A program made the position numbers and the translations under genes. The notes beneath the pieces are model-generated. The model saw nothing but the letters and a program-made list of their open reading frames with translations. It had not been told where the DNA came from and searched no databases. Below, one piece after another: positions 1 through 64,000 of a stretch of DNA of 64,000 nt. Source of the DNA: an uncultured virus (IMG/VR IMGVR_UViG_2814123274_000001). Taxonomy: Duplodnaviria > Heunggongvirae > Uroviricota > Caudoviricetes. Position 1 is the first letter of the stretch, and each line of letters starts with the position of its first letter. Location of the stretch: IMG/VR virus record IMGVR_UViG_2814123274_000001; one strand, given 5' to 3'.

Positions 1-374
1 TCAGTTCGTGTCGATGATGATATAATCGTACAGCGGTTTGAGCGGCGTAAGGATAATTCGCAGAAAGCCTTCGGTCCCCATTTCGGTCAACAGAACCTTT
101 CTCTGCTGAGCCAGTACCTTACTCCCAACAGGGATGCCTGGCCCATCGCTGTGGATGGAATCGTCATGGACAGGCAGAAGGTCATTGATATTATTGACAG
201 GAAGGTCGCCTCCATTGACAACATAGAATGTGGTCAGGTTCATTTGCGGATCAAGATCGACCGCAAAAACATGTGCCCCTCTTTCCATGAGGGTATAGGC
301 CAGATTTTAACAGGCGGCTGTTTTCCAACACCGCCTTTCCGATTAGCGACGGCAATGATTCTATGTCCCCTCAT
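1..374 (-). pseudogene. parA: ParA/Soj-family ATPase pseudogene
   Basis: ATG at 374 gives MRGHRIIAVANRKGGVGK (deviant Walker A). The VDLDPQxNLT and YDYIIIDT motifs are in another frame (ORF 1..288), with a TAA just upstream in that frame and a TGA right after DTN at 1-3. Confidence 0.75.
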
Positions 375-560
375 ATTTGCGTCTCCTTAATAGTTTCCCA
401 AGTTCGTCTTCTTTTGGTTCAATCGTTTAAAACCCTCGGCTTGCAAGAAATTATAGAAGGAATTCACCAGTAGCAAGCAGATGGTCTGGCTTGCTCTTTC
501 AATAAAACTAAATTATTATAAAAACTTAAAATCCAGCAATATCAGGGCTCGAACGGTCAA

Positions 561-608
561 GGTGTAGGAGTAGTCAAGTAATAACCGACTCTCCTACACC
601 TCTTTTTA
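561..608. terminator. Hairpin GGTGTAGGAG/CTCCTACACC followed by T-run; terminator or element-end structure
   Basis: Perfect 10-bp inverted repeat at 561-570/591-600 with inner AGTC/GACT pairing, just downstream of the last phage gene. Confidence 0.5.
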
Positions 609-649
609 CACCGTTCTGCCGCTTTAAGCACAGAAGCAAATAAATAGCT

Positions 650-1267
650 TTACTCGCCGCCGTACCCGCGTACATCCTCGACAAACGACCTGTTTCTCAA
701 GTTATTTTCATACGCTTCCTGGATGATACGGATGGCGATGTCTACCTCACCGTTTTGCAGACCGTTCTCCTGGATAATCTCCTCGTACTCTGCATAGATG
801 CGAAAGACTCGCTTGAATTGCTCTCTGGTCACCGGATTATCGGGGCAAACGCAGTACGATGCAAAACTTATAATCGAGCTGCGCTTGCTTTCAATGTAAA
901 GAGACATGGTGATCTCATTGTTTTTATCCAGCCCTTCTTTCAGAACTTTAATGGATTCGTCATACACCTCTGCCCGATCATTGACCCACTTCATCCAGGA
1001 ATCGCGTTTGGCAATATTGTCTGAATTGTAATGGGACTCCACGCTGCTTAGCATAGTTTTCACATCATGAATGGTTGTGGACATTTCCTGCATGGTCTGG
1101 CGCTCCTGCTTTTTACGAGCAAAATACTTTCGGATTTTGACGAATTCAGGAACGACTTTTCCCTTAAATTCCAAAACCTCACCGATGATCTGCATAACCA
1201 GAAATATGCCAATAATGGCTAGACCTAAAGCGACGGGCACATTCAGATACTCGATATAGCCAATCAT
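650..1267 (-). CDS. Phage membrane protein, possible holin-like
   Basis: One N-terminal hydrophobic helix (VPVALGLAIIGIFLVMQII), then coiled-coil; last gene of the late operon. Confidence 0.5.
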   Translation of the reverse strand: MIGYIEYLNVPVALGLAIIGIFLVMQIIGEVLEFKGKVVPEFVKIRKYFARKKQERQTMQEMSTTIHDVKTMLSSVESHYNSDNIAKRDSWMKWVNDRAEVYDESIKVLKEGLDKNNEITMSLYIESKRSSIISFASYCVCPDNPVTREQFKRVFRIYAEYEEIIQENGLQNGEVDIAIRIIQEAYENNLRNRSFVEDVRGYGGE

Positions 1268-1390
1268 TGTGATCGATCACCACCCCTTTACCAAGGCGGC
1301 TTTTCGTAGTCTGAGCCGTGAATGCTGAGGGCCAAGAGCATAATTTTCTTTGACCATCGCTCGACCTCCTATATTAGACGAACACAGACC

Positions 1391-1876
1391 TCAATCGCCC
1401 ATGACTTCCTCAATCGTGCCAAGATCCGTCCACTTTACGTTGACCGTCCCCGGCTCCCATACGTTGTTGTCCTGCCCGGATCGCCACACATGGCCGTTGT
1501 GGGTGCAACAATCCCCGGTGTTGTACGGGCTCGTAGACATGGCGACGAAGGGGAGGGCCTTCTTAGGATCGTCCGACCAGTAGAACCCCCACTGGGCGGG
1601 CAGTTCCTCCGGCTCCTGGGGGTAGGTGTCGCTGTTGTAGTTTTGGATAAGGCGCACAATACGCCCCGCAGAAGACCGACACAGGAACCCGTCCGTCTTG
1701 CCGGCTTTGCGCTCCAGCATGTTCTTCTTGGCGACCGCGGCAGAGAAGTCTGGAATATAATCCTCTTTCTCGTACAGTTCGGTGCCCATCATGCCCTCGG
1801 AGGTCTCCTGCAAATCCTGGGCCCGGCGCATACCGTATTCCCGCATAGTGGTCAGCACAAACTCCTTGTCAGTCAA
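1391..1876 (-). CDS. Phage protein with C-terminal carbohydrate-binding (CBM5/12-like) module
   Basis: C-terminal YNTGDCCTHNGHVWRS..DNNVWEPG..W resembles ChtBD3/CBM5-12 aromatic motifs; overlaps the upstream stop. Confidence 0.55.
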   Translation of the reverse strand: MTDKEFVLTTMREYGMRRAQDLQETSEGMMGTELYEKEDYIPDFSAAVAKKNMLERKAGKTDGFLCRSSAGRIVRLIQNYNSDTYPQEPEELPAQWGFYWSDDPKKALPFVAMSTSPYNTGDCCTHNGHVWRSGQDNNVWEPGTVNVKWTDLGTIEEVMGD

Positions 1877-2198
1877 CTCCGTTCACTCCTTCCCGAATCG
1901 CATTGGCCAGCTCCACATAGGACGCCAGCTCTTTCTGAGCACGATACAGAGCCTCGTTGCTGAGGTCGATCTCATTGTCCATGCCTTTCTTCAGGAACTC
2001 CTCATAGTTGCCCCGGACGTTCTGGGCAATGCCGTCCCAGGTTTCCACCTCCACATGGTACTCGTCGTACTCATATCCGGTGAACTCCTCGGTTTCTATC
2101 GGTTTCACATTTTGAAACAGCCGTACAAGGCTTCGGTTGGTTCCCGGGATCTGCTCCACGGTAAACTTCCCCGGATCGACCATTCCCTGCACTTTCAT
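1869..2198 (-). CDS. Hypothetical acidic phage protein
   Basis: AAAGGAG RBS before ATG 2198 (MKVQGMVDPG); directly after the RT gene. Confidence 0.7.
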   Translation of the reverse strand: MKVQGMVDPGKFTVEQIPGTNRSLVRLFQNVKPIETEEFTGYEYDEYHVEVETWDGIAQNVRGNYEEFLKKGMDNEIDLSNEALYRAQKELASYVELANAIREGVNGVD

Positions 2199-2212
2199 AG
2201 GTGCCACTCCTT

Positions 2213-3388
2213 TCAGGCCGCCCGATAAGGCGGATATAATCGTTGTAGCCGCCGACATTCCCTTCGGACGACTTTCTTGAGATTGAACGTGGTATTCGGC
2301 TGATAATACCGCTCCAATATTCGCTGACTGTTGCAATTACGGAGCTGCCCCAGTCTTGAGATCAGTCCGGACGCCCTTTTGAACGAGATGACCCGGTTCC
2401 GGTCTCTCCGGTGGTAGTAGGTGTGCAGCGCCCGCTTGAGCCGGAACAGGTTGTGCTTTCGGAGGATCGTGTACCCATGCCCGAAACGATAGCCCAACGC
2501 AGACGGGATTCTTGGCCGGCGGTGCCGCTGTTTCTTCTCGTGCAGGGTGTCGTGGGCTTTCGCCACCCTCGGCGTAAAGCCTACTCGGAAGATCTGCCAA
2601 TTTCCCTTCAACCGCAAGCCCACCTCGGCCAGCCATACCCGGATGTCCTCCAGCAGCCGCCTCAGCTTCCGCTTATTGGAGCCGAAGATGGTGAAGTTGT
2701 CCATCTGCCGTAGATAGTGGCTCACGCCATATTGCTTTTGGTGGATCATCAGATCCAGCGGTTGGAGCAGCAAATGCAGGAACCATGCGGAGAAGAATGC
2801 GCCGATCAGGACTCCGTACTCCATCAGCGCATCGCATAGCCAGAGCGTTTCCCGATCCTTGAACAGCCGTTTCAGCGCGTGGATGACATACGGCGGGTCC
2901 ACCTCCACAAAGCAATGGTGAATATCGCACTCCGCGCAGTATTGGGTGCCCACAGGGTCGTTCTTCATCCATTTCTTTAAAACCTTTACGCCATAAGAGT
3001 TGCCACGCCCTGGTACGCTTGCGATACAATACTTGTCCATGCTCCGCCTGATGTGCGGGATCATAGGCTGCACCACCGCATGGTGGACATACTGGTCCGG
3101 CCACAAGAGCGGCTCGTTGATATCCCGCCATTTCCCTTTGCCGCTGTCCGCGTTCCGGTCCCACTTCCGCCGTTGCAGCGGTTTATGCATATGCTCGTCC
3201 CCGGCCACCAGGTCCTCGATGAACTTGCGGAGTTTTACCACATATTCATCGATATGCTCCTCGATTTCCATGACCTTCTTATTTAAGCTGTGGTCGCCGT
3301 TGCGCCGGTGTCCCCGGTTGACATCCTGAATAGCCAGACGCAGGTTTTCATCGGAAATGATTTGTTGGTAAATTCTAACTCGTTTCAT
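2213..3388 (-). CDS. DGR reverse transcriptase with atypical motifs
   Basis: RT signatures K.RDI.EP..WPDQYVHHA, ASVPGRG, ECDIHHCF..VD, GVLIGAFFS, YLRQMDNF, LGYRF; AGGAGG RBS before ATG 3388; adjacent to TR/VR pair. Confidence 0.9.
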   Translation of the reverse strand: MKRVRIYQQIISDENLRLAIQDVNRGHRRNGDHSLNKKVMEIEEHIDEYVVKLRKFIEDLVAGDEHMHKPLQRRKWDRNADSGKGKWRDINEPLLWPDQYVHHAVVQPMIPHIRRSMDKYCIASVPGRGNSYGVKVLKKWMKNDPVGTQYCAECDIHHCFVEVDPPYVIHALKRLFKDRETLWLCDALMEYGVLIGAFFSAWFLHLLLQPLDLMIHQKQYGVSHYLRQMDNFTIFGSNKRKLRRLLEDIRVWLAEVGLRLKGNWQIFRVGFTPRVAKAHDTLHEKKQRHRRPRIPSALGYRFGHGYTILRKHNLFRLKRALHTYYHRRDRNRVISFKRASGLISRLGQLRNCNSQRILERYYQPNTTFNLKKVVRRECRRLQRLYPPYRAA

Positions 3389-3609
3389 CAGGGATAGTGT
3401 TCCTCCTTGTAGCCTCACAACTGTTCCATCGCCGCGGGTGGTTCCGGGGCGGGACCCGGCCCGAAGTGTACTAAGCTGTGTCCTGACGGCTCATCTTCAG
3501 CAAGTGCTGCGCGGTCAACGATGCGTAATAGAAAGGGTGAGGAACCCTGACTACCAAAAGGAGGTTTAGCCATACCCGACAGGTCCTTCGACCTGCGTCT
3601 GCTTCAAGA

Positions 3610-3750
3610 AGGCGACAGCCGATGTTGGAGTTGGAGTTCGACGCGTTGTTGTAGTTCACGTAGAAAGGCCCGTGATTCTGGTTCTGGTTATAGTTACCGC
3701 CATGGTGCAGGCACGGGTTACTACCGTTGAAATTCCAGTTATCCGGGACA
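3610..3750 (-). repeat. DGR template repeat (TR)
   Basis: Gap-free alignment to 3936..4076; rich in AAC/AAT codons; 16 of 17 mismatches are at minus-strand TR adenines. Confidence 0.95.
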
Positions 3751-3845
3751 TCGTCTGCTGCAAAGTTGACCCCGCGCTTTCCCCTTACCAAAGGAAAAGC
3801 GGTTTATTAGAGCAAAATCGCTCCATTTTGAATTTTTATAAGGCG

Positions 3846-3892
3846 GAGGTTGGGGGAAGGGACTGCGGTCCCCTCACCCCAAACCCCCTCCT
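3846..3892 (-). other. GC-rich hairpin downstream of VR (candidate DGR homing structure or terminator)
   Basis: Minus strand GAGGGGAC-CGCA-GTCCCTTC core with imperfect G-rich/C-rich extension; a second mini-hairpin CCGCC-GAA-GGCGG lies at 3913-3925. Confidence 0.55.
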
Positions 3893-3907
3893 CTACAGGG
3901 GAATAAG

Positions 3908-6646
3908 TCACGCCGCCTTCGGCGGGCGCTCCTGGAGGCGACAGCCGATGTCGGAGTCGGAGCCCGACGCGTAGTAGTAGTACACGCAGAAAGGCCCGTG
4001 ATTCTGGCTCTGGAAATAGTAACCGCCATGGTACAGGCACGGGTAACTACCGCTGAAATACCAGTAATCCGGGACACAAGTTGTAGTACTGCCAGAGGAT
4101 TCGGAGGGGTAAAGCGCCCACTCCAGGCCGCTTTGAGTCGGGATGGCGAAATCGCTGGGGTAGCCGCTGGTTGGCTTGCCCACCAGAACCCCGTTGGCAT
4201 TGTCACTGAACTGATTGGGATTCTTGATGACATTCAGGCCATTGGCATTGTAGTAGCACCCGTCCATCCAGTCGTACACGTTGTCCCACCAACCCTCGAT
4301 ATTCCGGTACTGGCAGAACCCATAGGAATTCCGGTTGACCGCCGTGGTTCCCGTGTGGTATTTCATGGCGTCCGTCTTTCCGTTGTTTTCCCTGGAGCCG
4401 CTGGCCGAACAGCCCAGGCCGATGCGCTCACCGTTCCAGTCCGCGAATTCCACCAGGAACAGCATATTCACATACCAGAACTGGGCAAAGTCCATCTGCC
4501 AGATGTTCGTCCCCAGATTGTGGATATTGGTGCGGGCAATGGAACGGGTGATGTTGACCATCTGCGCCTGATTGGTCTCCGATTTCCAGTTGGAGCCGCA
4601 GTGGTACCGGCCGATGTAGGAGTGATCCAGCTCGCCCAAGCCATCGCCCCGATCCATATTCACAGGGTCCACATGGAACCCCTCAACAGGGCCGTCCGCG
4701 ATTTGCAGCTTCAACTTCTTCCCCGTCTTGGTCCACTTGAACCAATACTTGGGCTCCTTCACCATCACACCACCGGTCCGGGTAACCTTGGTCATGTCCC
4801 TCCACGGGTACAGGTTGTCAAATGGAGAGGAGCCGGAGCCATTATTCACTGCCGGATTGGGGTCGCCGAACCCGGTCGCCCCGTCCGTGCGCTTGCCCTT
4901 GGTGGAGCCGCTGCTGGTCCAATCCCACTCCACGCCGTAGATGGTGACGAACTGAGCCTTGACCTGTACCTGCTTGTCCGCGCCGGCCAGATAGTTGCCC
5001 CCCTCTGCCACCTTGACGGTAATTGTGGTGGTGCCTGTGGTGTCCTTTACACTGTTCACCGTCACCTCCCCCGTGATCTGATTGACGTTGCTCACGGTAG
5101 CCACACTCTGATTGTTGGAGATGGCGGAGATCACACCGTCCCCTTTCCGGGTCACCGTGAATTTGGCGCTTCGGGCGCTGGTGTTCAGGGTCACAGCCGC
5201 GGGGTTTACCGTCACCACCTGGTCGCCCTTGGCGATGGACCAGGTCGCGGTCTTGCCGCCCACTTCGCCGTCCCACCACTGGTGGTTGGAGTCCGGTGTA
5301 AAGGTGGCGGTGTATCCCGTCCCGGCGTTGATTTGGGGCTCCACAGAAACGGTCATCTTATTGCTGTCATAGTTGCTGTCCCAGGACGGGGTCTTGGGGT
5401 TGCCGTCGTACTTCGGCACCCCGCTCTGCTTGGGCACCGCCGCCAGGCTGGCTCGGCCAATGGTCCAGTTTACCGTCTTCTTCCCGGTGGTGCCGTCCGG
5501 CCACATGCCTTTCAGCAGGGTAAAGGTGGCGGTATGGGTGCCCGCGTTGGTCTGGGGCGTCACCGACGCCGAGGAATTCTCCTGGTCAAAGTTGTTCCAC
5601 TCCGGCGTCTGCGGCGCGCCCGTATAGACGGGAGAGCCCTTCTGTACCGGGATGGGTACGATAACGCTGGTGATGGTCCAGATGACCTCCTTGGCCCCGG
5701 TGGAGCCGTCCCACCACTTGTAGTTGGGCGTGGGGGTGAAGGTGGCGGTATAGTCTTTGGCATCTGTGCCGAACCGCTCTCCGCCGATGGTCAGCTTGCT
5801 GGTGTCGTAGTTGTCCCAGGTGGGTGTCTGGGGCTTTCCGTTGGCCGCCAGCACATTGCTCTGCTTCGGCGGCGAAGCGATGACCGCCCGGTCGATGACC
5901 CAGCTTACGGTCGCCTCATTCTGCCCTCCGGGGAATACATAGCCATAGTCCAGAACAAACTTGGCGGAATAGGTGCCTGCATTGACGCCATTGGTTTCTC
6001 CGGAAATGGTCATCTTTCCGGTGTCATATCCGGTCCACGCCGGCGTCTTGGTCTCTCCGTCATAGGTCAGAACTCCATTTTGAACCGGGACGGCCACCTC
6101 GATGGGGTTCACCGTCACCGTCAGGCTTGCGGTCTTGGTCACGCCCTCGTAGGCGTACTGGATCTGCACTGCCTGCTGCCCCAGTGCGGAGAACGCGTCC
6201 GGGGAGTGGGTGTATCCGGAGACTTCCTCCGAGGATTCGTCCGAATAAGTGGCTGTGACCACCATTCCGGCCGGATCAAAGGTCTCCAGATACTGGTATG
6301 TCATCTTTGTCGGGTTTGCCGTGATGGCGATGGACACCAGCACCTTCTTCACTGTCACGGGTACGCTGGCCGTCTTGGTGATCCGCCCCTCCGTGTAAGT
6401 AATGGTCACCTCCGTGACCCCATCCGTCAGAACCTGAGGCGAAACGGTGTAGCCGGTCACGTCTGAAGTAAGACCGTACCCATAGCCCGCCGTGACCACC
6501 ATGCCGGTCGGGTCAAAGGACTCCCCGGACTTATAGATTGTCTTGTTGGGCTGCTTGGTAATTGCCAGGGTCTCCAGCTTCAGAGCGCCGCCGCCACCGT
6601 TGCCGCCGGTCATGTTGAAAACCTTGCCGACGTTAGCGTTACTCAT
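3908..6646 (-). CDS. DGR target: tail/receptor-binding adhesin with Ig-like repeats and a C-terminal C-type-lectin-like variable domain
   Basis: Two Ig-like repeats (P.K..Y..GESFDPTGMVVTA.Y), four beta-rich repeats (YDG..KTP.W..YD), C-terminal YRNIEGWWDNVYDW..G and terminal VR ending IGCRL. Confidence 0.85.
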   Translation of the reverse strand: MSNANVGKVFNMTGGNGGGGALKLETLAITKQPNKTIYKSGESFDPTGMVVTAGYGYGLTSDVTGYTVSPQVLTDGVTEVTITYTEGRITKTASVPVTVKKVLVSIAITANPTKMTYQYLETFDPAGMVVTATYSDESSEEVSGYTHSPDAFSALGQQAVQIQYAYEGVTKTASLTVTVNPIEVAVPVQNGVLTYDGETKTPAWTGYDTGKMTISGETNGVNAGTYSAKFVLDYGYVFPGGQNEATVSWVIDRAVIASPPKQSNVLAANGKPQTPTWDNYDTSKLTIGGERFGTDAKDYTATFTPTPNYKWWDGSTGAKEVIWTITSVIVPIPVQKGSPVYTGAPQTPEWNNFDQENSSASVTPQTNAGTHTATFTLLKGMWPDGTTGKKTVNWTIGRASLAAVPKQSGVPKYDGNPKTPSWDSNYDSNKMTVSVEPQINAGTGYTATFTPDSNHQWWDGEVGGKTATWSIAKGDQVVTVNPAAVTLNTSARSAKFTVTRKGDGVISAISNNQSVATVSNVNQITGEVTVNSVKDTTGTTTITVKVAEGGNYLAGADKQVQVKAQFVTIYGVEWDWTSSGSTKGKRTDGATGFGDPNPAVNNGSGSSPFDNLYPWRDMTKVTRTGGVMVKEPKYWFKWTKTGKKLKLQIADGPVEGFHVDPVNMDRGDGLGELDHSYIGRYHCGSNWKSETNQAQMVNITRSIARTNIHNLGTNIWQMDFAQFWYVNMLFLVEFADWNGERIGLGCSASGSRENNGKTDAMKYHTGTTAVNRNSYGFCQYRNIEGWWDNVYDWMDGCYYNANGLNVIKNPNQFSDNANGVLVGKPTSGYPSDFAIPTQSGLEWALYPSESSGSTTTCVPDYWYFSGSYPCLYHGGYYFQSQNHGPFCVYYYYASGSDSDIGCRLQERPPKAA
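3936..4076 (-). repeat. DGR variable repeat (VR) at the 3' end of the target gene
   Basis: Encodes VPDYWYFSGSYPCLYHGGYYFQSQNHGPFCVYYYYASGSDSDIGCRL versus TR VPDNWNFNGSNPCLHHGGNYNQNQNHGPFYVNYNNASNSNSNIGCRL. Confidence 0.95.
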
Positions 6647-7028
6647 TGCTCTGCTCGACCTCCAGTCGCAAAATAGAAATCGTCAGGTTCTCCGTGGGGG
6701 TGACCTCGCACCGGAACGTGACCTGACCGTCCGTTGTAATGTTATCGGCTTTTACGCCGGTCTCGCTTGCCGCCATAAAGCAGTCTGCGTCGGCGCACAC
6801 AATGTACCAGTATTTTCCGTCAGCCAGGAGGAACTCGTCCTGCACGGTTTGAGCTCTGCCGCTCCACTTCTCGGCCGGCAGAGTGACGGTGATGCCGGCA
6901 TGCTGCGCGCTTTCCAGCAGAGGGATCATCGAGTCCAATAGTTCGTTGATGCGGATCAGGGTGTCCTGTTTCCCTCGCTCTGCCAGTGCCCGTAACTGCT
7001 CTATGGTGGTGAGTTGTTTCTCTGCCAT
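6639..7028 (-). CDS. Hypothetical tail-associated protein
   Basis: AAAGGAG RBS before ATG 7028; C-terminus resembles the end of 8668..9975 (DNITTDGQVTFRCE vs DITASGFLVFTCD). Confidence 0.65.
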   Translation of the reverse strand: MAEKQLTTIEQLRALAERGKQDTLIRINELLDSMIPLLESAQHAGITVTLPAEKWSGRAQTVQDEFLLADGKYWYIVCADADCFMAASETGVKADNITTDGQVTFRCEVTPTENLTISILRLEVEQSNE

Positions 7029-7052
7029 ATGAGAGCTCCTTTCGGGAAATAT

Positions 7053-7089
7053 AAAAAGGGGGACGGGAATCTGTGCCCCCATCCCCCTT
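7053..7089 (-). terminator. Rho-independent terminator
   Basis: AAGGGGGA/TCCCCCTT stem followed by TTTTT on the minus strand. Confidence 0.55.
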
Positions 7090-7100
7090 AACGGAGCCAT

Positions 7101-8093
7101 TTAAGGCTCCTCTTCAGTGGTGCCGAAGACCTCATCCAGCATGGATTGCACCTCGGTGTCCTCAGCCACAGCCATGCCGTCCAGCTTCTTCTTGTCCTCC
7201 TTGGACATCAGGCCGTCGGCTGCGGAAGTAGCCTTCTCATAGGTGGTGTCCTGGCCGGGGATGCCCAGCTTGGTGATATCCTCCTTGGTCACGTTGTCGC
7301 CCAGCACCACATGGCCGCTGGCGTCGCTGCCCACCTTCTTGAATCCGGCCTCCACGGCGGAGCCGGCGGGGTGGGTGTAGACCACGGTCTCCTGGCCGTT
7401 GATCTTGATGTTGCCATTGGTCTCGGACTTCTCCACCTTGGTCGCGCCCTGGGCGATGCCGGCCATGGCGGCGGTGATCTTGCCCTCGATGGCGGCCATC
7501 ACGGTGGCGTAGTCGTCCTCCTCACCGCCGATACCGGCGGTGATCTCGTTGAGCTTGGTGATGGCGGCGTTCATGGCGGAAGCGTCGTCCGGGTGTTCCT
7601 GAATCCAGGCGGCAATCTCGGCCAGGGTGTTCAGGGACTCCTGGGCGTCCTCGGGAATCAGCTGCTTGGCCAGCTCCTCATTGGCAATGGTGCGGGCACT
7701 CTTGCCGGCGTCGCTGCCGATCAAGGTGTCCACATCCGCCTTGGGGGCCTTGGCGGCCAGAACGGCAGTCAGGGCAGAGTCCAGGTCGGCCTCAGACACC
7801 TGGGCCTTGTAGGCCAGGGCAGCCAGACCCTTGACAGGCACGTCGATACCATTCACCGCCAGAGTGCCGTTGGCGGCGCCAGTGGCGATCAGGATATCGA
7901 CGATCTTGTCAACGATTTTCAGGGCGGTGCCGTTGACCTTGACGCCCTCCAGGACGTTGGCCTGGCCGCCCGCGCCTTCCAGCGTGTCCACTCGGCCGGA
8001 CAGGGTTGCCACCTTGGAGTCGACCTTATCGATCTCGCCCTTGGTGCGCTGGGCCAGCATCTTCAGCTGGTCAAGAGTAGTGTGCTTAGACAT
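7101..8093 (-). CDS. Tail fibre-like structural protein
   Basis: LNTLAEIAAWI and ATSAADGLMSKEDKKKLDG segments typical of phage fibre/minor tail proteins; AAGGAGG RBS. Confidence 0.6.
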   Translation of the reverse strand: MSKHTTLDQLKMLAQRTKGEIDKVDSKVATLSGRVDTLEGAGGQANVLEGVKVNGTALKIVDKIVDILIATGAANGTLAVNGIDVPVKGLAALAYKAQVSEADLDSALTAVLAAKAPKADVDTLIGSDAGKSARTIANEELAKQLIPEDAQESLNTLAEIAAWIQEHPDDASAMNAAITKLNEITAGIGGEEDDYATVMAAIEGKITAAMAGIAQGATKVEKSETNGNIKINGQETVVYTHPAGSAVEAGFKKVGSDASGHVVLGDNVTKEDITKLGIPGQDTTYEKATSAADGLMSKEDKKKLDGMAVAEDTEVQSMLDEVFGTTEEEP

Positions 8094-8120
8094 AGATATG
8101 TCCTCCTTAAATGTATTTGT

Positions 8121-8663
8121 TTACGGCTCGTCGCCGAAAACATCGTCAAGAACGTCCTCCACTTCTTCGTCGGTGGCCGTATTCCCCGGATGCTCCGGGT
8201 CGTCCGGGGGCGTCCAGTCGGATGCGAACGCATCGTCCAGGGCCGCATCCACTTCCTCGTCCGTAGCCGTGTTCTCCCGGATGACTTCCAGAATCTGAGC
8301 CCGTATGTCTGCTCCGGAATGGGAGGGCGGAACCAGCTGGGCCGCATCGACGGCATACATGATTCGGCTGGTCAGGCACCATACGGTGTCTTTTTGCTCC
8401 CCGCCCTTGACGCCGGACACGCCGATGCGAAGACTGACCCCCGCCTGCTTCAAACACTCGGCGGGGATGATGCACCGGTCGTCCGTCAGCTTCACGGACA
8501 GCTCCACGCTGCCGGCCTTGAAAATGGCCGTTTTTGTGTAGCCATCCCAGCTTTTATCAAAGAGGAACTCCACGATGTAGAGGGTTTCGGCGTTCTGCAC
8601 CAGACTCTCATCCTTGAGCATATGGGCATAGGTTTCTTTGACTGCGATTTCCACGGGCCGCAC
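8121..8663 (-). CDS. Baseplate/upper-fibre (BppU-N-like) protein
   Basis: VEFLFDKSWDGYTKTAIF...CIIPAECL...LRIGVSG pattern; acidic duplicated C-terminal NTATDEEV repeat. Confidence 0.5.
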   Translation of the reverse strand: MRPVEIAVKETYAHMLKDESLVQNAETLYIVEFLFDKSWDGYTKTAIFKAGSVELSVKLTDDRCIIPAECLKQAGVSLRIGVSGVKGGEQKDTVWCLTSRIMYAVDAAQLVPPSHSGADIRAQILEVIRENTATDEEVDAALDDAFASDWTPPDDPEHPGNTATDEEVEDVLDDVFGDEP

Positions 8664-8667
8664 CTCC

Positions 8668-9975
8668 TTACTGAATAGCCCCGTTGCCGGACAGCTCGAA
8701 CCGGATAAGATGGACCGTCAGATCCATCGCCGGGTCGGTGTCGCAGGTAAACACGAGAAAGCCGGAGGCGGTGATGTCCTTCGGCTGTACGTTGCAGTCG
8801 ATGAACTCCTCCTTGCAGGCCTCCTCGGCGCTGAGAAAATACTTGTGGGTCGCCAGGGCCAAAAGCCGGCTGTCGGCAAGGGTGACGCTCCCGTCCTTCC
8901 ACCCGTTCTTGGGGATGACCAGGTCAAAGGAGATGCCCAGCACGTCCCCCGCGCCCGTTCCATTCAGACCGTTGTAGACCGAGATGTTGTACGAGGACCC
9001 GTCTGTCAGATGCACGGTGTAAACGTCTGTGCTGCCGGGGGAGTGGTCGCCCTCGGTCATCTGGATGTCGTCGATGCCCACGCCAATGGGCCCCCGCAGC
9101 TCACAGCTGATTTTTGTGTCGTAGTATGTGCCCGTTTCCGCGTCCCAGATCCACCAGGTTCCATTTTGAGGCTTGGGCGGTTTCCCACTGTACTGTTCTG
9201 CCCTGGAAGCGCTCTCCGCGGCGTTTCCGGCGCTCTCTGCGGCGGCGGTCTTGGCCTGTTCCGCGGCCAGTTTGGCATTTTCGGCGTCCTCTTTGGCCTG
9301 CGCAGCGGAGAGGGCGTCATCCTCGGCGCTCTCTTTAGCGGCTTGAGCCTCGCCGCTTGCGGCCTCCGCGGCATCCTTAGCCCCCAGCGCGACGGTTTCC
9401 GACTCCTTGGCGTTGGTCTCGCTGAGCTTGGCTGCCGCCTTTGCCTTCTCGGCGGCCTCTTTGGCGGCTTGAGCAGCCTTCGCATCTGCCGCTGCCTGGC
9501 CGCCCAGCGCTTCTACCTCATTCCTGACGTTTTTGGCCCGATCCTCAGCGGCTTTTGCCTCGGACGCGCTCAGAGCGGCGGCATTCCTGGATTCTTCCGC
9601 CTCCCGGGCCTTCTGGATCGCTGCCTCCGCCGAATCAGCCGCATTGGTCTCCGACTCCTTGGCGCGGCTTGCCGCATCGATGGCATTGTCAGAATACTGT
9701 CCCGCCTGGGTCTCAGAGGCCTTGGCCCGTTCCTCGGACGTTTGGGCGTCTTTGGCGGAGTCCTTGGCCTCCTCCGCCTTTTGAGCGGCGGTGGCCGCCT
9801 CACTCTTGGCTTTCTCGGCGGAGGCGGCGGCAGAGTCCTTGGCCGTGGCCGCAAACTCCATCGCGCTGGAGGACTCCTGGTTCATAGCGGCCAGGGCGTC
9901 GTGGATGGACCCGCGCACCTCCTCGCCATAGATAGCCTCCAGTATTTTCTTTAGATAACTGCTGATGTCGGCCAA
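8668..9975 (-). CDS. Ala-rich coiled-coil tail fibre protein
   Basis: N-terminal ILEAIYGEEVRGSIHDAL, long A/E/K/S repeats (AKASETNA-like), then NGTWWIWD. Confidence 0.7.
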   Translation of the reverse strand: MADISSYLKKILEAIYGEEVRGSIHDALAAMNQESSSAMEFAATAKDSAAASAEKAKSEAATAAQKAEEAKDSAKDAQTSEERAKASETQAGQYSDNAIDAASRAKESETNAADSAEAAIQKAREAEESRNAAALSASEAKAAEDRAKNVRNEVEALGGQAAADAKAAQAAKEAAEKAKAAAKLSETNAKESETVALGAKDAAEAASGEAQAAKESAEDDALSAAQAKEDAENAKLAAEQAKTAAAESAGNAAESASRAEQYSGKPPKPQNGTWWIWDAETGTYYDTKISCELRGPIGVGIDDIQMTEGDHSPGSTDVYTVHLTDGSSYNISVYNGLNGTGAGDVLGISFDLVIPKNGWKDGSVTLADSRLLALATHKYFLSAEEACKEEFIDCNVQPKDITASGFLVFTCDTDPAMDLTVHLIRFELSGNGAIQ

Positions 9976-9991
9976 ATCAACTCACCCCTTC

Positions 9992-10363
9992 CTAATCCTC
10001 CAGCATCCAGTCGATTGCCAGAATCTCTTCCCCCGACAAATTTCCAACGGCGTCGTCATACTTCGCCATCATCAGCTCCACCTCATGCTCCATTTCATTG
10101 AACGGGGCCAGCTCGTCGCAGAACTGCTGGAAGTTGGGGGAATCCATTTTGAGCGTATAGGTCGGCGCGCCCCGCTCGTCCTTTCCCTTCTCGCCGTACT
10201 TTTCGATCAGGCTTAAGCGAATCGTGTCAAACTCCACGATGGAATTGGAGAGAAAGCGGTAATTCCGGGCCGCCACATATCCGATCTTGTCCCGCCGGGC
10301 AAGCAGGGGCTTGAGCGACTTCAGATATACGAGCACTTCTGAATTTTTCAATTTTTTCTTCAT
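9992..10363 (-). CDS. Hypothetical phage protein
   Basis: AGGAG RBS before ATG 10363 (MKKKLKNSEV). Confidence 0.65.
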   Translation of the reverse strand: MKKKLKNSEVLVYLKSLKPLLARRDKIGYVAARNYRFLSNSIVEFDTIRLSLIEKYGEKGKDERGAPTYTLKMDSPNFQQFCDELAPFNEMEHEVELMMAKYDDAVGNLSGEEILAIDWMLED

Positions 10364-10370
10364 AACGGCA

Positions 10371-12638
10371 TTATTCTCCTGTTCCAAAATCCAGACCTCG
10401 GACGGTCGCGCCGCTGAAATCCACATGCCCCTCAAAGAAAACGACACCGCCGCTGCCCCGGTTGCCAATCGTGATATAGCCGCCGCAGGGGCTGTAAATG
10501 TCGATGTAGGGGGCGTCCCCCTCGTAATACTCGATGGCCAGCATGTGGAACCGGCTGTTCCCATAGGGACCGTAGAGGTTGAAGCTCCCAAAGTCGCTCC
10601 CGGCGATGATGTTGAATTCCTCGCCGTAGAACTCTCCGCCTTCAATGACCGGGGAACGGATCGTGGTCTGGTCAATATAGGTACTCTTGATGTAGCCGGG
10701 CATCTCAATGGAGTCCGCCAGCTTGTACGCCCGGTCGGCCCGGGAGTACGCGTCGTCGGCGTAGTCATAGGCCTCGTCCGCCAGATTATAGGCGTCGTTG
10801 GCCATGGAATAGGCCGGATTGGAATTGATGTTCTGGTTGCTTACCTGGGCCCAGTTGATGCTGCTCCCGGCTCCCATGGTCACGCTGCCGTTGATGGTGA
10901 CAAGACCGTTGGAGCTCACGGCGAACGTCACCGCTCCCGTGCTCTTGTTGCTCACGGTCAGGCCGTAAAGGTCCAGATAATCCGCCTTGAACTTGTCGCC
11001 CGTCAGCATGCTGTTTCCATAGGGGTCCAGAAAATCCTCCGCCTGTACCACGCCTCCGAAGGAGCCCTTGGCGGCTACCAGCGTTCCGGCAAAGGTGCCC
11101 CGCCGCGCAGTCAGATTCCCCTGCTCGTCCACGATAAAATTTCCGCCGATATTGATGGAGCCTTTCTTCATGGTCAGCGTACCCGTTTTCATATCCAGGG
11201 AAAAGTTCCCGCTGACGTCCTTGAGCACGCCTGCCCGGATCACATCGGCATTGAGCACGCCCGTATTGACGTAGTCAGCCACGATGGACCCGTCCATGGT
11301 CATGGCCAGCCCAAAGGTCTTGCCTCCATCATTGGAGTACCCCAGGCCGTTCATGTTCCACTTCCACAGCTTGTCCGCCTTGGTGTAGTCCCGCACGTTG
11401 GAGATATAGAGCGTATCCGAGCCATACTCGTCCCGGGTGATGGTGATGTAGCCCGTGGTGGCCATGTTGATGATCTCGGTGGCGTTTTCCTTGGCCTCCT
11501 TGAGAATGGAATGGGCCTTGGGAAGCCCCTCGATCTTCTCCAGCACCGCGGCGTTGGTCTGATTGTTCACGCTGGTCAGGCTGACCTGTACCGAATCCCC
11601 CATTTTGAACTGGGTGTTCTCCGGGTGATCCAATGGGATCTCCAGCTTGGTCACCGGGAACATCCGGTCCAGGCCATGAGGGCGGGAGATGACCCGGATC
11701 TCGTCCAGCAGCTTGACCGCCTCTGTGTTTACGTCCAGATAGTGCAGATCCAGCGCGCTCAGCTCTAGCTCCAGGTTGTCGAACTGGAGGTCTGCCAGAT
11801 ACTCCCTGGCCTTTTCCAGAAGCGCCTCCGGGTCGCTCACATCGTCCCAGCTGACTGTCTTGGCGATCCAGCCGTAGTGCTTCACCGCCTCGTCCGACTG
11901 GACATAGAGGCTGCCGCCGTTCACGCTCTCCACCGTCAGGTAGGCGTCCAGCGCCTCGATGGGGCTGTCATCCAGCCGGCTGCCCAGCGGGATAATGGCG
12001 GTGGCATACTCCGTGGAATCCCAGTTGCGGGTGAAGTCGATGAGATTGGACCCAAACTGGATGACCTGGCTGCAAGTGTCGGGGTACTCCTTCAGGTAAT
12101 CCAGATACCGCACCCCATCCGCCTTCCGGACCCGGAGATGGCCTCCATAGGTTTCCACCAGAGCGTTGAGCAGCTCCATCGTCTTCTCGTAATTGGTGTA
12201 GTAGGTGGGGAAGTTCTCATCCACCACCGTCACCGCGCCGATGGCAAATTGCCGGTTGGCGCCGACTTTGGAGTTGTGAACGGCAATCAGCTGCTCCAGA
12301 TACTCCCGGATCGATTTTCCGGCATACTCCGCCGGAGGCTGAACGGAATCGTTGAAAAACGCCAGTTCTCCCTCGCAATAGAGCACCCGGTTGTTCCAGA
12401 AGTCCTTGCTCTCCGAAAGCGCCCGCCCCGCCCAAATCTCCTCTCCGTTTTTCTTCACGGAAATATCCGTGACCATGCGGACAATGGTGTCGTAGGCCTT
12501 GTTGGTGTGGGGGAGGGCCATCTCCAGCGCCCCGGCCGCGCTGTCCTCCAGCGTCAGCTTAGGGTTGACCGCCTTCATGTCATCCAGCGAGAACACATCA
12601 TTGTAGATGCACACGCCGTCCGCGTAAATGCTATACAT
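10371..12638 (-). CDS. Tail-associated baseplate hub/spike protein (Tal-like)
   Basis: Follows the Dit-like gene; CEGELAFFNDS, QVIQFGSNLIDF, WKWNMNGLGYS..G, AMTMDGSIVAD motifs of Bacillota phage tail proteins. Confidence 0.8.
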   Translation of the reverse strand: MYSIYADGVCIYNDVFSLDDMKAVNPKLTLEDSAAGALEMALPHTNKAYDTIVRMVTDISVKKNGEEIWAGRALSESKDFWNNRVLYCEGELAFFNDSVQPPAEYAGKSIREYLEQLIAVHNSKVGANRQFAIGAVTVVDENFPTYYTNYEKTMELLNALVETYGGHLRVRKADGVRYLDYLKEYPDTCSQVIQFGSNLIDFTRNWDSTEYATAIIPLGSRLDDSPIEALDAYLTVESVNGGSLYVQSDEAVKHYGWIAKTVSWDDVSDPEALLEKAREYLADLQFDNLELELSALDLHYLDVNTEAVKLLDEIRVISRPHGLDRMFPVTKLEIPLDHPENTQFKMGDSVQVSLTSVNNQTNAAVLEKIEGLPKAHSILKEAKENATEIINMATTGYITITRDEYGSDTLYISNVRDYTKADKLWKWNMNGLGYSNDGGKTFGLAMTMDGSIVADYVNTGVLNADVIRAGVLKDVSGNFSLDMKTGTLTMKKGSINIGGNFIVDEQGNLTARRGTFAGTLVAAKGSFGGVVQAEDFLDPYGNSMLTGDKFKADYLDLYGLTVSNKSTGAVTFAVSSNGLVTINGSVTMGAGSSINWAQVSNQNINSNPAYSMANDAYNLADEAYDYADDAYSRADRAYKLADSIEMPGYIKSTYIDQTTIRSPVIEGGEFYGEEFNIIAGSDFGSFNLYGPYGNSRFHMLAIEYYEGDAPYIDIYSPCGGYITIGNRGSGGVVFFEGHVDFSGATVRGLDFGTGE

Positions 12639-12641
12639 CCC

Positions 12642-13403
12642 TCACAGCCTCCCCACTCTGAAATCCACCGAGACCGTGCCCGTGCCGGTGTCGCACCACA
12701 GCTCCAATGTGGCTCCCTGGCCGCCGAAGAACACAAACTCCGGGAACTGGATGGTGCCGTCGGTGAGCAGCTTTGTCTCATCCAGCCCCAGCGTTGGGTT
12801 GACAAACCGGATGTGTACGCCCCTCTGGTCTGAGCTGGTCACAAAGAACTGCGGACACACCGGGGCCCGCCCAAAGAGCGCGGCCTCCAGCCGGATGGTC
12901 CTCTTTTCATCGGTCACGGCGATGTCCTTAAACAGAGCCGGCCGGATCACGCCATTTTGAAAGTTGAAGGGGTCCCACAGCCAGTCGTCTGTGGAGGACA
13001 GAACCGACCACTTGTAGGGCCCCACGTCATAGTCGATGGTGATGCGCGACCAGTCCTTTTCCGACTTCCAGGCGTTGACCACGAACCGCCCCTCGTAAAA
13101 ATACTCCGGGTCATCCTCCAAAATCGCCCGCAACTTCTGGCCGTGCAGATAGTCCATGATGTCGGAATAGGCCATGTGCCAGGGCTTAAAGTCATTCATC
13201 ACGATAAACTCAATGGAGCCCGTCCGGTTCTGATACACCGGATACCCGGTGAGAGACTGGGATAAATCGATCACCCCGTCCCCACCGGGTATTTCCAGCG
13301 TCTTTACCTTTTGGGCCGGAGGATTGAACACGGGGCGGGAGGCGGGAACCAGCCGCCAGTCGTCCCAGGTGTTTTTATCCCCAAAGGTAACCGAATGGTA
13401 CAA
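12642..13403 (-). CDS. Distal tail protein (Dit-like)
   Basis: Directly after tape measure; NTWDDW.L, EIPGGDGVIDLS, DDPEYFYEGR motifs. Confidence 0.8.
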   Translation of the reverse strand: MYHSVTFGDKNTWDDWRLVPASRPVFNPPAQKVKTLEIPGGDGVIDLSQSLTGYPVYQNRTGSIEFIVMNDFKPWHMAYSDIMDYLHGQKLRAILEDDPEYFYEGRFVVNAWKSEKDWSRITIDYDVGPYKWSVLSSTDDWLWDPFNFQNGVIRPALFKDIAVTDEKRTIRLEAALFGRAPVCPQFFVTSSDQRGVHIRFVNPTLGLDETKLLTDGTIQFPEFVFFGGQGATLELWCDTGTGTVSVDFRVGRL

Positions 13404-13405
13404 GC

Positions 13406-16400
13406 TTAGTTCCCCCTTCCTCTGCGAGTGACCCTCTGCCCGAGGGCGTTGTCCATGGGTCCTGCCATCTCGCCCACCAGCGTGCCGGTATCCAGGACCA
13501 CACGCATCCGTTCCATTCGCTCCGTCATTTCTGCCATTTCACTCCGAAGGGCGCGGAGCTCCTCCACAATGTCGCCGTTGTCCACGTTGACCACCGTTCC
13601 GCCGCTTCGGCCGGACTCGGAAAAGGCCAGGCTGGCCTGCCCCGCAAGGCCGATGGTCCGCTGGGGATAGAACAGGCTGTTCAGCTCGTCCGCCCCGCGC
13701 ATTACGTCGGAGAGGTCGAGGACCGGCCGGATCGTAGGCTGAGCATCCATATCCCCGCTGAGCAGCTCGGCCGTGATGGACATGGCGTTGGAAAGGCCGT
13801 CTGCGGCGTACTCCGCCACATTCGCCCCCGCGGCGTAGGACTTCTTCGCGTAGTCTGCCAGTCCCGTCACAAAGCCAAGCCCCGTAAAGTTACCTAGCTC
13901 CCGGAAGACCCGAGAGGGAGAATTGATCTTCAGCGTGCTCTTGACCGCCTCTACACCGGCCAGCGCCATGCTGGTCAGTTCATCGAGAAAGGCGGATTTC
14001 GACAGGGAGACGCCCTCCGCAAGACCGGCGGGGATCTGCTGTCCCGTCTCGGTCCATCCGGCTTCCTTCAGGATCTTCGTGGCCGCCTCGGTCATTTCCC
14101 GCATCTCGGCCTCGGTGTCCTTCTTGATCAAGCCCACGTTTTCCGCGAACTCCTGCCGGAGCGACGCCAGTTGATTGGCTGTGTCCTCTTCCAACTGGGA
14201 CAATTCCTCCTGCCAGGTAATGCGGTATTCCTCCAACTCCGCTTCCGCGTCGGCCCGCAGCTGAGCGATCTGCTCCTGGGTTTCCACGCGGAGGCCTTCC
14301 AGCTCCGAGGTGGCCTGTTCCCGGGCCTGAGCGTGCTTGACGGACCAGAGGGAGACGTACTTCTCCAGCTCGTCGTCGCTCATGGAGTTCAGCGCCCGGA
14401 TCTCTTCGATGGCGGACGGCCCCATCTCCTGGAGTTCGGAAATCAGGTCCGCGTCAACCCCCCTGGCGGAGAGCTGGCCCAGAATATCCTGCCATTCGCC
14501 GAACTCCTGCACCTGCCCCTCCAGATTCTTCATCAGGGTATCGCTGCTGACGGCCTCCTTCTTTGTAACTTCATCGAAAAGGCCGTAGGACTGGTAGAGA
14601 CTGTTGGTGCGGGATTCCACCGCGTTCTGATACTGGTCGTTCAGCGACTGAATATCCCGTTCCAGCTGCTCATTGACAGAGCGAACCTTGTCGGCATACT
14701 CCTGCTCCAGCTGGATGCGCTTCTGGTTGGCGGACTCCTGAACGCTCTGGACGTCGGCGATATACTGCTTCTGGGCCTCATAGATCTCCTGTTCCAGCTG
14801 ATAGACCTTCAGGTCCATCTCCTCGCGCTCTTTGCTGCCCGCCGCATACCGGCTCCGAACACGCTTATAGGCGGCCAGCTCGTCTGCCAGGCTCATTCGG
14901 CCGTAGTTCTTCTCCTTCTCGATCCAGTCCATGGAGTTCTGATAGGACTCGTCCACAAGCTGGTTGCGAAGGGTATAGACCTCCCGGTCGATCTTCTTGC
15001 GTTCCTCGCTGCCCTCCATATACCGGGACTGCATCCGCTCATAGGCGGCCAGTTCCTCCTCGGTGCTCAGCCGGTTGTAGTATTTCTCCTCCTCGATCCA
15101 GTCGAGGGAAGCCTGATAGGTGGACGCCACCAGTTCATTTTGAAGCTGATAGACCTCCCGGTCGATCTGCTTCCGCTCCTCGGAACCGGCTTTGTACCGC
15201 TTCTGAAGGTTTTCCCATCCGGCCAGCTGGTCTTTCAAACTCAGCTCGTCGTAATAGGTCTTCTCGTCCACCCAGTCCTTCCAGGCGTCGATGCCTTTGT
15301 TGCTGACGGCGATGACCTCGCCGATCATGTCGGAAGTGGCCTGGGCGGCCGGGACGATGCTGTTGTCGACGCCGATGGCCAGGCCCTCACCGATGTTCTC
15401 GCCCAGATAGATGAACTCCCGGGAGGGAGAATGGCTGTCCAGGGCCTTTTTCGCCGCGTTCAGCGCGGCAAGGCCCAGACTGCGGCCCGCGGAACTGGAG
15501 GCGCTGAACTTAGAGTGGACGCCTTTGACAAAGCCCTGTCCAGCATTTTCACCGGCAGTCTCAAACTCGGGTTTCATGCTGTTGATTTGGGATACGGCCG
15601 CAGATGCCACCGTCCCCGCTGCCGTTTTTACGGCGCCGGAAGATGATAGGATCGAAACGGTGAGGTTCCGCATCATGCCGTCAACCGCGTTTTCAATCAC
15701 AACGACCTTTTTATCCACGATGCCTGCCATCGACTCCACAAGCATCTCCATGGCGGAGCTTGCCACCAGGATGTTCGACGTGATGGAACCGCGGACGGAG
15801 GTCAGCATACTGACCACGGCGCTGTTTACGGTGCCGCCGCAGTTGTAGAAGGCGTCGGTGAATCCGGAAATCCCGGCGTCGCCCATCTTCTTCATACTGT
15901 CGGCGAATTTGGTCAGGCCGCTGGTGTTGACGCCGTTTACCCCTTCCGCCAGCTCGATCAGATCCCAGACCTGGGTGATGACGTCGGACAACTTGCCGAG
16001 GTCAATACCGGAAATCTCATTGTAGTAATCCTTCATGGAGGCGCCGAATTTGGAAATATCCGCGCCAAAGGACGCCAGCGTCTGATCCCCGCCGAACCAC
16101 TGGTCGAACAGACTGCTGTCCGGAAGGTCGGTCGCCAGATTGGAAAGCGCGCTCGCAGCGTTGGCCGAGGCCGTTACCGCTTCCGGCTTCACATCCTTGA
16201 TGGCCGCCGCATAGGCGGCCAGATCTGCGCCGAAGGACGTGAGGTCGTCTCCAAAGGCAGTCAGATCGGTTCCTCCCGTAAAGAAGGAGAGCAGCCCGCC
16301 CGTATTGGGTAAGGTATTCGCCAGTTCCACCAGCGCCTGACCGGCGGAGGCGGAAGTTTCCACGGCAGTGGGATTGATGTCGGCCACAGCGTCGCTGTAA

Positions 16401-19400
16401 GACTTCATGGCCGCGCCGAAGGGGATGATCCCGGCGGCAAAGGCGGCCAGATCATGGCTTCCATTGAAAAACTCCATGACTCCGCCCGCCAGGGGAAGGG
16501 ATTCTTGCAGCCTTGCCAGGGACTGGGCCGCCACTGCCGAGGCGGTGATAGCCCCGGTGTTGATGTCCGCCACGGCGTCTCCGTAGGACTTCATAGCCGC
16601 GCCGAAGGGGACAATGCCCGCGGCAAAGGTGCCAAGGTCGTTGCTGCCATCAAAGAAGGTCATCACACCGCCCACATTGGGCAGGTCGGTCTGAAGCTGG
16701 GCCAGGGACTGGGCGGCAACCGCAGAAGCCGTGATCGCCTCGGCGTTGATGCCGGCCACGGCGTCGCCATAGGATTTCATGGCCGCGCCAAAGGGCACAA
16801 TGCCCTCCGAGAATGTACCGAGACCATTTCCTCCCGTGAAGAACTCCATGACCCCGCCAACCTGCGGCAAAGCGGCCTGAAGTTTTGCCAACGACTGGGC
16901 GGCGATTCCAGATGCCTCCACGGCGTCGGCGTTGATACCGGCCACAGCCTCTCCATAGGACTTCATGGCCTCACCAAAGGGGATCACGCCCTCGGAGAAT
17001 GTTTCAAGGTCGTTCCCGCCGGTGAAAAACTCCATGATGCCGCCCACGTTGGGCAGAGATGCTTGCAGCTCTGCCAGGGCTTGAGCCGCCACAGCCGAGG
17101 CGGAGACCGCGCCGGCGTCAATGCCGGAAACAGCGCCGCCATAGGCTTTCATAGCCAAGCCAAAGGAAAGAACTCCATCCGCAAAGGCCCCAAGGTCGTT
17201 TCCGCCGGTGAAGAATTCCAGCACTCCGCCCACATGGGGAAGAGACGCCTGAAGCGCGGAGAGGGCCTGGGCTACGGTAATGGAGGCGGAAACAGCGCCC
17301 GCGTCCAACCCGGTCACGGAATCGGCATAGGCTTTCATCCCTTCTCCGAAGGGGAGCAAACCGTTTGCGAAGGTCTCCAAGTCGTTGCCTCCGGTGAAGA
17401 AGTCCACCACCCCGCCGATATTGGGGAGGGAGGCTTGCAGCTCTGCCAGCGCCTTTGCCGCAGTGGCGGAAGCGGTGACCGCATCGCCGTCTATGCCGGT
17501 CACGCTGTCGGAATAAGCCTTCATCGCCTCTCCAAAGGGGACCAACTGATCGCCAAAGGTCTCCAAATCGTTGTCGCCCGTGAAGAATGCGACCAAACCT
17601 CCGGTATTCGGAATGGTGTTTGCCAGCTCCACCAGAGTTTTTCCGGCAATGGCCGAGTTTTCAACCGCATCGCCGTCCAAACCGCTGACCGATTTTGAAT
17701 AATTCTTCATGGAGACGCCAAAGGAGGCAAGCTGCGCTCCGAAGGTCGCCATATCGTTGTCGCCGGCAAAGAATGCGACAGCGCCTCCCGTGTTCGGGAG
17801 GGTAGCCGCCAGCTCCGCCATGGCCTGCCCGGCGATGGCTGAGTTCTTAACCGCGTCCACATCCAGTCCGGTCACCGCGTCAGAGTAGGCTTTGATGGCC
17901 TCCCCAAAGGGCACCAGCTGGTCACCAAACGCGCTCATATCGTTGTCACCGGCAAAGAAAGCCACGGCTCCGCCTGTATTGGGCAGAGTCGCTGCCATTT
18001 CCGCCATGGCCTTCCCCGCGATGGCGGCATTGTTTACCGCGTCGGCGTCCAGCCCTTTAATGCTTGCGGCAAACCGCATCATGGACCCGCCGAAACCAAC
18101 CAGCTGGTTTCCAAACTCGCCCATGTCATTTTCGCCGGTGAAGAACCCCGCGATGCCGCCGCGGTTCGGCAGGGTCGCCGCCATCTCGGCCAGTGTCTTG
18201 CCGGCAATCGCGGCCGTGCTGACCAAATTGCCGTCAAGGCCGGCGATGCTGTTGGAAAATTTCATCATCGCCTCACCGAAGGGGACAAGCTCCCCGGCAA
18301 AAGCGGACAGGGAAGACCCGCCCGTCAGCCAGGAGGTCAATCCTTCCAGCAGATCAGCGGCAGTAATCAGCAAAATCGCCTCGGTAAGCGCCTTTACACC
18401 GTCCAGCATGGCGGCGTCAATGCCACGGGCTCCATCGATAAACGGCTGCACGTTAGTCATGAACGCCGCGAGATCGGCGCCGATCTGCGGGAACGATCCG
18501 GATATACCGCTCATAAACCCGCCGACAATACCGCCGATAAATCCGCCAATGGCGTTTCCGATGGTTTGCAGCAGCTTGCCGCCTTCCCCAATCAGCCAGT
18601 CGAGGCCCGGAATCTGCGCCAGGCCTCCAATGGCCGCCAGAACAACGGCAAGTTCCGCCATAACAACGCCCAGGCCAAGCACACCCACCATTGCGGAGGG
18701 AATCAGCCCGGCCAACGCGCCGAGGGCCACCATAATGCCGCTGAGAAGCCCGATCCCGGCGACGCCTTTCAGAAGGGCGTCAGTGTCGATGCTCCCCAAG
18801 GCGGATACGATTCCGGAGAAGAAGGACATCAGCAAATTGACCACCGACTGGATCAGCGTCGGCAGATTGCGCGCCAAGCCGTCGATGACTTCGATTAGGA
18901 ACTGCATGATGGAATCCACGATCTGCGGCGTATAGGCTGCCAGCGCCGCAAGGACTCCGGCGATCAGCTCCAAAGCCCCGTTGGCAATCGCGGGCACACA
19001 CTCCACCAAGACATCCACCAGGGTGAGCACCAGCGCTTTGACCGCGTTTCCAATCGCCGGGGCGCCATTGGCGATGACCCCGGCAAAGGCGACGACCGCC
19101 TCTCCCAGCTGCTGGGCGATGGCGGGAATCAATGCGGCGATGCCTGTGATGATGGAGGTCAAGCCCGCCACAATAATGGTCACGCCTGCGCCGAGGGAGG
19201 TGGCCAGGCCCGTGATGCCGACCGCGATAGCGGTCAATCCGGTCCCCACCAGGAGCAGCCCCGCCCCAAGGCCGGCAATGCCGATGCCAATCAAAGCAAA
19301 CGCGCCGCCCAGCCCGAGAATGGTGGGGAGCAGCGGCGTAAGAAGCGCGCCGGCCGTCCCAATCACCGTAAAGGCTCCGGCAACGCTAATCAGCCCCTTG

Positions 19401-22400
19401 GCGATGGCCTCCCAGCTCATGCTTCCCAGGGTAAAGAGCACCGGGGTCAAAACCGCCAAAGCGCTTGCGGCTACCAGCATAGCGGCGGAACCGGCCAGTG
19501 TCCCGTTCATAAAGTTCAAACCGACTGCCAGCTCGGCCAGGGCGCCGCCCATGGCAACCAGGCTTTTCGCAACGGCCTCCCAGCTCATGCCCCCCATTTT
19601 TCCGAGGGCCTCCGCCAAGACATTCAGCGCCGCTCCAACTGTGACAAGCCCCGCGCCCGTGGCAATCAAGTTCTTCGGCATGGCTTTCATGGCGACCGCC
19701 ACTTCCGCCAAGGCCCCGCCCATGGCCAGCAAGCCCTTCCCGATCTCCGCCAAAGACATGCCGCCGAAGTCCGCCATTGCGGAAGCAAATATCTTCATGG
19801 CCGCGCCGATCTCAATCATGGCAAGGCCGGTGGAGATAAGCCCCTGTGCATTTCCAGTCAGTTTTGTGAATGCGGTAATCTCCAAAAGGACAGCTCCAAC
19901 AGAGCTTAGCCCCTTCACCAGCTCGCCCGCGTTCATCTGCCCGAAATCCTTGCAGGCGGAGGCAAAGACCTTCATGGCGCTGGCCAGAACCAGAATCCCA
20001 GCCGCAGTAGCCATGAAACCCTTGTTGACCTTAACCGTGTTCGTGAACAGAGAAACCTCCGCCATCAGAACGCCGACTCCGGCCAAGCCCTTTACCAACC
20101 CGGCAAAGTCCAGCTGAGCCAGGTCGATGCAGGCGGAGGCAAGCATTTTGATTGCGCCGGCGAACACCACCATCTGGGCGGACCCCTTGATGACGGAGCT
20201 GGAACCGCTCCCCAAAACTTTGGCCGCGGCCACCAGCGCGGTCATCAGCCCGGCGATCCCGGCAAGGGCCACGACCATCTGCTCCGGCTCGATATCGGAA
20301 ATTTTCTTCAGGGCGGAGGCCAGCAGAAGAACTGAGGTGGAAACGCCAATCATGGCCGCAGTACCTTTAACGACACCCTTGACTTCTCCACTGATACGAC
20401 TAAAGATGGCCATGGAAGCCATCAATTCCGCAAACAGTACGGTAATGGCACCCAGAGAAGCGGTCAGCTTGCCGCTGTCAATCAGGGAAATGGTTACGAT
20501 CGCGGCCGCCAGCACGGCAATAGCGGAGGCAATTTTCAGAAGGGTTCCGGCCTTCAACTGGGTCTGATAGGCTTCAAAGCAGCCCCGCACCCCGTCCAAA
20601 ATGCCCTTTACATTGTCAAGGAGGCTGCCGACATCGTCGAAAGACTTCGTCAGGCTGTTCATGAACTTGGTGATGCCTACCGCGATTCCGCCCAGAGAAA
20701 TGCCGTTGAGTAAATCAATCACTCCGCTGAAATCAGCGTTGCCAATGGCGTCTATCAGCGTGGCGGACAAGCCGCCGAGTACGCCGATGATTCCGCTGGC
20801 AATGGCTTTCACGCCGTTGAACAGGCTCTGAAGCATTTGCAGGAATTTGCTGTTTCCAACGGCGGAATCCATGGTGTTTACCGCATCGTCCACCCCAAAT
20901 CCCAGGCCGCCGACCGCGTCGATCACCTGGCCGATTCGGGTCTGGATGCGGCCGAGAAGCGCCTGGAACGCCTCAAAGCCGGGGATGGCAAAGACGTCGT
21001 CGAGAAACCCGATAAAGGTTTGGATTCCTGATACAACGAAATCCAGAGCATCCGCGATGCCCTGGGCCACTTTACTGAAGACTTCACCTTTCTTTGCCGC
21101 GTCGTTGATGCCGGTCAGAAAATCGCCAATCGTAGCGGTTACAGTAAGGAATCTATCTACGAAAAAGCCCATTCCACTTCGTAAAGGGGCAAATGCGTCA
21201 AAAACCGCAGCTACCCCTTGGCGAACCAGATCAAGAATGGAAAAGAGCCCCTTGAAAGTCCGCTGCAATTTATCCGCTGTTTCATCCGAAATCGTCAACC
21301 GCTCGGAAAAGCTCCGCAGCGTCTCCGTCAGCGCGTAGAGCTGGTCGGAGGTGGCGGGCGGAAAAATATCGCGAAACGCGTCCTTGATCGGGGCGATAAC
21401 GCTCACCAATCCCTTGGCCGCGTTCCAGACCGACTGGATCAGGTTCTCCCGGCCGGAGGGGCGCAGAATCTTCTCCGTAAACTCATCCATGGAGACGGAG
21501 CCATCCCGAAGACTGTCGGCCAGCGTTTCGATCTGCTCCACCATCTCCGAGGTGTATCCGGCGGCCTTGCGCTCCTCCTGGGACATGCCGGACATCTTTC
21601 CCTGGAGATGATAGACAGCCTCGGACAAGGTTTCAGAGGAGATTACTCCATCCTTCAACCCCTGCTTCAGCGCGTCAGTAAAGCTGTCCGAATCCGCTAC
21701 CATCTGGTCAAAGGCGTCGCCGCTCTCTCTGGCGACTGCTTGGATCGACTCTATAAAACCCGCTTCATCGGCAATTCCCTGATCCAGCAGCTGCTTCCAG
21801 CCAGAACTCAAGCCTCCGCTGAGCAGTTCGTTTCTCGCCTGGGCGGACTCGCTGATCACGCCGCCGATGGTGTTTGAAATCTCAGTCAGCAGCTCTTTGG
21901 CTTCTTCAAAGTCGCCGACCAGGATCTCCCACGTCGAGGTCCATCCGGATTGAGCGCTCTCCTTCAGGGTATCCCACAGCTGGGTAAAGGTTTTTACCTT
22001 TGTGGCGGTGTCCTCTGCCGTCTGCGCCATTTGGGCGATTTCCTTTGCCTGGGCCTCCGTAAAGCCCTGCTGCACCAGATCCGCCTCGGTATATGCGCCG
22101 GCAAACTGCTTCAGGGTCTCCGTGAGGACTTCCGTGGTGAGCCACTCACCCCTGGTAAGGGATTCCCGGAAGGAACCATACATGTTTATGGCATTCTGGG
22201 CTCCGGTGCCCAGTAGTTCGGATGTGCGGACCAGGGCGTCCTGGAACACCTTGCCGCCCATGCCCGCATTGACCACCGAGTTCCAGTCCATCAGAGACAC
22301 TCTGCCTGCGGCCAGCGCCTGGGAGAGCTGATACATGGCCGTGGACGCCTGCTGGGAGGTGGAGCCGGAAATGGCGGCCAGGTTCGCGATACCCTTGATG

Positions 22401-22933
22401 GAATCGACCGATGTCTGAAGATTTACACCAGCCGCGGTAAACGTGCCGATGTTCCGGGTCATTTCTGTAAAGCTGTAGATCGTCTTGTCCGCGTAGGTGT
22501 TCAGCTCATCCAGCGCCCGGTTCACCTGCTGAAGATTGGTCCCTTCGTGCTGGGTGTTCGCCAAGATGGTCTGCACCGCTCCGATCTGGGTCTCATACTC
22601 CTGAAAACCGGTTTTGATGGGGTCGATCGTCAGGGCGGACACAAGCCGTTTTCCCGTGTTCAGGGCCGAATTTGTAATGTTGGAAAGGGTCGTCATGGCA
22701 ACGACTTCAAGCGCCGAGAATTTCGCCCGAACCGTCTCGACGGATCTGCTAAGGGCGGACATATTGCACTTCTTAGCAGCGTCGCCCAGGTTTTCAAGCC
22801 CCTTGGCAGCACCGTCCAGATCCAAACCCTGCCTGAGTTTGTCGAGTGTCGACAGACTGGTCTGCACATTCCGCTCAAACTGTCTGTTGTCAAATCGCAT
22901 CTCGACGATTCTCTCGTCGATGGTCCTGCTCAT
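13406..22933 (-). CDS. Tape measure protein (~3175 aa)
   Basis: Very long Ala/Gly-rich helical ORF with a tape-measure N-terminal domain (ELNTYADKTIYSFTEMT), internal repeats and two (H/N)SPSR.F motifs; likely start ATG 22933. Confidence 0.95.
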   Translation of the reverse strand: MSRTIDERIVEMRFDNRQFERNVQTSLSTLDKLRQGLDLDGAAKGLENLGDAAKKCNMSALSRSVETVRAKFSALEVVAMTTLSNITNSALNTGKRLVSALTIDPIKTGFQEYETQIGAVQTILANTQHEGTNLQQVNRALDELNTYADKTIYSFTEMTRNIGTFTAAGVNLQTSVDSIKGIANLAAISGSTSQQASTAMYQLSQALAAGRVSLMDWNSVVNAGMGGKVFQDALVRTSELLGTGAQNAINMYGSFRESLTRGEWLTTEVLTETLKQFAGAYTEADLVQQGFTEAQAKEIAQMAQTAEDTATKVKTFTQLWDTLKESAQSGWTSTWEILVGDFEEAKELLTEISNTIGGVISESAQARNELLSGGLSSGWKQLLDQGIADEAGFIESIQAVARESGDAFDQMVADSDSFTDALKQGLKDGVISSETLSEAVYHLQGKMSGMSQEERKAAGYTSEMVEQIETLADSLRDGSVSMDEFTEKILRPSGRENLIQSVWNAAKGLVSVIAPIKDAFRDIFPPATSDQLYALTETLRSFSERLTISDETADKLQRTFKGLFSILDLVRQGVAAVFDAFAPLRSGMGFFVDRFLTVTATIGDFLTGINDAAKKGEVFSKVAQGIADALDFVVSGIQTFIGFLDDVFAIPGFEAFQALLGRIQTRIGQVIDAVGGLGFGVDDAVNTMDSAVGNSKFLQMLQSLFNGVKAIASGIIGVLGGLSATLIDAIGNADFSGVIDLLNGISLGGIAVGITKFMNSLTKSFDDVGSLLDNVKGILDGVRGCFEAYQTQLKAGTLLKIASAIAVLAAAIVTISLIDSGKLTASLGAITVLFAELMASMAIFSRISGEVKGVVKGTAAMIGVSTSVLLLASALKKISDIEPEQMVVALAGIAGLMTALVAAAKVLGSGSSSVIKGSAQMVVFAGAIKMLASACIDLAQLDFAGLVKGLAGVGVLMAEVSLFTNTVKVNKGFMATAAGILVLASAMKVFASACKDFGQMNAGELVKGLSSVGAVLLEITAFTKLTGNAQGLISTGLAMIEIGAAMKIFASAMADFGGMSLAEIGKGLLAMGGALAEVAVAMKAMPKNLIATGAGLVTVGAALNVLAEALGKMGGMSWEAVAKSLVAMGGALAELAVGLNFMNGTLAGSAAMLVAASALAVLTPVLFTLGSMSWEAIAKGLISVAGAFTVIGTAGALLTPLLPTILGLGGAFALIGIGIAGLGAGLLLVGTGLTAIAVGITGLATSLGAGVTIIVAGLTSIITGIAALIPAIAQQLGEAVVAFAGVIANGAPAIGNAVKALVLTLVDVLVECVPAIANGALELIAGVLAALAAYTPQIVDSIMQFLIEVIDGLARNLPTLIQSVVNLLMSFFSGIVSALGSIDTDALLKGVAGIGLLSGIMVALGALAGLIPSAMVGVLGLGVVMAELAVVLAAIGGLAQIPGLDWLIGEGGKLLQTIGNAIGGFIGGIVGGFMSGISGSFPQIGADLAAFMTNVQPFIDGARGIDAAMLDGVKALTEAILLITAADLLEGLTSWLTGGSSLSAFAGELVPFGEAMMKFSNSIAGLDGNLVSTAAIAGKTLAEMAATLPNRGGIAGFFTGENDMGEFGNQLVGFGGSMMRFAASIKGLDADAVNNAAIAGKAMAEMAATLPNTGGAVAFFAGDNDMSAFGDQLVPFGEAIKAYSDAVTGLDVDAVKNSAIAGQAMAELAATLPNTGGAVAFFAGDNDMATFGAQLASFGVSMKNYSKSVSGLDGDAVENSAIAGKTLVELANTIPNTGGLVAFFTGDNDLETFGDQLVPFGEAMKAYSDSVTGIDGDAVTASATAAKALAELQASLPNIGGVVDFFTGGNDLETFANGLLPFGEGMKAYADSVTGLDAGAVSASITVAQALSALQASLPHVGGVLEFFTGGNDLGAFADGVLSFGLAMKAYGGAVSGIDAGAVSASAVAAQALAELQASLPNVGGIMEFFTGGNDLETFSEGVIPFGEAMKSYGEAVAGINADAVEASGIAAQSLAKLQAALPQVGGVMEFFTGGNGLGTFSEGIVPFGAAMKSYGDAVAGINAEAITASAVAAQSLAQLQTDLPNVGGVMTFFDGSNDLGTFAAGIVPFGAAMKSYGDAVADINTGAITASAVAAQSLARLQESLPLAGGVMEFFNGSHDLAAFAAGIIPFGAAMKSYSDAVADINPTAVETSASAGQALVELANTLPNTGGLLSFFTGGTDLTAFGDDLTSFGADLAAYAAAIKDVKPEAVTASANAASALSNLATDLPDSSLFDQWFGGDQTLASFGADISKFGASMKDYYNEISGIDLGKLSDVITQVWDLIELAEGVNGVNTSGLTKFADSMKKMGDAGISGFTDAFYNCGGTVNSAVVSMLTSVRGSITSNILVASSAMEMLVESMAGIVDKKVVVIENAVDGMMRNLTVSILSSSGAVKTAAGTVASAAVSQINSMKPEFETAGENAGQGFVKGVHSKFSASSSAGRSLGLAALNAAKKALDSHSPSREFIYLGENIGEGLAIGVDNSIVPAAQATSDMIGEVIAVSNKGIDAWKDWVDEKTYYDELSLKDQLAGWENLQKRYKAGSEERKQIDREVYQLQNELVASTYQASLDWIEEEKYYNRLSTEEELAAYERMQSRYMEGSEERKKIDREVYTLRNQLVDESYQNSMDWIEKEKNYGRMSLADELAAYKRVRSRYAAGSKEREEMDLKVYQLEQEIYEAQKQYIADVQSVQESANQKRIQLEQEYADKVRSVNEQLERDIQSLNDQYQNAVESRTNSLYQSYGLFDEVTKKEAVSSDTLMKNLEGQVQEFGEWQDILGQLSARGVDADLISELQEMGPSAIEEIRALNSMSDDELEKYVSLWSVKHAQAREQATSELEGLRVETQEQIAQLRADAEAELEEYRITWQEELSQLEEDTANQLASLRQEFAENVGLIKKDTEAEMREMTEAATKILKEAGWTETGQQIPAGLAEGVSLSKSAFLDELTSMALAGVEAVKSTLKINSPSRVFRELGNFTGLGFVTGLADYAKKSYAAGANVAEYAADGLSNAMSITAELLSGDMDAQPTIRPVLDLSDVMRGADELNSLFYPQRTIGLAGQASLAFSESGRSGGTVVNVDNGDIVEELRALRSEMAEMTERMERMRVVLDTGTLVGEMAGPMDNALGQRVTRRGRGN
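16000..18340 (-). repeat. About 12 tandem 186-bp (62-aa) repeats within the tape measure gene
   Basis: Recurring LPNxGGxxxFFxGxNDLxxFxxxxxPFGxxMKxYxDxV; successive units 186 bp apart; boundaries approximate. Confidence 0.85.
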
Positions 22934-23307
22934 GACCGTGTGACCTCCTTCCATGCGTAATCCGCGATCTGGTCAAAAATAGGCTGGATAGCAGGGTTGA
23001 TGTAATCTCTTCCCTGTACCCAGCCTCTGTTTCCAGTGCCATGCCCGTATTGCAGGATAATGGCGATGGGAACTCCATTTTGAACATTTGAATTGTGAAA
23101 CGAGATAGTGACGGTGTTGTTCTTGTTGGTAATTTTGTAATACCAGGACGCGGCCGTCTCTCCGGAGTCGACAGGCGTTGCAGACGAAAGGGCGGCCACG
23201 CCTTCCCGGCCAAACTTGTCCAGATCGCCGAGATGAACCGTCTCCTTTGCTCTTTCCAGAAATCGGGTCAGCTTGGAAAAGTCACCCTTGTGTCTGAAAC
23301 GAATCAC
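22930..23307 (-). CDS. HK97 gp10-like neck/tail completion protein
   Basis: ATPVDSGETAASW and LQYGHGT...GWVQGRDYINPA motifs. Confidence 0.75.
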   Translation of the reverse strand: MIRFRHKGDFSKLTRFLERAKETVHLGDLDKFGREGVAALSSATPVDSGETAASWYYKITNKNNTVTISFHNSNVQNGVPIAIILQYGHGTGNRGWVQGRDYINPAIQPIFDQIADYAWKEVTRS

Positions 23308-23322
23308 TGCCGTCTCCTCCTA

Positions 23323-23631
23323 TCATTCCGTTTTCTTCGGCCAGTTCTTGAATGCCTCAATCAATTTGTCATAGCCCACCATGGCCGCGTAGGCGGACAG
23401 AAGCCCGACCACGACAGCCGCAAATACCAGATACCAGGTAATTGCAATCCCTTTGATTTGTGCATAGGCGGCGCCGGCAGCCAGTGTCAGCGCCTCCGAC
23501 ACCATAAGCGCAAGGAAATTTGTGGGGATCTTATCCCAGGTCACAGTCTTAACCACCTGGACAATGATGTTGGTCAGGATCGTAACCCCGCCAATAATCA
23601 TCAGCAGCGTCGAAATGATTTCCGCGTTCAT
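23323..23631 (-). CDS. Holin-like membrane protein
   Basis: Three hydrophobic helices, basic C-terminus, near the endolysin. Confidence 0.7.
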   Translation of the reverse strand: MNAEIISTLLMIIGGVTILTNIIVQVVKTVTWDKIPTNFLALMVSEALTLAAGAAYAQIKGIAITWYLVFAAVVVGLLSAYAAMVGYDKLIEAFKNWPKKTE

Positions 23632-23642
23632 ACGCTTCCTCC

Positions 23643-23996
23643 TTAAATTGCCGGGCTCTCCACAGAGCCAACCGGTGTCTGCGAAACATTTACATTGAAA
23701 TTGGAAGCCTTCGCCGTTTCAAAAGTGATTCCGCCCTCACGGTGGTCGGACTTGCACAGGTTCAGATAGAAACTGCACACCACGCCATGGGCCGTCCAGG
23801 GAAGACCGACCATAGCGCCGATCCAGGGCAACGCTCCCATATACCCCTTATAGACACAGTAGAAGGCCAATAAAAAACCGCCGATGGTCACGATCCACAA
23901 CAGCGGACGGATATCGGCGATCATCCATTTTGAAAATTGCGAAAGGTCAGGTTTTCTTCCAGATTTGCCTCTGGTCCGGCTTCTCCTGCTTTTCAT
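23643..23996 (-). CDS. Two-TM membrane protein (lysis cassette)
   Basis: Basic N-terminus and two hydrophobic segments; ATG 23996 overlaps the endolysin stop. Confidence 0.6.
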   Translation of the reverse strand: MKSRRSRTRGKSGRKPDLSQFSKWMIADIRPLLWIVTIGGFLLAFYCVYKGYMGALPWIGAMVGLPWTAHGVVCSFYLNLCKSDHREGGITFETAKASNFNVNVSQTPVGSVESPAI

Positions 23997-25351
23997 CACG
24001 CAAGCCCCACCATCTGCGCAAAGCGGTAGAAGAGCTGAGCCGCCTGCTCTCTTGTCAGACCGGACGGCCACATCATGTTCGGCTTGCCGTCAACCGCGGT
24101 GCCGTTCCCGGCAAAGAGTCCCACACTTTCAGCCCAAACCCGGGCCTCTTCGGACCAATCGCCGCAGTTGTTGTTCTGAAGACCCTTAAGGTAATTCGTC
24201 ATGGCTGCGCCGAACATCTCATTGAATTTCGCCTGATCCATATCGTTGTCCTCCTCCGATACGATAGAATAGTCGGGGCGGCCGTAACCGCCGATCTTGT
24301 TGTATGCCATGGGATAGCTCTTATCCCGGACACAGCCGCCATTTTCCACGACGCCGGCCGCGGAGCTGGTGTTCCCCTCAATGGTGTAGACCCGCCCGCC
24401 GGACACCTTCTCCACGATACCAGTGTGGTAGAACGACTTGCCGCCGTCCTTCGTAAAGAAGATCTGGTCACCAGGCTGCGGACCTCCGGTATAAAACCGT
24501 CCCTTCTGCTTATAGTAGTTGGCGGAACCGGTGCATCCTGCCCCCACGCCGTTCTTTGCCTGGCAGAGCAGCTTCAACGCCAGCTCCAGACCGAACGTGT
24601 GGATGTGGCACCAGTCCACAAAGATGTCGCACCAGGAATAGCCGTTCTTCCTTCCGTTATAGACGACCCCCAGCGCGTCCAGGTCCCTGGCGTACTTGTT
24701 CCAGTTTTTATCTCCGGCATTGGCCGTCTTATGATCGAGCTGGGCATTGGTTTCTTTCTCGATATAGCCGATCTCGGCTCTGGCCGTGGCCAGCACGCGC
24801 TCCACAGCCGGCAGCATCGTTGTAGAAGACATCGTTTCGCCTCTTCCTGCAAATTGGTCGTAATACTTCTGCCCGTAAGCGGCCCGTCTGGCCTTGGCCA
24901 TCTCGCTCTGGTCTGCGGGGCGCTCAAACTGTACCAGCACGGCGTCGGAGGCCGCCCGGACAGATGCGGCGGTCTTCAAGATGTTGACCAGAGAGGGATA
25001 GCTCTCGGTCAGTTCCTTCCAGAGAAAGTCCAGCTGCATCTCCAAATCCCCGATGCTCTTGCCGCGGCTCAGGGCAAAGACGAGCAGCTTTTGCTTCCGG
25101 CTCCAGAATGTCCACTGGGCAAGGCCATATCCGGCGCTGTCGTGGACAAAATCCTGATAGATTCCGGCGTCCACCTGGGCGGTATAGTCCGCGTCGGACA
25201 AGCCCAGCTTCTTTTCACAAGTGTTCTGGAGATTGTCCGGCTTCAGACCGCTCTCGGCATAGAGATTCCCCATCAGTCCGGCCGCTCCGCAATCCGAGAG
25301 GCCTTTCTTCTTGAAGAAACTCCAAATCACTGCTTCGGACATGTGCATCAT
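23996..25351 (-). CDS. Endolysin: phage-tail-lysozyme-like domain + CHAP + C-terminal wall-binding domain
   Basis: AGLMGNLYAESG/GYGLAQWT (lysozyme-like); WCDIFV...HTGIV...TIEGNT (CHAP); C-terminal SLH-like TREQAAQLFYR. Confidence 0.85.
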   Translation of the reverse strand: MMHMSEAVIWSFFKKKGLSDCGAAGLMGNLYAESGLKPDNLQNTCEKKLGLSDADYTAQVDAGIYQDFVHDSAGYGLAQWTFWSRKQKLLVFALSRGKSIGDLEMQLDFLWKELTESYPSLVNILKTAASVRAASDAVLVQFERPADQSEMAKARRAAYGQKYYDQFAGRGETMSSTTMLPAVERVLATARAEIGYIEKETNAQLDHKTANAGDKNWNKYARDLDALGVVYNGRKNGYSWCDIFVDWCHIHTFGLELALKLLCQAKNGVGAGCTGSANYYKQKGRFYTGGPQPGDQIFFTKDGGKSFYHTGIVEKVSGGRVYTIEGNTSSAAGVVENGGCVRDKSYPMAYNKIGGYGRPDYSIVSEEDNDMDQAKFNEMFGAAMTNYLKGLQNNNCGDWSEEARVWAESVGLFAGNGTAVDGKPNMMWPSGLTREQAAQLFYRFAQMVGLA

Positions 25352-25890
25352 CCTCTCGAATTGGCTCTCTTTCTGCGTGCCGCGTTCAGCGCACGGTTCT
25401 GTGCAAAGATTTCCTTCTGGCTCATTTTCTTTTGAGGGCCGTTCTTTGCGTTGCAGACGTTAATCAGCGTCATAAGCCGGTTCAAATGCCACTTCTGGCA
25501 CTCAAAGGGAATCTGGTGGGAGAGCATCCAGTAGTAGATGATCTCCGCCGTGACAACCTCATTGGCCGACCGGCCCTTCCGGCCTTTGGCAAAGGTGGTC
25601 GCCGTCATGGAATCGTCGATGTAGGCGTCGACTGTTTTCAGCATCTGGGGCGTAATAGCGGTGTAGACATCGGGGTCCACGTTCTGGGTCAATGTCATGC
25701 ACCGGACATAGTCGATCCGCTCCTCCCGCGTCTTCGGCTTTCGGGAAAGGTAAGGCTTATGCCATTTCGATTCCCATTTTGAAAGGGAGACCAGAGAGTG
25801 TTCCAGCCGAAGCACCTGCTTCTTGGTCGTGATAAAACGGTCGTTCGCCTCGTCATACTGCTCGGTCTCCGGTATCACAAGTTCCAGCAT
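25348..25890 (-). CDS. Tail assembly chaperone-like protein (second)
   Basis: Position after the first chaperone; LEHSLVSLSKWESKW and WHLNRLMTLI motifs. Confidence 0.6.
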   Translation of the reverse strand: MLELVIPETEQYDEANDRFITTKKQVLRLEHSLVSLSKWESKWHKPYLSRKPKTREERIDYVRCMTLTQNVDPDVYTAITPQMLKTVDAYIDDSMTATTFAKGRKGRSANEVVTAEIIYYWMLSHQIPFECQKWHLNRLMTLINVCNAKNGPQKKMSQKEIFAQNRALNAARRKRANSRG

Positions 25891-25911
25891 CTCTGATCTC
25901 CCCAGCCGCCC

Positions 25912-26313
25912 TTATGCCTGAGGCGCGGGGGAACCGGAAGAAGCCGGAGCCTTCTTGCCCTGGGGGACGATGCCGTTGATGAACCGGGCCGCCGCTTCCG
26001 CATCGGTGGCCAGCTCCATGAACAAATCGCTGTACGCCTCCGTCTGGGCGAACGCGTCCCGCAGCTCCTGGTTCTTGATAAAGCGCTTCCCGTCAGGGGA
26101 CTTCTCGCCATAGGCCCGCAGAATGATGTCCTTGAAGATGGCGATGATCTGCTTCCCATCCTGGGCCGCGACAATGCGGTTGATCATCTCCACCAGACCG
26201 CCGTCCACGGAGAGCTCCAGCTCGGTCACCTCGGCCTGGGTCAGATTGAAGTAGAAATCCTCCGTGCGGGAAACGCCGTTATAGTCCTTGTAAGTCCTTG
26301 TCAGCTTCAGCAT
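25912..26313 (-). CDS. Tail assembly chaperone
   Basis: Follows the major tail gene; AAAGGAG RBS. Confidence 0.65.
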   Translation of the reverse strand: MLKLTRTYKDYNGVSRTEDFYFNLTQAEVTELELSVDGGLVEMINRIVAAQDGKQIIAIFKDIILRAYGEKSPDGKRFIKNQELRDAFAQTEAYSDLFMELATDAEAAARFINGIVPQGKKAPASSGSPAPQA

Positions 26314-26330
26314 TGCAGTTTTCTCCTTTC

Positions 26331-26372
26331 AAAAATAAAAGAAAGCGGAGCCCTCGGTGAAGAGAGCTCCGC
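26331..26372 (-). terminator. Rho-independent terminator after the major tail gene
   Basis: GCGGAGC/GCTCCGC stem plus TTTCTTTTATTTTT. Confidence 0.75.
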
Positions 26373-26409
26373 CTTGCGGATTCGTTGTCTGGATTTCAGT
26401 CCCCGTTTC

Positions 26410-27444
26410 TCAGGACTCCAGAGTCAGGCCGGTCAGAGTATAGATCTTGGTGACAGAGGAGCTGTCCTTGGTGGAGATCACCTTGACGCTCTGGGAATTG
26501 TTCTTGATGAGGAGAACAATGTTCTTGTCCTCATCCAGAGCCACAGGCCCCTTGGTGCCGCCCACCAGCTCCACGGTGGTGGCGGCGTCGGCCGGAGTGA
26601 CGTCGAATTTCAGCGCCAGATAGTGCCCCTTCTGCTCAGAGGGATCGCTGCTGAACCCGGTATAGCCGGTCACATTCTTCAGGCTGCCGGTGATGGCGCT
26701 CTCGCCCACTGCGACGTTGCTCTGAAGTTCGGAGACCTTCTTGCCCAGCAGGGTGGCGGAGGGGCTCTCCGGGGCGACGGTCACCGTGACATCGCTCGCC
26801 AACAGCTTGATGACTTCCTCGGGCAGAGGCAGCCGGGGCTCCGTTTCCTCGGTGCCGTAGAGGATGTCCTCCAGCGCCTTCAGCTTGGCGGGGTCGGCCT
26901 TGGTGGAGACGATGATCAGACGGGCGGTGGGCTTGAAGCCGGGTACGTCCACGGGAGTGGTCGTGACCTCCCAGCTGGGGTTGATGGGTTCGGGAGAGTC
27001 GTTGACAGACTGATAGCCCCGCTCAGAGGGAGAGGCCAGACCGCCGTAGACCAGGTGCAGCTTGTAGCCGTGGTCCTGACCGTCCACATCGTTGCCCAGC
27101 TTGGTGCGGTAGCTCAGGCCAAAGACCTTGCGGGTCTGCTGCCCGGCAACAACGCCCGGGGCAATCTCCTTGGAGCCGTCGCACTCCTCCCACTCGTCGG
27201 GGTACATGTAGGCTTCGATGGTCAGGCCGAAGTCCTCGGCGCCCACCAGCACCAGGTACTTGATGTTGTCGGCGTACATGTTGTTGGGCTCAGCGCCGGA
27301 GGGACTCTCGGTAATGCCGGTGATGCCGTTCCAGGCCACACCCCTGTCATAGACGCCGGCGGCGCTGAGGGGGTAGAGGACGGCGTGATCAACGCCGGTT
27401 TCGTAGAAACGTTCCCCGATCTTGTCCCATACAAGTTTACTCAT
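26410..27444 (-). CDS. Major tail protein with C-terminal extension
   Basis: WD..GERFYETGVD, AWNGIT.ITESPSGAE, YADNIKYL motifs; extra ~115-aa C-terminal domain. Confidence 0.9.
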   Translation of the reverse strand: MSKLVWDKIGERFYETGVDHAVLYPLSAAGVYDRGVAWNGITGITESPSGAEPNNMYADNIKYLVLVGAEDFGLTIEAYMYPDEWEECDGSKEIAPGVVAGQQTRKVFGLSYRTKLGNDVDGQDHGYKLHLVYGGLASPSERGYQSVNDSPEPINPSWEVTTTPVDVPGFKPTARLIIVSTKADPAKLKALEDILYGTEETEPRLPLPEEVIKLLASDVTVTVAPESPSATLLGKKVSELQSNVAVGESAITGSLKNVTGYTGFSSDPSEQKGHYLALKFDVTPADAATTVELVGGTKGPVALDEDKNIVLLIKNNSQSVKVISTKDSSSVTKIYTLTGLTLES

Positions 27445-27460
27445 TTCGGATTTCCTCCTT

Positions 27461-27784
27461 TTAATAGTACAGGTTGAAGATGTCGTGGTTCAGATTTTCG
27501 GCCGTGAAATGACGGTCATGGGCACACATGGGCAGCATGGCAAGGCGGTGGGGCAGATCGCTGTCCGGGTTCTTGTAGATGGCCGTCACCTGATACCGGT
27601 CCAGCAGCCGGTAGGGGGCGTTGTCAGCGTGGATGGCGCTGATTTCGCTTCGCTCGTAGACGATGCAGGGGTAGTGGATTTCCTTGCTGGCCGGAGGCTG
27701 AAAATAAGCCCGGCACGCATCGCCGCGTTCCGGACAGCCAAGAATCCCGCACAGAAGGGTATGAAGTTGAATCCTGTCACCCAT
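27461..27784 (-). CDS. Tail terminator/completion protein
   Basis: YFQPP....I.YPCIVY motif; position before the major tail gene. Confidence 0.7.
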   Translation of the reverse strand: MGDRIQLHTLLCGILGCPERGDACRAYFQPPASKEIHYPCIVYERSEISAIHADNAPYRLLDRYQVTAIYKNPDSDLPHRLAMLPMCAHDRHFTAENLNHDIFNLYY

Positions 27785-28091
27785 TGTAGAGCCCCCCAAT
27801 CGTCAGGATCAGGCGGGGATATCCCACTTCGACCTTGGAAATCTTCCATTTCGCGCCCATGTACGCCACATACCGCATCTTGTGGAAGTTCTTCCTGGCG
27901 AACGGATCGGCGACTATGCTGATCTCATTCGCGATATTGATGTCGTCGTTCAGGGTCTCCCCAGACTGAAGCTGGCGTGTATTCCGAGTCAAATCGCCAT
28001 AGTACGGATACTCAACGATCTTCTCTTCATACACGCCAGGGGCAGTCTCAACGGTATCAGCATAGCCTACCGATCCATAAAATTTCGCCAT
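27777..28091 (-). CDS. Head-tail adaptor/closure protein
   Basis: Position after capsid; ISIVADPFA...MRYV.YMGAKWKI. Confidence 0.65.
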   Translation of the reverse strand: MAKFYGSVGYADTVETAPGVYEEKIVEYPYYGDLTRNTRQLQSGETLNDDINIANEISIVADPFARKNFHKMRYVAYMGAKWKISKVEVGYPRLILTIGGLYNG

Positions 28092-28105
28092 TTTGAAGCT
28101 TCTCC

Positions 28106-30010
28106 TCAGGGAGTGCCGGCGCTGGAACCACCGCCGGAGCTGGTAGCCACAGGCTCCTCCAGCGCGATGGCGGAGTAGACGCGGGTCAGCGCGCCGGACA
28201 GGCGGGTCTCGATCAGGTACTTCTGCTGGTTGAAGTCGATGTCGAACTGGTCAAACCGGGTGATCTCGCCGCCCTTGGTGGAGCCCACGGTATAGTCGGC
28301 CAGGTTGACAAAGAGGCCCAGCAGCTTGTGCTTGGCGCCCTCGTCATCCATACGGACCAGGCCCTCAAACTGCTCGGCGGTATAGAGCTCGCCGATGTTC
28401 AGGGCGGCGGCCAGGTCGGCCTTGGAGTTGTAGATGCGGCGGCCATTCATGTCCCGGGCCAGCAGCATCACGTTCACCAGATGGGGCGTGCAGAAGAAAT
28501 CGGGGGTGCCGGTGCCCTTGTACTTCTCCCGGGCATAGAGAGCGGCGGTGATGATGGCCTCGGAGTAGATGTAATTCTCGCCGAAACTCATATCGGTCTT
28601 GCTGCCGTTGAGCTCGGCGCGGGCGGCCTCAATATCCACGTCGTAGTGGATGGTGTAGAGGTCGTTGTCGTTCCAGATGGAACGGATGTGGTCCTCGGAG
28701 ATCTTCATCTCGTCGTCCGCTTCGCGGCCGTCGCCCACCATGATGGCGGTAGCCACCTCTTCGTTGAGGTTCTCCCGCATCACGGCATACTGGTACTCCA
28801 CCACATCGAAATCAGTGATGTCGACAATGTCGTCCCGGTGCAGGGCGTCGGTACGGTACACCGTCTGAGGGTCAGTGGTCCGGGTGATGACGTTCATGTT
28901 GCCGGACAGAGTCTTGCGCTTGCCCTTCTGATAGCCGTGGGCCCGGATGGAGTCCTTGCGGGTGTCCATCTGGCGGGTACGAATACGGCTGATAGGGCTC
29001 TTGTGGACCTTCTGCATGACGGCAGTCACCCAGCCCTGGTCGCGGGTAACGCGCTCAGGCGCGCCGGGGCGCAGGTCCTTGAAGTCCGGGAACAGGCTCT
29101 CGATATTGTCGATGCCGTGCTTGAGCTCGTTCTGTTCAGCGTAGATCTTCAGAGCGGTCTGAAGGCTGCCCACGCTGTTGCTCTTGGCCAGAGCAAGAAT
29201 GTCAGCGCGGTCGGAGTGGCTCAGAACGGTGTCCTGAGTGTCTTCGTTCTCGAAAACATTGTGCTTCATGGTCTTGTTTCCTCCCTTGGTTTTGTCAGAT
29301 TTCTTGTCGGGGTCGTCGTCATCGTCGTCGCCCCCGTCCCCCTTGCCCTTCTGGGAATCCAATTCCTCCATGGCCGCGCCGATCAGGGCATACATGACCG
29401 TTCTCTGCTCCTCGGTCATGCTGTCTACCACGTCCTGGACGGTCTTCTCATCCTCAGGCTTCTCCTCTTTTCCGTCACCCTTGGGCTTGTCCTCCTTCTT
29501 GCCATCCTCAGAGCCGGCCTTGTGAACAAGAGGGGGTTTCTCGTCGGGGCGGAATAGAGAAATGGGCTCGTAAGCGGACAGGATCATCTCCTGCTCGCCG
29601 CCTTCGCCGTGGGCCATATCCACAAAGTCAATAAAGGCGCCGGGATTTGCCCCGGCGACCACCAGGCTGACCTCCCGGATGACGCCGTGCGTCACATCCT
29701 TGCTGGGAGTCTGCTTCAGCCCATTGGCGTAGATGGACAGGGACGCGATGTCCCCATGCTGGACCAGCATCTTGGCCGCCTTGCCGGCGTCGGTCTCGTT
29801 GAACGTGCAGTAGGCATAAACGCCGTCCTTCCGGTTCTCCAAAAGGGCGTGGCCCAGGATGTTGCCAGGTTCGTCGTGCTGGTGGTTCCAAACCAGGGGA
29901 ACCGTCTTCCCGTCGCAATCCTCGAATGCGTTATGGCGGATGGTTCGTCCGTCCGCGCAGACAAGGTCGTTCCGGGTCGCCCAGCCACTAAAGTCACACT
30001 TCAGGTTCAT
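28106..30010 (-). CDS. Prohead protease-scaffold-major capsid fusion
   Basis: N-terminal HK97-type protease (VPLVWNHQH, LSIYA, EVSLV..GANPGA), acidic linker, HK97-fold capsid C-terminus (FDIDFNQQKYLIETRLSGAL). Confidence 0.9.
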   Translation of the reverse strand: MNLKCDFSGWATRNDLVCADGRTIRHNAFEDCDGKTVPLVWNHQHDEPGNILGHALLENRKDGVYAYCTFNETDAGKAAKMLVQHGDIASLSIYANGLKQTPSKDVTHGVIREVSLVVAGANPGAFIDFVDMAHGEGGEQEMILSAYEPISLFRPDEKPPLVHKAGSEDGKKEDKPKGDGKEEKPEDEKTVQDVVDSMTEEQRTVMYALIGAAMEELDSQKGKGDGGDDDDDDPDKKSDKTKGGNKTMKHNVFENEDTQDTVLSHSDRADILALAKSNSVGSLQTALKIYAEQNELKHGIDNIESLFPDFKDLRPGAPERVTRDQGWVTAVMQKVHKSPISRIRTRQMDTRKDSIRAHGYQKGKRKTLSGNMNVITRTTDPQTVYRTDALHRDDIVDITDFDVVEYQYAVMRENLNEEVATAIMVGDGREADDEMKISEDHIRSIWNDNDLYTIHYDVDIEAARAELNGSKTDMSFGENYIYSEAIITAALYAREKYKGTGTPDFFCTPHLVNVMLLARDMNGRRIYNSKADLAAALNIGELYTAEQFEGLVRMDDEGAKHKLLGLFVNLADYTVGSTKGGEITRFDQFDIDFNQQKYLIETRLSGALTRVYSAIALEEPVATSSGGGSSAGTP

Positions 30011-31241
30011 TTTGAACGTTTCCTCCTTCAGATGTTGATGGTGGCTGATTGCCCTCCTCTTTCGGGGCGCTTAGGTTGCTGTTTCGGAGCTCGTCCGCCT
30101 TGGGGTCCTTCGACGGCTTCATGCCGATCTTCTGCCGGATCTCATTGGAGGTCATGATCTCGTTGCGGGTCATCTTGTCGGCAATTTCGGCAATATCGTT
30201 GATGGGCACCAGCCGGAACGGGTCTCTGAAGAAGAGGATTGACTGCTTCTGTGACCGAGCAGTTTTGGTGAGGAATTTCCTCTTCATTTCGTCAACAATG
30301 GCTGATAGGATCGGTTCAATCGTCCGGTTGTCGTAATTCAGCTTCGTCCGGTCATCGGCAGTCCCGTCCAAAATCCCCTGCGTGATCCCCAACTGGCTGT
30401 AAAGCATGCTCGTCAGGTATTCAATCTGGGACATCAGATTGTTGTCGATGGGCCGGTTCAGCTGGACCACATGCTCCGTGCCGTCGGTGTAAGCGACGCC
30501 GTACTTGGAGTCGGACAACTGTTCCTCGATATCTTTACGGCGTTTTTCCGCCTGTTGACGCCTCGCTTCCGTCTTGATGACGTAGGGCAGCTGAATGATC
30601 AGGTTGAGTTTTCCGGAACCGCTCTGCTCGTCGATTGCGTCCAAAATATTGAGCTTTCGGATCAACCGCTGCATGGTGGAGTTGGGCTCGTTCATCACCG
30701 CGAAAAACGGGTTCTCAATGATGGCGACCCCGCTCTTCGGCAGGATGACATCCTGCTTCTCACCCCGGTTCTCGTTGTAGACCCGGACCTTGACGTGCTT
30801 GGGATACCACTCCACGATTTTCCCGGTACGCATCGTTTCGATCTTGAACGAGCCGGTCTCCGGGTCGAGGTCGGTATCCGTGGGCACGATGGCCACGCAT
30901 CCCTCGTCCAGCATGGACATGACCACGTCCTGGATAAAGGCTCGCCCGGTCTGGTCCAGATTCGCCTCCAGGGTCAGACAGCCGTTCAAACTTGAATTGA
31001 TCACCTCTGTAAACCGGCCGTCGTCATCCAGGCGGACATGCTGAATCCCAATCGACGCCGCATCCAGCGCGATCCGGTTGTAGACGGAGGTAATGATGGA
31101 GCGCTCGTTTCCCCGGCTGAAAATGGGCCGATCCGGGCGGTAGGAGTAGCTGGGGCCAAGGGAATGGCTGTACTTGAAAAACTCATTGCCTAAAAAAGCG
31201 TTCCAGGCGTGTTTCAGCCTGGAACCAACTGACATTTCCAC
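29994..31241 (-). CDS. Portal protein
   Basis: About 415 aa between terminase and capsid; IITSVYNRIALD, MTRNEIMTSNEIRQ.IG motifs. Confidence 0.9.
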   Translation of the reverse strand: MEMSVGSRLKHAWNAFLGNEFFKYSHSLGPSYSYRPDRPIFSRGNERSIITSVYNRIALDAASIGIQHVRLDDDGRFTEVINSSLNGCLTLEANLDQTGRAFIQDVVMSMLDEGCVAIVPTDTDLDPETGSFKIETMRTGKIVEWYPKHVKVRVYNENRGEKQDVILPKSGVAIIENPFFAVMNEPNSTMQRLIRKLNILDAIDEQSGSGKLNLIIQLPYVIKTEARRQQAEKRRKDIEEQLSDSKYGVAYTDGTEHVVQLNRPIDNNLMSQIEYLTSMLYSQLGITQGILDGTADDRTKLNYDNRTIEPILSAIVDEMKRKFLTKTARSQKQSILFFRDPFRLVPINDIAEIADKMTRNEIMTSNEIRQKIGMKPSKDPKADELRNSNLSAPKEEGNQPPSTSEGGNVQNEPEV

Positions 31242-31253
31242 TTTTCTCACCTC

Positions 31254-31748
31254 CTACGACAGCAGATCGGCGTACATCTTCTTGAGCAGCTCGTCGTTCT
31301 GCTTCATCAAGGCCGCGAAGTCATAAGCCGGAGGAGGCTTTGCCGCGGATGCCTGCTTTGTGGCCGAGGCAACGGTTTTTACAGCCTGCTGGACACCGCC
31401 GCCCGGAGACGGCCCGGGAGTCCGAAGCTGGCTGACCGACGTTGAGAAGACGGAGGCGCTCTTTTGAAGCTGCCCCACAGCCCGTTTCCCCTGCTCCGCC
31501 TTTGCGGCAAGCTCCGCCGCCTTTTTCGCCCCGTGCCGTTTTACCAGATAAGCGGTGAGAACGATTCCTGCGGCTGCCGCCGCTCCCACGGCCGCTTTTC
31601 CGGCTGCGGGCAGCTTCTTCCGCTCGGTTCTATCCTCACCGCCGTACCGTTTCCGGCCCTGGGGCGTCAAGCTTCCGTCCTTCTGCTGAAATCTCCGCAC
31701 GCCCCACTTCATCCCACGGATGCCATAGTGCTGCAAAATATCTGACAA
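31254..31748 (-). CDS. HYG..GMKWGVRR-motif protein (putative head cargo)
   Basis: N-terminus MSDILQHYGIRGMKWGVRRFQQKDGSLTPQGRKRY; one hydrophobic segment. Confidence 0.75.
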   Translation of the reverse strand: MSDILQHYGIRGMKWGVRRFQQKDGSLTPQGRKRYGGEDRTERKKLPAAGKAAVGAAAAAGIVLTAYLVKRHGAKKAAELAAKAEQGKRAVGQLQKSASVFSTSVSQLRTPGPSPGGGVQQAVKTVASATKQASAAKPPPAYDFAALMKQNDELLKKMYADLLS

Positions 31749-31813
31749 TCGCGGTCACCTCCTGTCTGTGATAAAATTTGTAACAACTGCCCCGTGTGTA
31801 TCGAATTTAGGTC

Positions 31814-31846
31814 AAAAAAACCACAGACTCGGTTAAGAGTCTGTGG
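31814..31846 (-). terminator. Rho-independent terminator
   Basis: Perfect 10-bp stem CCACAGACTC/GAGTCTGTGG plus T7 on the minus strand. Confidence 0.75.
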
Positions 31847-31863
31847 TGAGGCGTTTCGCCGCT

Positions 31864-31892
31864 TTAACAGGGTGAATGCTGTGTAGTATAAT
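31864..31892 (+). promoter_or_regulatory. Sigma-A-type promoter, antisense to the late operon
   Basis: TTAACA-17 nt-TATAAT, followed by a hairpin at 31906-31948. Confidence 0.55.
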
Positions 31893-31972
31893 GCGGTAAA
31901 AAGTGGCCGCCAGTAGCGTCTGACTCGCACTCAAACGTTACTGGCGGCGCAGTGGAAAGAAGGACGGAGAAT

Positions 31973-32125
31973 ATGAAACCCAATGAAAAGACAATAATCC
32001 TCGATCACAACACCCTATTCGATCTCGCCGTTAAATCTGCTTATGTCATAGCAAAAACATTGGATGAACGGTATGCCGATGGGGATCGGCCGGAAGTCAC
32101 GCCGGTTATTCACTGGTATCATTGA
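31973..32125 (+). CDS. Small hypothetical protein (50 aa)
   Basis: MKPNEKTIILDHNTLFDLAVKSAYVIAKTLDERYADGDRPEVTPVIHWYH, preceded by AAGGACGGAG and the promoter. Confidence 0.45.
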   Translation: MKPNEKTIILDHNTLFDLAVKSAYVIAKTLDERYADGDRPEVTPVIHWYH

Positions 32126-32249
32126 TTCCGATAGGAGGAGGTCGGCGCCATGCCGCTCTCTTTTCTTCTTTCCTGTAAAAACCGATGGTCGACCATCGGA
32201 AATTACCAAATGTAGTCATAAAATCCGCAGGGCCCGGTTAAAAACTGCG

Positions 32250-32834
32250 TCAATGAGCATAGTACGCCCGCAGCTTTCTGTTCTCGCTGATGGCCTTTCC
32301 AGCGAGCAAAGCGTTCACGATTGTTCCGCCCACTGCGATAGCTGAGCCCGCAAGTTGTGCCGTCCGCTGGTCTTCCATCCCCTTGGATAAGAGTGAACTT
32401 ACCGCACGGGAACCAACTACTATGGCCGCTTCCGCTAAATAAGCAGTTCGGGTATTCCCGGTAATGGTCTTGCCGCGCTGATAAAGTTTCTTGCCTTCAT
32501 CCGCTAACTTGTCGGTCTTCAGTTTACCATAGGCATCTTCCATCCGACGTTTTTCGGTTTTGACGGCCCGATTAGCGTCCTTGACCCGCTGCCGGGTAGC
32601 CTGCCCGGATTTATGGGCGGCTTTCGTTTCTGCCGCTTTTGATTTGGCACGTTCATAGTCCGATTCGGCTTTGCGATAGCGCTCCAGTCCTTTTCGGGTA
32701 TAGGAACCGTCATAGTTCTGATAACGCCTGACGCCCCATTTCATGCCCTTGACTCCATAATGGGCAAGGCAATCCTGGGGAGAAGGTTTCTCATAGGGCT
32801 TCACAAGTACCCCCCCCCTTTTTTTTTTACTCAA
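32250..32834 (-). CDS. HYG..GMKWGVRR-motif protein (putative head cargo)
   Basis: DCLAHYGVKGMKWGVRRYQNYDGSYT near the N-terminus; basic helical body; start uncertain (GTG ~32804 possible). Confidence 0.75.
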   Translation of the reverse strand: MSKKKRGGVLVKPYEKPSPQDCLAHYGVKGMKWGVRRYQNYDGSYTRKGLERYRKAESDYERAKSKAAETKAAHKSGQATRQRVKDANRAVKTEKRRMEDAYGKLKTDKLADEGKKLYQRGKTITGNTRTAYLAEAAIVVGSRAVSSLLSKGMEDQRTAQLAGSAIAVGGTIVNALLAGKAISENRKLRAYYAH

Positions 32835-34575
32835 ATGCTTCCGGGTTGTGTTTATAGGCGACGTAGGCGTCCATCATGGCCGCCACCGCGTCGATCTTCT
32901 GGTCAGACCGCTTTTTCAGCAGCTTGCGGTTGCCGTTGGTGTCCTCCATCGTGATGCAGTTGCCCATAGAGAAGGTGATCAAGTCCTCGTCAAAGAGCAG
33001 CATCCGCTCTCCGGCCAGCTTCTTCAGCTCGCCCAGGGGGACGGATTCCGTTCTCGCTCCCTGCCGGACCACCTCGACCCCAAACGAGCCGTTCTCATTG
33101 ACCCAGCGTTCCACAAATTCCTTGGCGTTGTAGGGGTCATATCCAAAGCAGCGCACATCGTAGCCGCAGTTGATGACGTGGTCGTCCAAATCCTCATAGA
33201 CCTGCATCATGTCGAGAACTGTCCCCTCCATGACGATCAGGCTGCCCTCTGCCATAAAGTCCTCGTACTTGACCCGCATGGCGGCGGGGAGCTTATGGAG
33301 CGTCACCGATGTGATGTAGTTGCGCGACTTAACGCCAAAGGACCCATCCCGAAGAGGGAACAGGAACGTAAAGGAGCAGAAGTCGTCGCCCTGGGAGAGA
33401 TCAGCGCCCATGGAGCAGGGCATCTGCCAAAACCGCTGCCGGCGGTGTGGCAAAGTCTCCTCGTAGGTGAAGTAGTAAGTGTATCCCTCCATAGGAAGGC
33501 CGAACCGCTTGGCCAGCATATCATTCCGTGTGGCGGGGGCGGTTTCCGCCCGGTCCACATCCTTCTGGTAGGTCTCATAGGTGACGGTCTTTCCCAGATT
33601 CGGGTTGGCCTTAGGCCACATATCAGGGTAGGCCACCTCCTCAACAGAGTCCAGCTTGTACCACCAGATGGAAACATGCTCCTGCGGAGGCCCGATGCCC
33701 TGGAGAATGTTCATCAACTCCATTTTGATGGTATCGCCGGCGCCATTACGAACCGTACCCTCGGAACTGGTCGCTATAATAAGGTAGTCGTCCAGCTTGG
33801 AGGCGCCCTGCTCCACCGCGCCGATAACGTCCTCCCGGGCGTCGGCGGAGGACAGCCACTCGTCCACGGTAGCCACTTTGCAGCGCAGACCCTGGAGCTT
33901 GTCCACCGACATGGGACGGATTTCGACCAGGGAGCCTGAAATGAAATTCTCAATGCCCTTCTTGGTAGAGGCCAGCTTCACCCGATTGGCCCGGGACCCG
34001 GTGGTGTTCTGCAAAGACCCCTCGGTCATGAACTGGAAGACGGGGCCTCTGGCCCGGGTGATGGCGGTCTTGATGGGGTTGATGATCTCCTCGGCCTGCT
34101 TCATGGTGGGGGCCGTGGTGATCTGATGAGTGGTGGAGCCGTCCACAACACAGAAGTATGCCTGAATGCAGGAATCGTAAAGCGACTTCGCCGCGCCTCT
34201 CCCCACGATCAGGTACTGCTTTTTGGTCAGCCGCTGCTTGATCCGCTTGGTCACATAGCGTCCGCCTCTGCCGTCCGGATTGGGCACATAGACAGAGCGG
34301 TCGTCGAAATAGTACCAGCCAAACACCTGTTCCCCCCAAAGCTTGAAGGTATCCAGAAGATGCAGGTCGGAACCGTCGGTCAGGGTCAGCTCGTTCTCGC
34401 AGAACTCGATCCAGCCCTCTACCGCCCTGTCGTCATAGTAGTAGCTGGGCGACTCGATCAGCCGGTCGATCCGGTACATCTCCATGGCAACTTCCTTGCA
34501 GACCGGAATATCGCCGCGGATGACCGCATCGCGGAATGCGCCGTAGTAACGGGGGACGGCGGTGTTGGATAACAT
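32827..34575 (-). CDS. terL: Terminase large subunit
   Basis: Walker A-like VGRGAAKS, Walker B VATVDEW, nuclease GADLSQGDDF and KIDAVAAMMDA. Confidence 0.95.
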   Translation of the reverse strand: MLSNTAVPRYYGAFRDAVIRGDIPVCKEVAMEMYRIDRLIESPSYYYDDRAVEGWIEFCENELTLTDGSDLHLLDTFKLWGEQVFGWYYFDDRSVYVPNPDGRGGRYVTKRIKQRLTKKQYLIVGRGAAKSLYDSCIQAYFCVVDGSTTHQITTAPTMKQAEEIINPIKTAITRARGPVFQFMTEGSLQNTTGSRANRVKLASTKKGIENFISGSLVEIRPMSVDKLQGLRCKVATVDEWLSSADAREDVIGAVEQGASKLDDYLIIATSSEGTVRNGAGDTIKMELMNILQGIGPPQEHVSIWWYKLDSVEEVAYPDMWPKANPNLGKTVTYETYQKDVDRAETAPATRNDMLAKRFGLPMEGYTYYFTYEETLPHRRQRFWQMPCSMGADLSQGDDFCSFTFLFPLRDGSFGVKSRNYITSVTLHKLPAAMRVKYEDFMAEGSLIVMEGTVLDMMQVYEDLDDHVINCGYDVRCFGYDPYNAKEFVERWVNENGSFGVEVVRQGARTESVPLGELKKLAGERMLLFDEDLITFSMGNCITMEDTNGNRKLLKKRSDQKIDAVAAMMDAYVAYKHNPEAFE

Positions 34576-34594
34576 CGGTTCACCAGCCTCCCAA

Positions 34595-35113
34595 TTACTT
34601 GCCGTTCAATTTCTTGATTGCCAAAGCAATGCTTAACGCGGATGCGGTCATGCCCAAGACAACCTCCGCCGCGTTTAAGGAGGTCCTAAAGAATTGACGG
34701 CCTTTAGAAACGCTACTTTCCGACACCTCTGCAAAGAGCTGATTATACTGCCGCTCCAGAAGCTCCCGGTTGATCTTATCCCGCATCTCCTTGTCGGTCA
34801 TCTTGCTCAGATCCATCCGTTTCGGAGTCGGCTTAGAAGTAGCACTCTGTTCAATTTTCTTCGCTTCCCGTACAAGATTTGAACTTGCATCTACAACCTG
34901 CTTAGAGCGCTCCAAGTCCTCCTGAGCCCAGCGCCGCGGATCAGGATTGGAAGTATCAATGCGGTTCTCCTTCTTCTTAGCCGCGTTTTCCCGCTTATCC
35001 CGGTCATAGCGTTTTTCACCGGCGGCGGTCAGGGTGCCGTCTTTGTTCTGGTAGCGGCGGACGCCCCACTTCATGCCTTTGATGCCGTAGTGCAGGAGCA
35101 TGCTATTCTCCAT
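34595..35113 (-). CDS. HYG..GMKWGVRR-motif protein (putative head cargo)
   Basis: MENSMLLHYGIKGMKWGVRRYQNKDGTLTAAGEKRY; hydrophobic C-terminal helix. Confidence 0.8.
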   Translation of the reverse strand: MENSMLLHYGIKGMKWGVRRYQNKDGTLTAAGEKRYDRDKRENAAKKKENRIDTSNPDPRRWAQEDLERSKQVVDASSNLVREAKKIEQSATSKPTPKRMDLSKMTDKEMRDKINRELLERQYNQLFAEVSESSVSKGRQFFRTSLNAAEVVLGMTASALSIALAIKKLNGK

Positions 35114-35489
35114 CTTGACTTTCCTCCTTCCCGCTGGTGTTCTTCACGGGGTCCGCTGCAACAAAAAGCCGCCACTCAAACTCGCTGATCTGCCGGTTGA
35201 TGGACTCAATGGCAGCGGAGCTGAGAGGCGGGTCAAATAACAACCGAACCTTCATGTAAACGTAGGATTTGACTAAGGAAAAGATGTTCGGCTTATCCTG
35301 AATAAATCCGGACCAGACTTCATCTTTTCCTGAGATTGAGAAACCGTTGGCAGGTCCAACGCCCATTTGCGTCAGGATGGAAAACACGCTGTTGATGTGG
35401 ATGATAATGTCCGGGTCAAAGTGCGTGTAGCTCTCGTCGATGCCCAACAGTTTCTTGATTGATATCAGGATGCTTTCGGAAATCTCCAT
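35103..35489 (-). CDS. Head-tail connector-like protein
   Basis: SILISIKKLLGI...FD.DIIIHINSVFSIL.QMG...VRLLFDPP; gp6-like size. Confidence 0.65.
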   Translation of the reverse strand: MEISESILISIKKLLGIDESYTHFDPDIIIHINSVFSILTQMGVGPANGFSISGKDEVWSGFIQDKPNIFSLVKSYVYMKVRLLFDPPLSSAAIESINRQISEFEWRLFVAADPVKNTSGKEESQDGE

Positions 35490-35499
35490 AACAGCCTCC

Positions 35500-35712
35500 T
35501 CACCGGCGGACTGCGATGAACTTCTTCATGCAGTACCCCTGGGTGCCGTTGGAGGTCGATACTTTATAGAAAGCATCTGTTGACTCGTCCATATTGACGG
35601 AAACTCTGGTCAGAGCCGTAATGACTGTAAGGACTTTGGAATTTGCTCTCGGCTCTTGATAAAGCGCCGCTCTCAGACAATTCGTCACAACACCGGCAGC
35701 ATGATTCTCCAT
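35500..35712 (-). CDS. Small SH3-like protein
   Basis: LYQEP..NSKVL...FYKV.T..G.QGYCMKKFI resembles bacterial SH3. Confidence 0.5.
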   Translation of the reverse strand: MENHAAGVVTNCLRAALYQEPRANSKVLTVITALTRVSVNMDESTDAFYKVSTSNGTQGYCMKKFIAVRR

Positions 35713-35727
35713 ATCGAGTCCTCCTTT

Positions 35728-36144
35728 CTACTTTTTCCAAGGACAGGTATCATTGGGTCTGCGTGTAATCGGCTCCTTGAACAACCGGTTCTCGTCGCCG
35801 TAATGGATGGCCAGATGCGTCTCATGAATTGTGGTGATCAGAAACTCGGGATCGAGGATCATCCCTCTTCGCTCCCGAATGTCCTCCGGGCGGATTGGGT
35901 TCATGTGGTGGATGAGTGGCCGACGGTAAATCTCCCGTCCGGCAATTCCCAAATCACACCCCATGTCCCGGGCAATCACAACATCCCGGATCTGCTTCCA
36001 CTCCGTGGAGCGATAAAAGACCTGATTCATGTACCGGTCAAAGCCGAAGGTCTCCTCTCCGACAGCACCGTTCAAACGAAGATAGCGGTAGCGCTCCTCG
36101 AAGGTGGGGAGAAGGATCAATTCCGAGTAACATCTAATACTCAT
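35728..36144 (-). CDS. HNH endonuclease (packaging-associated)
   Basis: FYRSTEWKQIR..VIARD..CDL...IHHMNP...THLAIH; start ATG 36144. Confidence 0.8.
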   Translation of the reverse strand: MSIRCYSELILLPTFEERYRYLRLNGAVGEETFGFDRYMNQVFYRSTEWKQIRDVVIARDMGCDLGIAGREIYRRPLIHHMNPIRPEDIRERRGMILDPEFLITTIHETHLAIHYGDENRLFKEPITRRPNDTCPWKK

Positions 36145-36475
36145 CCCCGTCCTCCTCGTCCTGCCCGCTGTACCGCTTAAAGGCGGCCATGGCCTTTTCG
36201 TAGAGCTCATCCATCCGGACTCCGGACTTGTATGCCTCGGTCTTGGCCTGGACCAGCTCCACCTCTTTGGCAAGCCGTTCGTTTTCCAGACGTGCCCTGG
36301 TAGTTCCGAGCTTCAGGATGGTAGTGACCTCCTGGGAAGAAGCCGTCCCCTCCAGCAGACGCTTTTCAATCAGGTTGACAGCCAAATCGATCAGCTGGTT
36401 CTCTCTGGCCTCCGGTGTCAAGGCGGCCCGACGCTTCCTCGGTTGAATGCCGGAAGGTTTCGTTGCTTTTGCCAC
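36134..36475 (-). CDS. Putative terminase small subunit
   Basis: First gene of the packaging module; GGAGG RBS before GTG 36475; helical, ~113 aa. Confidence 0.5.
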   Translation of the reverse strand: MAKATKPSGIQPRKRRAALTPEARENQLIDLAVNLIEKRLLEGTASSQEVTTILKLGTTRARLENERLAKEVELVQAKTEAYKSGVRMDELYEKAMAAFKRYSGQDEEDGDEY

Positions 36476-36920
36476 ACTTGACACCTCCTCTCGCTTAGAA
36501 TTGTGGCAGTTTCTGTGATGTTTGGACCGGTTTTCAGCGGCGCTTGAAGAAGCCCGCATAAGTAGCTTACCGACAAGTGGAGAAAAACTCGCGGCAATGG
36601 AGGTAACGCATTGCGTACTCAGCCGGAAAGGAGATCACGGCTGAACGAAAAAGAGTCCTTGCCGGTAAATGCCGCCCTGTGGGCTTGTTCAAGCACCGCT
36701 GAAAACCGAAGCCATTTTCCAAAAATATCCCCCGGAGAATTTTTGAAGACCATCGCGATGCATAGGGGGTGCCATTTTTAAGGGGTCCCCCTATACCCTT
36801 TAACATGTCTTGAACCCTAAATACGGTCATCATTTCAGAAATTTTCCTCTAAAATGACAAAAAGAAATGCGCTCTGAATCAGAGAACATTTCTTTTCCCG
36901 GTTTTATAGGCTTTTTAGGG

Positions 36921-37184
36921 TCACATGGCCACGGCAGGCTCGGGTTTCAGCTTCCGCTTCACCTTTTTATAGATCCCCAAGGGGTCATACTTGATGATGT
37001 CGTTAATGGCTCGCTCGATTTCTTCCATGTTCTCCTGCTCAGAGAGCTGATCGGAAGTACGGGCGATACGCGCCAAGAAAGCGCAGGAGTGATACCCGTT
37101 GTCTTCGTCAAACCGATACCAGGCTTCATACTGGGTAAAGGGGTCATACGGGTTGTCGGTCGTTGTAAGCATACACGTTTCCAT
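36921..37184 (-). CDS. Hypothetical phage protein
   Basis: MLTTTDNPYDPFTQYEAW; directly after the polymerase-like gene. Confidence 0.7.
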   Translation of the reverse strand: METCMLTTTDNPYDPFTQYEAWYRFDEDNGYHSCAFLARIARTSDQLSEQENMEEIERAINDIIKYDPLGIYKKVKRKLKPEPAVAM

Positions 37185-37202
37185 TCGCTCTCACTTCCTT
37201 TC

Positions 37203-39923
37203 TTACTCATTGAGATACTTGGAAACAACAGAAGATGAAAGGTTCAGAGCATCAGCGATCTCGGCATTGGTACAGCCAGAGTTTGCCATTGCCTTGATGC
37301 GATTGATACGAGCAGTCGACAACTGCGTTGATGCTCTTGGGGTTGCGCGTTCCCGGATGACATCGGGATCAGAGTAACGAAGAATCTCTTTCAAGGTTGT
37401 ATCAGAGATTGCGCCAGCCTGAATTGCTTCCCATTCTCCATCAGAGATTGTAATGCGCGTTCCTTTCCCGCTTGCTCCAGTCGTCACACGAGCATCGCTA
37501 ATTGCGGAGCGACGAATCTTTGAGATTTCATCTTTGTCGGTAATGTTGTTGGCCTGAATCTTTGCCTTAACCTGCGCATTGGCAATACGCTGAGCCTCAC
37601 GTTCACGAGGAGCGTTAAGCTGAGCAGTCTTCAACGCACTGGTCAATCTGGTAACTTCAGGCGCATAAGCCTTTGCTGCACTGGCATTACGAACCAACGT
37701 GGGCGTCGCTAAGTATTCAAGCCTTGCCCGATTGGCAAGTGCTTTCATACGATTTGCGTAGTCAGCATAGGCATCTTCCTGGACAGTGCCGGAAGACAGG
37801 GTCCGAACATCGTCGACCTTCTCCAAGAGCTTAATCTTTGTCGTGGCCGGAACTGTTTTACCAGACTTCGGGTCCACATAAGTACGCCCGGATTCCTTGT
37901 AGATGACCTTTCCCGTCTCCTTGTCGATACGGCCGCTGCCCTGACGCTCCGGAACGTCGACGCTCTGCTTCCGTCTGGAGAGCAGGGTGGAGGCCCCACC
38001 CACTTCCTTTCCGGTTTCGGGGTCCGTGTACCCTTGCCACCGTTTGCGGAGGGTGGGGATGTCGTTCTCTACTTCCGACCGCTTATAGTCAAGCTTATGC
38101 TTAGCCGCATCGATGACCACCATGCTATGCTTGACGGCCTTAGTGATTTCCTCCTCGGGGGCCCCTTTTAAGGTCATATCCGTGATGAGGTTGGAGATTT
38201 TACCCATCTCTATCTGGGTGGCGGCTTTTGAGAGGAGCCGGACACCAGTCTTCCCCTCGGTGGAGTATTCAACTTTTGGGTCGAAATCCTTCAAACCATC
38301 TAGGACGGGGGTGGATTTCACCGACACCTTTCCGCCCACGGGGATGACCACCGCCTGGTCGCCGTCAAAGTCCGCTCCGGACAGTCGCTCCGCCACCTTC
38401 GGATTGATGCCGACGGCGTCACGGATGTTCTTGCCCAGGATTGAGATCGCCGACTGATTTTTATTGTTGACCGTCAGCTCCGGGATTTCAAACGTGCCCC
38501 CGTGGGGGTAACGAATCAGAACGACTTTCTCTCCGTTCCGGTAGTTGGGGGCATAGATCTCCGTCTCCTTCATTTTTGTGATGGGGAGGATCACTTGTGT
38601 ACTCTGCCGGGGGAGGGCCGCCGCTTTCAAATGGACAACTGCGGAATCACATTCGTCTGCAAAGTCCATCAGCAACTTCCGCTTGATGGTGGGGTTATTT
38701 AGAGAGCAAATTTCCGCGAATTCATCGGCGGCATCGGCATAAGTCAAGTCGAGCTGCTTCTGAATCAACTTGATGGGCTGCTTAGAAAGGAACTGGGAGG
38801 ATAAGTTCTTACTCATCTTATCCCAGTCTCCCTCTTCCTTCAGCTTGTTGATGGCGGACAGAGACTTCTTTTCTCCGGTGATGGGGTCTGTGTACTTGCC
38901 ATGTGGGTCGGGGTAGTAACTCTGGCCATTGGCCTTGATGAACGCACCAAAAGGGTTATCGGGGTCTTCCTGAATTTTCTTCATGACGTCCATCTTTGGC
39001 GTTCCGGAATGTTTGTTCGTGTTGAACACGATGTCTGCACCATCCGGCATATCATCAGAATACATGGCCATGCCCTTCAGGTAGTGGGTCCCGTCCACAA
39101 GGATGCGAACCTGAGCATAGTGAGAATCCCCTAAGTCGAGGTCTGCCACACCACGGCGAAGTTCAATAACGCCATCCTTGGAGGTGCCACCTTCGTCGCC
39201 ATAGCGGATCTTCACCCGACCGGAATCAATGCTGGCCGGGTATTCCCGCTTATCCCAAGACGCACCTCCATCGGCAGAGTGATAGTCGCCTACCGACTTG
39301 ATGATGTCCAGGTTCTGGTAAGCATCACGCTGCTCAATGTCAGGAACGGAGATAACCGGCGTGATAGTCCGTTTCTTCGGGTCGTTTACCTGAGGGACGC
39401 CGACACCATAGCGGTTATAGCCCTCGGTCTCCAGAATGAATAGAGCCTCCTGGAGCACGCCTTTGGAAACGCCAAGCTGCTGCTCCACACCTTCGCCCAC
39501 GTCAAGAGCCCCTTTGACCGCCAGCTCCTTCTTCAGAGCCTCGGCGGTGGCAAGAGCCTTGTTTTTATTGCTCGCGGTGTTCTCATTGAGCAGGGCACGG
39601 ACAGAGGAGTCATTATTGTACCCCATGATCTTGGCAATCTTGTCCAGCGTCTTCCCCTCTTCTCGAAGGGACTTGGCTCTCTCTGCCTGTAAGGCACGCC
39701 GTTCATGTTTCGCCACACGAACCTGCATACGGAGATCGGTGGTAGACATCTTCAGCTCCTCAGCAATTTCCTTTTGAGATTTGCCAAGCGCCTCAAGTTC
39801 TTCCACACGGGCCAGGAAGTCTCCGCCGTGTTGATAAGGGTTCTCGCCAGAACCCCAGGGGTAGCGCCCAGAGCGCCTCTTGACGCCATAGTGCATCAAA
39901 ATATCATCCACAATGGGGTCCAT
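37203..39923 (-). CDS. Single-chain two-barrel RNA polymerase-like protein (YonO/cellular RdRP-like) with HTH domains and an HYG N-terminus
   Basis: LSGADFDGD catalytic loop (DFDGD at 38358-38372), upstream VVLIRYP, AQVR......YLKGM; two N-terminal and one C-terminal HTH-like segments. Confidence 0.8.
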   Translation of the reverse strand: MDPIVDDILMHYGVKRRSGRYPWGSGENPYQHGGDFLARVEELEALGKSQKEIAEELKMSTTDLRMQVRVAKHERRALQAERAKSLREEGKTLDKIAKIMGYNNDSSVRALLNENTASNKNKALATAEALKKELAVKGALDVGEGVEQQLGVSKGVLQEALFILETEGYNRYGVGVPQVNDPKKRTITPVISVPDIEQRDAYQNLDIIKSVGDYHSADGGASWDKREYPASIDSGRVKIRYGDEGGTSKDGVIELRRGVADLDLGDSHYAQVRILVDGTHYLKGMAMYSDDMPDGADIVFNTNKHSGTPKMDVMKKIQEDPDNPFGAFIKANGQSYYPDPHGKYTDPITGEKKSLSAINKLKEEGDWDKMSKNLSSQFLSKQPIKLIQKQLDLTYADAADEFAEICSLNNPTIKRKLLMDFADECDSAVVHLKAAALPRQSTQVILPITKMKETEIYAPNYRNGEKVVLIRYPHGGTFEIPELTVNNKNQSAISILGKNIRDAVGINPKVAERLSGADFDGDQAVVIPVGGKVSVKSTPVLDGLKDFDPKVEYSTEGKTGVRLLSKAATQIEMGKISNLITDMTLKGAPEEEITKAVKHSMVVIDAAKHKLDYKRSEVENDIPTLRKRWQGYTDPETGKEVGGASTLLSRRKQSVDVPERQGSGRIDKETGKVIYKESGRTYVDPKSGKTVPATTKIKLLEKVDDVRTLSSGTVQEDAYADYANRMKALANRARLEYLATPTLVRNASAAKAYAPEVTRLTSALKTAQLNAPREREAQRIANAQVKAKIQANNITDKDEISKIRRSAISDARVTTGASGKGTRITISDGEWEAIQAGAISDTTLKEILRYSDPDVIRERATPRASTQLSTARINRIKAMANSGCTNAEIADALNLSSSVVSKYLNE

Positions 39924-39926
39924 GGC

Positions 39927-40484
39927 TTATTCCTCCTCTTCCTTGATACTGTTGATGATTTTATCGAATGTGACAATGCGGTCCATGATGGGGAAAATAT
40001 CCTCGATGGTGGGCTTGTGGTAAAGGATGGTGTCGTTCTGGTAAATACGCAACTCCATCTCGATCTCGTTTGGCTTGTAGTCATACTCCAAACAGAAGAT
40101 GGCCGCATAAACCATAAGCTGCTCCATGTGCGTCGGAGTCTCGCCGGTCTTCAGATCGTGAATCCGAAGAATATCTTTCCGAAAGGAAATGGCGTCGGCG
40201 GTCCCGAAACAGTTTGGAGAGTAATAAAGGATTTGCTCGGGGGTCATCTTGTATCCGATGGCGTCGTTCACATACATGTTCAACGTCTTCTGGGATTTGG
40301 GCAGTCGCTGCCCCAATTTGATGCATTGGGCCGCAAAAGCGTGAAGAGCCGTCCCACGCTGAGCCGCCCGGTATTTGGCATAAGCATCAGCAATCTTCTC
40401 TTCCGAGTAATTGATCCAATGATAGCCACTGGCGCTAAGAAAGGCATGCTGCCCCTCAAGGTTGGAGTGTTTTGCGAAGTTCAT
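39927..40484 (-). CDS. PD-(D/E)xK exonuclease (Cas4/RecB-like)
   Basis: HAFLSAS, RGTALH, EQ...FGTADAI...IHDLKTG...QL.VYA. Confidence 0.8.
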   Translation of the reverse strand: MNFAKHSNLEGQHAFLSASGYHWINYSEEKIADAYAKYRAAQRGTALHAFAAQCIKLGQRLPKSQKTLNMYVNDAIGYKMTPEQILYYSPNCFGTADAISFRKDILRIHDLKTGETPTHMEQLMVYAAIFCLEYDYKPNEIEMELRIYQNDTILYHKPTIEDIFPIMDRIVTFDKIINSIKEEEE

Positions 40485-40755
40485 CCAGCACTTCCTCCTT
40501 GTTCTCTGGGGAAATGAATCTGGAGAAGGACATCTCGTTCATCTTCCCAACATAATACTCTTGGTTTGGCTGTCTCTTAGCGCGTGCAGATTTCTTACAC
40601 TCAAGGGAGGCCCATTTCTTTCCATAAAGAATAAGCAGGTCGGGGATGCCCTGGCGCTGATCCATCTTAAAAACCATACAGCCGGGAAATATCGTTTTCA
40701 AATTGGCAATAAGCCGGTCCTGAAAACCACTTTCCAATCTTGCGCTTCTGGCCAC
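40456..40755 (-). CDS. VRR-NUC/resolvase-like nuclease
   Basis: ESGFQ...GIPDLLIL...LECK...QPNQ; AGGAGG RBS before GTG 40755. Confidence 0.8.
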   Translation of the reverse strand: MARSARLESGFQDRLIANLKTIFPGCMVFKMDQRQGIPDLLILYGKKWASLECKKSARAKRQPNQEYYVGKMNEMSFSRFISPENKEEVLDELRKTLQP

Positions 40756-40822
40756 GAAACAGCCTCCTTTCCGATAAAAGTGATAGAAAGAATAGGATAT
40801 GCGCGACATATCTCTCTCCTCT

Positions 40823-40848
40823 CCATAAAAGAGCCTGTTTTTTTTGCG
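40823..40848 (-). promoter_or_regulatory. Conserved motif copy 1 (candidate phage promoter)
   Basis: CGC-AAAAAAAA-CAG-GCTC-TTTTATGG. Confidence 0.6.
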
Positions 40849-40883
40849 GAAAGAAAAACAGCCCTAAAATATCAATTTGGAGC

Positions 40884-40912
40884 AAAAAGAAAAGAGCCGC
40901 GGATGACGGCTC
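40884..40912 (-). terminator. Rho-independent terminator
   Basis: AGAGCCG/CGGCTCT stem plus TTTCTTTTT. Confidence 0.7.
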
Positions 40913-41094
40913 TAATCTTCAATGATAAATCCAATTTTTCGTTTCGGCTTACTATTTTCCTCAGCAATCTTCTCGATCTTTGGTTTGCCAAACGATTGCC
41001 AGATCGTGGCACCGGCAGCACTTCCAATTGCCGCCGCCATCGACATGGTAAACGTCATCAATATTTGGGTCGAGTTTCCAATGTTGAGTTTCAT
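40912..41094 (-). CDS. Small membrane-anchored protein
   Basis: GGGAGG RBS, MKLNIGNSTQILMTFTMSMAAAIGSAAG...; flanked by the motif and a terminator. Confidence 0.65.
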   Translation of the reverse strand: MKLNIGNSTQILMTFTMSMAAAIGSAAGATIWQSFGKPKIEKIAEENSKPKRKIGFIIED

Positions 41095-41105
41095 ACTATC
41101 GCCTC

Positions 41106-41131
41106 CCATAAAGGGGACTGTATTTTCAGCG
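41106..41131 (-). promoter_or_regulatory. Conserved motif copy 2
   Basis: CGC-TGAAAATA-CAG-TCCC-CTTTATGG. Confidence 0.6.
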
Positions 41132-41497
41132 GAAATGAAAAGAGCAGTCAACAACACTAGCGATCAAACATCTGATCAACAAAATCCGAATATATATATT
41201 GATCAGGTTGCCTCTCGCATATCCACCTAAAAGGCCCACAAAGGCTTTTCCTTTTGCTGTCTGCATTTTCGATATGTCCTTCACCAACCCCTCCCCCATA
41301 ATTCTACCATAGCTAGCTTTGAGGCTGGCCTTAGCGAACCCTCGACCAAACTCATTTACATTTTCTGAAAAAGAGCGTTTTGATTCAGATGCTCTATACC
41401 GTTTTCTCCCAGCAGGAGTTAGGGTTCCGTCTTTGTTCTGGTAACGGCGGACGCCCCACTTCATGCCTTTCACACCATAATGCACTAAATATTCCAT
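41126..41497 (-). CDS. HYG..GMKWGVRR-motif protein outside the head module
   Basis: MEYLVHYGVKGMKWGVRRYQNKDGTLTPAGRKRY; lower-GC body; C-terminus may be degenerate. Confidence 0.7.
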   Translation of the reverse strand: MEYLVHYGVKGMKWGVRRYQNKDGTLTPAGRKRYRASESKRSFSENVNEFGRGFAKASLKASYGRIMGEGLVKDISKMQTAKGKAFVGLLGGYARGNLINIYIRILLIRCLIASVVDCSFHFR

Positions 41498-41527
41498 AGA
41501 TTATCAACTCCTACTTCGATTTTAGTT

Positions 41528-41566
41528 AAAAAAAACGAACTGCCTTCATAATCTGAGACAGTTCGT
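41528..41566 (-). terminator. Rho-independent terminator
   Basis: ACGAACTG/CAGTTCGT stem plus T-run. Confidence 0.7.
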
Positions 41567-41573
41567 ATCCTCC

Positions 41574-41599
41574 CCATAAAAGAGTCTGTTTTTTTTCGA
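41574..41599 (-). promoter_or_regulatory. Conserved motif copy 3 (degenerate)
   Basis: TCG-AAAAAAAA-CAG-ACTC-TTTTATGG; flanks also resemble copy 1 (GCTGTTTT upstream). Confidence 0.5.
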
Positions 41600-41875
41600 A
41601 ATAGAAAACAGCGGTAAAAATTCAATCCGTTCTGTTATAGAACAAAAAGAGAGTCGTTCACTTGACGGATTAGTAAGCTGGCTTATTTTTCACCTTTATC
41701 ATCGGTGGGTCGTTTGCACTTTCCGGTATTGTGCTTCCGCGCCGACCTAGCCTACTTCGTCCAGCGCAACAATTAAACTTTTGAACGATACCATTCAATC
41801 GTATATTGCTGGAAAGCTTACTATTAGCTTGCATATTCATGCACACAGACTTTCACTGCTATGTCCGTTTCCTCT

Positions 41876-41901
41876 CCATAATAGGAGATGTAATTCTTGC
41901 G
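41876..41901 (-). promoter_or_regulatory. Conserved motif copy 4
   Basis: CGC-AAGAATTA-CAT-CTCC-TATTATGG. Confidence 0.6.
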
Positions 41902-41925
41902 CATCACATAAAATGCGCTGAATTT

Positions 41926-42987
41926 TTATGAAATCTTCAAAAACACATCACCATCCTTGTTGAAATAATAATCTGTCCTTTTTTCTGGGGCCGCTAATGC
42001 GGAATGAAGAAGTTCTCTCAGAGAAGAAGACTCGGCAGTATTCAGGCGATCTACAATATCTCCGATTTTCCGAGTCTGATTTTCCAAAACTTCCTTGTCG
42101 GTTTTCTTGAAGATTCCGTCTTTATGGCTGGTCAAAGCCTGTTGCAGCATGCTAAAACTGGTAAGCATCCGTTTATCACATTTGTTGATGTAAGCAGTTG
42201 CTTCCTCCTCAATATACCTAAGGAATCCGTCATCATAGTTCTCGGAGTAGAACACCTCCAGCAATTCGCTCATGACATAAAGCTGCGTAGATAGTTCCAG
42301 AGAATCTTTTATCTGTGTGGCTTTTTCAACCGTTTCCAAAATATCAGTCTGCACCTTAGCGGTAACCGTCGAAACCAGATCAGCGAGATAGAACTCAATA
42401 TCTTTCATAGCGACTTTCCGGGCGCTCTGTAAGCTGACAATAGTCGAAAGCCTCTGCTGCTCATGCTCCATGATAGAGCCATAGTTTTCGTAGGCGAACC
42501 TAATGAAACTGATTTCCGACAACAACTCCGCCCGTTTGTCACCGTAAAGGAACTCGAGTATCTTGTCCAAGCTCAGCCTCATCATATTCAATTTGCCGTT
42601 GATCTCAGCCAAAAAATATTGTCCGGAGGCAATGGACATCGCTGTGAACGCGCCAAGACAGGCCGCTTGAATTGCGGTCTGCTCCAAAGCAGCTGTTCCT
42701 ACGATTTGACCCGTTTCTGGATTTTGAAGTGTCGTACTATACCCGCCTCGTTTTAACCGCATAAGCGTCCCTTGGACTCCCTCTGGAAACGATAGCACAT
42801 ATGATTGCGATAACGTACTCACCCCCAAAAGCGAGGGAGCCGCGCCAAGCAGCGCATTCACTTGCGCTCTTTGATCTCGCGTTAATTTCAATTTGGTAAA
42901 TCGCTTTCCATCAGTCAAATCTATTGCGGTATCGCAAGGCTTTACATCGAATCTCCCTACCCGAGTCAATTCGTTTTCTTCTCCCAT
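41926..42987 (-). CDS. Moron-like hypothetical protein (~353 aa)
   Basis: AAAGGAGG RBS before ATG 42987; lower GC; has its own sigma-A promoter and structured leader. Confidence 0.75.
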   Translation of the reverse strand: MGEENELTRVGRFDVKPCDTAIDLTDGKRFTKLKLTRDQRAQVNALLGAAPSLLGVSTLSQSYVLSFPEGVQGTLMRLKRGGYSTTLQNPETGQIVGTAALEQTAIQAACLGAFTAMSIASGQYFLAEINGKLNMMRLSLDKILEFLYGDKRAELLSEISFIRFAYENYGSIMEHEQQRLSTIVSLQSARKVAMKDIEFYLADLVSTVTAKVQTDILETVEKATQIKDSLELSTQLYVMSELLEVFYSENYDDGFLRYIEEEATAYINKCDKRMLTSFSMLQQALTSHKDGIFKKTDKEVLENQTRKIGDIVDRLNTAESSSLRELLHSALAAPEKRTDYYFNKDGDVFLKIS

Positions 42988-43164
42988 CGCCATCCCTCCT
43001 TTGGGCAAAATAAAAGAGTGCGCCCCATGAAGAGACGCACCCTGCAAAAAGTGAATCCCTCCATTGTTGCCACACAATCCTGGTCTTAGACGCGAGTAAA
43101 GAGAGAAACACTGTTTGCCAATGTTTCCGTCTAAGACCATTTTATAGAATTGTGTGGCACAGCC

Positions 43165-43193
43165 AGTATAGCACACCTCCGTCCGCTTTGGAA
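43165..43193 (-). promoter_or_regulatory. Sigma-A promoter with extended -10
   Basis: TTCCAA-17 nt-TATACT with TG at the extended position. Confidence 0.6.
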
Positions 43194-43269
43194 GAGGAAC
43201 TTTGAGGGTTCAGACGAATTCGGCTCCAAAACCGCAAACATCCATCGAAAACCCGTCAAAATTCCCTTG

Positions 43270-43555
43270 CTGGCCACTTTCCCACTTTTTTCTTCCACTT
43301 ATATATAAATTTTAATATTTTTTTTCGCATTTAAGTGAAGAGAAAAAGTGGGAAAGTGGCCAGAAAACCCGCAAACCCTTGGGGCGCAACGGTTTCAGCC
43401 TGCCCACTTTTGAAAATAAAAGTGGGCAGAAAGTGGGCAAATGGCCAATTTTTCATCATTTTCGGTCCTTTTTTCGTGCAAGAATCAAAAGATTTCTGGC
43501 CAGTTCCGAAACAAAAGTGGGCAAATGGCCAGTTTTCGGACTAAAAGTGGCCAGC
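43270..43555. repeat. Inverted and direct AAAGTGG(G/C)CA repeats around an AT-rich core; candidate replication origin
   Basis: CTGGCCACTTTCCCACTTTTT...AAAAAGTGGGAAAGTGGCCAG flanking an AT-only run, plus further AAAGTGGGCA(AATGGCCA) copies; non-coding. Confidence 0.65.
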
Positions 43556-43781
43556 AAAACGCCCCAAAATTGACCTGCTACTAACAGTAATAGTAGCAGC
43601 TTTTGGCCTATTTTCAGGTTGAATCCTGCTTCAAAATTGGAGACGTCCGTACCCTTCGCTACCCGGCTATACCGTTCTCACCCCCAAATATTAAGGACCT
43701 AATCAGTGTCGTCCGTAGCCTTCTGTACTTCTTCGCCACCTATCTACACACAAAATATCAATCTCTGACCGGGTCTGTTCC

Positions 43782-44048
43782 TTAAAATGCACGCCGCTGG
43801 TAAGGGCGATTTCGAGGTGTCACGGGGACAAACTGGTAGCGAGGAGGAGCTGGACGAACCCGCCGATGAAGAGACATACCGTATTTTTTCGGCGGCATCC
43901 CGTTCCGCTTAGGCCAGAGTTCATTGCTCTCTCCCAGGCTGCGAAACATATCCTCAAGTGCCTGTGCAGCCCCCGCCATCGACTGACCAAATGCCGCCCA
44001 AGCATCCTTGATCTTCTGGATAACCGTCAGAGCCTCTTCCATGTTCAT
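43782..44048 (-). CDS. Hypothetical protein
   Basis: GAGGTG RBS; co-directional ORF. Confidence 0.6.
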   Translation of the reverse strand: MNMEEALTVIQKIKDAWAAFGQSMAGAAQALEDMFRSLGESNELWPKRNGMPPKKYGMSLHRRVRPAPPRYQFVPVTPRNRPYQRRAF

Positions 44049-44061
44049 GAGTTGTCACCTC

Positions 44062-44280
44062 TCAAATATTGTTTTGGGACTTGGAAACGCCTGCTTGCAT
44101 ATTGGTATAACAGCAGTTGAGTGCAGTTAAAAGGTTGTCGATCTGAACTGACCGGTCTGTCCGAATCTCAACCGTCGGCTCCGGCATCGGTAAATATCCA
44201 AGCGCCTCCATCTGCTTATGGTCGCAGGTGGATACATATGGGCATGCTCTACATCTCGCTGCAAGTCTGGATAGGCCCAA
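44062..44280 (-). CDS. Small Cys-rich hypothetical protein
   Basis: CRACPYVSTCDHK; GGAGG RBS. Confidence 0.55.
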   Translation of the reverse strand: MGLSRLAARCRACPYVSTCDHKQMEALGYLPMPEPTVEIRTDRSVQIDNLLTALNCCYTNMQAGVSKSQNNI

Positions 44281-44286
44281 ATCTTA

Positions 44287-44484
44287 TCACCTCCAAACCT
44301 TTCCGGAGCGCTTGTCCACCAGAACAATCCGCCCCTCGATCTCAAAGTCCGCCAACTCACAAATATCAAAGATGGCATAAAGCAGCTTATGGAACCGCTC
44401 ATCCTCGGCATCGATGTTCTTCAGGGCTTGGTAGGCTGTGGGGTCTGAGTAGCCCTCTGCGTTTTTTCGGTCATTCCAGAACAA
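44287..44484 (-). CDS. Hypothetical phage protein
   Basis: KNAEGYSDPTAY.A...GRIVLVDK.SGKVW pattern. Confidence 0.65.
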   Translation of the reverse strand: MFWNDRKNAEGYSDPTAYQALKNIDAEDERFHKLLYAIFDICELADFEIEGRIVLVDKRSGKVWR

Positions 44485-44717
44485 TTTTTATCACCCCGTT
44501 CCTTCATGTATTTGATAAGTGATTGAGCGTGCATATCGCTGATGCCGTATGTTTCCTGTAGTTTAGAGACGAACCAGTCTGGAACATTTTTTCTTCCGCA
44601 TTCAATGGCAGACAACTCGGCCGGCGAAATATCAAGATCCTTCGCCATGTCATAGAGCAGGAGTGCCCGAACCAGGCGAATATCCCGCACCATTCTTCCA
44701 AAAGCGTCAAGTCCCAT
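44421..44717 (-). CDS. XRE-family HTH protein
   Basis: FGRMVRDIRL...LYDMAKDLDISPAELSAIECGRK. Confidence 0.7.
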   Translation of the reverse strand: MGLDAFGRMVRDIRLVRALLLYDMAKDLDISPAELSAIECGRKNVPDWFVSKLQETYGISDMHAQSLIKYMKERGDKNCSGMTEKTQRATQTPQPTKP

Positions 44718-45045
44718 GATCGCTCTCCTTATGCCACGCCTCAATGTCGACACCAATCCGCTTCAGCATCTGGGTACAGAGCCAAATATCATCCTGGTCC
44801 TCCATCTCATATCGACTGACCAGCTCCTTGATGCGGTCGTGGAAGGCATTGTAATAGGTTCGGAGCCGTTGAGCCCCGAACCCAAATTGTTCATGCAGCA
44901 CCCACAGAATGGTCGCGTCGATTTCGGCGATGTGTTTTCTGTCGTACTCGGCCAGTTCCCGCTGGATCTCTAAATCCATCGCTTTTTTCTCCGCTGCGGT
45001 AAGTACAGCGCCGTACACTTTTCCTCCGGCTTTCTTGAGTTGCAT
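44707..45045 (-). CDS. Hypothetical phage protein
   Basis: ILWVLHEQFGFGAQRL motif; GGGAGG RBS. Confidence 0.65.
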   Translation of the reverse strand: MQLKKAGGKVYGAVLTAAEKKAMDLEIQRELAEYDRKHIAEIDATILWVLHEQFGFGAQRLRTYYNAFHDRIKELVSRYEMEDQDDIWLCTQMLKRIGVDIEAWHKESDHGT

Positions 45046-45211
45046 AGGTGCCTCCCATAATCCAGTTTTCCTTAGCAAAGAACATGGGGACGGCGAAGAA
45101 CAGCATCAAAACTGTCGCAGTCGCGTCCCCATCGAGAAACATGATTGGTAAAGAGAGCCCAACCAGCAACAGAGCATAGAGCTTGTTTTTCAGCAGTTCT
45201 CGTTTCCACAT
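44891..45211 (-). CDS. Small membrane protein (3' end uncertain)
   Basis: Two hydrophobic segments; GAGGTG RBS; C-terminal part overlaps the next gene. Confidence 0.45.
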   Translation of the reverse strand: MWKRELLKNKLYALLLVGLSLPIMFLDGDATATVLMLFFAVPMFFAKENWIMGGTYATQESRRKSVRRCTYRSGEKSDGFRDPAGTGRVRQKTHRRNRRDHSVGAA

Positions 45212-45250
45212 GTGTTAATCACCTCTCTTACCGTAAAATATCGAATCTTT

Positions 45251-45463
45251 TTAGTAGACGAAGAGATGACCACGGTGGCCCTTCGGATACTTCTTCCGAC
45301 CATGGAAATCCTTTGCCATTGGTTTGCCCGTGGTAAGGCTGGTCGGGTACGCCCCAATAAGACTACGCCAATCACCGTAAAGACGATGCATTTGGCGGTT
45401 CACTTTGGGATATCCACGACGAACCATCTCGGCCTTAGCCATATTTCTCAGCAGACTACGCAT
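45251..45463 (-). CDS. Small basic hypothetical protein
   Basis: AGGAGG RBS. Confidence 0.6.
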   Translation of the reverse strand: MRSLLRNMAKAEMVRRGYPKVNRQMHRLYGDWRSLIGAYPTSLTTGKPMAKDFHGRKKYPKGHRGHLFVY

Positions 45464-45483
45464 GATTTTTACCTCCTAAAATA

Positions 45484-45837
45484 TCATTGCGGGCTTCGCA
45501 AGCGCTCAATCGCCATACAGGCGGCATTGGGGTCAAGCATTTTTGTCCCCTTCTCCATATCCATCTCCAGAATGGTCATGATGGCGTAGTTAGCCAGGTC
45601 CATCAAAGTGTCCCGAATAGACTCATCGGTGACCCGCTGCTGGCCGGCGTCATTTGCAGAAAGGCGGGAAAGAGTTTTGAACCGGGAGAACTTGTCTCCC
45701 AGCCGAATCCGGGTCATGGCCAAACCCTCTTCTACAAAGGTCTGGTGGAAACTGTCGCCGTAATCGTGGTTCTTTCGCTCGTACAAGCCATTCAGCTCGT
45801 CGCAGATTGCCTTATGGCGCATTACTTTCTCATTCAT
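45484..45837 (-). CDS. DUF1599 / nucleotide-modification-associated domain protein
   Basis: LYERKNHDYGDSF...RL.DKFSR...ESIRDTLMDLANYAIMT. Confidence 0.8.
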   Translation of the reverse strand: MNEKVMRHKAICDELNGLYERKNHDYGDSFHQTFVEEGLAMTRIRLGDKFSRFKTLSRLSANDAGQQRVTDESIRDTLMDLANYAIMTILEMDMEKGTKMLDPNAACMAIERLRSPQ

Positions 45838-46112
45838 AAACAGATTTCCCCTTTCAAAATATCAATCTGATTGCAGTTCACTTTGATCGTTCGGTCTGTT
45901 TCATCGGCTAAGTGTTTGAGAAGCATGGTCATAAACACTTCAAAGCCGCCGGAATAACCGATTTCTCTAAACGTAACCCGGTAATTTTGTTTATACCACT
46001 GCTGCTTGTATCGTTTTTCCATACGGACAATGATGGAGTTGGTCATTGCTTCATATCGCCACATAATTTCAAAATGGCGATGCGCAAGATCAATCAGCGT
46101 TTTCTCAAGCAT
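45834..46112 (-). CDS. Hypothetical protein
   Basis: GGAGG RBS before ATG 46112. Confidence 0.55.
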   Translation of the reverse strand: MLEKTLIDLAHRHFEIMWRYEAMTNSIIVRMEKRYKQQWYKQNYRVTFREIGYSGGFEVFMTMLLKHLADETDRTIKVNCNQIDILKGEICL

Positions 46113-46135
46113 CAGGTTTTCCTCCCGGATTCCGA

Positions 46136-46666
46136 TTACCGAACTGTTCCTGTGCTCTGATGGAAATAACGGCACTTCAGCTCTACCGGCTCGATCCAGG
46201 AAATATCCCGAAGCCGAATGCTTTTGATAGACTTGTCACCCCTTGAGGGCAAGTTGACACTGACTTCATCCACAGCAGCCTGGGCCGCCAAATACTCTTC
46301 TTTGTACTGGCACACATCCCTATGGCTGCATTTAGTGCAGCAGGTTTCTTTTACTCCGAACATACGAACCATCTCCTTATAATTTTCATCCAGCGTTGCG
46401 GTTTCAACATTCAGTTGGTTTAGCACTATTTGGAGCTCGTCAACCAGATAGGTTTTGTCACGGTCTTCGCGCTGGCCGACGAGGCCTCGAATCCAATCAG
46501 CGACAGTAATGGGAGGCGGGATCTGCAAACCGAGGTCGCGAGCCATACGGTCGATATACCCCACCATCTGGCAGGTCGGTGCCACAATGACAGCACCGGT
46601 TCTTGCGGATTGCTGAATCAGAAATACAGTTTTACCCGTCTGTCTCCCCGCGATATAGATCGTCAT
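46136..46666 (-). CDS. P-loop-like protein with a Cys-rich C-terminal part
   Basis: GRQTGKT and YLVDE motifs; C-terminal CCTKCSHRDVC. Confidence 0.6.
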   Translation of the reverse strand: MTIYIAGRQTGKTVFLIQQSARTGAVIVAPTCQMVGYIDRMARDLGLQIPPPITVADWIRGLVGQREDRDKTYLVDELQIVLNQLNVETATLDENYKEMVRMFGVKETCCTKCSHRDVCQYKEEYLAAQAAVDEVSVNLPSRGDKSIKSIRLRDISWIEPVELKCRYFHQSTGTVR

Positions 46667-47205
46667 GATGGTTTTTCCTCCTTTTGAGCTTGGCGACGTG
46701 CCTGTTTAAGTGCCAGCTCCATAGCGTCGCCGCCTATGTCATCATTTTTATGCGGCTTTTTCTTCTTTGCCTCGCACTTAGCCAAAGCGATATCGTAATC
46801 ATAACCGATCCCAGCTTGATACTTTTTCGCAATGGCGCGAAGTTTTTCAGCGTGATATTCATAAGTGGCACGATGGAACCCTTCCAACCCCCACTCATCA
46901 CAGGCCAATTCCAGTAGTCTGGCATAATCCATCAGAGCATTGACGATTTTATAAATATCGCCATAGCAGGTTTTGATTTCGCGTTCACCATCTGCATCAT
47001 GAAGGTGAAGGGTTACCTTTTCCAGTTCTATGGGCCTGGAAATAATCGGCTCAAATCGTTCCCGTGGACTGAGTTTTCTCTGAGTGGTTTCAGAATTTGG
47101 TGCTTGAAGTTGAGGGACTTTTTGCACAGGAGAAGAGGGGTAGGGAGGCTTCCATGACTTAGGCGATGATTTCCCAAATAATTTCTTGGTAAACTTCTCC
47201 TTCAT
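46663..47205 (-). CDS. Hypothetical protein
   Basis: AAGGAG RBS; co-directional ORF. Confidence 0.6.
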   Translation of the reverse strand: MKEKFTKKLFGKSSPKSWKPPYPSSPVQKVPQLQAPNSETTQRKLSPRERFEPIISRPIELEKVTLHLHDADGEREIKTCYGDIYKIVNALMDYARLLELACDEWGLEGFHRATYEYHAEKLRAIAKKYQAGIGYDYDIALAKCEAKKKKPHKNDDIGGDAMELALKQARRQAQKEEKPS

Positions 47206-47242
47206 AGCTCGGTCTTTCTCCTTTTTCAAATATCAATGTAAA

Positions 47243-47524
47243 CTACTCCTCAGCAGATTCAATAATGGTCACGGTGCCCTCAAACACCCCAAACTCGGAC
47301 GACTGCTGGAATGTGTGCGTTTCCGGCTCCTCTCCATCCTGCATTGGCCGGGTGAGATACCACAAAGAATCGTCCTTCCAGGTAATCATCTCCAGTTTTT
47401 GGCCGGGTTCCAGTTCCAAAGTCATGTCGCCGCCGAGAGAGCGAGCAACACCTTGGTCACACCCAGTCAGTAGACCCAACGACAAAACGGCGCACAAGAG
47501 CACGCCGGCATAAATACGTTTCAT
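47243..47524 (-). CDS. Putative lipoprotein
   Basis: Signal peptide with lipobox LTGC. Confidence 0.7.
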   Translation of the reverse strand: MKRIYAGVLLCAVLSLGLLTGCDQGVARSLGGDMTLELEPGQKLEMITWKDDSLWYLTRPMQDGEEPETHTFQQSSEFGVFEGTVTIIESAEE

Positions 47525-47548
47525 GTTTTTTCTCCTCTTCCGCAAATA

Positions 47549-47944
47549 TCAAGGGCCAATTTCAGCGATGGACTCCACGAAGCAGTTGTAATAGGTATAG
47601 CGCTTTCCTTCATAGTCAAAGAGCACATAGCCGCCGTCATTACCCTCAATATCAATCTTCCCGGTGTATTGCGCGATGATTTCCCCATCGGCCGTATAGA
47701 TCGTCACCGTCCGTTCGAGTCCATTGTCTAAATCGCTTTTCTGATCCGTCAGGGCTCGCTGGCCAGATGCGGTGTTCTGGAAGTACCAGCGCATACCGAA
47801 GAACAATCCCAAAATCAGCAGAATGGCAACCACCACACTGATAATCTTTCCGGGGACGTTCTCAATCAGACATGCGCCCGCGATGCCGGCACATAAAATG
47901 AATGCCGCGAATAATACAAAGGCAATCCAACCACCAATAGTCAT
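47549..47944 (-). CDS. Two-TM membrane protein
   Basis: Two N-terminal hydrophobic helices. Confidence 0.7.
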   Translation of the reverse strand: MTIGGWIAFVLFAAFILCAGIAGACLIENVPGKIISVVVAILLILGLFFGMRWYFQNTASGQRALTDQKSDLDNGLERTVTIYTADGEIIAQYTGKIDIEGNDGGYVLFDYEGKRYTYYNCFVESIAEIGP

Positions 47945-48123
47945 GCTTTTTTCTCCTCTCCAACAAGTTTCCGATACAGTTCTTCGGCCTCTTTGCCTTG
48001 AAACTGGTTGATGATGCGAACATTATCGCCAGGTGCTTTCCGCCCGACGATCAATATCGCGGGGTCGCCGTGGCTGTGGTCAAAGCCGACCAAAACCGTG
48101 TCAAAATCTTTCACAGTACCCAC
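47941..48123 (-). CDS. Hypothetical protein
   Basis: Co-directional 60-aa ORF overlapping the next start. Confidence 0.55.
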   Translation of the reverse strand: MGTVKDFDTVLVGFDHSHGDPAILIVGRKAPGDNVRIINQFQGKEAEELYRKLVGEEKKA

Positions 48124-48226
48124 CTCACAAAGTCAAAGAGTAATTTCGCAAGGAATAGAAGACCAATGATAGCCAGGACCAAAACAGCATTGAATAGAAA
48201 ACGCAAAATATCATCCCAGCCATGCT

Positions 48227-49261
48227 TCATTTTTTCTTCACCCGCTTGGCCTTTCTCTCCTCGTACTCGGCCTTCTCGATGGGGACCATCTTACCGTCCT
48301 CTTCTTTGAAGTAACGGTTCAGCTCGATCCGCTTATCGTCGGGTGTGAGAATATAAAGGTAAGCGAAGGTATCATAGTCGCCGTTCTTTGGGTCAACCAG
48401 GAAGTCCTCGGAGAAGACGCGATACTTCTTGGTAGAGGGCAGATAGGGCATGGTAATAGGGAAGATCGTGTCGATAAGACGAGTCATCATCCCATTACTA
48501 AACGCCGCACTAGGATAGTTGACGTTGATACCGCAAACCCGGTTTATATCGGAATAAGTAGCCGTCCCGTCCGGAGCGATTTCTTTGAACAGGGAGAACA
48601 TACGTTTACACTGGTACTTCTGATACCCTTCTTTCCAGCTACACTCGCCGGTGATATCGCTCCAAATATCCGGAGTGTCTTCGATGGGGGTCAGACACTT
48701 ACCATCGACCAGGCGGTTTAGAATGCTCTTGGTGATCTGGATACTGAATCCGGAGTGGCCATCTCGGGCCAGCGTTTGATAAGCCCGAAGGGCGCTCTCA
48801 TAGCAGAGCACGCCATAGGCCCAGTCGTCCGTGCCTTTCGAAGCCTCCCGCTCACTCTGACAGGCAAGGGCAACCTCCCGAGCAGCCCAGGAATCTTCTT
48901 CCTCGGCCATGTAGACCGCCCGGTCATCCCAATACTCATTGGCAAATATCTTTCTGGTATCGCCCCCAAAGGCCTTGATGATCTCCGGCAGATTCTCATT
49001 GACCGCATCCAAGTGGATGCCCTGCTCCTTACAGAAGTTCACAGCATCGTCCAGAGGCTTATCCCGCCGGTTGGTCCAAAGAATGACCTTGGCGCCATTA
49101 GCCTGCTCTTGCTTGAGCCTGGAGATGGTCTTGTTGATCGGTTCGCCGACCTCCGGAAATTTGTTCGTGGCCAGGCAGCCGTCGAAATCCACCGCGATGA
49201 TCTTCGGCCGGGACTCTTTGTTTTCCGTAGTCTCAACTGCTTTTACATTCATCTCGTCCAT
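48227..49261 (-). CDS. HAD-like domain fused to an unknown domain
   Basis: IIAVDFDG, ILWT.R, KIFA.EYWDDR motifs; unrelated C-terminal half (GHSGFS, YQCKRMFSLFK). Confidence 0.7.
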   Translation of the reverse strand: MDEMNVKAVETTENKESRPKIIAVDFDGCLATNKFPEVGEPINKTISRLKQEQANGAKVILWTNRRDKPLDDAVNFCKEQGIHLDAVNENLPEIIKAFGGDTRKIFANEYWDDRAVYMAEEEDSWAAREVALACQSEREASKGTDDWAYGVLCYESALRAYQTLARDGHSGFSIQITKSILNRLVDGKCLTPIEDTPDIWSDITGECSWKEGYQKYQCKRMFSLFKEIAPDGTATYSDINRVCGINVNYPSAAFSNGMMTRLIDTIFPITMPYLPSTKKYRVFSEDFLVDPKNGDYDTFAYLYILTPDDKRIELNRYFKEEDGKMVPIEKAEYEERKAKRVKKK

Positions 49262-49294
49262 GTGTGTTTCTCCTTTTCAAAATATCAAGATGTT

Positions 49295-49573
49295 TTACAG
49301 TCCACGAAGTTTGTTAATGGCTCTTTGTGCTGCTCCATTTCCGTTATCCCGATCGTAGAGCCATTCTTCAAAGCTGTCGTCATTGCTCAGATCCACCTTC
49401 ATGACTCGACCTTTGAGGTAATCGAAGTGAGTGCTCGTTTTCAAAAGATCCTCAGCCTCCTCCTCAGTCATCGGAGCAGGATCGAAATGCAGAAACCCCA
49501 ACCCTTGCGGCTTAGAATCGTTATAAAGTGCTGCCAGAACAGCGGACTTTTTTAGACCTTTTGTATCAACCAT
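49295..49573 (-). CDS. Hypothetical phage protein
   Basis: VLAALYN.SKPQGLG...FDYLKGRVMKVDL...LYDRDNG. Confidence 0.65.
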   Translation of the reverse strand: MVDTKGLKKSAVLAALYNDSKPQGLGFLHFDPAPMTEEEAEDLLKTSTHFDYLKGRVMKVDLSNDDSFEEWLYDRDNGNGAAQRAINKLRGL

Positions 49574-49598
49574 AGCGTTTTTTCTCTTTTTCAAAATA

Positions 49599-49814
49599 TC
49601 AATCAGTAATGGTGAGTTCGCTAAGCGAAACTGTTGTCAGTGTGCCGTCCGGTCGCTTGATAACCGCCTTGTTTGCGAAGAGTCCAACGCCGAGCTGTAA
49701 AATATCAACCTCTTCACGTCGCACTCGCTTACACTCGGCACAGCTTTCAGGGGTTATCCAATCCATGTCGATGCAAGGGGTGCAACTTATCGGTCTGTTA
49801 TAAATCCCTTTCAT
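49599..49814 (-). CDS. Hypothetical protein
   Basis: AAAGGAG RBS before ATG 49814; two CxxC. Confidence 0.55.
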   Translation of the reverse strand: MKGIYNRPISCTPCIDMDWITPESCAECKRVRREEVDILQLGVGLFANKAVIKRPDGTLTTVSLSELTITD

Positions 49815-49837
49815 ACTGCTCCTTTCCAGAAAATATA

Positions 49838-49882
49838 AATGCCCCGAACTGCTGTTACACAATTCGAGGCATTCTTTTTTTT
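49838..49882. terminator. Hairpin terminator after rtcB, possibly bidirectional
   Basis: AATGCC.CGAA/TTCG.GGCATT stem with T-rich flanks on both strands. Confidence 0.6.
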
Positions 49883-49891
49883 GTATTTGAT

Positions 49892-51094
49892 TTAATCCGA
49901 GGCTTTGAAGTTGTAAACGGGGCGTATGCGCTCCACGATGATTGCGGTGGGACCGATTTGGGAGACGATCTCATCTATGCTCTTGTAGGCCATCGGTGAT
50001 TCATCCAGGGTGTCGGGCACTACGCAAGTTGTGTAGATGCCCTTCATCTCATTTTGGAACTCCTCCATAGAGAGGGTATTGAGCGCCGCACGACGGCTCA
50101 TAAGGCGTCCGGCTCCATGTGGGGCAGAGCAGTTCCAGTCTTCATTTCCAGTGCCAATGCAGATCAAGCTACCGTCCCGCATGTTGATAGGGATGAGCAA
50201 CTTTTCTCCCTTCTTGGCAGAAACAGAGCCCTTCCGAAGAATCATGGCATCCGTATCAATGTAGTTATGGATAGTGGTGAAAATATCCACGGCAGTGAGA
50301 CCCATACCATTCAGGATAACGTCCACCATGGCTTTTCGATTGAGTACGGCGAACTGCTGTGTCAACTTCATATCGTGGATGTAGTCGTCAAACAGCTTGC
50401 CCTCCACATAGGCGAGGTCTTTGGGAATATCCAGCTCATGTTCCTTCTTCAGCGCCGTAATGATCTTCTGGATCTCCTGGAGCCGTCCTTCAACTTTGAG
50501 CTTTGCGATGGCCTCCTGGATCTGATGCTTGGCTCCGCCCCAGAGTGCGCGGCGTCCCTCATTCTGATAGTAGTCGGCCACTTCCGTTCCGAGGTGCCGG
50601 CTCCCGGAGTGAACGACCAGAAACAGCCGTCCGTCCCCGGCTTGGTCTATCTCAATAAAGTGGTTGCCGCCGCCCAAAGAACCGATGCTGCGAACCGCTC
50701 GGTCAAGGTTGACCTGGTCAGCACACCGAAGCTGGGTCAAGTCAATTTTGGAGTTGAGGGAGTGGGGGATATCGCGGATTTCCCAGCCATAGGGAATCTT
50801 CTCCCGAATCAGCGCATCCAGCTTAGCGAAGTCAATCTCACGCTCGGCCAGCTCCACCGTCTCCATTCCGCAGCCAATATCCACGCCCACCATACCGGGG
50901 ACGATTTTGTCCTGGATGGTCATGGTGGTGCCGATGGTACAGCCCTTTCCGGCGTGAACATCAGGCATGATGCGGATTTTACAGCCTGCAAACTCAGGCC
51001 GGTCGCAAACAGCTTGAATCTGTTCCCGAGCCGCTCCTTCCAGCTCATTGGTGTAGCAAATAGCAGTGTTGTATTGCCCTTGAATAGTTATCAC
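49892..51094 (-). CDS. rtcB: RtcB-family RNA ligase
   Basis: MPDVHAGKG, VGVDIGCGM, GSLGGGNHFIE, HSGSR, HNY, SAPHGAGR, DESPMAYK. Confidence 0.95.
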   Translation of the reverse strand: MITIQGQYNTAICYTNELEGAAREQIQAVCDRPEFAGCKIRIMPDVHAGKGCTIGTTMTIQDKIVPGMVGVDIGCGMETVELAEREIDFAKLDALIREKIPYGWEIRDIPHSLNSKIDLTQLRCADQVNLDRAVRSIGSLGGGNHFIEIDQAGDGRLFLVVHSGSRHLGTEVADYYQNEGRRALWGGAKHQIQEAIAKLKVEGRLQEIQKIITALKKEHELDIPKDLAYVEGKLFDDYIHDMKLTQQFAVLNRKAMVDVILNGMGLTAVDIFTTIHNYIDTDAMILRKGSVSAKKGEKLLIPINMRDGSLICIGTGNEDWNCSAPHGAGRLMSRRAALNTLSMEEFQNEMKGIYTTCVVPDTLDESPMAYKSIDEIVSQIGPTAIIVERIRPVYNFKASD

Positions 51095-51118
51095 AGTTTT
51101 TCTCCTTTCCTGCGAGAT

Positions 51119-51349
51119 TTAGAAGTCCAAATCAGTCACATCGCCCCAAATATCCGTCAGCGATCTTCCGTCAAAGAGTTCGTCATTCAAAACCTCATCG
51201 ACAGAGCTGACAGAAAAGGCATCGTCTCCGCACCATACCTCAAATAGATTTTTCGCCAGAGGATCAATGCCGCAGGAGAAACCGTTATAGATGAAAGTGA
51301 CATGACCGACCAAATTGGTAAGATGGTCTTTAAGTTCCTGAATCGTCAT
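51119..51349 (-). CDS. Small acidic protein, possible orphan immunity protein
   Basis: 76 aa, very acidic; second small gene after the toxin-like ORF. Confidence 0.55.
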   Translation of the reverse strand: MTIQELKDHLTNLVGHVTFIYNGFSCGIDPLAKNLFEVWCGDDAFSVSSVDEVLNDELFDGRSLTDIWGDVTDLDF

Positions 51350-51355
51350 AAAATA

Positions 51356-51514
51356 TCAATCCTCCACAATTTCAAAGTTCTCCGGAGGATACAGATAGTC
51401 TTCGCCGCTGTCATCGACCAGCCTATACCAGCCCTTTTCCACGCTAAGAACGGTATAGACCTTATCGTGCGTAAGCACCAAGAACTCAGTTTTGCCTTTC
51501 CAGCGTACTTTCAT
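51356..51514 (-). CDS. Small protein, putative cognate immunity protein (52 aa, absent from the ORF track)
   Basis: MKVRWKGKTEFLVLTHDKVYTVLSVEKGWYRLVDDSGEDYLYPPENFEIVED; GGAGG RBS; starts 3 nt after the upstream stop. Confidence 0.7.
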   Translation of the reverse strand: MKVRWKGKTEFLVLTHDKVYTVLSVEKGWYRLVDDSGEDYLYPPENFEIVED

Positions 51515-51517
51515 GTC

Positions 51518-52447
51518 TCAGTCCTCCCATTTCTTAATTTTGAATTTGTGCTTACCGACCGAAGGCTCTTGGAACCAATGAACTTCTGCATCGATTTCCT
51601 CACCATGATAGTCAATAGTTCCTATGCCTTTACAATGTTGCCATTCATCAGGTTCTCCACCGATTTGCTCGGATAAGCCTTCTGCGACTTCGGCATTTAG
51701 CGGTTTGCTGGCACCTTTTCCAGCAAAGACTTGTGCGTCTCGGATGCGAGTTCCTTCTGAAAAGTGAAAATATTCTCCGGATTCAGGGTCTAACACATCA
51801 TAATTTTTGCTTTTGGCTCCGACGCTTTTTCCAATCTCTATGTCCGCTATTGTATCAGATTTTTCGCTTTTATCAAGCGGATACGGCGGCCCATTGCGAA
51901 CACCCCATTTCTGACCTTTAATGCCGTGATGAGCCAGGACATTGAAACCCAGCCGGCCCCGGAGTTCCCAAAGAATATCCTCCACGATCTGCCGGGTTTT
52001 GGGGTGAAGTTTGATGTAGGCCTGGTGGTCATCATACCAGGAGAAGATCTCGCTCAAGTTACCTTTCTCCCAGCTGAAGGCCCACCAGTCGCAGATCATC
52101 TCAATAATATAATTGTAGGGCATCTCCAATAGGACTTCGCCTTCACCGGGGTCGTCATTGATCAGAACCCAATGTTGCCAGTGGTGCGGGTTGCGGTGGA
52201 TATGTAGAAGCCAAGCCCGATTAAACGCCTCCACAATGGCGTGAGAGCGGTTGCCGCCGTAGAAGTAAGCGTCATAGGCCTCATACTCGTCGGGGTTTGA
52301 CTTGGAGGCGTCGTGTTCAAATTCGGTTTGCCAAGCGGCACTCGGTCGGCCTTCAAACAGCCAAGGCATATTGGTCTTAAGCCAATCAAAGCCCTTTTGG
52401 ACATTCGCCTTGTGTCTTTGCAAATATAAATCGTATTGTTGACTCAT
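51518..52447 (-). CDS. HD-like (DUF5662-like) domain + internal HHGIKGQKWGVR motif + putative C-terminal toxin domain
   Basis: N-terminal RHK..V, EHD.SK, H.HRNPHHWQHW, EMICDW; linker VLAHHGIKGQKWGVRNGPPYPL; C-terminal WQHCKG...AEVHWFQE...KHKFKIK. Confidence 0.7.
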   Translation of the reverse strand: MSQQYDLYLQRHKANVQKGFDWLKTNMPWLFEGRPSAAWQTEFEHDASKSNPDEYEAYDAYFYGGNRSHAIVEAFNRAWLLHIHRNPHHWQHWVLINDDPGEGEVLLEMPYNYIIEMICDWWAFSWEKGNLSEIFSWYDDHQAYIKLHPKTRQIVEDILWELRGRLGFNVLAHHGIKGQKWGVRNGPPYPLDKSEKSDTIADIEIGKSVGAKSKNYDVLDPESGEYFHFSEGTRIRDAQVFAGKGASKPLNAEVAEGLSEQIGGEPDEWQHCKGIGTIDYHGEEIDAEVHWFQEPSVGKHKFKIKKWED

Positions 52448-52456
52448 CGGGACACC

Positions 52457-52657
52457 TCAATTCTTAATACCAAGTTTCATCTTGGCCTGTTTGAGCGTGA
52501 GTCCGACAAAGCTCTCCGGTTGGACATTGATAGGAATTTTGGAACGGGAAGCGACCCCTCCATACTCCAGAACGCCTTGTGTCCCGTCGTCATAGAGAAG
52601 CCGCAACTGGTCACCTAAAATATCTTGCCGTACCATCTTGATTCTTTTTTGAGCCAT
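52457..52657 (-). CDS. Hypothetical protein
   Basis: AGGAGG RBS. Confidence 0.6.
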   Translation of the reverse strand: MAQKRIKMVRQDILGDQLRLLYDDGTQGVLEYGGVASRSKIPINVQPESFVGLTLKQAKMKLGIKN

Positions 52658-52671
52658 GTTGCCCTCCTATA

Positions 52672-52863
52672 TTATATGGTAGAAGCCAGTTCCCAATTCT
52701 GGGCAAATGCCTTGGTAGAAGAGTAAGGGCAGGATTTTACAGAAAAGAGGTTGACTTTCCACTCTACCCACAGGAATTTCCCCTTGATGAAGATGCGGGT
52801 TTCATAAACCTCATTCGTTTTCAGCCCCATGGAGCCGTCTTTACCTATAAATCGCAGTCGCAC
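52672..52863 (-). CDS. Hypothetical protein
   Basis: LRFIGKDGSMGL...CPYSS..AF..NW. Confidence 0.6.
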   Translation of the reverse strand: MRLRFIGKDGSMGLKTNEVYETRIFIKGKFLWVEWKVNLFSVKSCPYSSTKAFAQNWELASTI

Positions 52864-52875
52864 CTCTTCGTCACC

Positions 52876-53040
52876 TCAATCGCTCTTATCTTCATAATTG
52901 ATAGGTTTATGAGAATTCAGATTGACCGGATGCTCCAGGCACTCGTCGCAAGGCGGTTCGTTCTCCTCCAGTTTTTCATGCTTGCAGGATTTACAATACC
53001 TGCCGAAATAGACGAGCAGGTCATTATCTCTAATAGGCAT
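52876..53040 (-). CDS. Small CxxC..CxxC protein (54 aa, absent from the ORF track)
   Basis: MPIRDNDLLVYFGRYCKSCKHEKLEENEPPCDECLEHPVN...; AAGGAG RBS. Confidence 0.6.
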   Translation of the reverse strand: MPIRDNDLLVYFGRYCKSCKHEKLEENEPPCDECLEHPVNLNSHKPINYEDKSD

Positions 53041-53051
53041 GGCGGCGCTCC

Positions 53052-53396
53052 TTAAATATCATTGACAGCCCGGTTCTGGCTTTGCTCCGTGTCGAAGCCA
53101 TCCGGATATCGTGACTTAAGCTTGTCAATATTCATCTGGAAAATAGTTTCCAGGTCATACCCAATGGCATCGGCACTGACGGCTAGATACCAGGCGATGT
53201 CGCCGAGCTCCTTAGCCATGTGTTCACGGTCAAACTCATGTCCCTGGAAGAGCACCTTCTTCAAAATATCAATGGCTTCGCCGGCCTCGCCATTGAGGCC
53301 CATCAGCCCATCCAAAATCCGAATGTAGGGGGCAGGGTCGGCAGTAACGTGCGACTCGGTACGTAGGGCTTGGGACTGGTATTCATTGATTGTCAT
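53052..53396 (-). CDS. MazG-like nucleotide pyrophosphohydrolase
   Basis: MTINEYQ..ALRT...GLNGEAGEAIDILKK...KELGDIAWYLA...N..KL.SRYP; own AAGGAG RBS, but in frame with upstream sequence to ~53666 (possible fusion). Confidence 0.85.
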   Translation of the reverse strand: MTINEYQSQALRTESHVTADPAPYIRILDGLMGLNGEAGEAIDILKKVLFQGHEFDREHMAKELGDIAWYLAVSADAIGYDLETIFQMNIDKLKSRYPDGFDTEQSQNRAVNDI

Positions 53397-53670
53397 TGTG
53401 GGATGCTCCTTTTCAGATGTAGTTGTTTCGGGCGTGTGCGAGGTTCTTCTTGCAAGTTCGTTGATGGGGATTTTTTGGTTAAGCGGATCGACAATCTTGG
53501 CTAAGACCTGTTTTTCGTGTTGTTCCCTCCAAACCCGCTCTCTTTTCCAGAAAGGGATTTTTCGGATTTCCGCCATCAGGTCGATGCAAACCATTGCCGA
53601 CAGCATATTCCATCGTCCGTCACAGGCCCGTTCATTGCACCAAGCCGTGAACTCCTTAAAGGTCAAAATA

Positions 53671-53859
53671 TCAATTCTCCTTCTCTGTGAAATAGATTTC
53701 ATCGCCATGCTTTACCTTTTCAAATCCATCTGGAAAGGCTCCACCATGGACAGCATGAGAAATATCAGTAGTGTGCCGGCAATCGGGATAGTGGCATCGG
53801 TCGCCGCAGCGTTTGCGATCACACAGATAGAGCACGACCTTGGGTTTGACTTTTGCCAT
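53671..53859 (-). CDS. Small Cys/His-rich protein
   Basis: YLCDRKRC..C...C.HTTDI.HA; AGGAGG RBS. Confidence 0.6.
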   Translation of the reverse strand: MAKVKPKVVLYLCDRKRCGDRCHYPDCRHTTDISHAVHGGAFPDGFEKVKHGDEIYFTEKEN

Positions 53860-53870
53860 AAAGGGCCCTC

Positions 53871-54040
53871 CTACGACTCGATGATTTTGAGGAAATCGGG
53901 TTTTGCTTTTTCCTTGATCGTCTCCCATAGGGCCTCCGAAGCCAGCTCAGGAGCTTTTCAATGTACTTATGAACCTCAGAGAAGTCGCACATCAGAATGC
54001 CGGTGTAGGTCGACAGGACCACTTTTTCATGGAGTGTCAT
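53871..54040 (-). pseudogene. Probable frameshifted small gene
   Basis: After ...YIEKLL an alternative frame reads ELASEALWETIKEKAKPDFLKIIES* and stops at the next RBS. Confidence 0.4.
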
Positions 54041-54061
54041 CTTTGCATCCCTCCTAGATAT

Positions 54062-54094
54062 AAAAGAAGAGAGCCCACGTTTCCGTAGGCTCTC
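54062..54094 (-). terminator. Rho-independent terminator
   Basis: GAGAGCC.ACG/CGT.GGCTCTC stem plus TTCTTTT. Confidence 0.7.
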
Positions 54095-54108
54095 CCTTTG
54101 GTCGAGGT

Positions 54109-54312
54109 TTAGAATTTCAGCTTTTCATTGATTTTGCGAATCTGTTTCTCGACCTTTTCCTGGATTTCGGTGTTCCCGGCCTTGATTGCCAGATCCAGGA
54201 CCTCCTGCCAGTCTTCTAACTGGTCAAGGAGCATTCCCTTGTACTGGTTGTCCGTCATGCCCATGGGATCATCACCACCATCCAGAAGGTGAGAATTGTT
54301 GCGTTCAGCCAT
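54109..54312 (-). CDS. Hypothetical protein in its own motif-gene-terminator cassette
   Basis: AAGGAGG RBS; GMTDNQYKG. Confidence 0.7.
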   Translation of the reverse strand: MAERNNSHLLDGGDDPMGMTDNQYKGMLLDQLEDWQEVLDLAIKAGNTEIQEKVEKQIRKINEKLKF

Positions 54313-54329
54313 AGCTTAACAACCTCCTT

Positions 54330-54355
54330 CCATAATAGGAGCTGCACTTTTTGCG
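54330..54355 (-). promoter_or_regulatory. Conserved motif copy 5
   Basis: CGC-AAAAAGTG-CAG-CTCC-TATTATGG directly before the RBS. Confidence 0.6.
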
Positions 54356-54411
54356 CATAGTCGATTTGGCTTATCCGAGTTCATCATACCATGTGCGCCG
54401 GAGGGTGTCAA

Positions 54412-54642
54412 TTAAGTCGCGGTGGGGTCGAGCCCAAGCTTTTTGCGGTAGTCATTGTAGGTGATTTTGCCTTGCTCATAAGCCTTCCGAAGCGTTTCCT
54501 CGTCTGGCCAAGGGAAAACTGAGACAGACATTCCACCATCTGGCGAAATATAAATGGATACTGACCGATTGCCCTTCGCCATAGCGTCATCCACGATAGT
54601 GTGAACTTCCTGCCAAGAAGTTATAAAGTTACTGTTGCCCAT
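54412..54642 (-). CDS. Hypothetical protein
   Basis: GGAGG RBS; co-directional ORF. Confidence 0.55.
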   Translation of the reverse strand: MGNSNFITSWQEVHTIVDDAMAKGNRSVSIYISPDGGMSVSVFPWPDEETLRKAYEQGKITYNDYRKKLGLDPTAT

Positions 54643-55783
54643 TACGGTCATCCTCCGTCTCCATAACAAAGCGTGGTTCAAGAGAACCGTCCGACATAAC
54701 GCTTATCTCAACGATTTTCACTTTATCGTTTTGTACTTTATATGGACACTTTTGGCAATACGCATCCGTAGCCTCGCCATTTTTCTTTGCGTCACATCGC
54801 TGGCAATAATAGGCCAACGGAATATGGTTGCCAAACTTGACTCTTTGCTGCTCTTCCCGCTCCACCCGGTCGATTAGATTCAATACCTCAGGGGCGACCT
54901 TTTCTTTGGGAATTTTTATCGAAAAACCTTCATGTATTTTACAGAAATGATTGAGCTGGGCATTCAGTTCTTCATGGACTCTTCGCTTTGCCTCTTCCAT
55001 GATCTCGTCGCTAATGGGAATATCTTTCAAGCTGGGGCCCGTGATCAGCTCACTGTACGGCAGCCCCTCAATCCAGTCGCAGAAGGTATGCCATTCATCT
55101 AACTTATGGTTCCGCCGGCTTTTGTAGATATTGGCCAGCACTTCATAGTTGAGCATGACTGTCCGCCGCTGGTTGTAGGAGGAGGGAAGGAGCTGGATCA
55201 TTTGCCACCAATACTCTTTGACATGATTTTTAGCAAATTGATCGCCAGTAGATGCCTTTTGTTGATAATCCAGATACAATTCTCTGGCCTTATTAAGCAT
55301 AGCAATGGTGAGGTTGAGAATATCAATCGGTTCAATTTCGCAGATACCTTCTGTGGAATAGGTCCAACAATCCGTATCTTCACAATTCGCGGAATCGAAT
55401 AAATGCTCACACGAGAAATCCTCCAGTGTGAACTCCTTCGCCGCAATTTTGTGCATCGTGGAGCAGGAATTGGCCACCGTCCCAACCTTGTAGGTATCGA
55501 ACTCCTTCCACCAGTACAGAGGGCCAATCAGGTCTACATAGACCGTTATCATCCGCATGAACTTCCGGTGGTCGGTGCCAGCATTGCGGAGACGAGTCAT
55601 GAGGTCGAGGTCATTTGGACCAACTTGATACTTTGACACCAACGTGGAAATATCAAGGCTATGCGGATTGGCATCATAAAACACCCATTCGCTATCGCTC
55701 TTCTCCCAGGAGTTCATCGGGTTCCGCATACCGCGAATGGCATGCCCCCAGCCCAGAACCTCGGTGTTTTCAATTTTCAGCAT
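54629..55783 (-). CDS. ThyX/Thy1-like protein (divergent) with C-terminal extension
   Basis: AIRGMRNP.NSW, HRKFMR, PLYWWKEFDTY, SCSTMH, LPSSY.Q.RT..LNY, RRNHKL.EW pattern; canonical RHR motif not seen. Confidence 0.55.
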   Translation of the reverse strand: MLKIENTEVLGWGHAIRGMRNPMNSWEKSDSEWVFYDANPHSLDISTLVSKYQVGPNDLDLMTRLRNAGTDHRKFMRMITVYVDLIGPLYWWKEFDTYKVGTVANSCSTMHKIAAKEFTLEDFSCEHLFDSANCEDTDCWTYSTEGICEIEPIDILNLTIAMLNKARELYLDYQQKASTGDQFAKNHVKEYWWQMIQLLPSSYNQRRTVMLNYEVLANIYKSRRNHKLDEWHTFCDWIEGLPYSELITGPSLKDIPISDEIMEEAKRRVHEELNAQLNHFCKIHEGFSIKIPKEKVAPEVLNLIDRVEREEQQRVKFGNHIPLAYYCQRCDAKKNGEATDAYCQKCPYKVQNDKVKIVEISVMSDGSLEPRFVMETEDDRNGQQ

Positions 55784-56052
55784 TTATTTTTTCTCCTTTT
55801 GAATTTCCTGTATTCTCGACTATACTTCGTCAAAATTAAATCGAGCATGATACTGTTGGTTTGCTCAGTAGATTCGGGCATAGTCGTCAAATATGGATAT
55901 TTTTCTTTATCATCGATGAGAGTTTTGAATATAAGATCCAATGCAAATTGGGCGTTTATCGGAGGATCGCATAGCTCAAATGCTTTTCCCTCATACCAGC
56001 TTTCAATTCTCTTTTGAAAACCTTCAAAAGAGATATCAGCGTCCCATATCAT
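55777..56052 (-). CDS. Hypothetical protein
   Basis: AAAGGAG RBS. Confidence 0.6.
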   Translation of the reverse strand: MIWDADISFEGFQKRIESWYEGKAFELCDPPINAQFALDLIFKTLIDDKEKYPYLTTMPESTEQTNSIMLDLILTKYSREYRKFKRRKNKC

Positions 56053-56064
56053 CGTTTTCTCCTT

Positions 56065-56343
56065 TCATCTTTTCGTTCTACCGTCTAATCGCACCTTTTT
56101 TGATTTCAACGATCTTACCGGATGCTCGGCATCGTTTTTACCCCCTCTCAAATATGGCCCCAGGGCTCGCGTCAACAATAACGCGTTCGTTCGGCCAACA
56201 TTAGGCGGATAGCAAATATAAATCTTATTCCCATCAGTCATCTGACGGAGTATTTCCCTTTGAAAAGACAAGAGTTCGATACCAGTTCTTTTCAGAAACT
56301 CATCAAGTTTCTCATCCTTTATCATTAACCCCAACATCCCCAA
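56065..56343 (-). CDS. Hypothetical protein
   Basis: Co-directional ORF; ends uncertain. Confidence 0.4.
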   Translation of the reverse strand: MGMLGLMIKDEKLDEFLKRTGIELLSFQREILRQMTDGNKIYICYPPNVGRTNALLLTRALGPYLRGGKNDAEHPVRSLKSKKVRLDGRTKR

Positions 56344-56500
56344 TTCTCTTCAAATACGGGCACGCTTCGTCGCAGTCCAATTTGCACCGAGAGTACATCC
56401 CAGACTGAAACATGCATTTGTATTTGCTGGTCATACCGATATATTCTGCAAAAATGCAGTCTTCGCTTTTAACCGGGAGGTCACTGACAATTACTTTCAT
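56312..56500 (-). CDS. Small Cys-rich protein
   Basis: GGAGG RBS; C..F...C...C...CPYL. Confidence 0.55.
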   Translation of the reverse strand: MKVIVSDLPVKSEDCIFAEYIGMTSKYKCMFQSGMYSRCKLDCDEACPYLKRIGDVGVNDKG

Positions 56501-56667
56501 GTATTTCCCTCCAATCGAATGAATACCCCATATTCACTAAAATTCGGATCGCCAAGGGTTGCTCCCGCAAATAAGGCCACAACTTCTTCCATAGTCAACT
56601 CAATGGTGCGGTTACCATAGCAAGATGTGCAGCGCTCACGGTCTTCCTCAGTTTTAATGATCAGCAT
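56497..56667 (-). CDS. Small hypothetical protein (56 aa, absent from the ORF track)
   Basis: MLIIKTEEDRERCTSCYGNRTIELTMEEVVALFAG...; AAGGAG RBS; stop overlaps the next start. Confidence 0.55.
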   Translation of the reverse strand: MLIIKTEEDRERCTSCYGNRTIELTMEEVVALFAGATLGDPNFSEYGVFIRLEGNT

Positions 56668-57049
56668 TGTCTTCTCCTTCTTCTAACTCTCTATAACGAC
56701 AGACGCCTTCTTCTTTGATGATTTTGGCATGCGGATAGAAATGGTCTATGGCGTCAAGCTTCATTCGAGCAACCTCGCGGTTACCATGAACATCTTCCCA
56801 TTCATACCACTTTCCATCTATCCAAGAGCCGTCATGTTCTAATTTGCAATCGACATACTGGCAGGGGTGCCATGCGTTCCCATGAGATTCTCTTTTCATC
56901 TTCGCGTTCCACTTTTCGATTGACTCCGCTTTGGACTTCCGTGACCTCTCTAAAGAGATAGTACAATCCGGATTGATGCATCCACACAAATATCCATCAC
57001 GCGAGCCCCAAACATGTGCCGGGCGTCCGCATTTGCAACGAACAGCCAT
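56654..57049 (-). CDS. Zn-finger protein (Lar-like N-terminus)
   Basis: RCKCG...CGC.NPDC...SIEKWN. Confidence 0.5.
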   Translation of the reverse strand: MAVRCKCGRPAHVWGSRDGYLCGCINPDCTISLERSRKSKAESIEKWNAKMKRESHGNAWHPCQYVDCKLEHDGSWIDGKWYEWEDVHGNREVARMKLDAIDHFYPHAKIIKEEGVCRYRELEEGEDNADH

Positions 57050-57056
57050 AATCTGT

Positions 57057-57242
57057 TCACTCTTCATAGATGATGAGCGCACGATCCACAATGGTCGTCT
57101 CCGAAGGAACACCGTTTGTAAACCTGAGTACCAGCGTCATGCTCTGATATTTGATGTCGACGACTTTTTTGTCGGCGATGAAAGCATTGATTGAGCTTTG
57201 AAAGACTGCGGGATCGTCATTTGAAAAAATGCAAACTTTCAT
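57057..57242 (-). CDS. Small hypothetical protein
   Basis: INAFIA.KKVVDIKYQ...ALIIYEE; GGAGG RBS. Confidence 0.6.
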   Translation of the reverse strand: MKVCIFSNDDPAVFQSSINAFIADKKVVDIKYQSMTLVLRFTNGVPSETTIVDRALIIYEE

Positions 57243-57526
57243 TACTGACCCTCCAATTTACCGGCGCGATTGTGTTTCTCCATCGCCGACAGAATAGCGT
57301 TTTCGTCGTCGCAGAACTTGATTTTTGCAGGGTCGATCCGCCGGACGCCGTCCTTAAACTCGACAATTCCATAGACTTGTCCAATCTGGCCTCCGGGATG
57401 ACCACCCCGTAGCGGACTCGCATCCACCACATTGGACCATTGTTCCCAAATATGAAATTGACCCAGCTCGTCACCAACCTGACAGAGCCGGGTTTTCCAT
57501 CCGATTTTGCAGTTTAGTCCAGCCAT
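57242..57526 (-). CDS. Hypothetical phage protein
   Basis: AAAGGAG RBS; FH.W...GIVEFKDG.VRR..P..IKF. Confidence 0.65.
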   Translation of the reverse strand: MAGLNCKIGWKTRLCQVGDELGQFHIWEQWSNVVDASPLRGGHPGGQIGQVYGIVEFKDGVRRIDPAKIKFCDDENAILSAMEKHNRAGKLEGQ

Positions 57527-57710
57527 AGTTTCTCCTTTCAATATTTGAACCAAATCCAAGTTGCTGAAATAATTGCGATGATTGTCGCCGCAAGAGAGAG
57601 CCATCCGCTGTCTTTATATCGGCCTTTCCGAATATAGGTATGCATGTTGATCGCAGCCATCAAAACGAGAACGATTGCCATAAAAAGATCCGCAATGCGA
57701 TTCGGGTCAA

Positions 57711-57902
57711 TCATGCGCCCTCCTTATTATCGCTCTTGCCTCCGTTCAGAGCCGCGGCGATAAATGCCTGTGTTATACGCATGGCCTCTTCAGGGGTTGC
57801 TTTCGCAGCTACGCTACTGCGGTAAAATAGCAGAGACATCTCAGCCAATGTGCCAATAGCAGTAAAGAACTCCTTTAGCTGTTTTTCGTTCATCGTTCGC
57901 AT
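57711..57902 (-). CDS. Hypothetical protein
   Basis: AGGAG RBS. Confidence 0.55.
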   Translation of the reverse strand: MRTMNEKQLKEFFTAIGTLAEMSLLFYRSSVAAKATPEEAMRITQAFIAAALNGGKSDNKEGA

Positions 57903-57924
57903 CTCCTGTTTTCTCCAAAAATAT

Positions 57925-57955
57925 AAAAGACCGTCCCCTGAAACGAGGACGGTCT
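57925..57955 (-). terminator. Rho-independent terminator
   Basis: AGACCGTCC/GGACGGTCT stem plus TTTATATTTT. Confidence 0.75.
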
Positions 57956-57964
57956 TCGCAGAAT

Positions 57965-58753
57965 TTATTTCTGATAGGTAGCCTCAAACTCTTCCAGAAT
58001 ATCCAGAAAGTCCTGAGGAAGATATGTCAGAGCCCTTTTTCTCAGCTCGTTGGGCACGCCATAATAGGCTCCGGCAATGCTTCCGGTCATCGCAGCGATG
58101 GTATCACTGTCTCCCCCAAGGGACACCGCGATCCGGATGGCATCTTCAAAGCTTTCCGACTCCAGAAACGCTTCGATTGCCTGTGGAACAGAGCCCTGGC
58201 AGCTTGCGTCAAAGCGGTACTTGGGACGGATCTTGTCAATGGTGAAATCCAAAATATAATACCGCGTCTGGGCCACGTCCCGAAGTAACGACTTGGGTAA
58301 TGCGCTGCGGGCCCCAAAAATCATCGAGGCGATCGCTTCTGCGCCTTTCATTCCTTCCGGATGATTGTGGCTGACCCGAGTTACCGCATCGGAGAGTTTG
58401 ATGCATTCTTTTGCCGATTTTGCCACATAAGCCACAGGGCTGACCCGCATAGCCGAGCCGTTCCCATAACTCCAGTAGGGACCCGGCACTTTTTTGTACA
58501 GCCACTGGTAGAATATCCGTCCGTACCCGGCGTCAGGATACTTTTGCCCAATCTCCTGCATACACCGGATGGCATGGTTGCTGAGATCAGTATAGTCGCC
58601 GTTGCATTCCAGCAGAGCCTTCGCAATGGCCACCGTCATGGCGGTATCATCCGTAAACCGGCATTGGTCCGTGAACAGCTCAAAATCCTTTGACTTGTGG
58701 TTATGCCGCTCAAAACGGGAACCGACAATGTCGCCGATAATTGCTCCGAGCAT
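57965..58753 (-). CDS. ADP-ribosylglycohydrolase (DraG/ARH family)
   Basis: GAIIGDIVGS, FTDDTAMT, SYGNGSAMRVSP, SHNHPEG, GGDSDTIAAMTG. Confidence 0.92.
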   Translation of the reverse strand: MLGAIIGDIVGSRFERHNHKSKDFELFTDQCRFTDDTAMTVAIAKALLECNGDYTDLSNHAIRCMQEIGQKYPDAGYGRIFYQWLYKKVPGPYWSYGNGSAMRVSPVAYVAKSAKECIKLSDAVTRVSHNHPEGMKGAEAIASMIFGARSALPKSLLRDVAQTRYYILDFTIDKIRPKYRFDASCQGSVPQAIEAFLESESFEDAIRIAVSLGGDSDTIAAMTGSIAGAYYGVPNELRKRALTYLPQDFLDILEEFEATYQK

Positions 58754-58777
58754 GTACTTTCACCTCTTGTTCAGTAG

Positions 58778-58805
58778 AATATAATAAGGTAAGGTCACTT
58801 GTCAA
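58778..58805 (-). promoter_or_regulatory. Sigma-A promoter for the ADP-ribosylhydrolase gene
   Basis: TTGACA-16 nt-TATATT. Confidence 0.55.
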
Positions 58806-59412
58806 TTTCCAGGATGTGCGCCGCGATCATGTCGGCCGTATGCGTCCAAAGCACGTTTGAATACTTATGAATGGCCCGAGTATAGTCGTTCCACTCCTTC
58901 TGATCCACAAAGGCGCCCATGTGATAGCGGATACACAGAATTTCCTCTATGGTCAGCTGTAAATATTGGGAGAGCAGCATGACGGATTTGTCACCGTGAC
59001 CCTTGAGAAGCAAGTTTGGGTCATATTCCCATTTGCTTTCGTCAACAAGAGGGATCGGACCACCCCCACCATAGAAAGTTGTGTCGACGGGATGCTGGTA
59101 TTGATCCTGCTTACAAATATCATGAAACATGCCGATAATGTACGGAGAGTCGGGGCGCTGCCACTCCAAATTATTATTGTGGCTGAGGGTGACCAACACG
59201 GAAGTCACATTGTAGCTGTGGTCAAACAGACCGCCTTCGTAGGCTCCATGGTACTTTGTGCTTGCCGGTGCGGTAAAGAACCCACTCTCTGTCAGCTTCT
59301 CAGCGATGTCCTGCGGAAACAGATGCAGAGCAGGTGCCATGCAATCATGAAAAGCGCGAATGCGGTCTTCATGAGTGACGAAGTTTGCCGAAGATTTAGT
59401 TTCATCGCACAT
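58795..59412 (-). CDS. HD-domain phosphohydrolase
   Basis: FFTAPASTKYHGAYEGGL.DHS, HDICK, GHGDKS, IRYHMG, HTAD. Confidence 0.9.
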   Translation of the reverse strand: MCDETKSSANFVTHEDRIRAFHDCMAPALHLFPQDIAEKLTESGFFTAPASTKYHGAYEGGLFDHSYNVTSVLVTLSHNNNLEWQRPDSPYIIGMFHDICKQDQYQHPVDTTFYGGGGPIPLVDESKWEYDPNLLLKGHGDKSVMLLSQYLQLTIEEILCIRYHMGAFVDQKEWNDYTRAIHKYSNVLWTHTADMIAAHILEIDK

Positions 59413-59424
59413 CGTTTTTCTCCT

Positions 59425-59754
59425 TTAGATTGGAATTTTCAGTTGTTCATACTGGCCGTAAGTACCCTTGTTTTTCAGCGCGATCAACTGCCGGGCCTTA
59501 TTGACCGCCCAAGGGTCATTCAATGGCAGGTTCATGCCGGTGGAGTGGTCGAAATCCTTGAATTCTTTGGCGTAGGGTACTTTTGCAGCAATCTCCGGAT
59601 ACTCGGCTTGCAGCTCCTCCAATTCAGTGGCCCATGCCGACCATGTGCTATCCGAAATCAGATTGTCGTTCATCTTGTAGTAAATAATGCTATGAACCAG
59701 AATCTGCCTCCTCCGACGATTAAGCAGCTCTGCGATGCTTTTCCGGCTCGGCAT
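59425..59754 (-). CDS. Stand-alone protein resembling NAD-dependent DNA ligase domain Ia
   Basis: ILVHSIIYY...NLISDSTW...EL..LQ.EYP resembles LigA H...YY....P.ISD.EYD. Confidence 0.6.
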   Translation of the reverse strand: MPSRKSIAELLNRRRRQILVHSIIYYKMNDNLISDSTWSAWATELEELQAEYPEIAAKVPYAKEFKDFDHSTGMNLPLNDPWAVNKARQLIALKNKGTYGQYEQLKIPI

Positions 59755-60991
59755 TGTGGTTCACCTCCAACGGTTTCGTGGCCCAGCCGACGAACTTGCC
59801 CTCATTGAAGTTCTTCTTCTTGGACAGGGCCTTGCTGATAGCGAGGTCGATCCCAGAAAAACTCTTCAAGTGATAGTAGTTCAGGTCCCGGTATGGCGTG
59901 GTCAACCGATCAATCCGTCCAGCCGCCTGGGTGGCCACTTTATAGGAATACTGCTGTGAGTAAAATATAATGGTGTCCGTGGTGATGCAGTTCCACCCCT
60001 CGCAGCCGGCGGTGTATTGAACGAGGTACACCCACTTGTCCCCCGTGGGGATCTCCTGGTGCTTATGCCCATTCCACTCCGCGATTTCCGTGCCCTCCGG
60101 ATACCCAAGGGAACGCAAAATATCCAGCTCGTAGTCGTAGCTGTAAAAGATGATGGCTTTGGGGTGGTCCTCCAGCAACTCCAATACCGCGACTGCTCTG
60201 GACTCATCCGAATTCGTGACTCTGCGGAGCGCCATACACAGTTCCGCTGCCGTCTCAATCGGCCGGTCTTCCCACGGGTTCCACCGGCTCCGCATGATGT
60301 CCTTATACTTGGAAATATCATACGACACTCGTACATCCTCATGGTGGGAAACCGTCTGCCGTTTGAAGTCCATGTTGACCAGGATTTTATCCCGAAGTCG
60401 GATCAACCGCCCTGTATTGCGGTAACCGTCAATCTTCGGATACTTGGCCCGCCAGTCATAGATCACATGCTGATCCACAAAGTCGGTCTTATTGCGGTAG
60501 AACCCATTTGCGATAAAGACCGGAATATAATCCTGCCAAGTATCGCCGGGCGTAGCCGAAAGCAAGATCCAATTATTCGACTTGACGATTTTAAGGAACG
60601 CTTTGGTCCAGGCGCCGTAACCAACCACCCGCTGCTCGTCAAATATAAAGAAGGCATTCTTAACGTCCACATACTTGGTAATGTTGTTCCAGGAGTCAAT
60701 GACCACTTTGTTTTTGTAATAATTGGCATCCGGATTAGGGGAGAGCAGGAACGGAGCCAGATCGCCTTGCCATTCGCAGGTATCCCGTTTGTGCGCCGTG
60801 GTGATGATATAGAGATCTCTGGGTTTCTTCATCGGAATATAATCATCCGTACCCAGCTGGCCGCCCTCATGCAGATAGTAGTAAGCGAGGCCGGTCCTGG
60901 ATTTCCCAGAGCCGACCCCGCCGCAGAGAATGCACCCGTTTTTCATCCGGCCCAGGGCTTCGCGCTGATAGTCATAAAGCTGGATCGCCAC
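59720..60991 (-). CDS. Superfamily 2 helicase
   Basis: LYDYQ, GGVGSGKS, FDEQ, LSATPG, QAAGRIDR. Confidence 0.9.
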   Translation of the reverse strand: MAIQLYDYQREALGRMKNGCILCGGVGSGKSRTGLAYYYLHEGGQLGTDDYIPMKKPRDLYIITTAHKRDTCEWQGDLAPFLLSPNPDANYYKNKVVIDSWNNITKYVDVKNAFFIFDEQRVVGYGAWTKAFLKIVKSNNWILLSATPGDTWQDYIPVFIANGFYRNKTDFVDQHVIYDWRAKYPKIDGYRNTGRLIRLRDKILVNMDFKRQTVSHHEDVRVSYDISKYKDIMRSRWNPWEDRPIETAAELCMALRRVTNSDESRAVAVLELLEDHPKAIIFYSYDYELDILRSLGYPEGTEIAEWNGHKHQEIPTGDKWVYLVQYTAGCEGWNCITTDTIIFYSQQYSYKVATQAAGRIDRLTTPYRDLNYYHLKSFSGIDLAISKALSKKKNFNEGKFVGWATKPLEVNHNAEPEKHRRAA

Positions 60992-60997
60992 AGGGCA

Positions 60998-61963
60998 TCA
61001 CTTATCCTCTTTCTCAAATAAGTCGATAAATCTATGGATCATCCTTCTCGTTTGCCATACATCTGAGAAGTACATAGGTGTGAACCAGTAGTTCTCCATG
61101 CTATCATCGGAAGTCATCGGCTCCGTAAGAGCATTTCCAACCTTGATATAGCCGGCTACTCCCAGCAGAGAAATTTGAATGTAGCACATCAGGGCCACCA
61201 GCTCCTCAATATCTTGACCGATGATCAGAATGTGGTTCTGAAAGTTCAGCCCAGCATCTTCTAGCATATGGCGTGCCGAATTGATTGCCGCGATCAGGTT
61301 TGCGCCCGCACCGCAGCAGCAGTCGTTGATGGAAACATATCCTTGCTCCTCAACTTGTTGAACAAGGTCACCCATCGTGATGTCCGCCATCAGTTGACAC
61401 ACGTGGTATGGTGTAAATATCTGTTTCAGCTCCTCGTAGTCGAGGTGCAAATCCATGAACATCCTGCCGAGAAAGTCCTGCTCCGGGTTCTCATCTAGGG
61501 CCATGACCACATTGGCATAGAGTTCGGGGAAGATATGCTGCTGAGATTTTTCGTATTTGTTGATTGTTTCAAGATACCGCTTCTCGCGTTCGTCATAGTG
61601 GGATTTGTCCACGGTATTGGATATTGCACAGGCCGACATGACAATAAAGTCTCTCCAAATATCAATCGGGCGACTCCTTGGAGAAAGCAGCTGCTGAAAT
61701 TTAGAGCGAAACTCATGATAATACTCGCTTTTCCTCATGGTCATCCTATGCGGAAGATACTCTTTCTTAACAGACCGAGCGGATTCCAGCATCGGAACAA
61801 TCGGCGTTTCCTTTGTCTGTACTGCCTTTGGCGGAACAGCCATAGGCGGTTTCCATGGCTCCTCCATCGGTTTTGACCGCGTCTGTATCCTTGGTTTCTG
61901 CTGAGAAGGCTCGGAATGTTTCTTCGATTTTTTCTTCCGGGTATTTTTCCAGAATGGTTTCAT
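60998..61963 (-). CDS. N6-DNA methylase-like SAM-binding protein
   Basis: QDFLG..FM.L...QIFTPYHV..LMA, NDCCCGAG, GQDI...MCYIQ.SL.G...GNAL. Confidence 0.75.
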   Translation of the reverse strand: MKPFWKNTRKKKSKKHSEPSQQKPRIQTRSKPMEEPWKPPMAVPPKAVQTKETPIVPMLESARSVKKEYLPHRMTMRKSEYYHEFRSKFQQLLSPRSRPIDIWRDFIVMSACAISNTVDKSHYDEREKRYLETINKYEKSQQHIFPELYANVVMALDENPEQDFLGRMFMDLHLDYEELKQIFTPYHVCQLMADITMGDLVQQVEEQGYVSINDCCCGAGANLIAAINSARHMLEDAGLNFQNHILIIGQDIEELVALMCYIQISLLGVAGYIKVGNALTEPMTSDDSMENYWFTPMYFSDVWQTRRMIHRFIDLFEKEDK

Positions 61964-62037
61964 TCCACGCCCTCCTTAAATATCATGTCGTAAATTACCT
62001 CTTTAGCCACGATTTTCTCCTTTCGTGCGTAAAACGC

Positions 62038-62397
62038 TTATGGATATACTCCGTCTTCTGTTCGGAAGAGACCGATGACCTCCTTGTCGATAAACTCTGC
62101 CGCAACGCCAAACACATTCCGCATCTTTGCATCAAAAGAAGTGCATGCATAGCCGTACAGCTTCAGCGCAAACCGATAGGCGACGTCCTCGACGGGATTG
62201 TCTGGATCTTCCACAATGGTTTTCGCCAGCTCTGAAATCGCCCATCTCTGAATGCACCGTTTCTCAAATTCTTTTTCTTTGTCTTGAGCACGTCGGCATA
62301 CCATCAGACCTTCTTTGATGTTGTTGCGTAAATTGTCCGGCTCGGTATAATCCAAAAATGCATACATGCCATCGACAAACGCTTGATGTTCGTACAT
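62038..62397 (-). CDS. Hypothetical protein
   Basis: AGAGG RBS; co-directional ORF. Confidence 0.6.
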   Translation of the reverse strand: MYEHQAFVDGMYAFLDYTEPDNLRNNIKEGLMVCRRAQDKEKEFEKRCIQRWAISELAKTIVEDPDNPVEDVAYRFALKLYGYACTSFDAKMRNVFGVAAEFIDKEVIGLFRTEDGVYP

Positions 62398-62475
62398 AGT
62401 AATGCCTCTTTCTCAGGGGGGGGGGGATAAGGGAGCGCCGGCTATCTCCTTATTCACCGACGCCCCCATGGATAT

Positions 62476-62973
62476 TTACTCCTCCGGATACTCTTCGCCG
62501 GCGTATTTCTCGGCGAACCTATCCTCCTCGATGACGACATACATATTCCGCAGATAGGCCTTAACACCGCGCTTTTCGTTCGTGGTGCCCTCCTGAATGA
62601 CCCAGTTGTAGGGACGGATGGTCAGATCCACGTGCCGGATCTCCGCAAAATCGAGGACATCAATGGCCTCCTCGTCCAGTTTGGTCTTTTTCTTTTTCCC
62701 TTCAGGAATCATATAGACCGTAGGCGGAATGTTCCCAAAGCTGACCGCCACCTGAATATAATAGCGGGGGTCTTCGCCCTCCTCACGGGGCGGGCGCTCC
62801 CGGATGTTCCAGCCATCATCCATGAGCTTTTTCGCATCCTGCGGGTTATCGATTTGGACACAGAAGTTACGCTGGCCGGCTCGGTTATACTTACCCTCCC
62901 GTCCGGAGAAGTTCCGAAACATAATATGGGCGTCTTCAATCACGAGGTTGTCATTTACTCTGGAATTAGCCAT
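62476..62973 (-). CDS. Putative single-stranded DNA-binding protein
   Basis: FRNFSG...YN..GQRNFC...DLTIRPY.W...GVKAYL; acidic C-terminal tail; in the replication module. Confidence 0.7.
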   Translation of the reverse strand: MANSRVNDNLVIEDAHIMFRNFSGREGKYNRAGQRNFCVQIDNPQDAKKLMDDGWNIRERPPREEGEDPRYYIQVAVSFGNIPPTVYMIPEGKKKKTKLDEEAIDVLDFAEIRHVDLTIRPYNWVIQEGTTNEKRGVKAYLRNMYVVIEEDRFAEKYAGEEYPEE

Positions 62974-62975
62974 AA

Positions 62976-63185
62976 TCAGAATCTCCTTTTCAAATCTTCG
63001 ATTTCTTCTTCGAGCTTTTTTACGCGGTTAAGCAGACGGCCCTCATAGCCCATAGCCATGAGAGCCATCAGAACTGCCAATACGATATTGACCACACACC
63101 AAAACGGACGGCCAGTGACGCCTGAGATGAAGGCAGCCACAACATTGAACCAAAATATCGTCAGTAAAATGGTCATACCCGTCAC
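62976..63185 (-). CDS. Small membrane protein
   Basis: Two hydrophobic helices plus a short coiled coil. Confidence 0.6.
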   Translation of the reverse strand: MTGMTILLTIFWFNVVAAFISGVTGRPFWCVVNIVLAVLMALMAMGYEGRLLNRVKKLEEEIEDLKRRF

Positions 63186-64000
63186 CTCACATCAAAGGGC
63201 GTCGCAGCGTCTTCATGGGGTTCCCCGGCACTGAACCAGGGCGGCATATCATCCTCGGCCTTCACATAGGGATCATCTGAGATAAACCATTCAAAGTCGC
63301 CGTATTTGGAAATATCCGCGACAGCGGCATCCACCATAGCGTCGTAGTAGCCCCGGTCAATGCCGTCCTCTTTACCGAGCTGTTTGACCATCTCAGACTC
63401 CAGCCAGCGATAGCCCTTGGTCCCACCGGCCAAGGCGTAGCTCTTCTCGCCGGTCTTCTTATCCACGACTTCCCGCAGCAGCAAGCCTCCATTGTAGCCG
63501 GGTTTCATGGGGCAGAAGGAGCCGACCTTTCCCACGAAAATATAATTGTGACCCTGCTCGATCAGTGCGCCAAGTTCTTCATCGGAAACATGCCCCCATG
63601 TCTCAAGTAAGGCTTGATCCTTTTTGCTGGTATGCTGATCAAGGAACTTTTCGCCAGTTGTAGGATTCAAAATATAAGCTGTTTTCCGAAGAACAGAAAC
63701 TCGCTCATACTCGGAAACATCTGGCAAAGTCTCGTTCGTATCCAAATACAGCGCGCTGGTGACCGACTTGGTCTCGCACATATCCTCGAACAAGATTTCC
63801 TCTTTGGAGAACAGTTTCTTGAACACATACGGAATCTGGAACTGGGTGCCGGTCGCCGTCCATTCGCCGGGGTGCTTCCGAATATCACCCGGCACATACC
63901 CATACGCCTGCTGGCATTTCTCCTCCGTGGCATATTTGGCAATGTAGACCGCGTTGTTCACCAGGCACATCCGGTCATAGGTGGCCTCGTGCTCAAAGAC
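63182..64000 (-). CDS. DNA polymerase C-terminal part (5' end beyond the window)
   Basis: Frame open to the window edge (VFEHEATYDRMCLVNNAVYIAKY...WTATGTQFQ...GTKGYRWLESE...YY); catalytic motifs not in the window. Confidence 0.65.
   Translation of the reverse strand, partial: VFEHEATYDRMCLVNNAVYIAKYATEEKCQQAYGYVPGDIRKHPGEWTATGTQFQIPYVFKKLFSKEEILFEDMCETKSVTSALYLDTNETLPDVSEYERVSVLRKTAYILNPTTGEKFLDQHTSKKDQALLETWGHVSDEELGALIEQGHNYIFVGKVGSFCPMKPGYNGGLLLREVVDKKTGEKSYALAGGTKGYRWLESEMVKQLGKEDGIDRGYYDAMVDAAVADISKYGDFEWFISDDPYVKAEDDMPPWFSAGEPHEDAATPFDVR

What the first reader, a model, noticed from the sequence alone, without database searches (positions are those of the whole stretch)
31254..52447. 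Shared HYG..GMKWGVRR tag on six unrelated proteins: candidate capsid cargo-loading/delivery system
Seen: near-identical ~30-aa N-termini on 31254..31748, 32250..32834, 34595..35113 and 41126..41497; a variant (LMHYGVKRRSGRYPWG) starting the RNA polymerase-like protein; and an internal variant (LAHHGIKGQKWGVRNGPPYPL, ~51870-51940) before a toxin-like domain. The sequences after the tag are unrelated. Three copies flank terminase and portal. Inference: the peptide is a modular address label that loads diverse cargo (polymerase, membrane-active helical proteins, toxin) into the head for injection, analogous in function to the T4 capsid-targeting sequence or MuF-linked toxins. I recall similar peptides in other phages as unannotated domains but know of no assigned function.
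Basis: partly seen in the sequence, partly recalled or inferred. Interest (0 to 1): 0.9.

Follow-up and report, generated by a model that had tools for sequence, protein, structure and literature searches.

The report
Head-loading tag on phage cargo proteins
A gut phage puts one short peptide in front of unrelated proteins, including swappable toxin-like tips and, in altered form, its RNA polymerase, and this peptide most likely marks them for packing inside the virus head, where a histidine-recognising protease trims them, though no experiment has yet shown this.

Summary
Observation confirmed. The tag is Pfam DUF7211 (no known function), found only in the phage lineage of Lactococcus phage 1706 and Oengus ('Sisseviridae') wherever context was seen. 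Five full copies and one half copy (RNA polymerase) lie in the window; the bodies are unrelated. The tag opens with L-x-H. The same site studs the spacer of the protease-capsid precursor (349 of 417 His, against 34 of 353 in the capsid domain), and the last one falls where the mature HK97 capsid begins. The depositors of phage 1706 label both of its tagged proteins 'structural protein'. The 51518 gene behaves as a polymorphic toxin: four interchangeable tips, each with its own downstream small gene; the window's tip sits on MuF in 25 of 60 relatives and on the tag in 6. Natural polyproteins chain 3-7 tagged units with extra His sites between them. Best reading: T4-like head loading and trimming with His specificity, replacing MuF (0.55); that the proteins are virion cargo at all, about 0.8. 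Binding partner, cutting and injection are untested. This scan found the tag and the L-x-H link before on other DNA. New variant of a known kind; interest 0.72.

The parts
28106..30010 (-). Prohead protease (S78) - spacer - HK97-fold capsid precursor, 634 aa. The spacer (about residues 126-298) has five His, all L/M-x-H; the last (His298, 29117-29119) abuts the mature capsid domain.
   Evidence: Pfam Peptidase_S78; model and fold search; His43 and Ser92 invariant in 71 of 71
29994..31250 (-). Portal; L-x-H at residue 14
   Evidence: Pfam Phage_portal; L/I-x-H at this place in 55 of 78 unique portal N-termini that matched the anchor motif
31254..31748 (-). Tagged basic protein, 164 aa, between terminase and portal
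   Evidence: DUF7211 39.3 bits; net charge +17, one hydrophobic 19-mer
32250..32804 (-). Tagged basic protein between terminase and portal (ORF called from 32834; probable start 32804)
   Evidence: DUF7211 49.3 bits; start codon compared in relatives
32827..34575 (-). Terminase large subunit (untagged; context)
   Evidence: Pfam TerL_ATPase and TerL_nuclease
34595..35113 (-). Tagged basic protein, 172 aa, between the connector gene and terminase; of the window's four small tagged proteins, the one with most relatives in the loci fetched
   Evidence: DUF7211 41.7 bits; 66 of 69 unique homologous ORFs are tagged
37203..39923 (-). Single-chain two-barrel RNA polymerase homologue (DFDGD at residue 518) with the variant tag L-x-H-Y-G...P-W-G
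   Evidence: PHROG 4291; motif in 66 of 73 unique long homologues, 3 more keep a divergent hydrophobic-x-His start and 4 are cut by contig ends; 1706 orthologue labelled structural protein
41126..41497 (-). Tagged basic protein, 123 aa, in an accessory insert (about 41146-42980)
   Evidence: DUF7211 42.8 bits; insert missing from the nearest relatives
51518..52447 (-). DUF5662 - internal tag (His173) - exchangeable C-terminal tip; polymorphic-toxin architecture
51356..51514 (-). 52-aa ORF, candidate cognate immunity protein of the window's tip
   Evidence: Follows this tip type, and not the other tip types, in the loci printed; no Pfam hit
51119..51349 (-). 76-aa ORF, candidate orphan immunity gene: in relatives it directly follows a different tip
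   Evidence: tip type of L244, 16 ORFs

Best explanation
The peptide is a cargo code for the phage head. Tagged proteins (short acidic leader, L-x-H, conserved Y/H-G-I/V-K-G-M/Q-K-W-G core, basic body) are bound into the assembling prohead through the tag. The protease carried on every capsid precursor then cuts after His in hydrophobic-x-His sites: in the spacer, freeing the capsid protein; at the portal N-terminus; between units of tagged polyproteins; and probably at the tag's own L-x-H. The trimmed proteins stay with the DNA and enter the next cell, giving it an RNA polymerase for early transcription and a fast-changing set of host-takeover, counter-defence or toxin domains. In this lineage the tag does the job that the MuF domain does elsewhere. 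SHOWN (sequence and models): shared tag, lineage restriction, L-x-H enrichment, coincidence with the mature capsid start, tip exchange with MuF and portal. FROM A DATABASE LABEL: virion presence of both tagged proteins of phage 1706. INFERRED: cleavage after His, binding by the tag, inside location, ejection, toxicity. The binding partner is unknown; my first guess is the protease/spacer part of the precursor, because the tag begins with that protease's presumed substrate motif.
For: (1) Spacer His are L/I/M-x-H in 349 of 417 cases, against 34 of 353 in the capsid domain, 93 of 389 in the protease domain and 38 of 269 in long window ORFs (71 precursors under 90% identity). In 20 precursors under 80% identity that include cultured phages: 105 of 128 against 6 of 105. 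(2) The last spacer His is such a site in 69 of 71, and model residue 299 aligns with residue 104, the first of the mature HK97 capsid chain (1ohg, Z 17.0, rmsd 3.8, 265 aligned). (3) Original GenBank record of 1706: orf7 (two tags) and orf75 (polymerase) are both 'structural protein'; 15 of 76 genes carry virion-type labels, p 0.037. (4) 266 of 282 tagged ORFs in loci holding terminase and portal lie between them or within 3 kb upstream of terminase. (5) The window's tip is C-terminal on MuF1 in 12, MuF2 in 13, portal in 1 and DUF7211 in 6 of 60 relatives scanned; L050 is a portal-tag-tip fusion; no MuF was found in the window or in 310 sequences held. (6) The best 120 of at least 7833 tagged proteins carry 3-7 tags; 328 of 331 internal tags keep L/I/M-x-H, and 162 of 287 stretches before internal tags hold an extra His-(Ser/Ala/Gly), 9% expected (71 of 123 after dereplication). 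(7) Acidic short leaders and basic bodies resemble T4 internal proteins, described as basic with short propeptides (PMC9026906, passages).
Against: No experiment on the tag was found in print. The residue after the tag's His is bulky (His 59%, Tyr 31%), whereas spacer sites have small residues (Ser, Gly, Ala, Asn in 360 of 417), so the tag's own site may be cut poorly or not at all. The conserved part lies after the presumed cut, unlike T4, where the targeting sequence is removed. The polymerase shares only L-x-H-Y-G in profile alignment (11 columns, probability 90.6). The extra His sites in polyproteins are looser at position -2 (L/I/M 41%). The 51518 and 41126 genes lie outside the head operon. 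The 1706 evidence is two genes and a label, the paper itself was not available, and the same label sits on two untagged non-morphogenesis genes (orf62, orf71). The loci are related and were ranked by likeness to the window, so the counts are not independent.
Confidence: 0.55

Rival explanations
1. The proteins are head cargo, but the conserved core is not the address. Loading uses the acidic leader plus L-x-H, as in T4, and the core, left as the new N-terminus, acts later as a DNA-binding or portal-threading handle that brings the protein out with the genome.
For: The conserved core lies on the retained side of the site and is rich in Gly, Lys, Arg and Trp. Each unit of a polyprotein keeps its own core, though one address would suffice for loading. 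Other head-region genes start with L-x-H and a different motif.
Against: Leaders are short (median 8 aa) and variable. Internal tags follow unrelated domains (DUF5662, 2H phosphoesterase, portal) with no shared leader.
Confidence: 0.25
2. The tag is a docking motif used in the infected cell, not in the particle. Tagged proteins bind a shared phage or host complex (for example terminase or portal, shielding them from defence sensors), and the toxin-immunity pairs act as addiction or competition modules of the lysogen.
For: Genes cluster around terminase and portal and turn over fast among near-identical phages. The 51518 gene sits among accessory genes such as RtcB and a Tad3-domain gene. 140 of 148 representative cargos have no other Pfam family.
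Against: Both tagged 1706 proteins carry the structural label. It does not explain the L-x-H shared with the capsid spacer, the portal fusion, or tip exchange with MuF.
Confidence: 0.12
3. Tagged proteins are outer decoration or neck proteins that clip onto the finished shell through the peptide.
For: Compatible with a 'structural protein' label and with head-operon position.
Against: A polymerase and nuclease-type tips are useful only inside a cell, the bodies are strongly basic, and the L-x-H site points to the internal protease.
Confidence: 0.05
4. The repeat is a DNA-level recombination cassette or a chance similarity with no peptide function.
For: Tag DNA copies are 75-87% alike over 60-90 nt and could seed cassette swapping.
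Against: Synonymous positions have diverged while residues are kept, there are 0 hits in 100 shuffles, and the peptide is kept from Lactococcus to Streptomyces phages.
Confidence: 0.02

Closest known systems
Pfam DUF7211 (PF23847)
   Same: It is this tag: four window proteins pass the cut-off and one misses by 0.3 bit.
   Different: Listed as unknown function; the profile does not hit the polymerase variant; no paper in the library names it.
Phage T4 capsid targeting sequence, internal proteins IPI-III and Alt, prohead protease gp21 (PMC9026906, passages)
   Same: Short shared N-terminal peptide on small, basic, fast-changing proteins; a hydrophobic-x-P1 site shared by cargo, scaffold and capsid precursor; many redundant sites in the removed region.
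   Different: P1 is His, not Glu. The conserved part is retained, not removed. The protease is fused to an HK97-type capsid protein in a siphophage lineage with genomes of mostly 43-78 kb. Tags also occur internally and up to seven per chain. No sequence homology was tested or is claimed.
MuF polymorphic toxins of temperate phages (PMC5576092, passages) and MuF- or portal-fused effectors (PMC5512222, PMC9503650, passages)
   Same: Constant N-terminal part, variable C-terminal tip, small downstream ORF. Ntox50, named for MuF toxins in PMC5576092, occurs on tagged proteins, as do GNAT, 2H, papain-fold and DUF6883 domains. The window's own tip occurs on MuF1 and MuF2.
   Different: No MuF domain here; a peptide of about 15 residues stands in its place, and the toxin locus lies about 16 kb from the packaging genes.
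phiKZ and SPN3US ejection proteins and virion RNA polymerases (PMC10052503, PMC9026906, passages)
   Same: Head protease trims internal proteins at short motifs; a polymerase travels in the particle.
   Different: Those are giant myoviruses that cut after Glu and have multi-subunit polymerases; here a single 906-aa chain and, by inference, cuts after His.
1706/Oengus/actinophage supercluster, candidate family 'Sisseviridae' (10.1101/842583, PMC9723715, PMC10159846, passages)
   Same: Same conserved head block and DxDGD polymerase homologue.
   Different: The passages read describe the lineage and the polymerase, but not the tag, the His sites or virion packaging of the polymerase.

Membership tests
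Pfam DUF7211 | Score at or above the 27-bit gathering cut-off | tested here: met
   39.3, 49.3, 41.7 and 42.8 bits for the four small proteins; 51518 scores 26.7, and two relatives with the same N-terminal part score 28.4
Pfam DUF7211 | Polymerase N-terminus belongs to the family | tested here: inconclusive
   No Pfam hit; my tag profile gives a median of 7.6 bits on 47 polymerase N-termini against a shuffle 99th percentile of 3.5; hhalign joins only 11 columns
T4-type capsid targeting system | Short shared N-terminal peptide on divergent basic proteins | tested here: met
   Leader median 8 aa; bodies net basic in 96% of 473; 104 body clusters
T4-type capsid targeting system | Same protease motif in cargo and in the removed part of the head precursor | tested here: met
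   L/I/M-x-H in tags and in 349 of 417 spacer His; junction matches the mature HK97 start
T4-type capsid targeting system | Cleavage after L/I-x-E | tested here: not met
   The enriched motif ends in His, so this works like T4 but is not the T4 system
T4-type capsid targeting system | Conserved targeting information lies in the removed propeptide | tested here: not met
   Conservation lies after the His; the leader before it is variable
T4-type capsid targeting system | Peptide suffices to package and deliver a foreign protein | not testable with these tools
   Needs a reporter fusion
MuF polymorphic toxins | N-terminal MuF domain | tested here: not met
   No MuF Pfam hit in 88 window ORFs; no BLASTP hit of 25 or so MuF-type N-terminal parts in 310 sequences
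MuF polymorphic toxins | Exchangeable C-terminal tips on a constant N-terminus | tested here: met
   54 of 80 DUF5662 homologues are tagged; four tip types in 19, 16, 9 and 9 ORFs, plus one broken; Ntox50 and DUF6883 named by Pfam
MuF polymorphic toxins | Small ORF directly downstream, specific to the tip | tested here: met
   A different small ORF follows the representative of each of the four tip types; the window keeps an orphan from another type
MuF polymorphic toxins | Gene lies in the DNA-packaging module | tested here: not met
   51518..52447 is about 16 kb from terminase; other tag-tip fusions do lie there, such as L050
MuF polymorphic toxins | Tip is toxic and neutralised by the small ORF | not testable with these tools
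   The window's tip has no Pfam or fold match
HK97-type head with S78 protease | HK97 capsid fold and His/Ser protease | tested here: met
   Fold search Z 17-18 to HK97-type capsids over residues 299-621; Peptidase_S78 hit; His43 and Ser92 invariant (catalytic role recalled by analogy)
Virion-packaged RNA polymerase | DxDGD catalytic motif | tested here: met
   DFDGD at residue 518; family described in 10.1101/842583
Virion-packaged RNA polymerase | Present in particles and active on entry | tested here: inconclusive
   Only the depositor label 'structural protein' on 1706 orf75; activity untested
1706/Oengus lineage ('Sisseviridae') | Shared HNH-connector-terminase-portal-protease/capsid block and polymerase block | tested here: met
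   Polymerase 55% to Oengus, 251 records; capsid fusion 244 records in largely the same genera; gene order

The most novel reading that the evidence does not exclude
One roughly 15-residue code, read by a histidine-specific protease built into every capsid subunit, runs the whole protein-delivery system of a very common gut phage lineage. It loads a single-chain RNA polymerase, polymorphic toxins and counter-defence enzymes into a small siphophage head in place of MuF. Where genes have fused, it lets chains of up to seven tagged units be cut apart inside the head like a viral polyprotein.
Probability: 0.4. Interest if true: 0.87.

Novelty: new variant of a known kind. Interest (0 to 1): 0.72.

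Why it matters
It would give a function to a Pfam unknown with at least 7833 sequence clusters, in a candidate family reported in 80% of sampled infants (PMC10159846, passage). It would predict a head protease with His at P1, where the T4, phiKZ and SPN3US enzymes cut after Glu, and a particle-borne RNA polymerase in small siphophages. It would turn every tagged gene into a candidate injected effector, a ready list for finding counter-defence and antibacterial activities. It bears on the open question of how phage polymorphic toxins are delivered, and could give a protein-loading tag for phages of Gram-positive bacteria. Cultured members (1706, Arthrobacter, Gordonia and Streptomyces phages) make it directly testable.

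Tried and rejected
Literature: no paper with DUF7211, and none relevant with the motif strings or PF23847 (the one hit is a neurology paper). Searches for virion proteomics of this lineage found none (in the last four I read mostly listings). The 1706 paper is not held. Supplements were not read, and those of preprints are closed; they could hold proteomic lists. Sequence searches of solved structures gave nothing useful for the capsid precursor, a tagged protein or the polymerase. The tip's confident model (pLDDT 91) matched nothing: Foldseek had no hit at E 0.001, and the best wide-search Z was 5.2 to cystatin-like folds, which I treat as noise; this does not show a new fold. ESM Atlas gave only scores under 0.9. 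His enrichment at the C-termini of single tagged proteins was null (71 observed, 71.5 expected of 484). A DNA-repeat origin was rejected. A frame artefact for 51518 was rejected. No co-fold of the tag with protease, capsid or portal was obtained, so the partner is open. No own assembly is held. Genomic context is unknown for the 7833 database proteins; only 65 loci from 227 genome matches and 76 loci from at least 616 viral matches were inspected. The capsid gene was not found in three further genomes whose tagged contigs are short, which is uninformative. A look-up of earlier scan notes by the 51518 sequence, and by toxin/MuF/polyprotein words, returned nothing.
Full report
Observation. Four small proteins (31254, 32250, 34595, 41126) share 12-14 of 15 core residues plus a looser 17-residue extension. 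The 51518 protein has the core internally at His173, and the 906-aa polymerase has a variant sharing 4-6 of 15. The bodies are unrelated (best E 0.85), synonymous positions have diverged, and the core pattern never arose in 100 codon shuffles. The tag is Pfam DUF7211, function unknown. Small corrections: 32250 probably starts at 32804, 41126 sits in an accessory insert, and a 52-aa gene at 51356..51514 follows 51518.

What phage this is. The polymerase homologue finds 251 phage records and the protease-capsid fusion 244, in largely the same genera. This is the lineage of Lactococcus phage 1706, Faecalibacterium phage Oengus and several actinophage clusters, described in 10.1101/842583 (passages) and called 'Sisseviridae' in PMC9723715 and PMC10159846 (passages). 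A tagged protein as query hits 175 records, all within those genera or unnamed gut phages. Rhodococcus phage ReqiPepy6 has eight tagged genes around terminase, and 1706 has two.

Is the tag tied to this head module? Yes, as far as context could be seen. Of 141 loci fetched by the tag alone (65 from 227 genome matches, 76 from at least 616 viral matches, best-ranked only), 133 hold terminase, portal or capsid of this lineage and 138 hold some lineage marker. Two of the three without are short contigs; the third has capsid and polymerase further along its contig. The family is absent from 400 other sampled genomes of the phylum and from 14 controls. In loci holding both terminase and portal, 266 of 282 tagged ORFs lie between them or just upstream, and the set changes among phages whose terminases are 91-100% identical. 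Across all loci, 491 unique tagged ORFs have a short acidic leader, an almost fixed L-x-H and a basic body. Of 175 representatives I scanned 148; 7 hit toxin-type families (papain-fold 5, Ntox50 1, DUF6883 1) and 140 have no other family. Cultured phages add GNAT and 2H domains.

The His site. Earlier notes of this scan on other genomes pointed to L-x-H in the capsid precursor, and I tested that here. In 71 precursors under 90% identity, spacer His are L/I/M-x-H in 349 of 417 cases, against 34 of 353 in the capsid domain, 93 of 389 in the protease domain and 38 of 269 in long window ORFs; the last spacer His is such a site in 69 of 71. A set of 20 more distant precursors including cultured phages gives 105 of 128 against 6 of 105. 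The model shows an ordered protease, a mostly disordered spacer and an HK97 fold, and residue 299, right after His298, aligns with residue 104, where the mature HK97 capsid chain begins (that HK97 is cut just before 104 is recalled). The portal carries the site near its N-terminus in 55 of 78 cases, as do head-region genes of cultured phages. This is the pattern reported for T4 gp21, which cuts scaffold, capsid and internal proteins after L/I-x-E with redundant sites (PMC9026906, passages; PMC10052503, passages), but with His in place of Glu. Against a simple copy of T4: the residue after the tag's His is bulky while spacer sites have small ones, and the conserved part lies on the retained side.

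Polyproteins. A profile of the tag finds at least 7833 proteins; the best 120, which rank high because they have several tags, carry 3-7 tags in chains of up to 1872 residues. Internal tags keep L/I/M-x-H in 328 of 331 cases. The 37 residues before them hold an extra His followed by Ser, Ala or Gly in 162 of 287 unique stretches against 9% expected, and 71 of 123 after reduction to 42 proteins. The consensus H-S-D matches the commonest spacer site, though position -2 is looser. This fits cutting of fused cargo into units that each keep a tag. A test for His at the C-termini of single proteins was null.

Virion evidence. The original GenBank record of 1706 labels orf7 (two tags and further L-x-H sites) and orf75 (the polymerase) 'structural protein'. 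Counting portal, capsid and tail genes, 15 of 76 genes carry virion-type labels (orf23-58 seen only in the RefSeq copy); both tagged genes among them gives p 0.037. I recall that the paper identified 15 virion proteins by mass spectrometry, but could not read it, and two untagged non-morphogenesis genes carry the same label. This is the only evidence here that comes from outside sequence patterns, and it is thin.

The toxin locus. Among 80 DUF5662 homologues, 54 continue through the tag into one of four tips (19 Ntox50, 16 unnamed, 9 window-type, 9 DUF6883, 1 broken), each followed by its own small gene. The window's 51119 gene is the partner of another tip, left as an orphan. The window's tip has 725 relatives; of the 60 I scanned from the top 70, it is fused to MuF1 in 12, MuF2 in 13, VG15 in 2, portal in 1 and the tag in 6. 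One locus has portal, L-x-H, tag and tip in one chain (L050). No MuF was found in the window or in the 310 sequences held. MuF toxins are defined by a MuF domain, variable tips and small downstream genes in packaging modules (PMC5576092, passages), and MuF or portal fusions are read as head-packaged effectors (PMC5512222 and PMC9503650, passages). The tag therefore sits in MuF's slot, but this is not a MuF toxin. The tip's activity is unknown: no Pfam or fold match, with invariant Gly43 and His101 in 59 aligned sequences.

Mechanism and odds. Most likely the tag recruits cargo into the prohead, the capsid-fused protease trims at His sites, and the cargo leaves with the DNA (0.55). Next, the cargo is in the head but the core acts afterwards as a DNA or portal handle (0.25). 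A cytoplasmic docking role (0.12), outer decoration (0.05) and a mere DNA repeat (0.02) fit worse. The polymerase may use only part of the code, since profile alignment joins just L-x-H-Y-G. The binding partner was not tested.

Novelty. The tag is catalogued and the lineage is published; loading by a short peptide with protease trimming is known from T4 and giant phages. I found no paper that assigns a function to the tag or describes His sites in this lineage (the library lacks most subscription papers). This scan noted the tag and the L-x-H link on at least five other genomes; those notes are leads, not support. A look-up for the toxin, MuF and polyprotein aspects returned none. Verdict: new variant of a known kind, interest 0.72; the boldest reading has probability 0.4 and would deserve 0.87.

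Noticed in passing
window 2213..6646 (-): Diversity-generating retroelement: reverse transcriptase (2213..3418), template repeat 3610-3750 and variable repeat 3936-4076 at the C-terminus of a 912-aa Ig-domain protein; 16 of 17 differences are at template A.
   Followed up: partly
window 32810..32829 (-): An A10-G9 run between the terminase stop and the start of the tagged 32250 gene varies among relatives (A8-10, G6-10), which could tune translation of this cargo or be assembly noise.
   Followed up: partly
window 48227..49261 (-): Phosphatase-like N-terminus fused to a Tad3 (Thoeris inhibitor) domain, 96 bits.
   Followed up: no
window 49892..51094 (-): RtcB RNA ligase directly downstream of the toxin-immunity cassette; it could repair RNA cut by nuclease tips or host defences.
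   Followed up: no
window 57965..58753 and 59425..59754 (-): ADP-ribosylglycohydrolase and a stand-alone NAD-binding ligase N-terminal domain (Nlig-Ia), possible counter-defence genes.
   Followed up: no
window about 31880..32250: An insertion of about 310-370 bases between the two tagged genes, absent from many otherwise identical relatives.
   Followed up: no
L085:7441-8052, L086:13878-14474, L088:9644-10378: In actinophages the gene between portal and capsid, MuF's usual place, starts with L-x-H followed by a different motif (Y-D-P-x-K-A); the window lacks this gene.
   Followed up: partly
L106:3356-6334, L143:2668-5646, L153:137-3238: A polymerase subgroup replaces H-Y-G by hydrophobic-x-H-S/T-G plus an insertion before the S-G-R-Y/F-P-Y-G part, keeping the His site.
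   Followed up: no
L111 (G403:C117): Here five tagged genes lie after the tail and lysis genes rather than beside terminase, and the capsid precursor frame is 816 aa.
   Followed up: partly
window 1..288 (-): ParA/Soj-type ATPase fragment at the window edge (AAA_31), hinting at plasmid-like maintenance or a host boundary.
   Followed up: no
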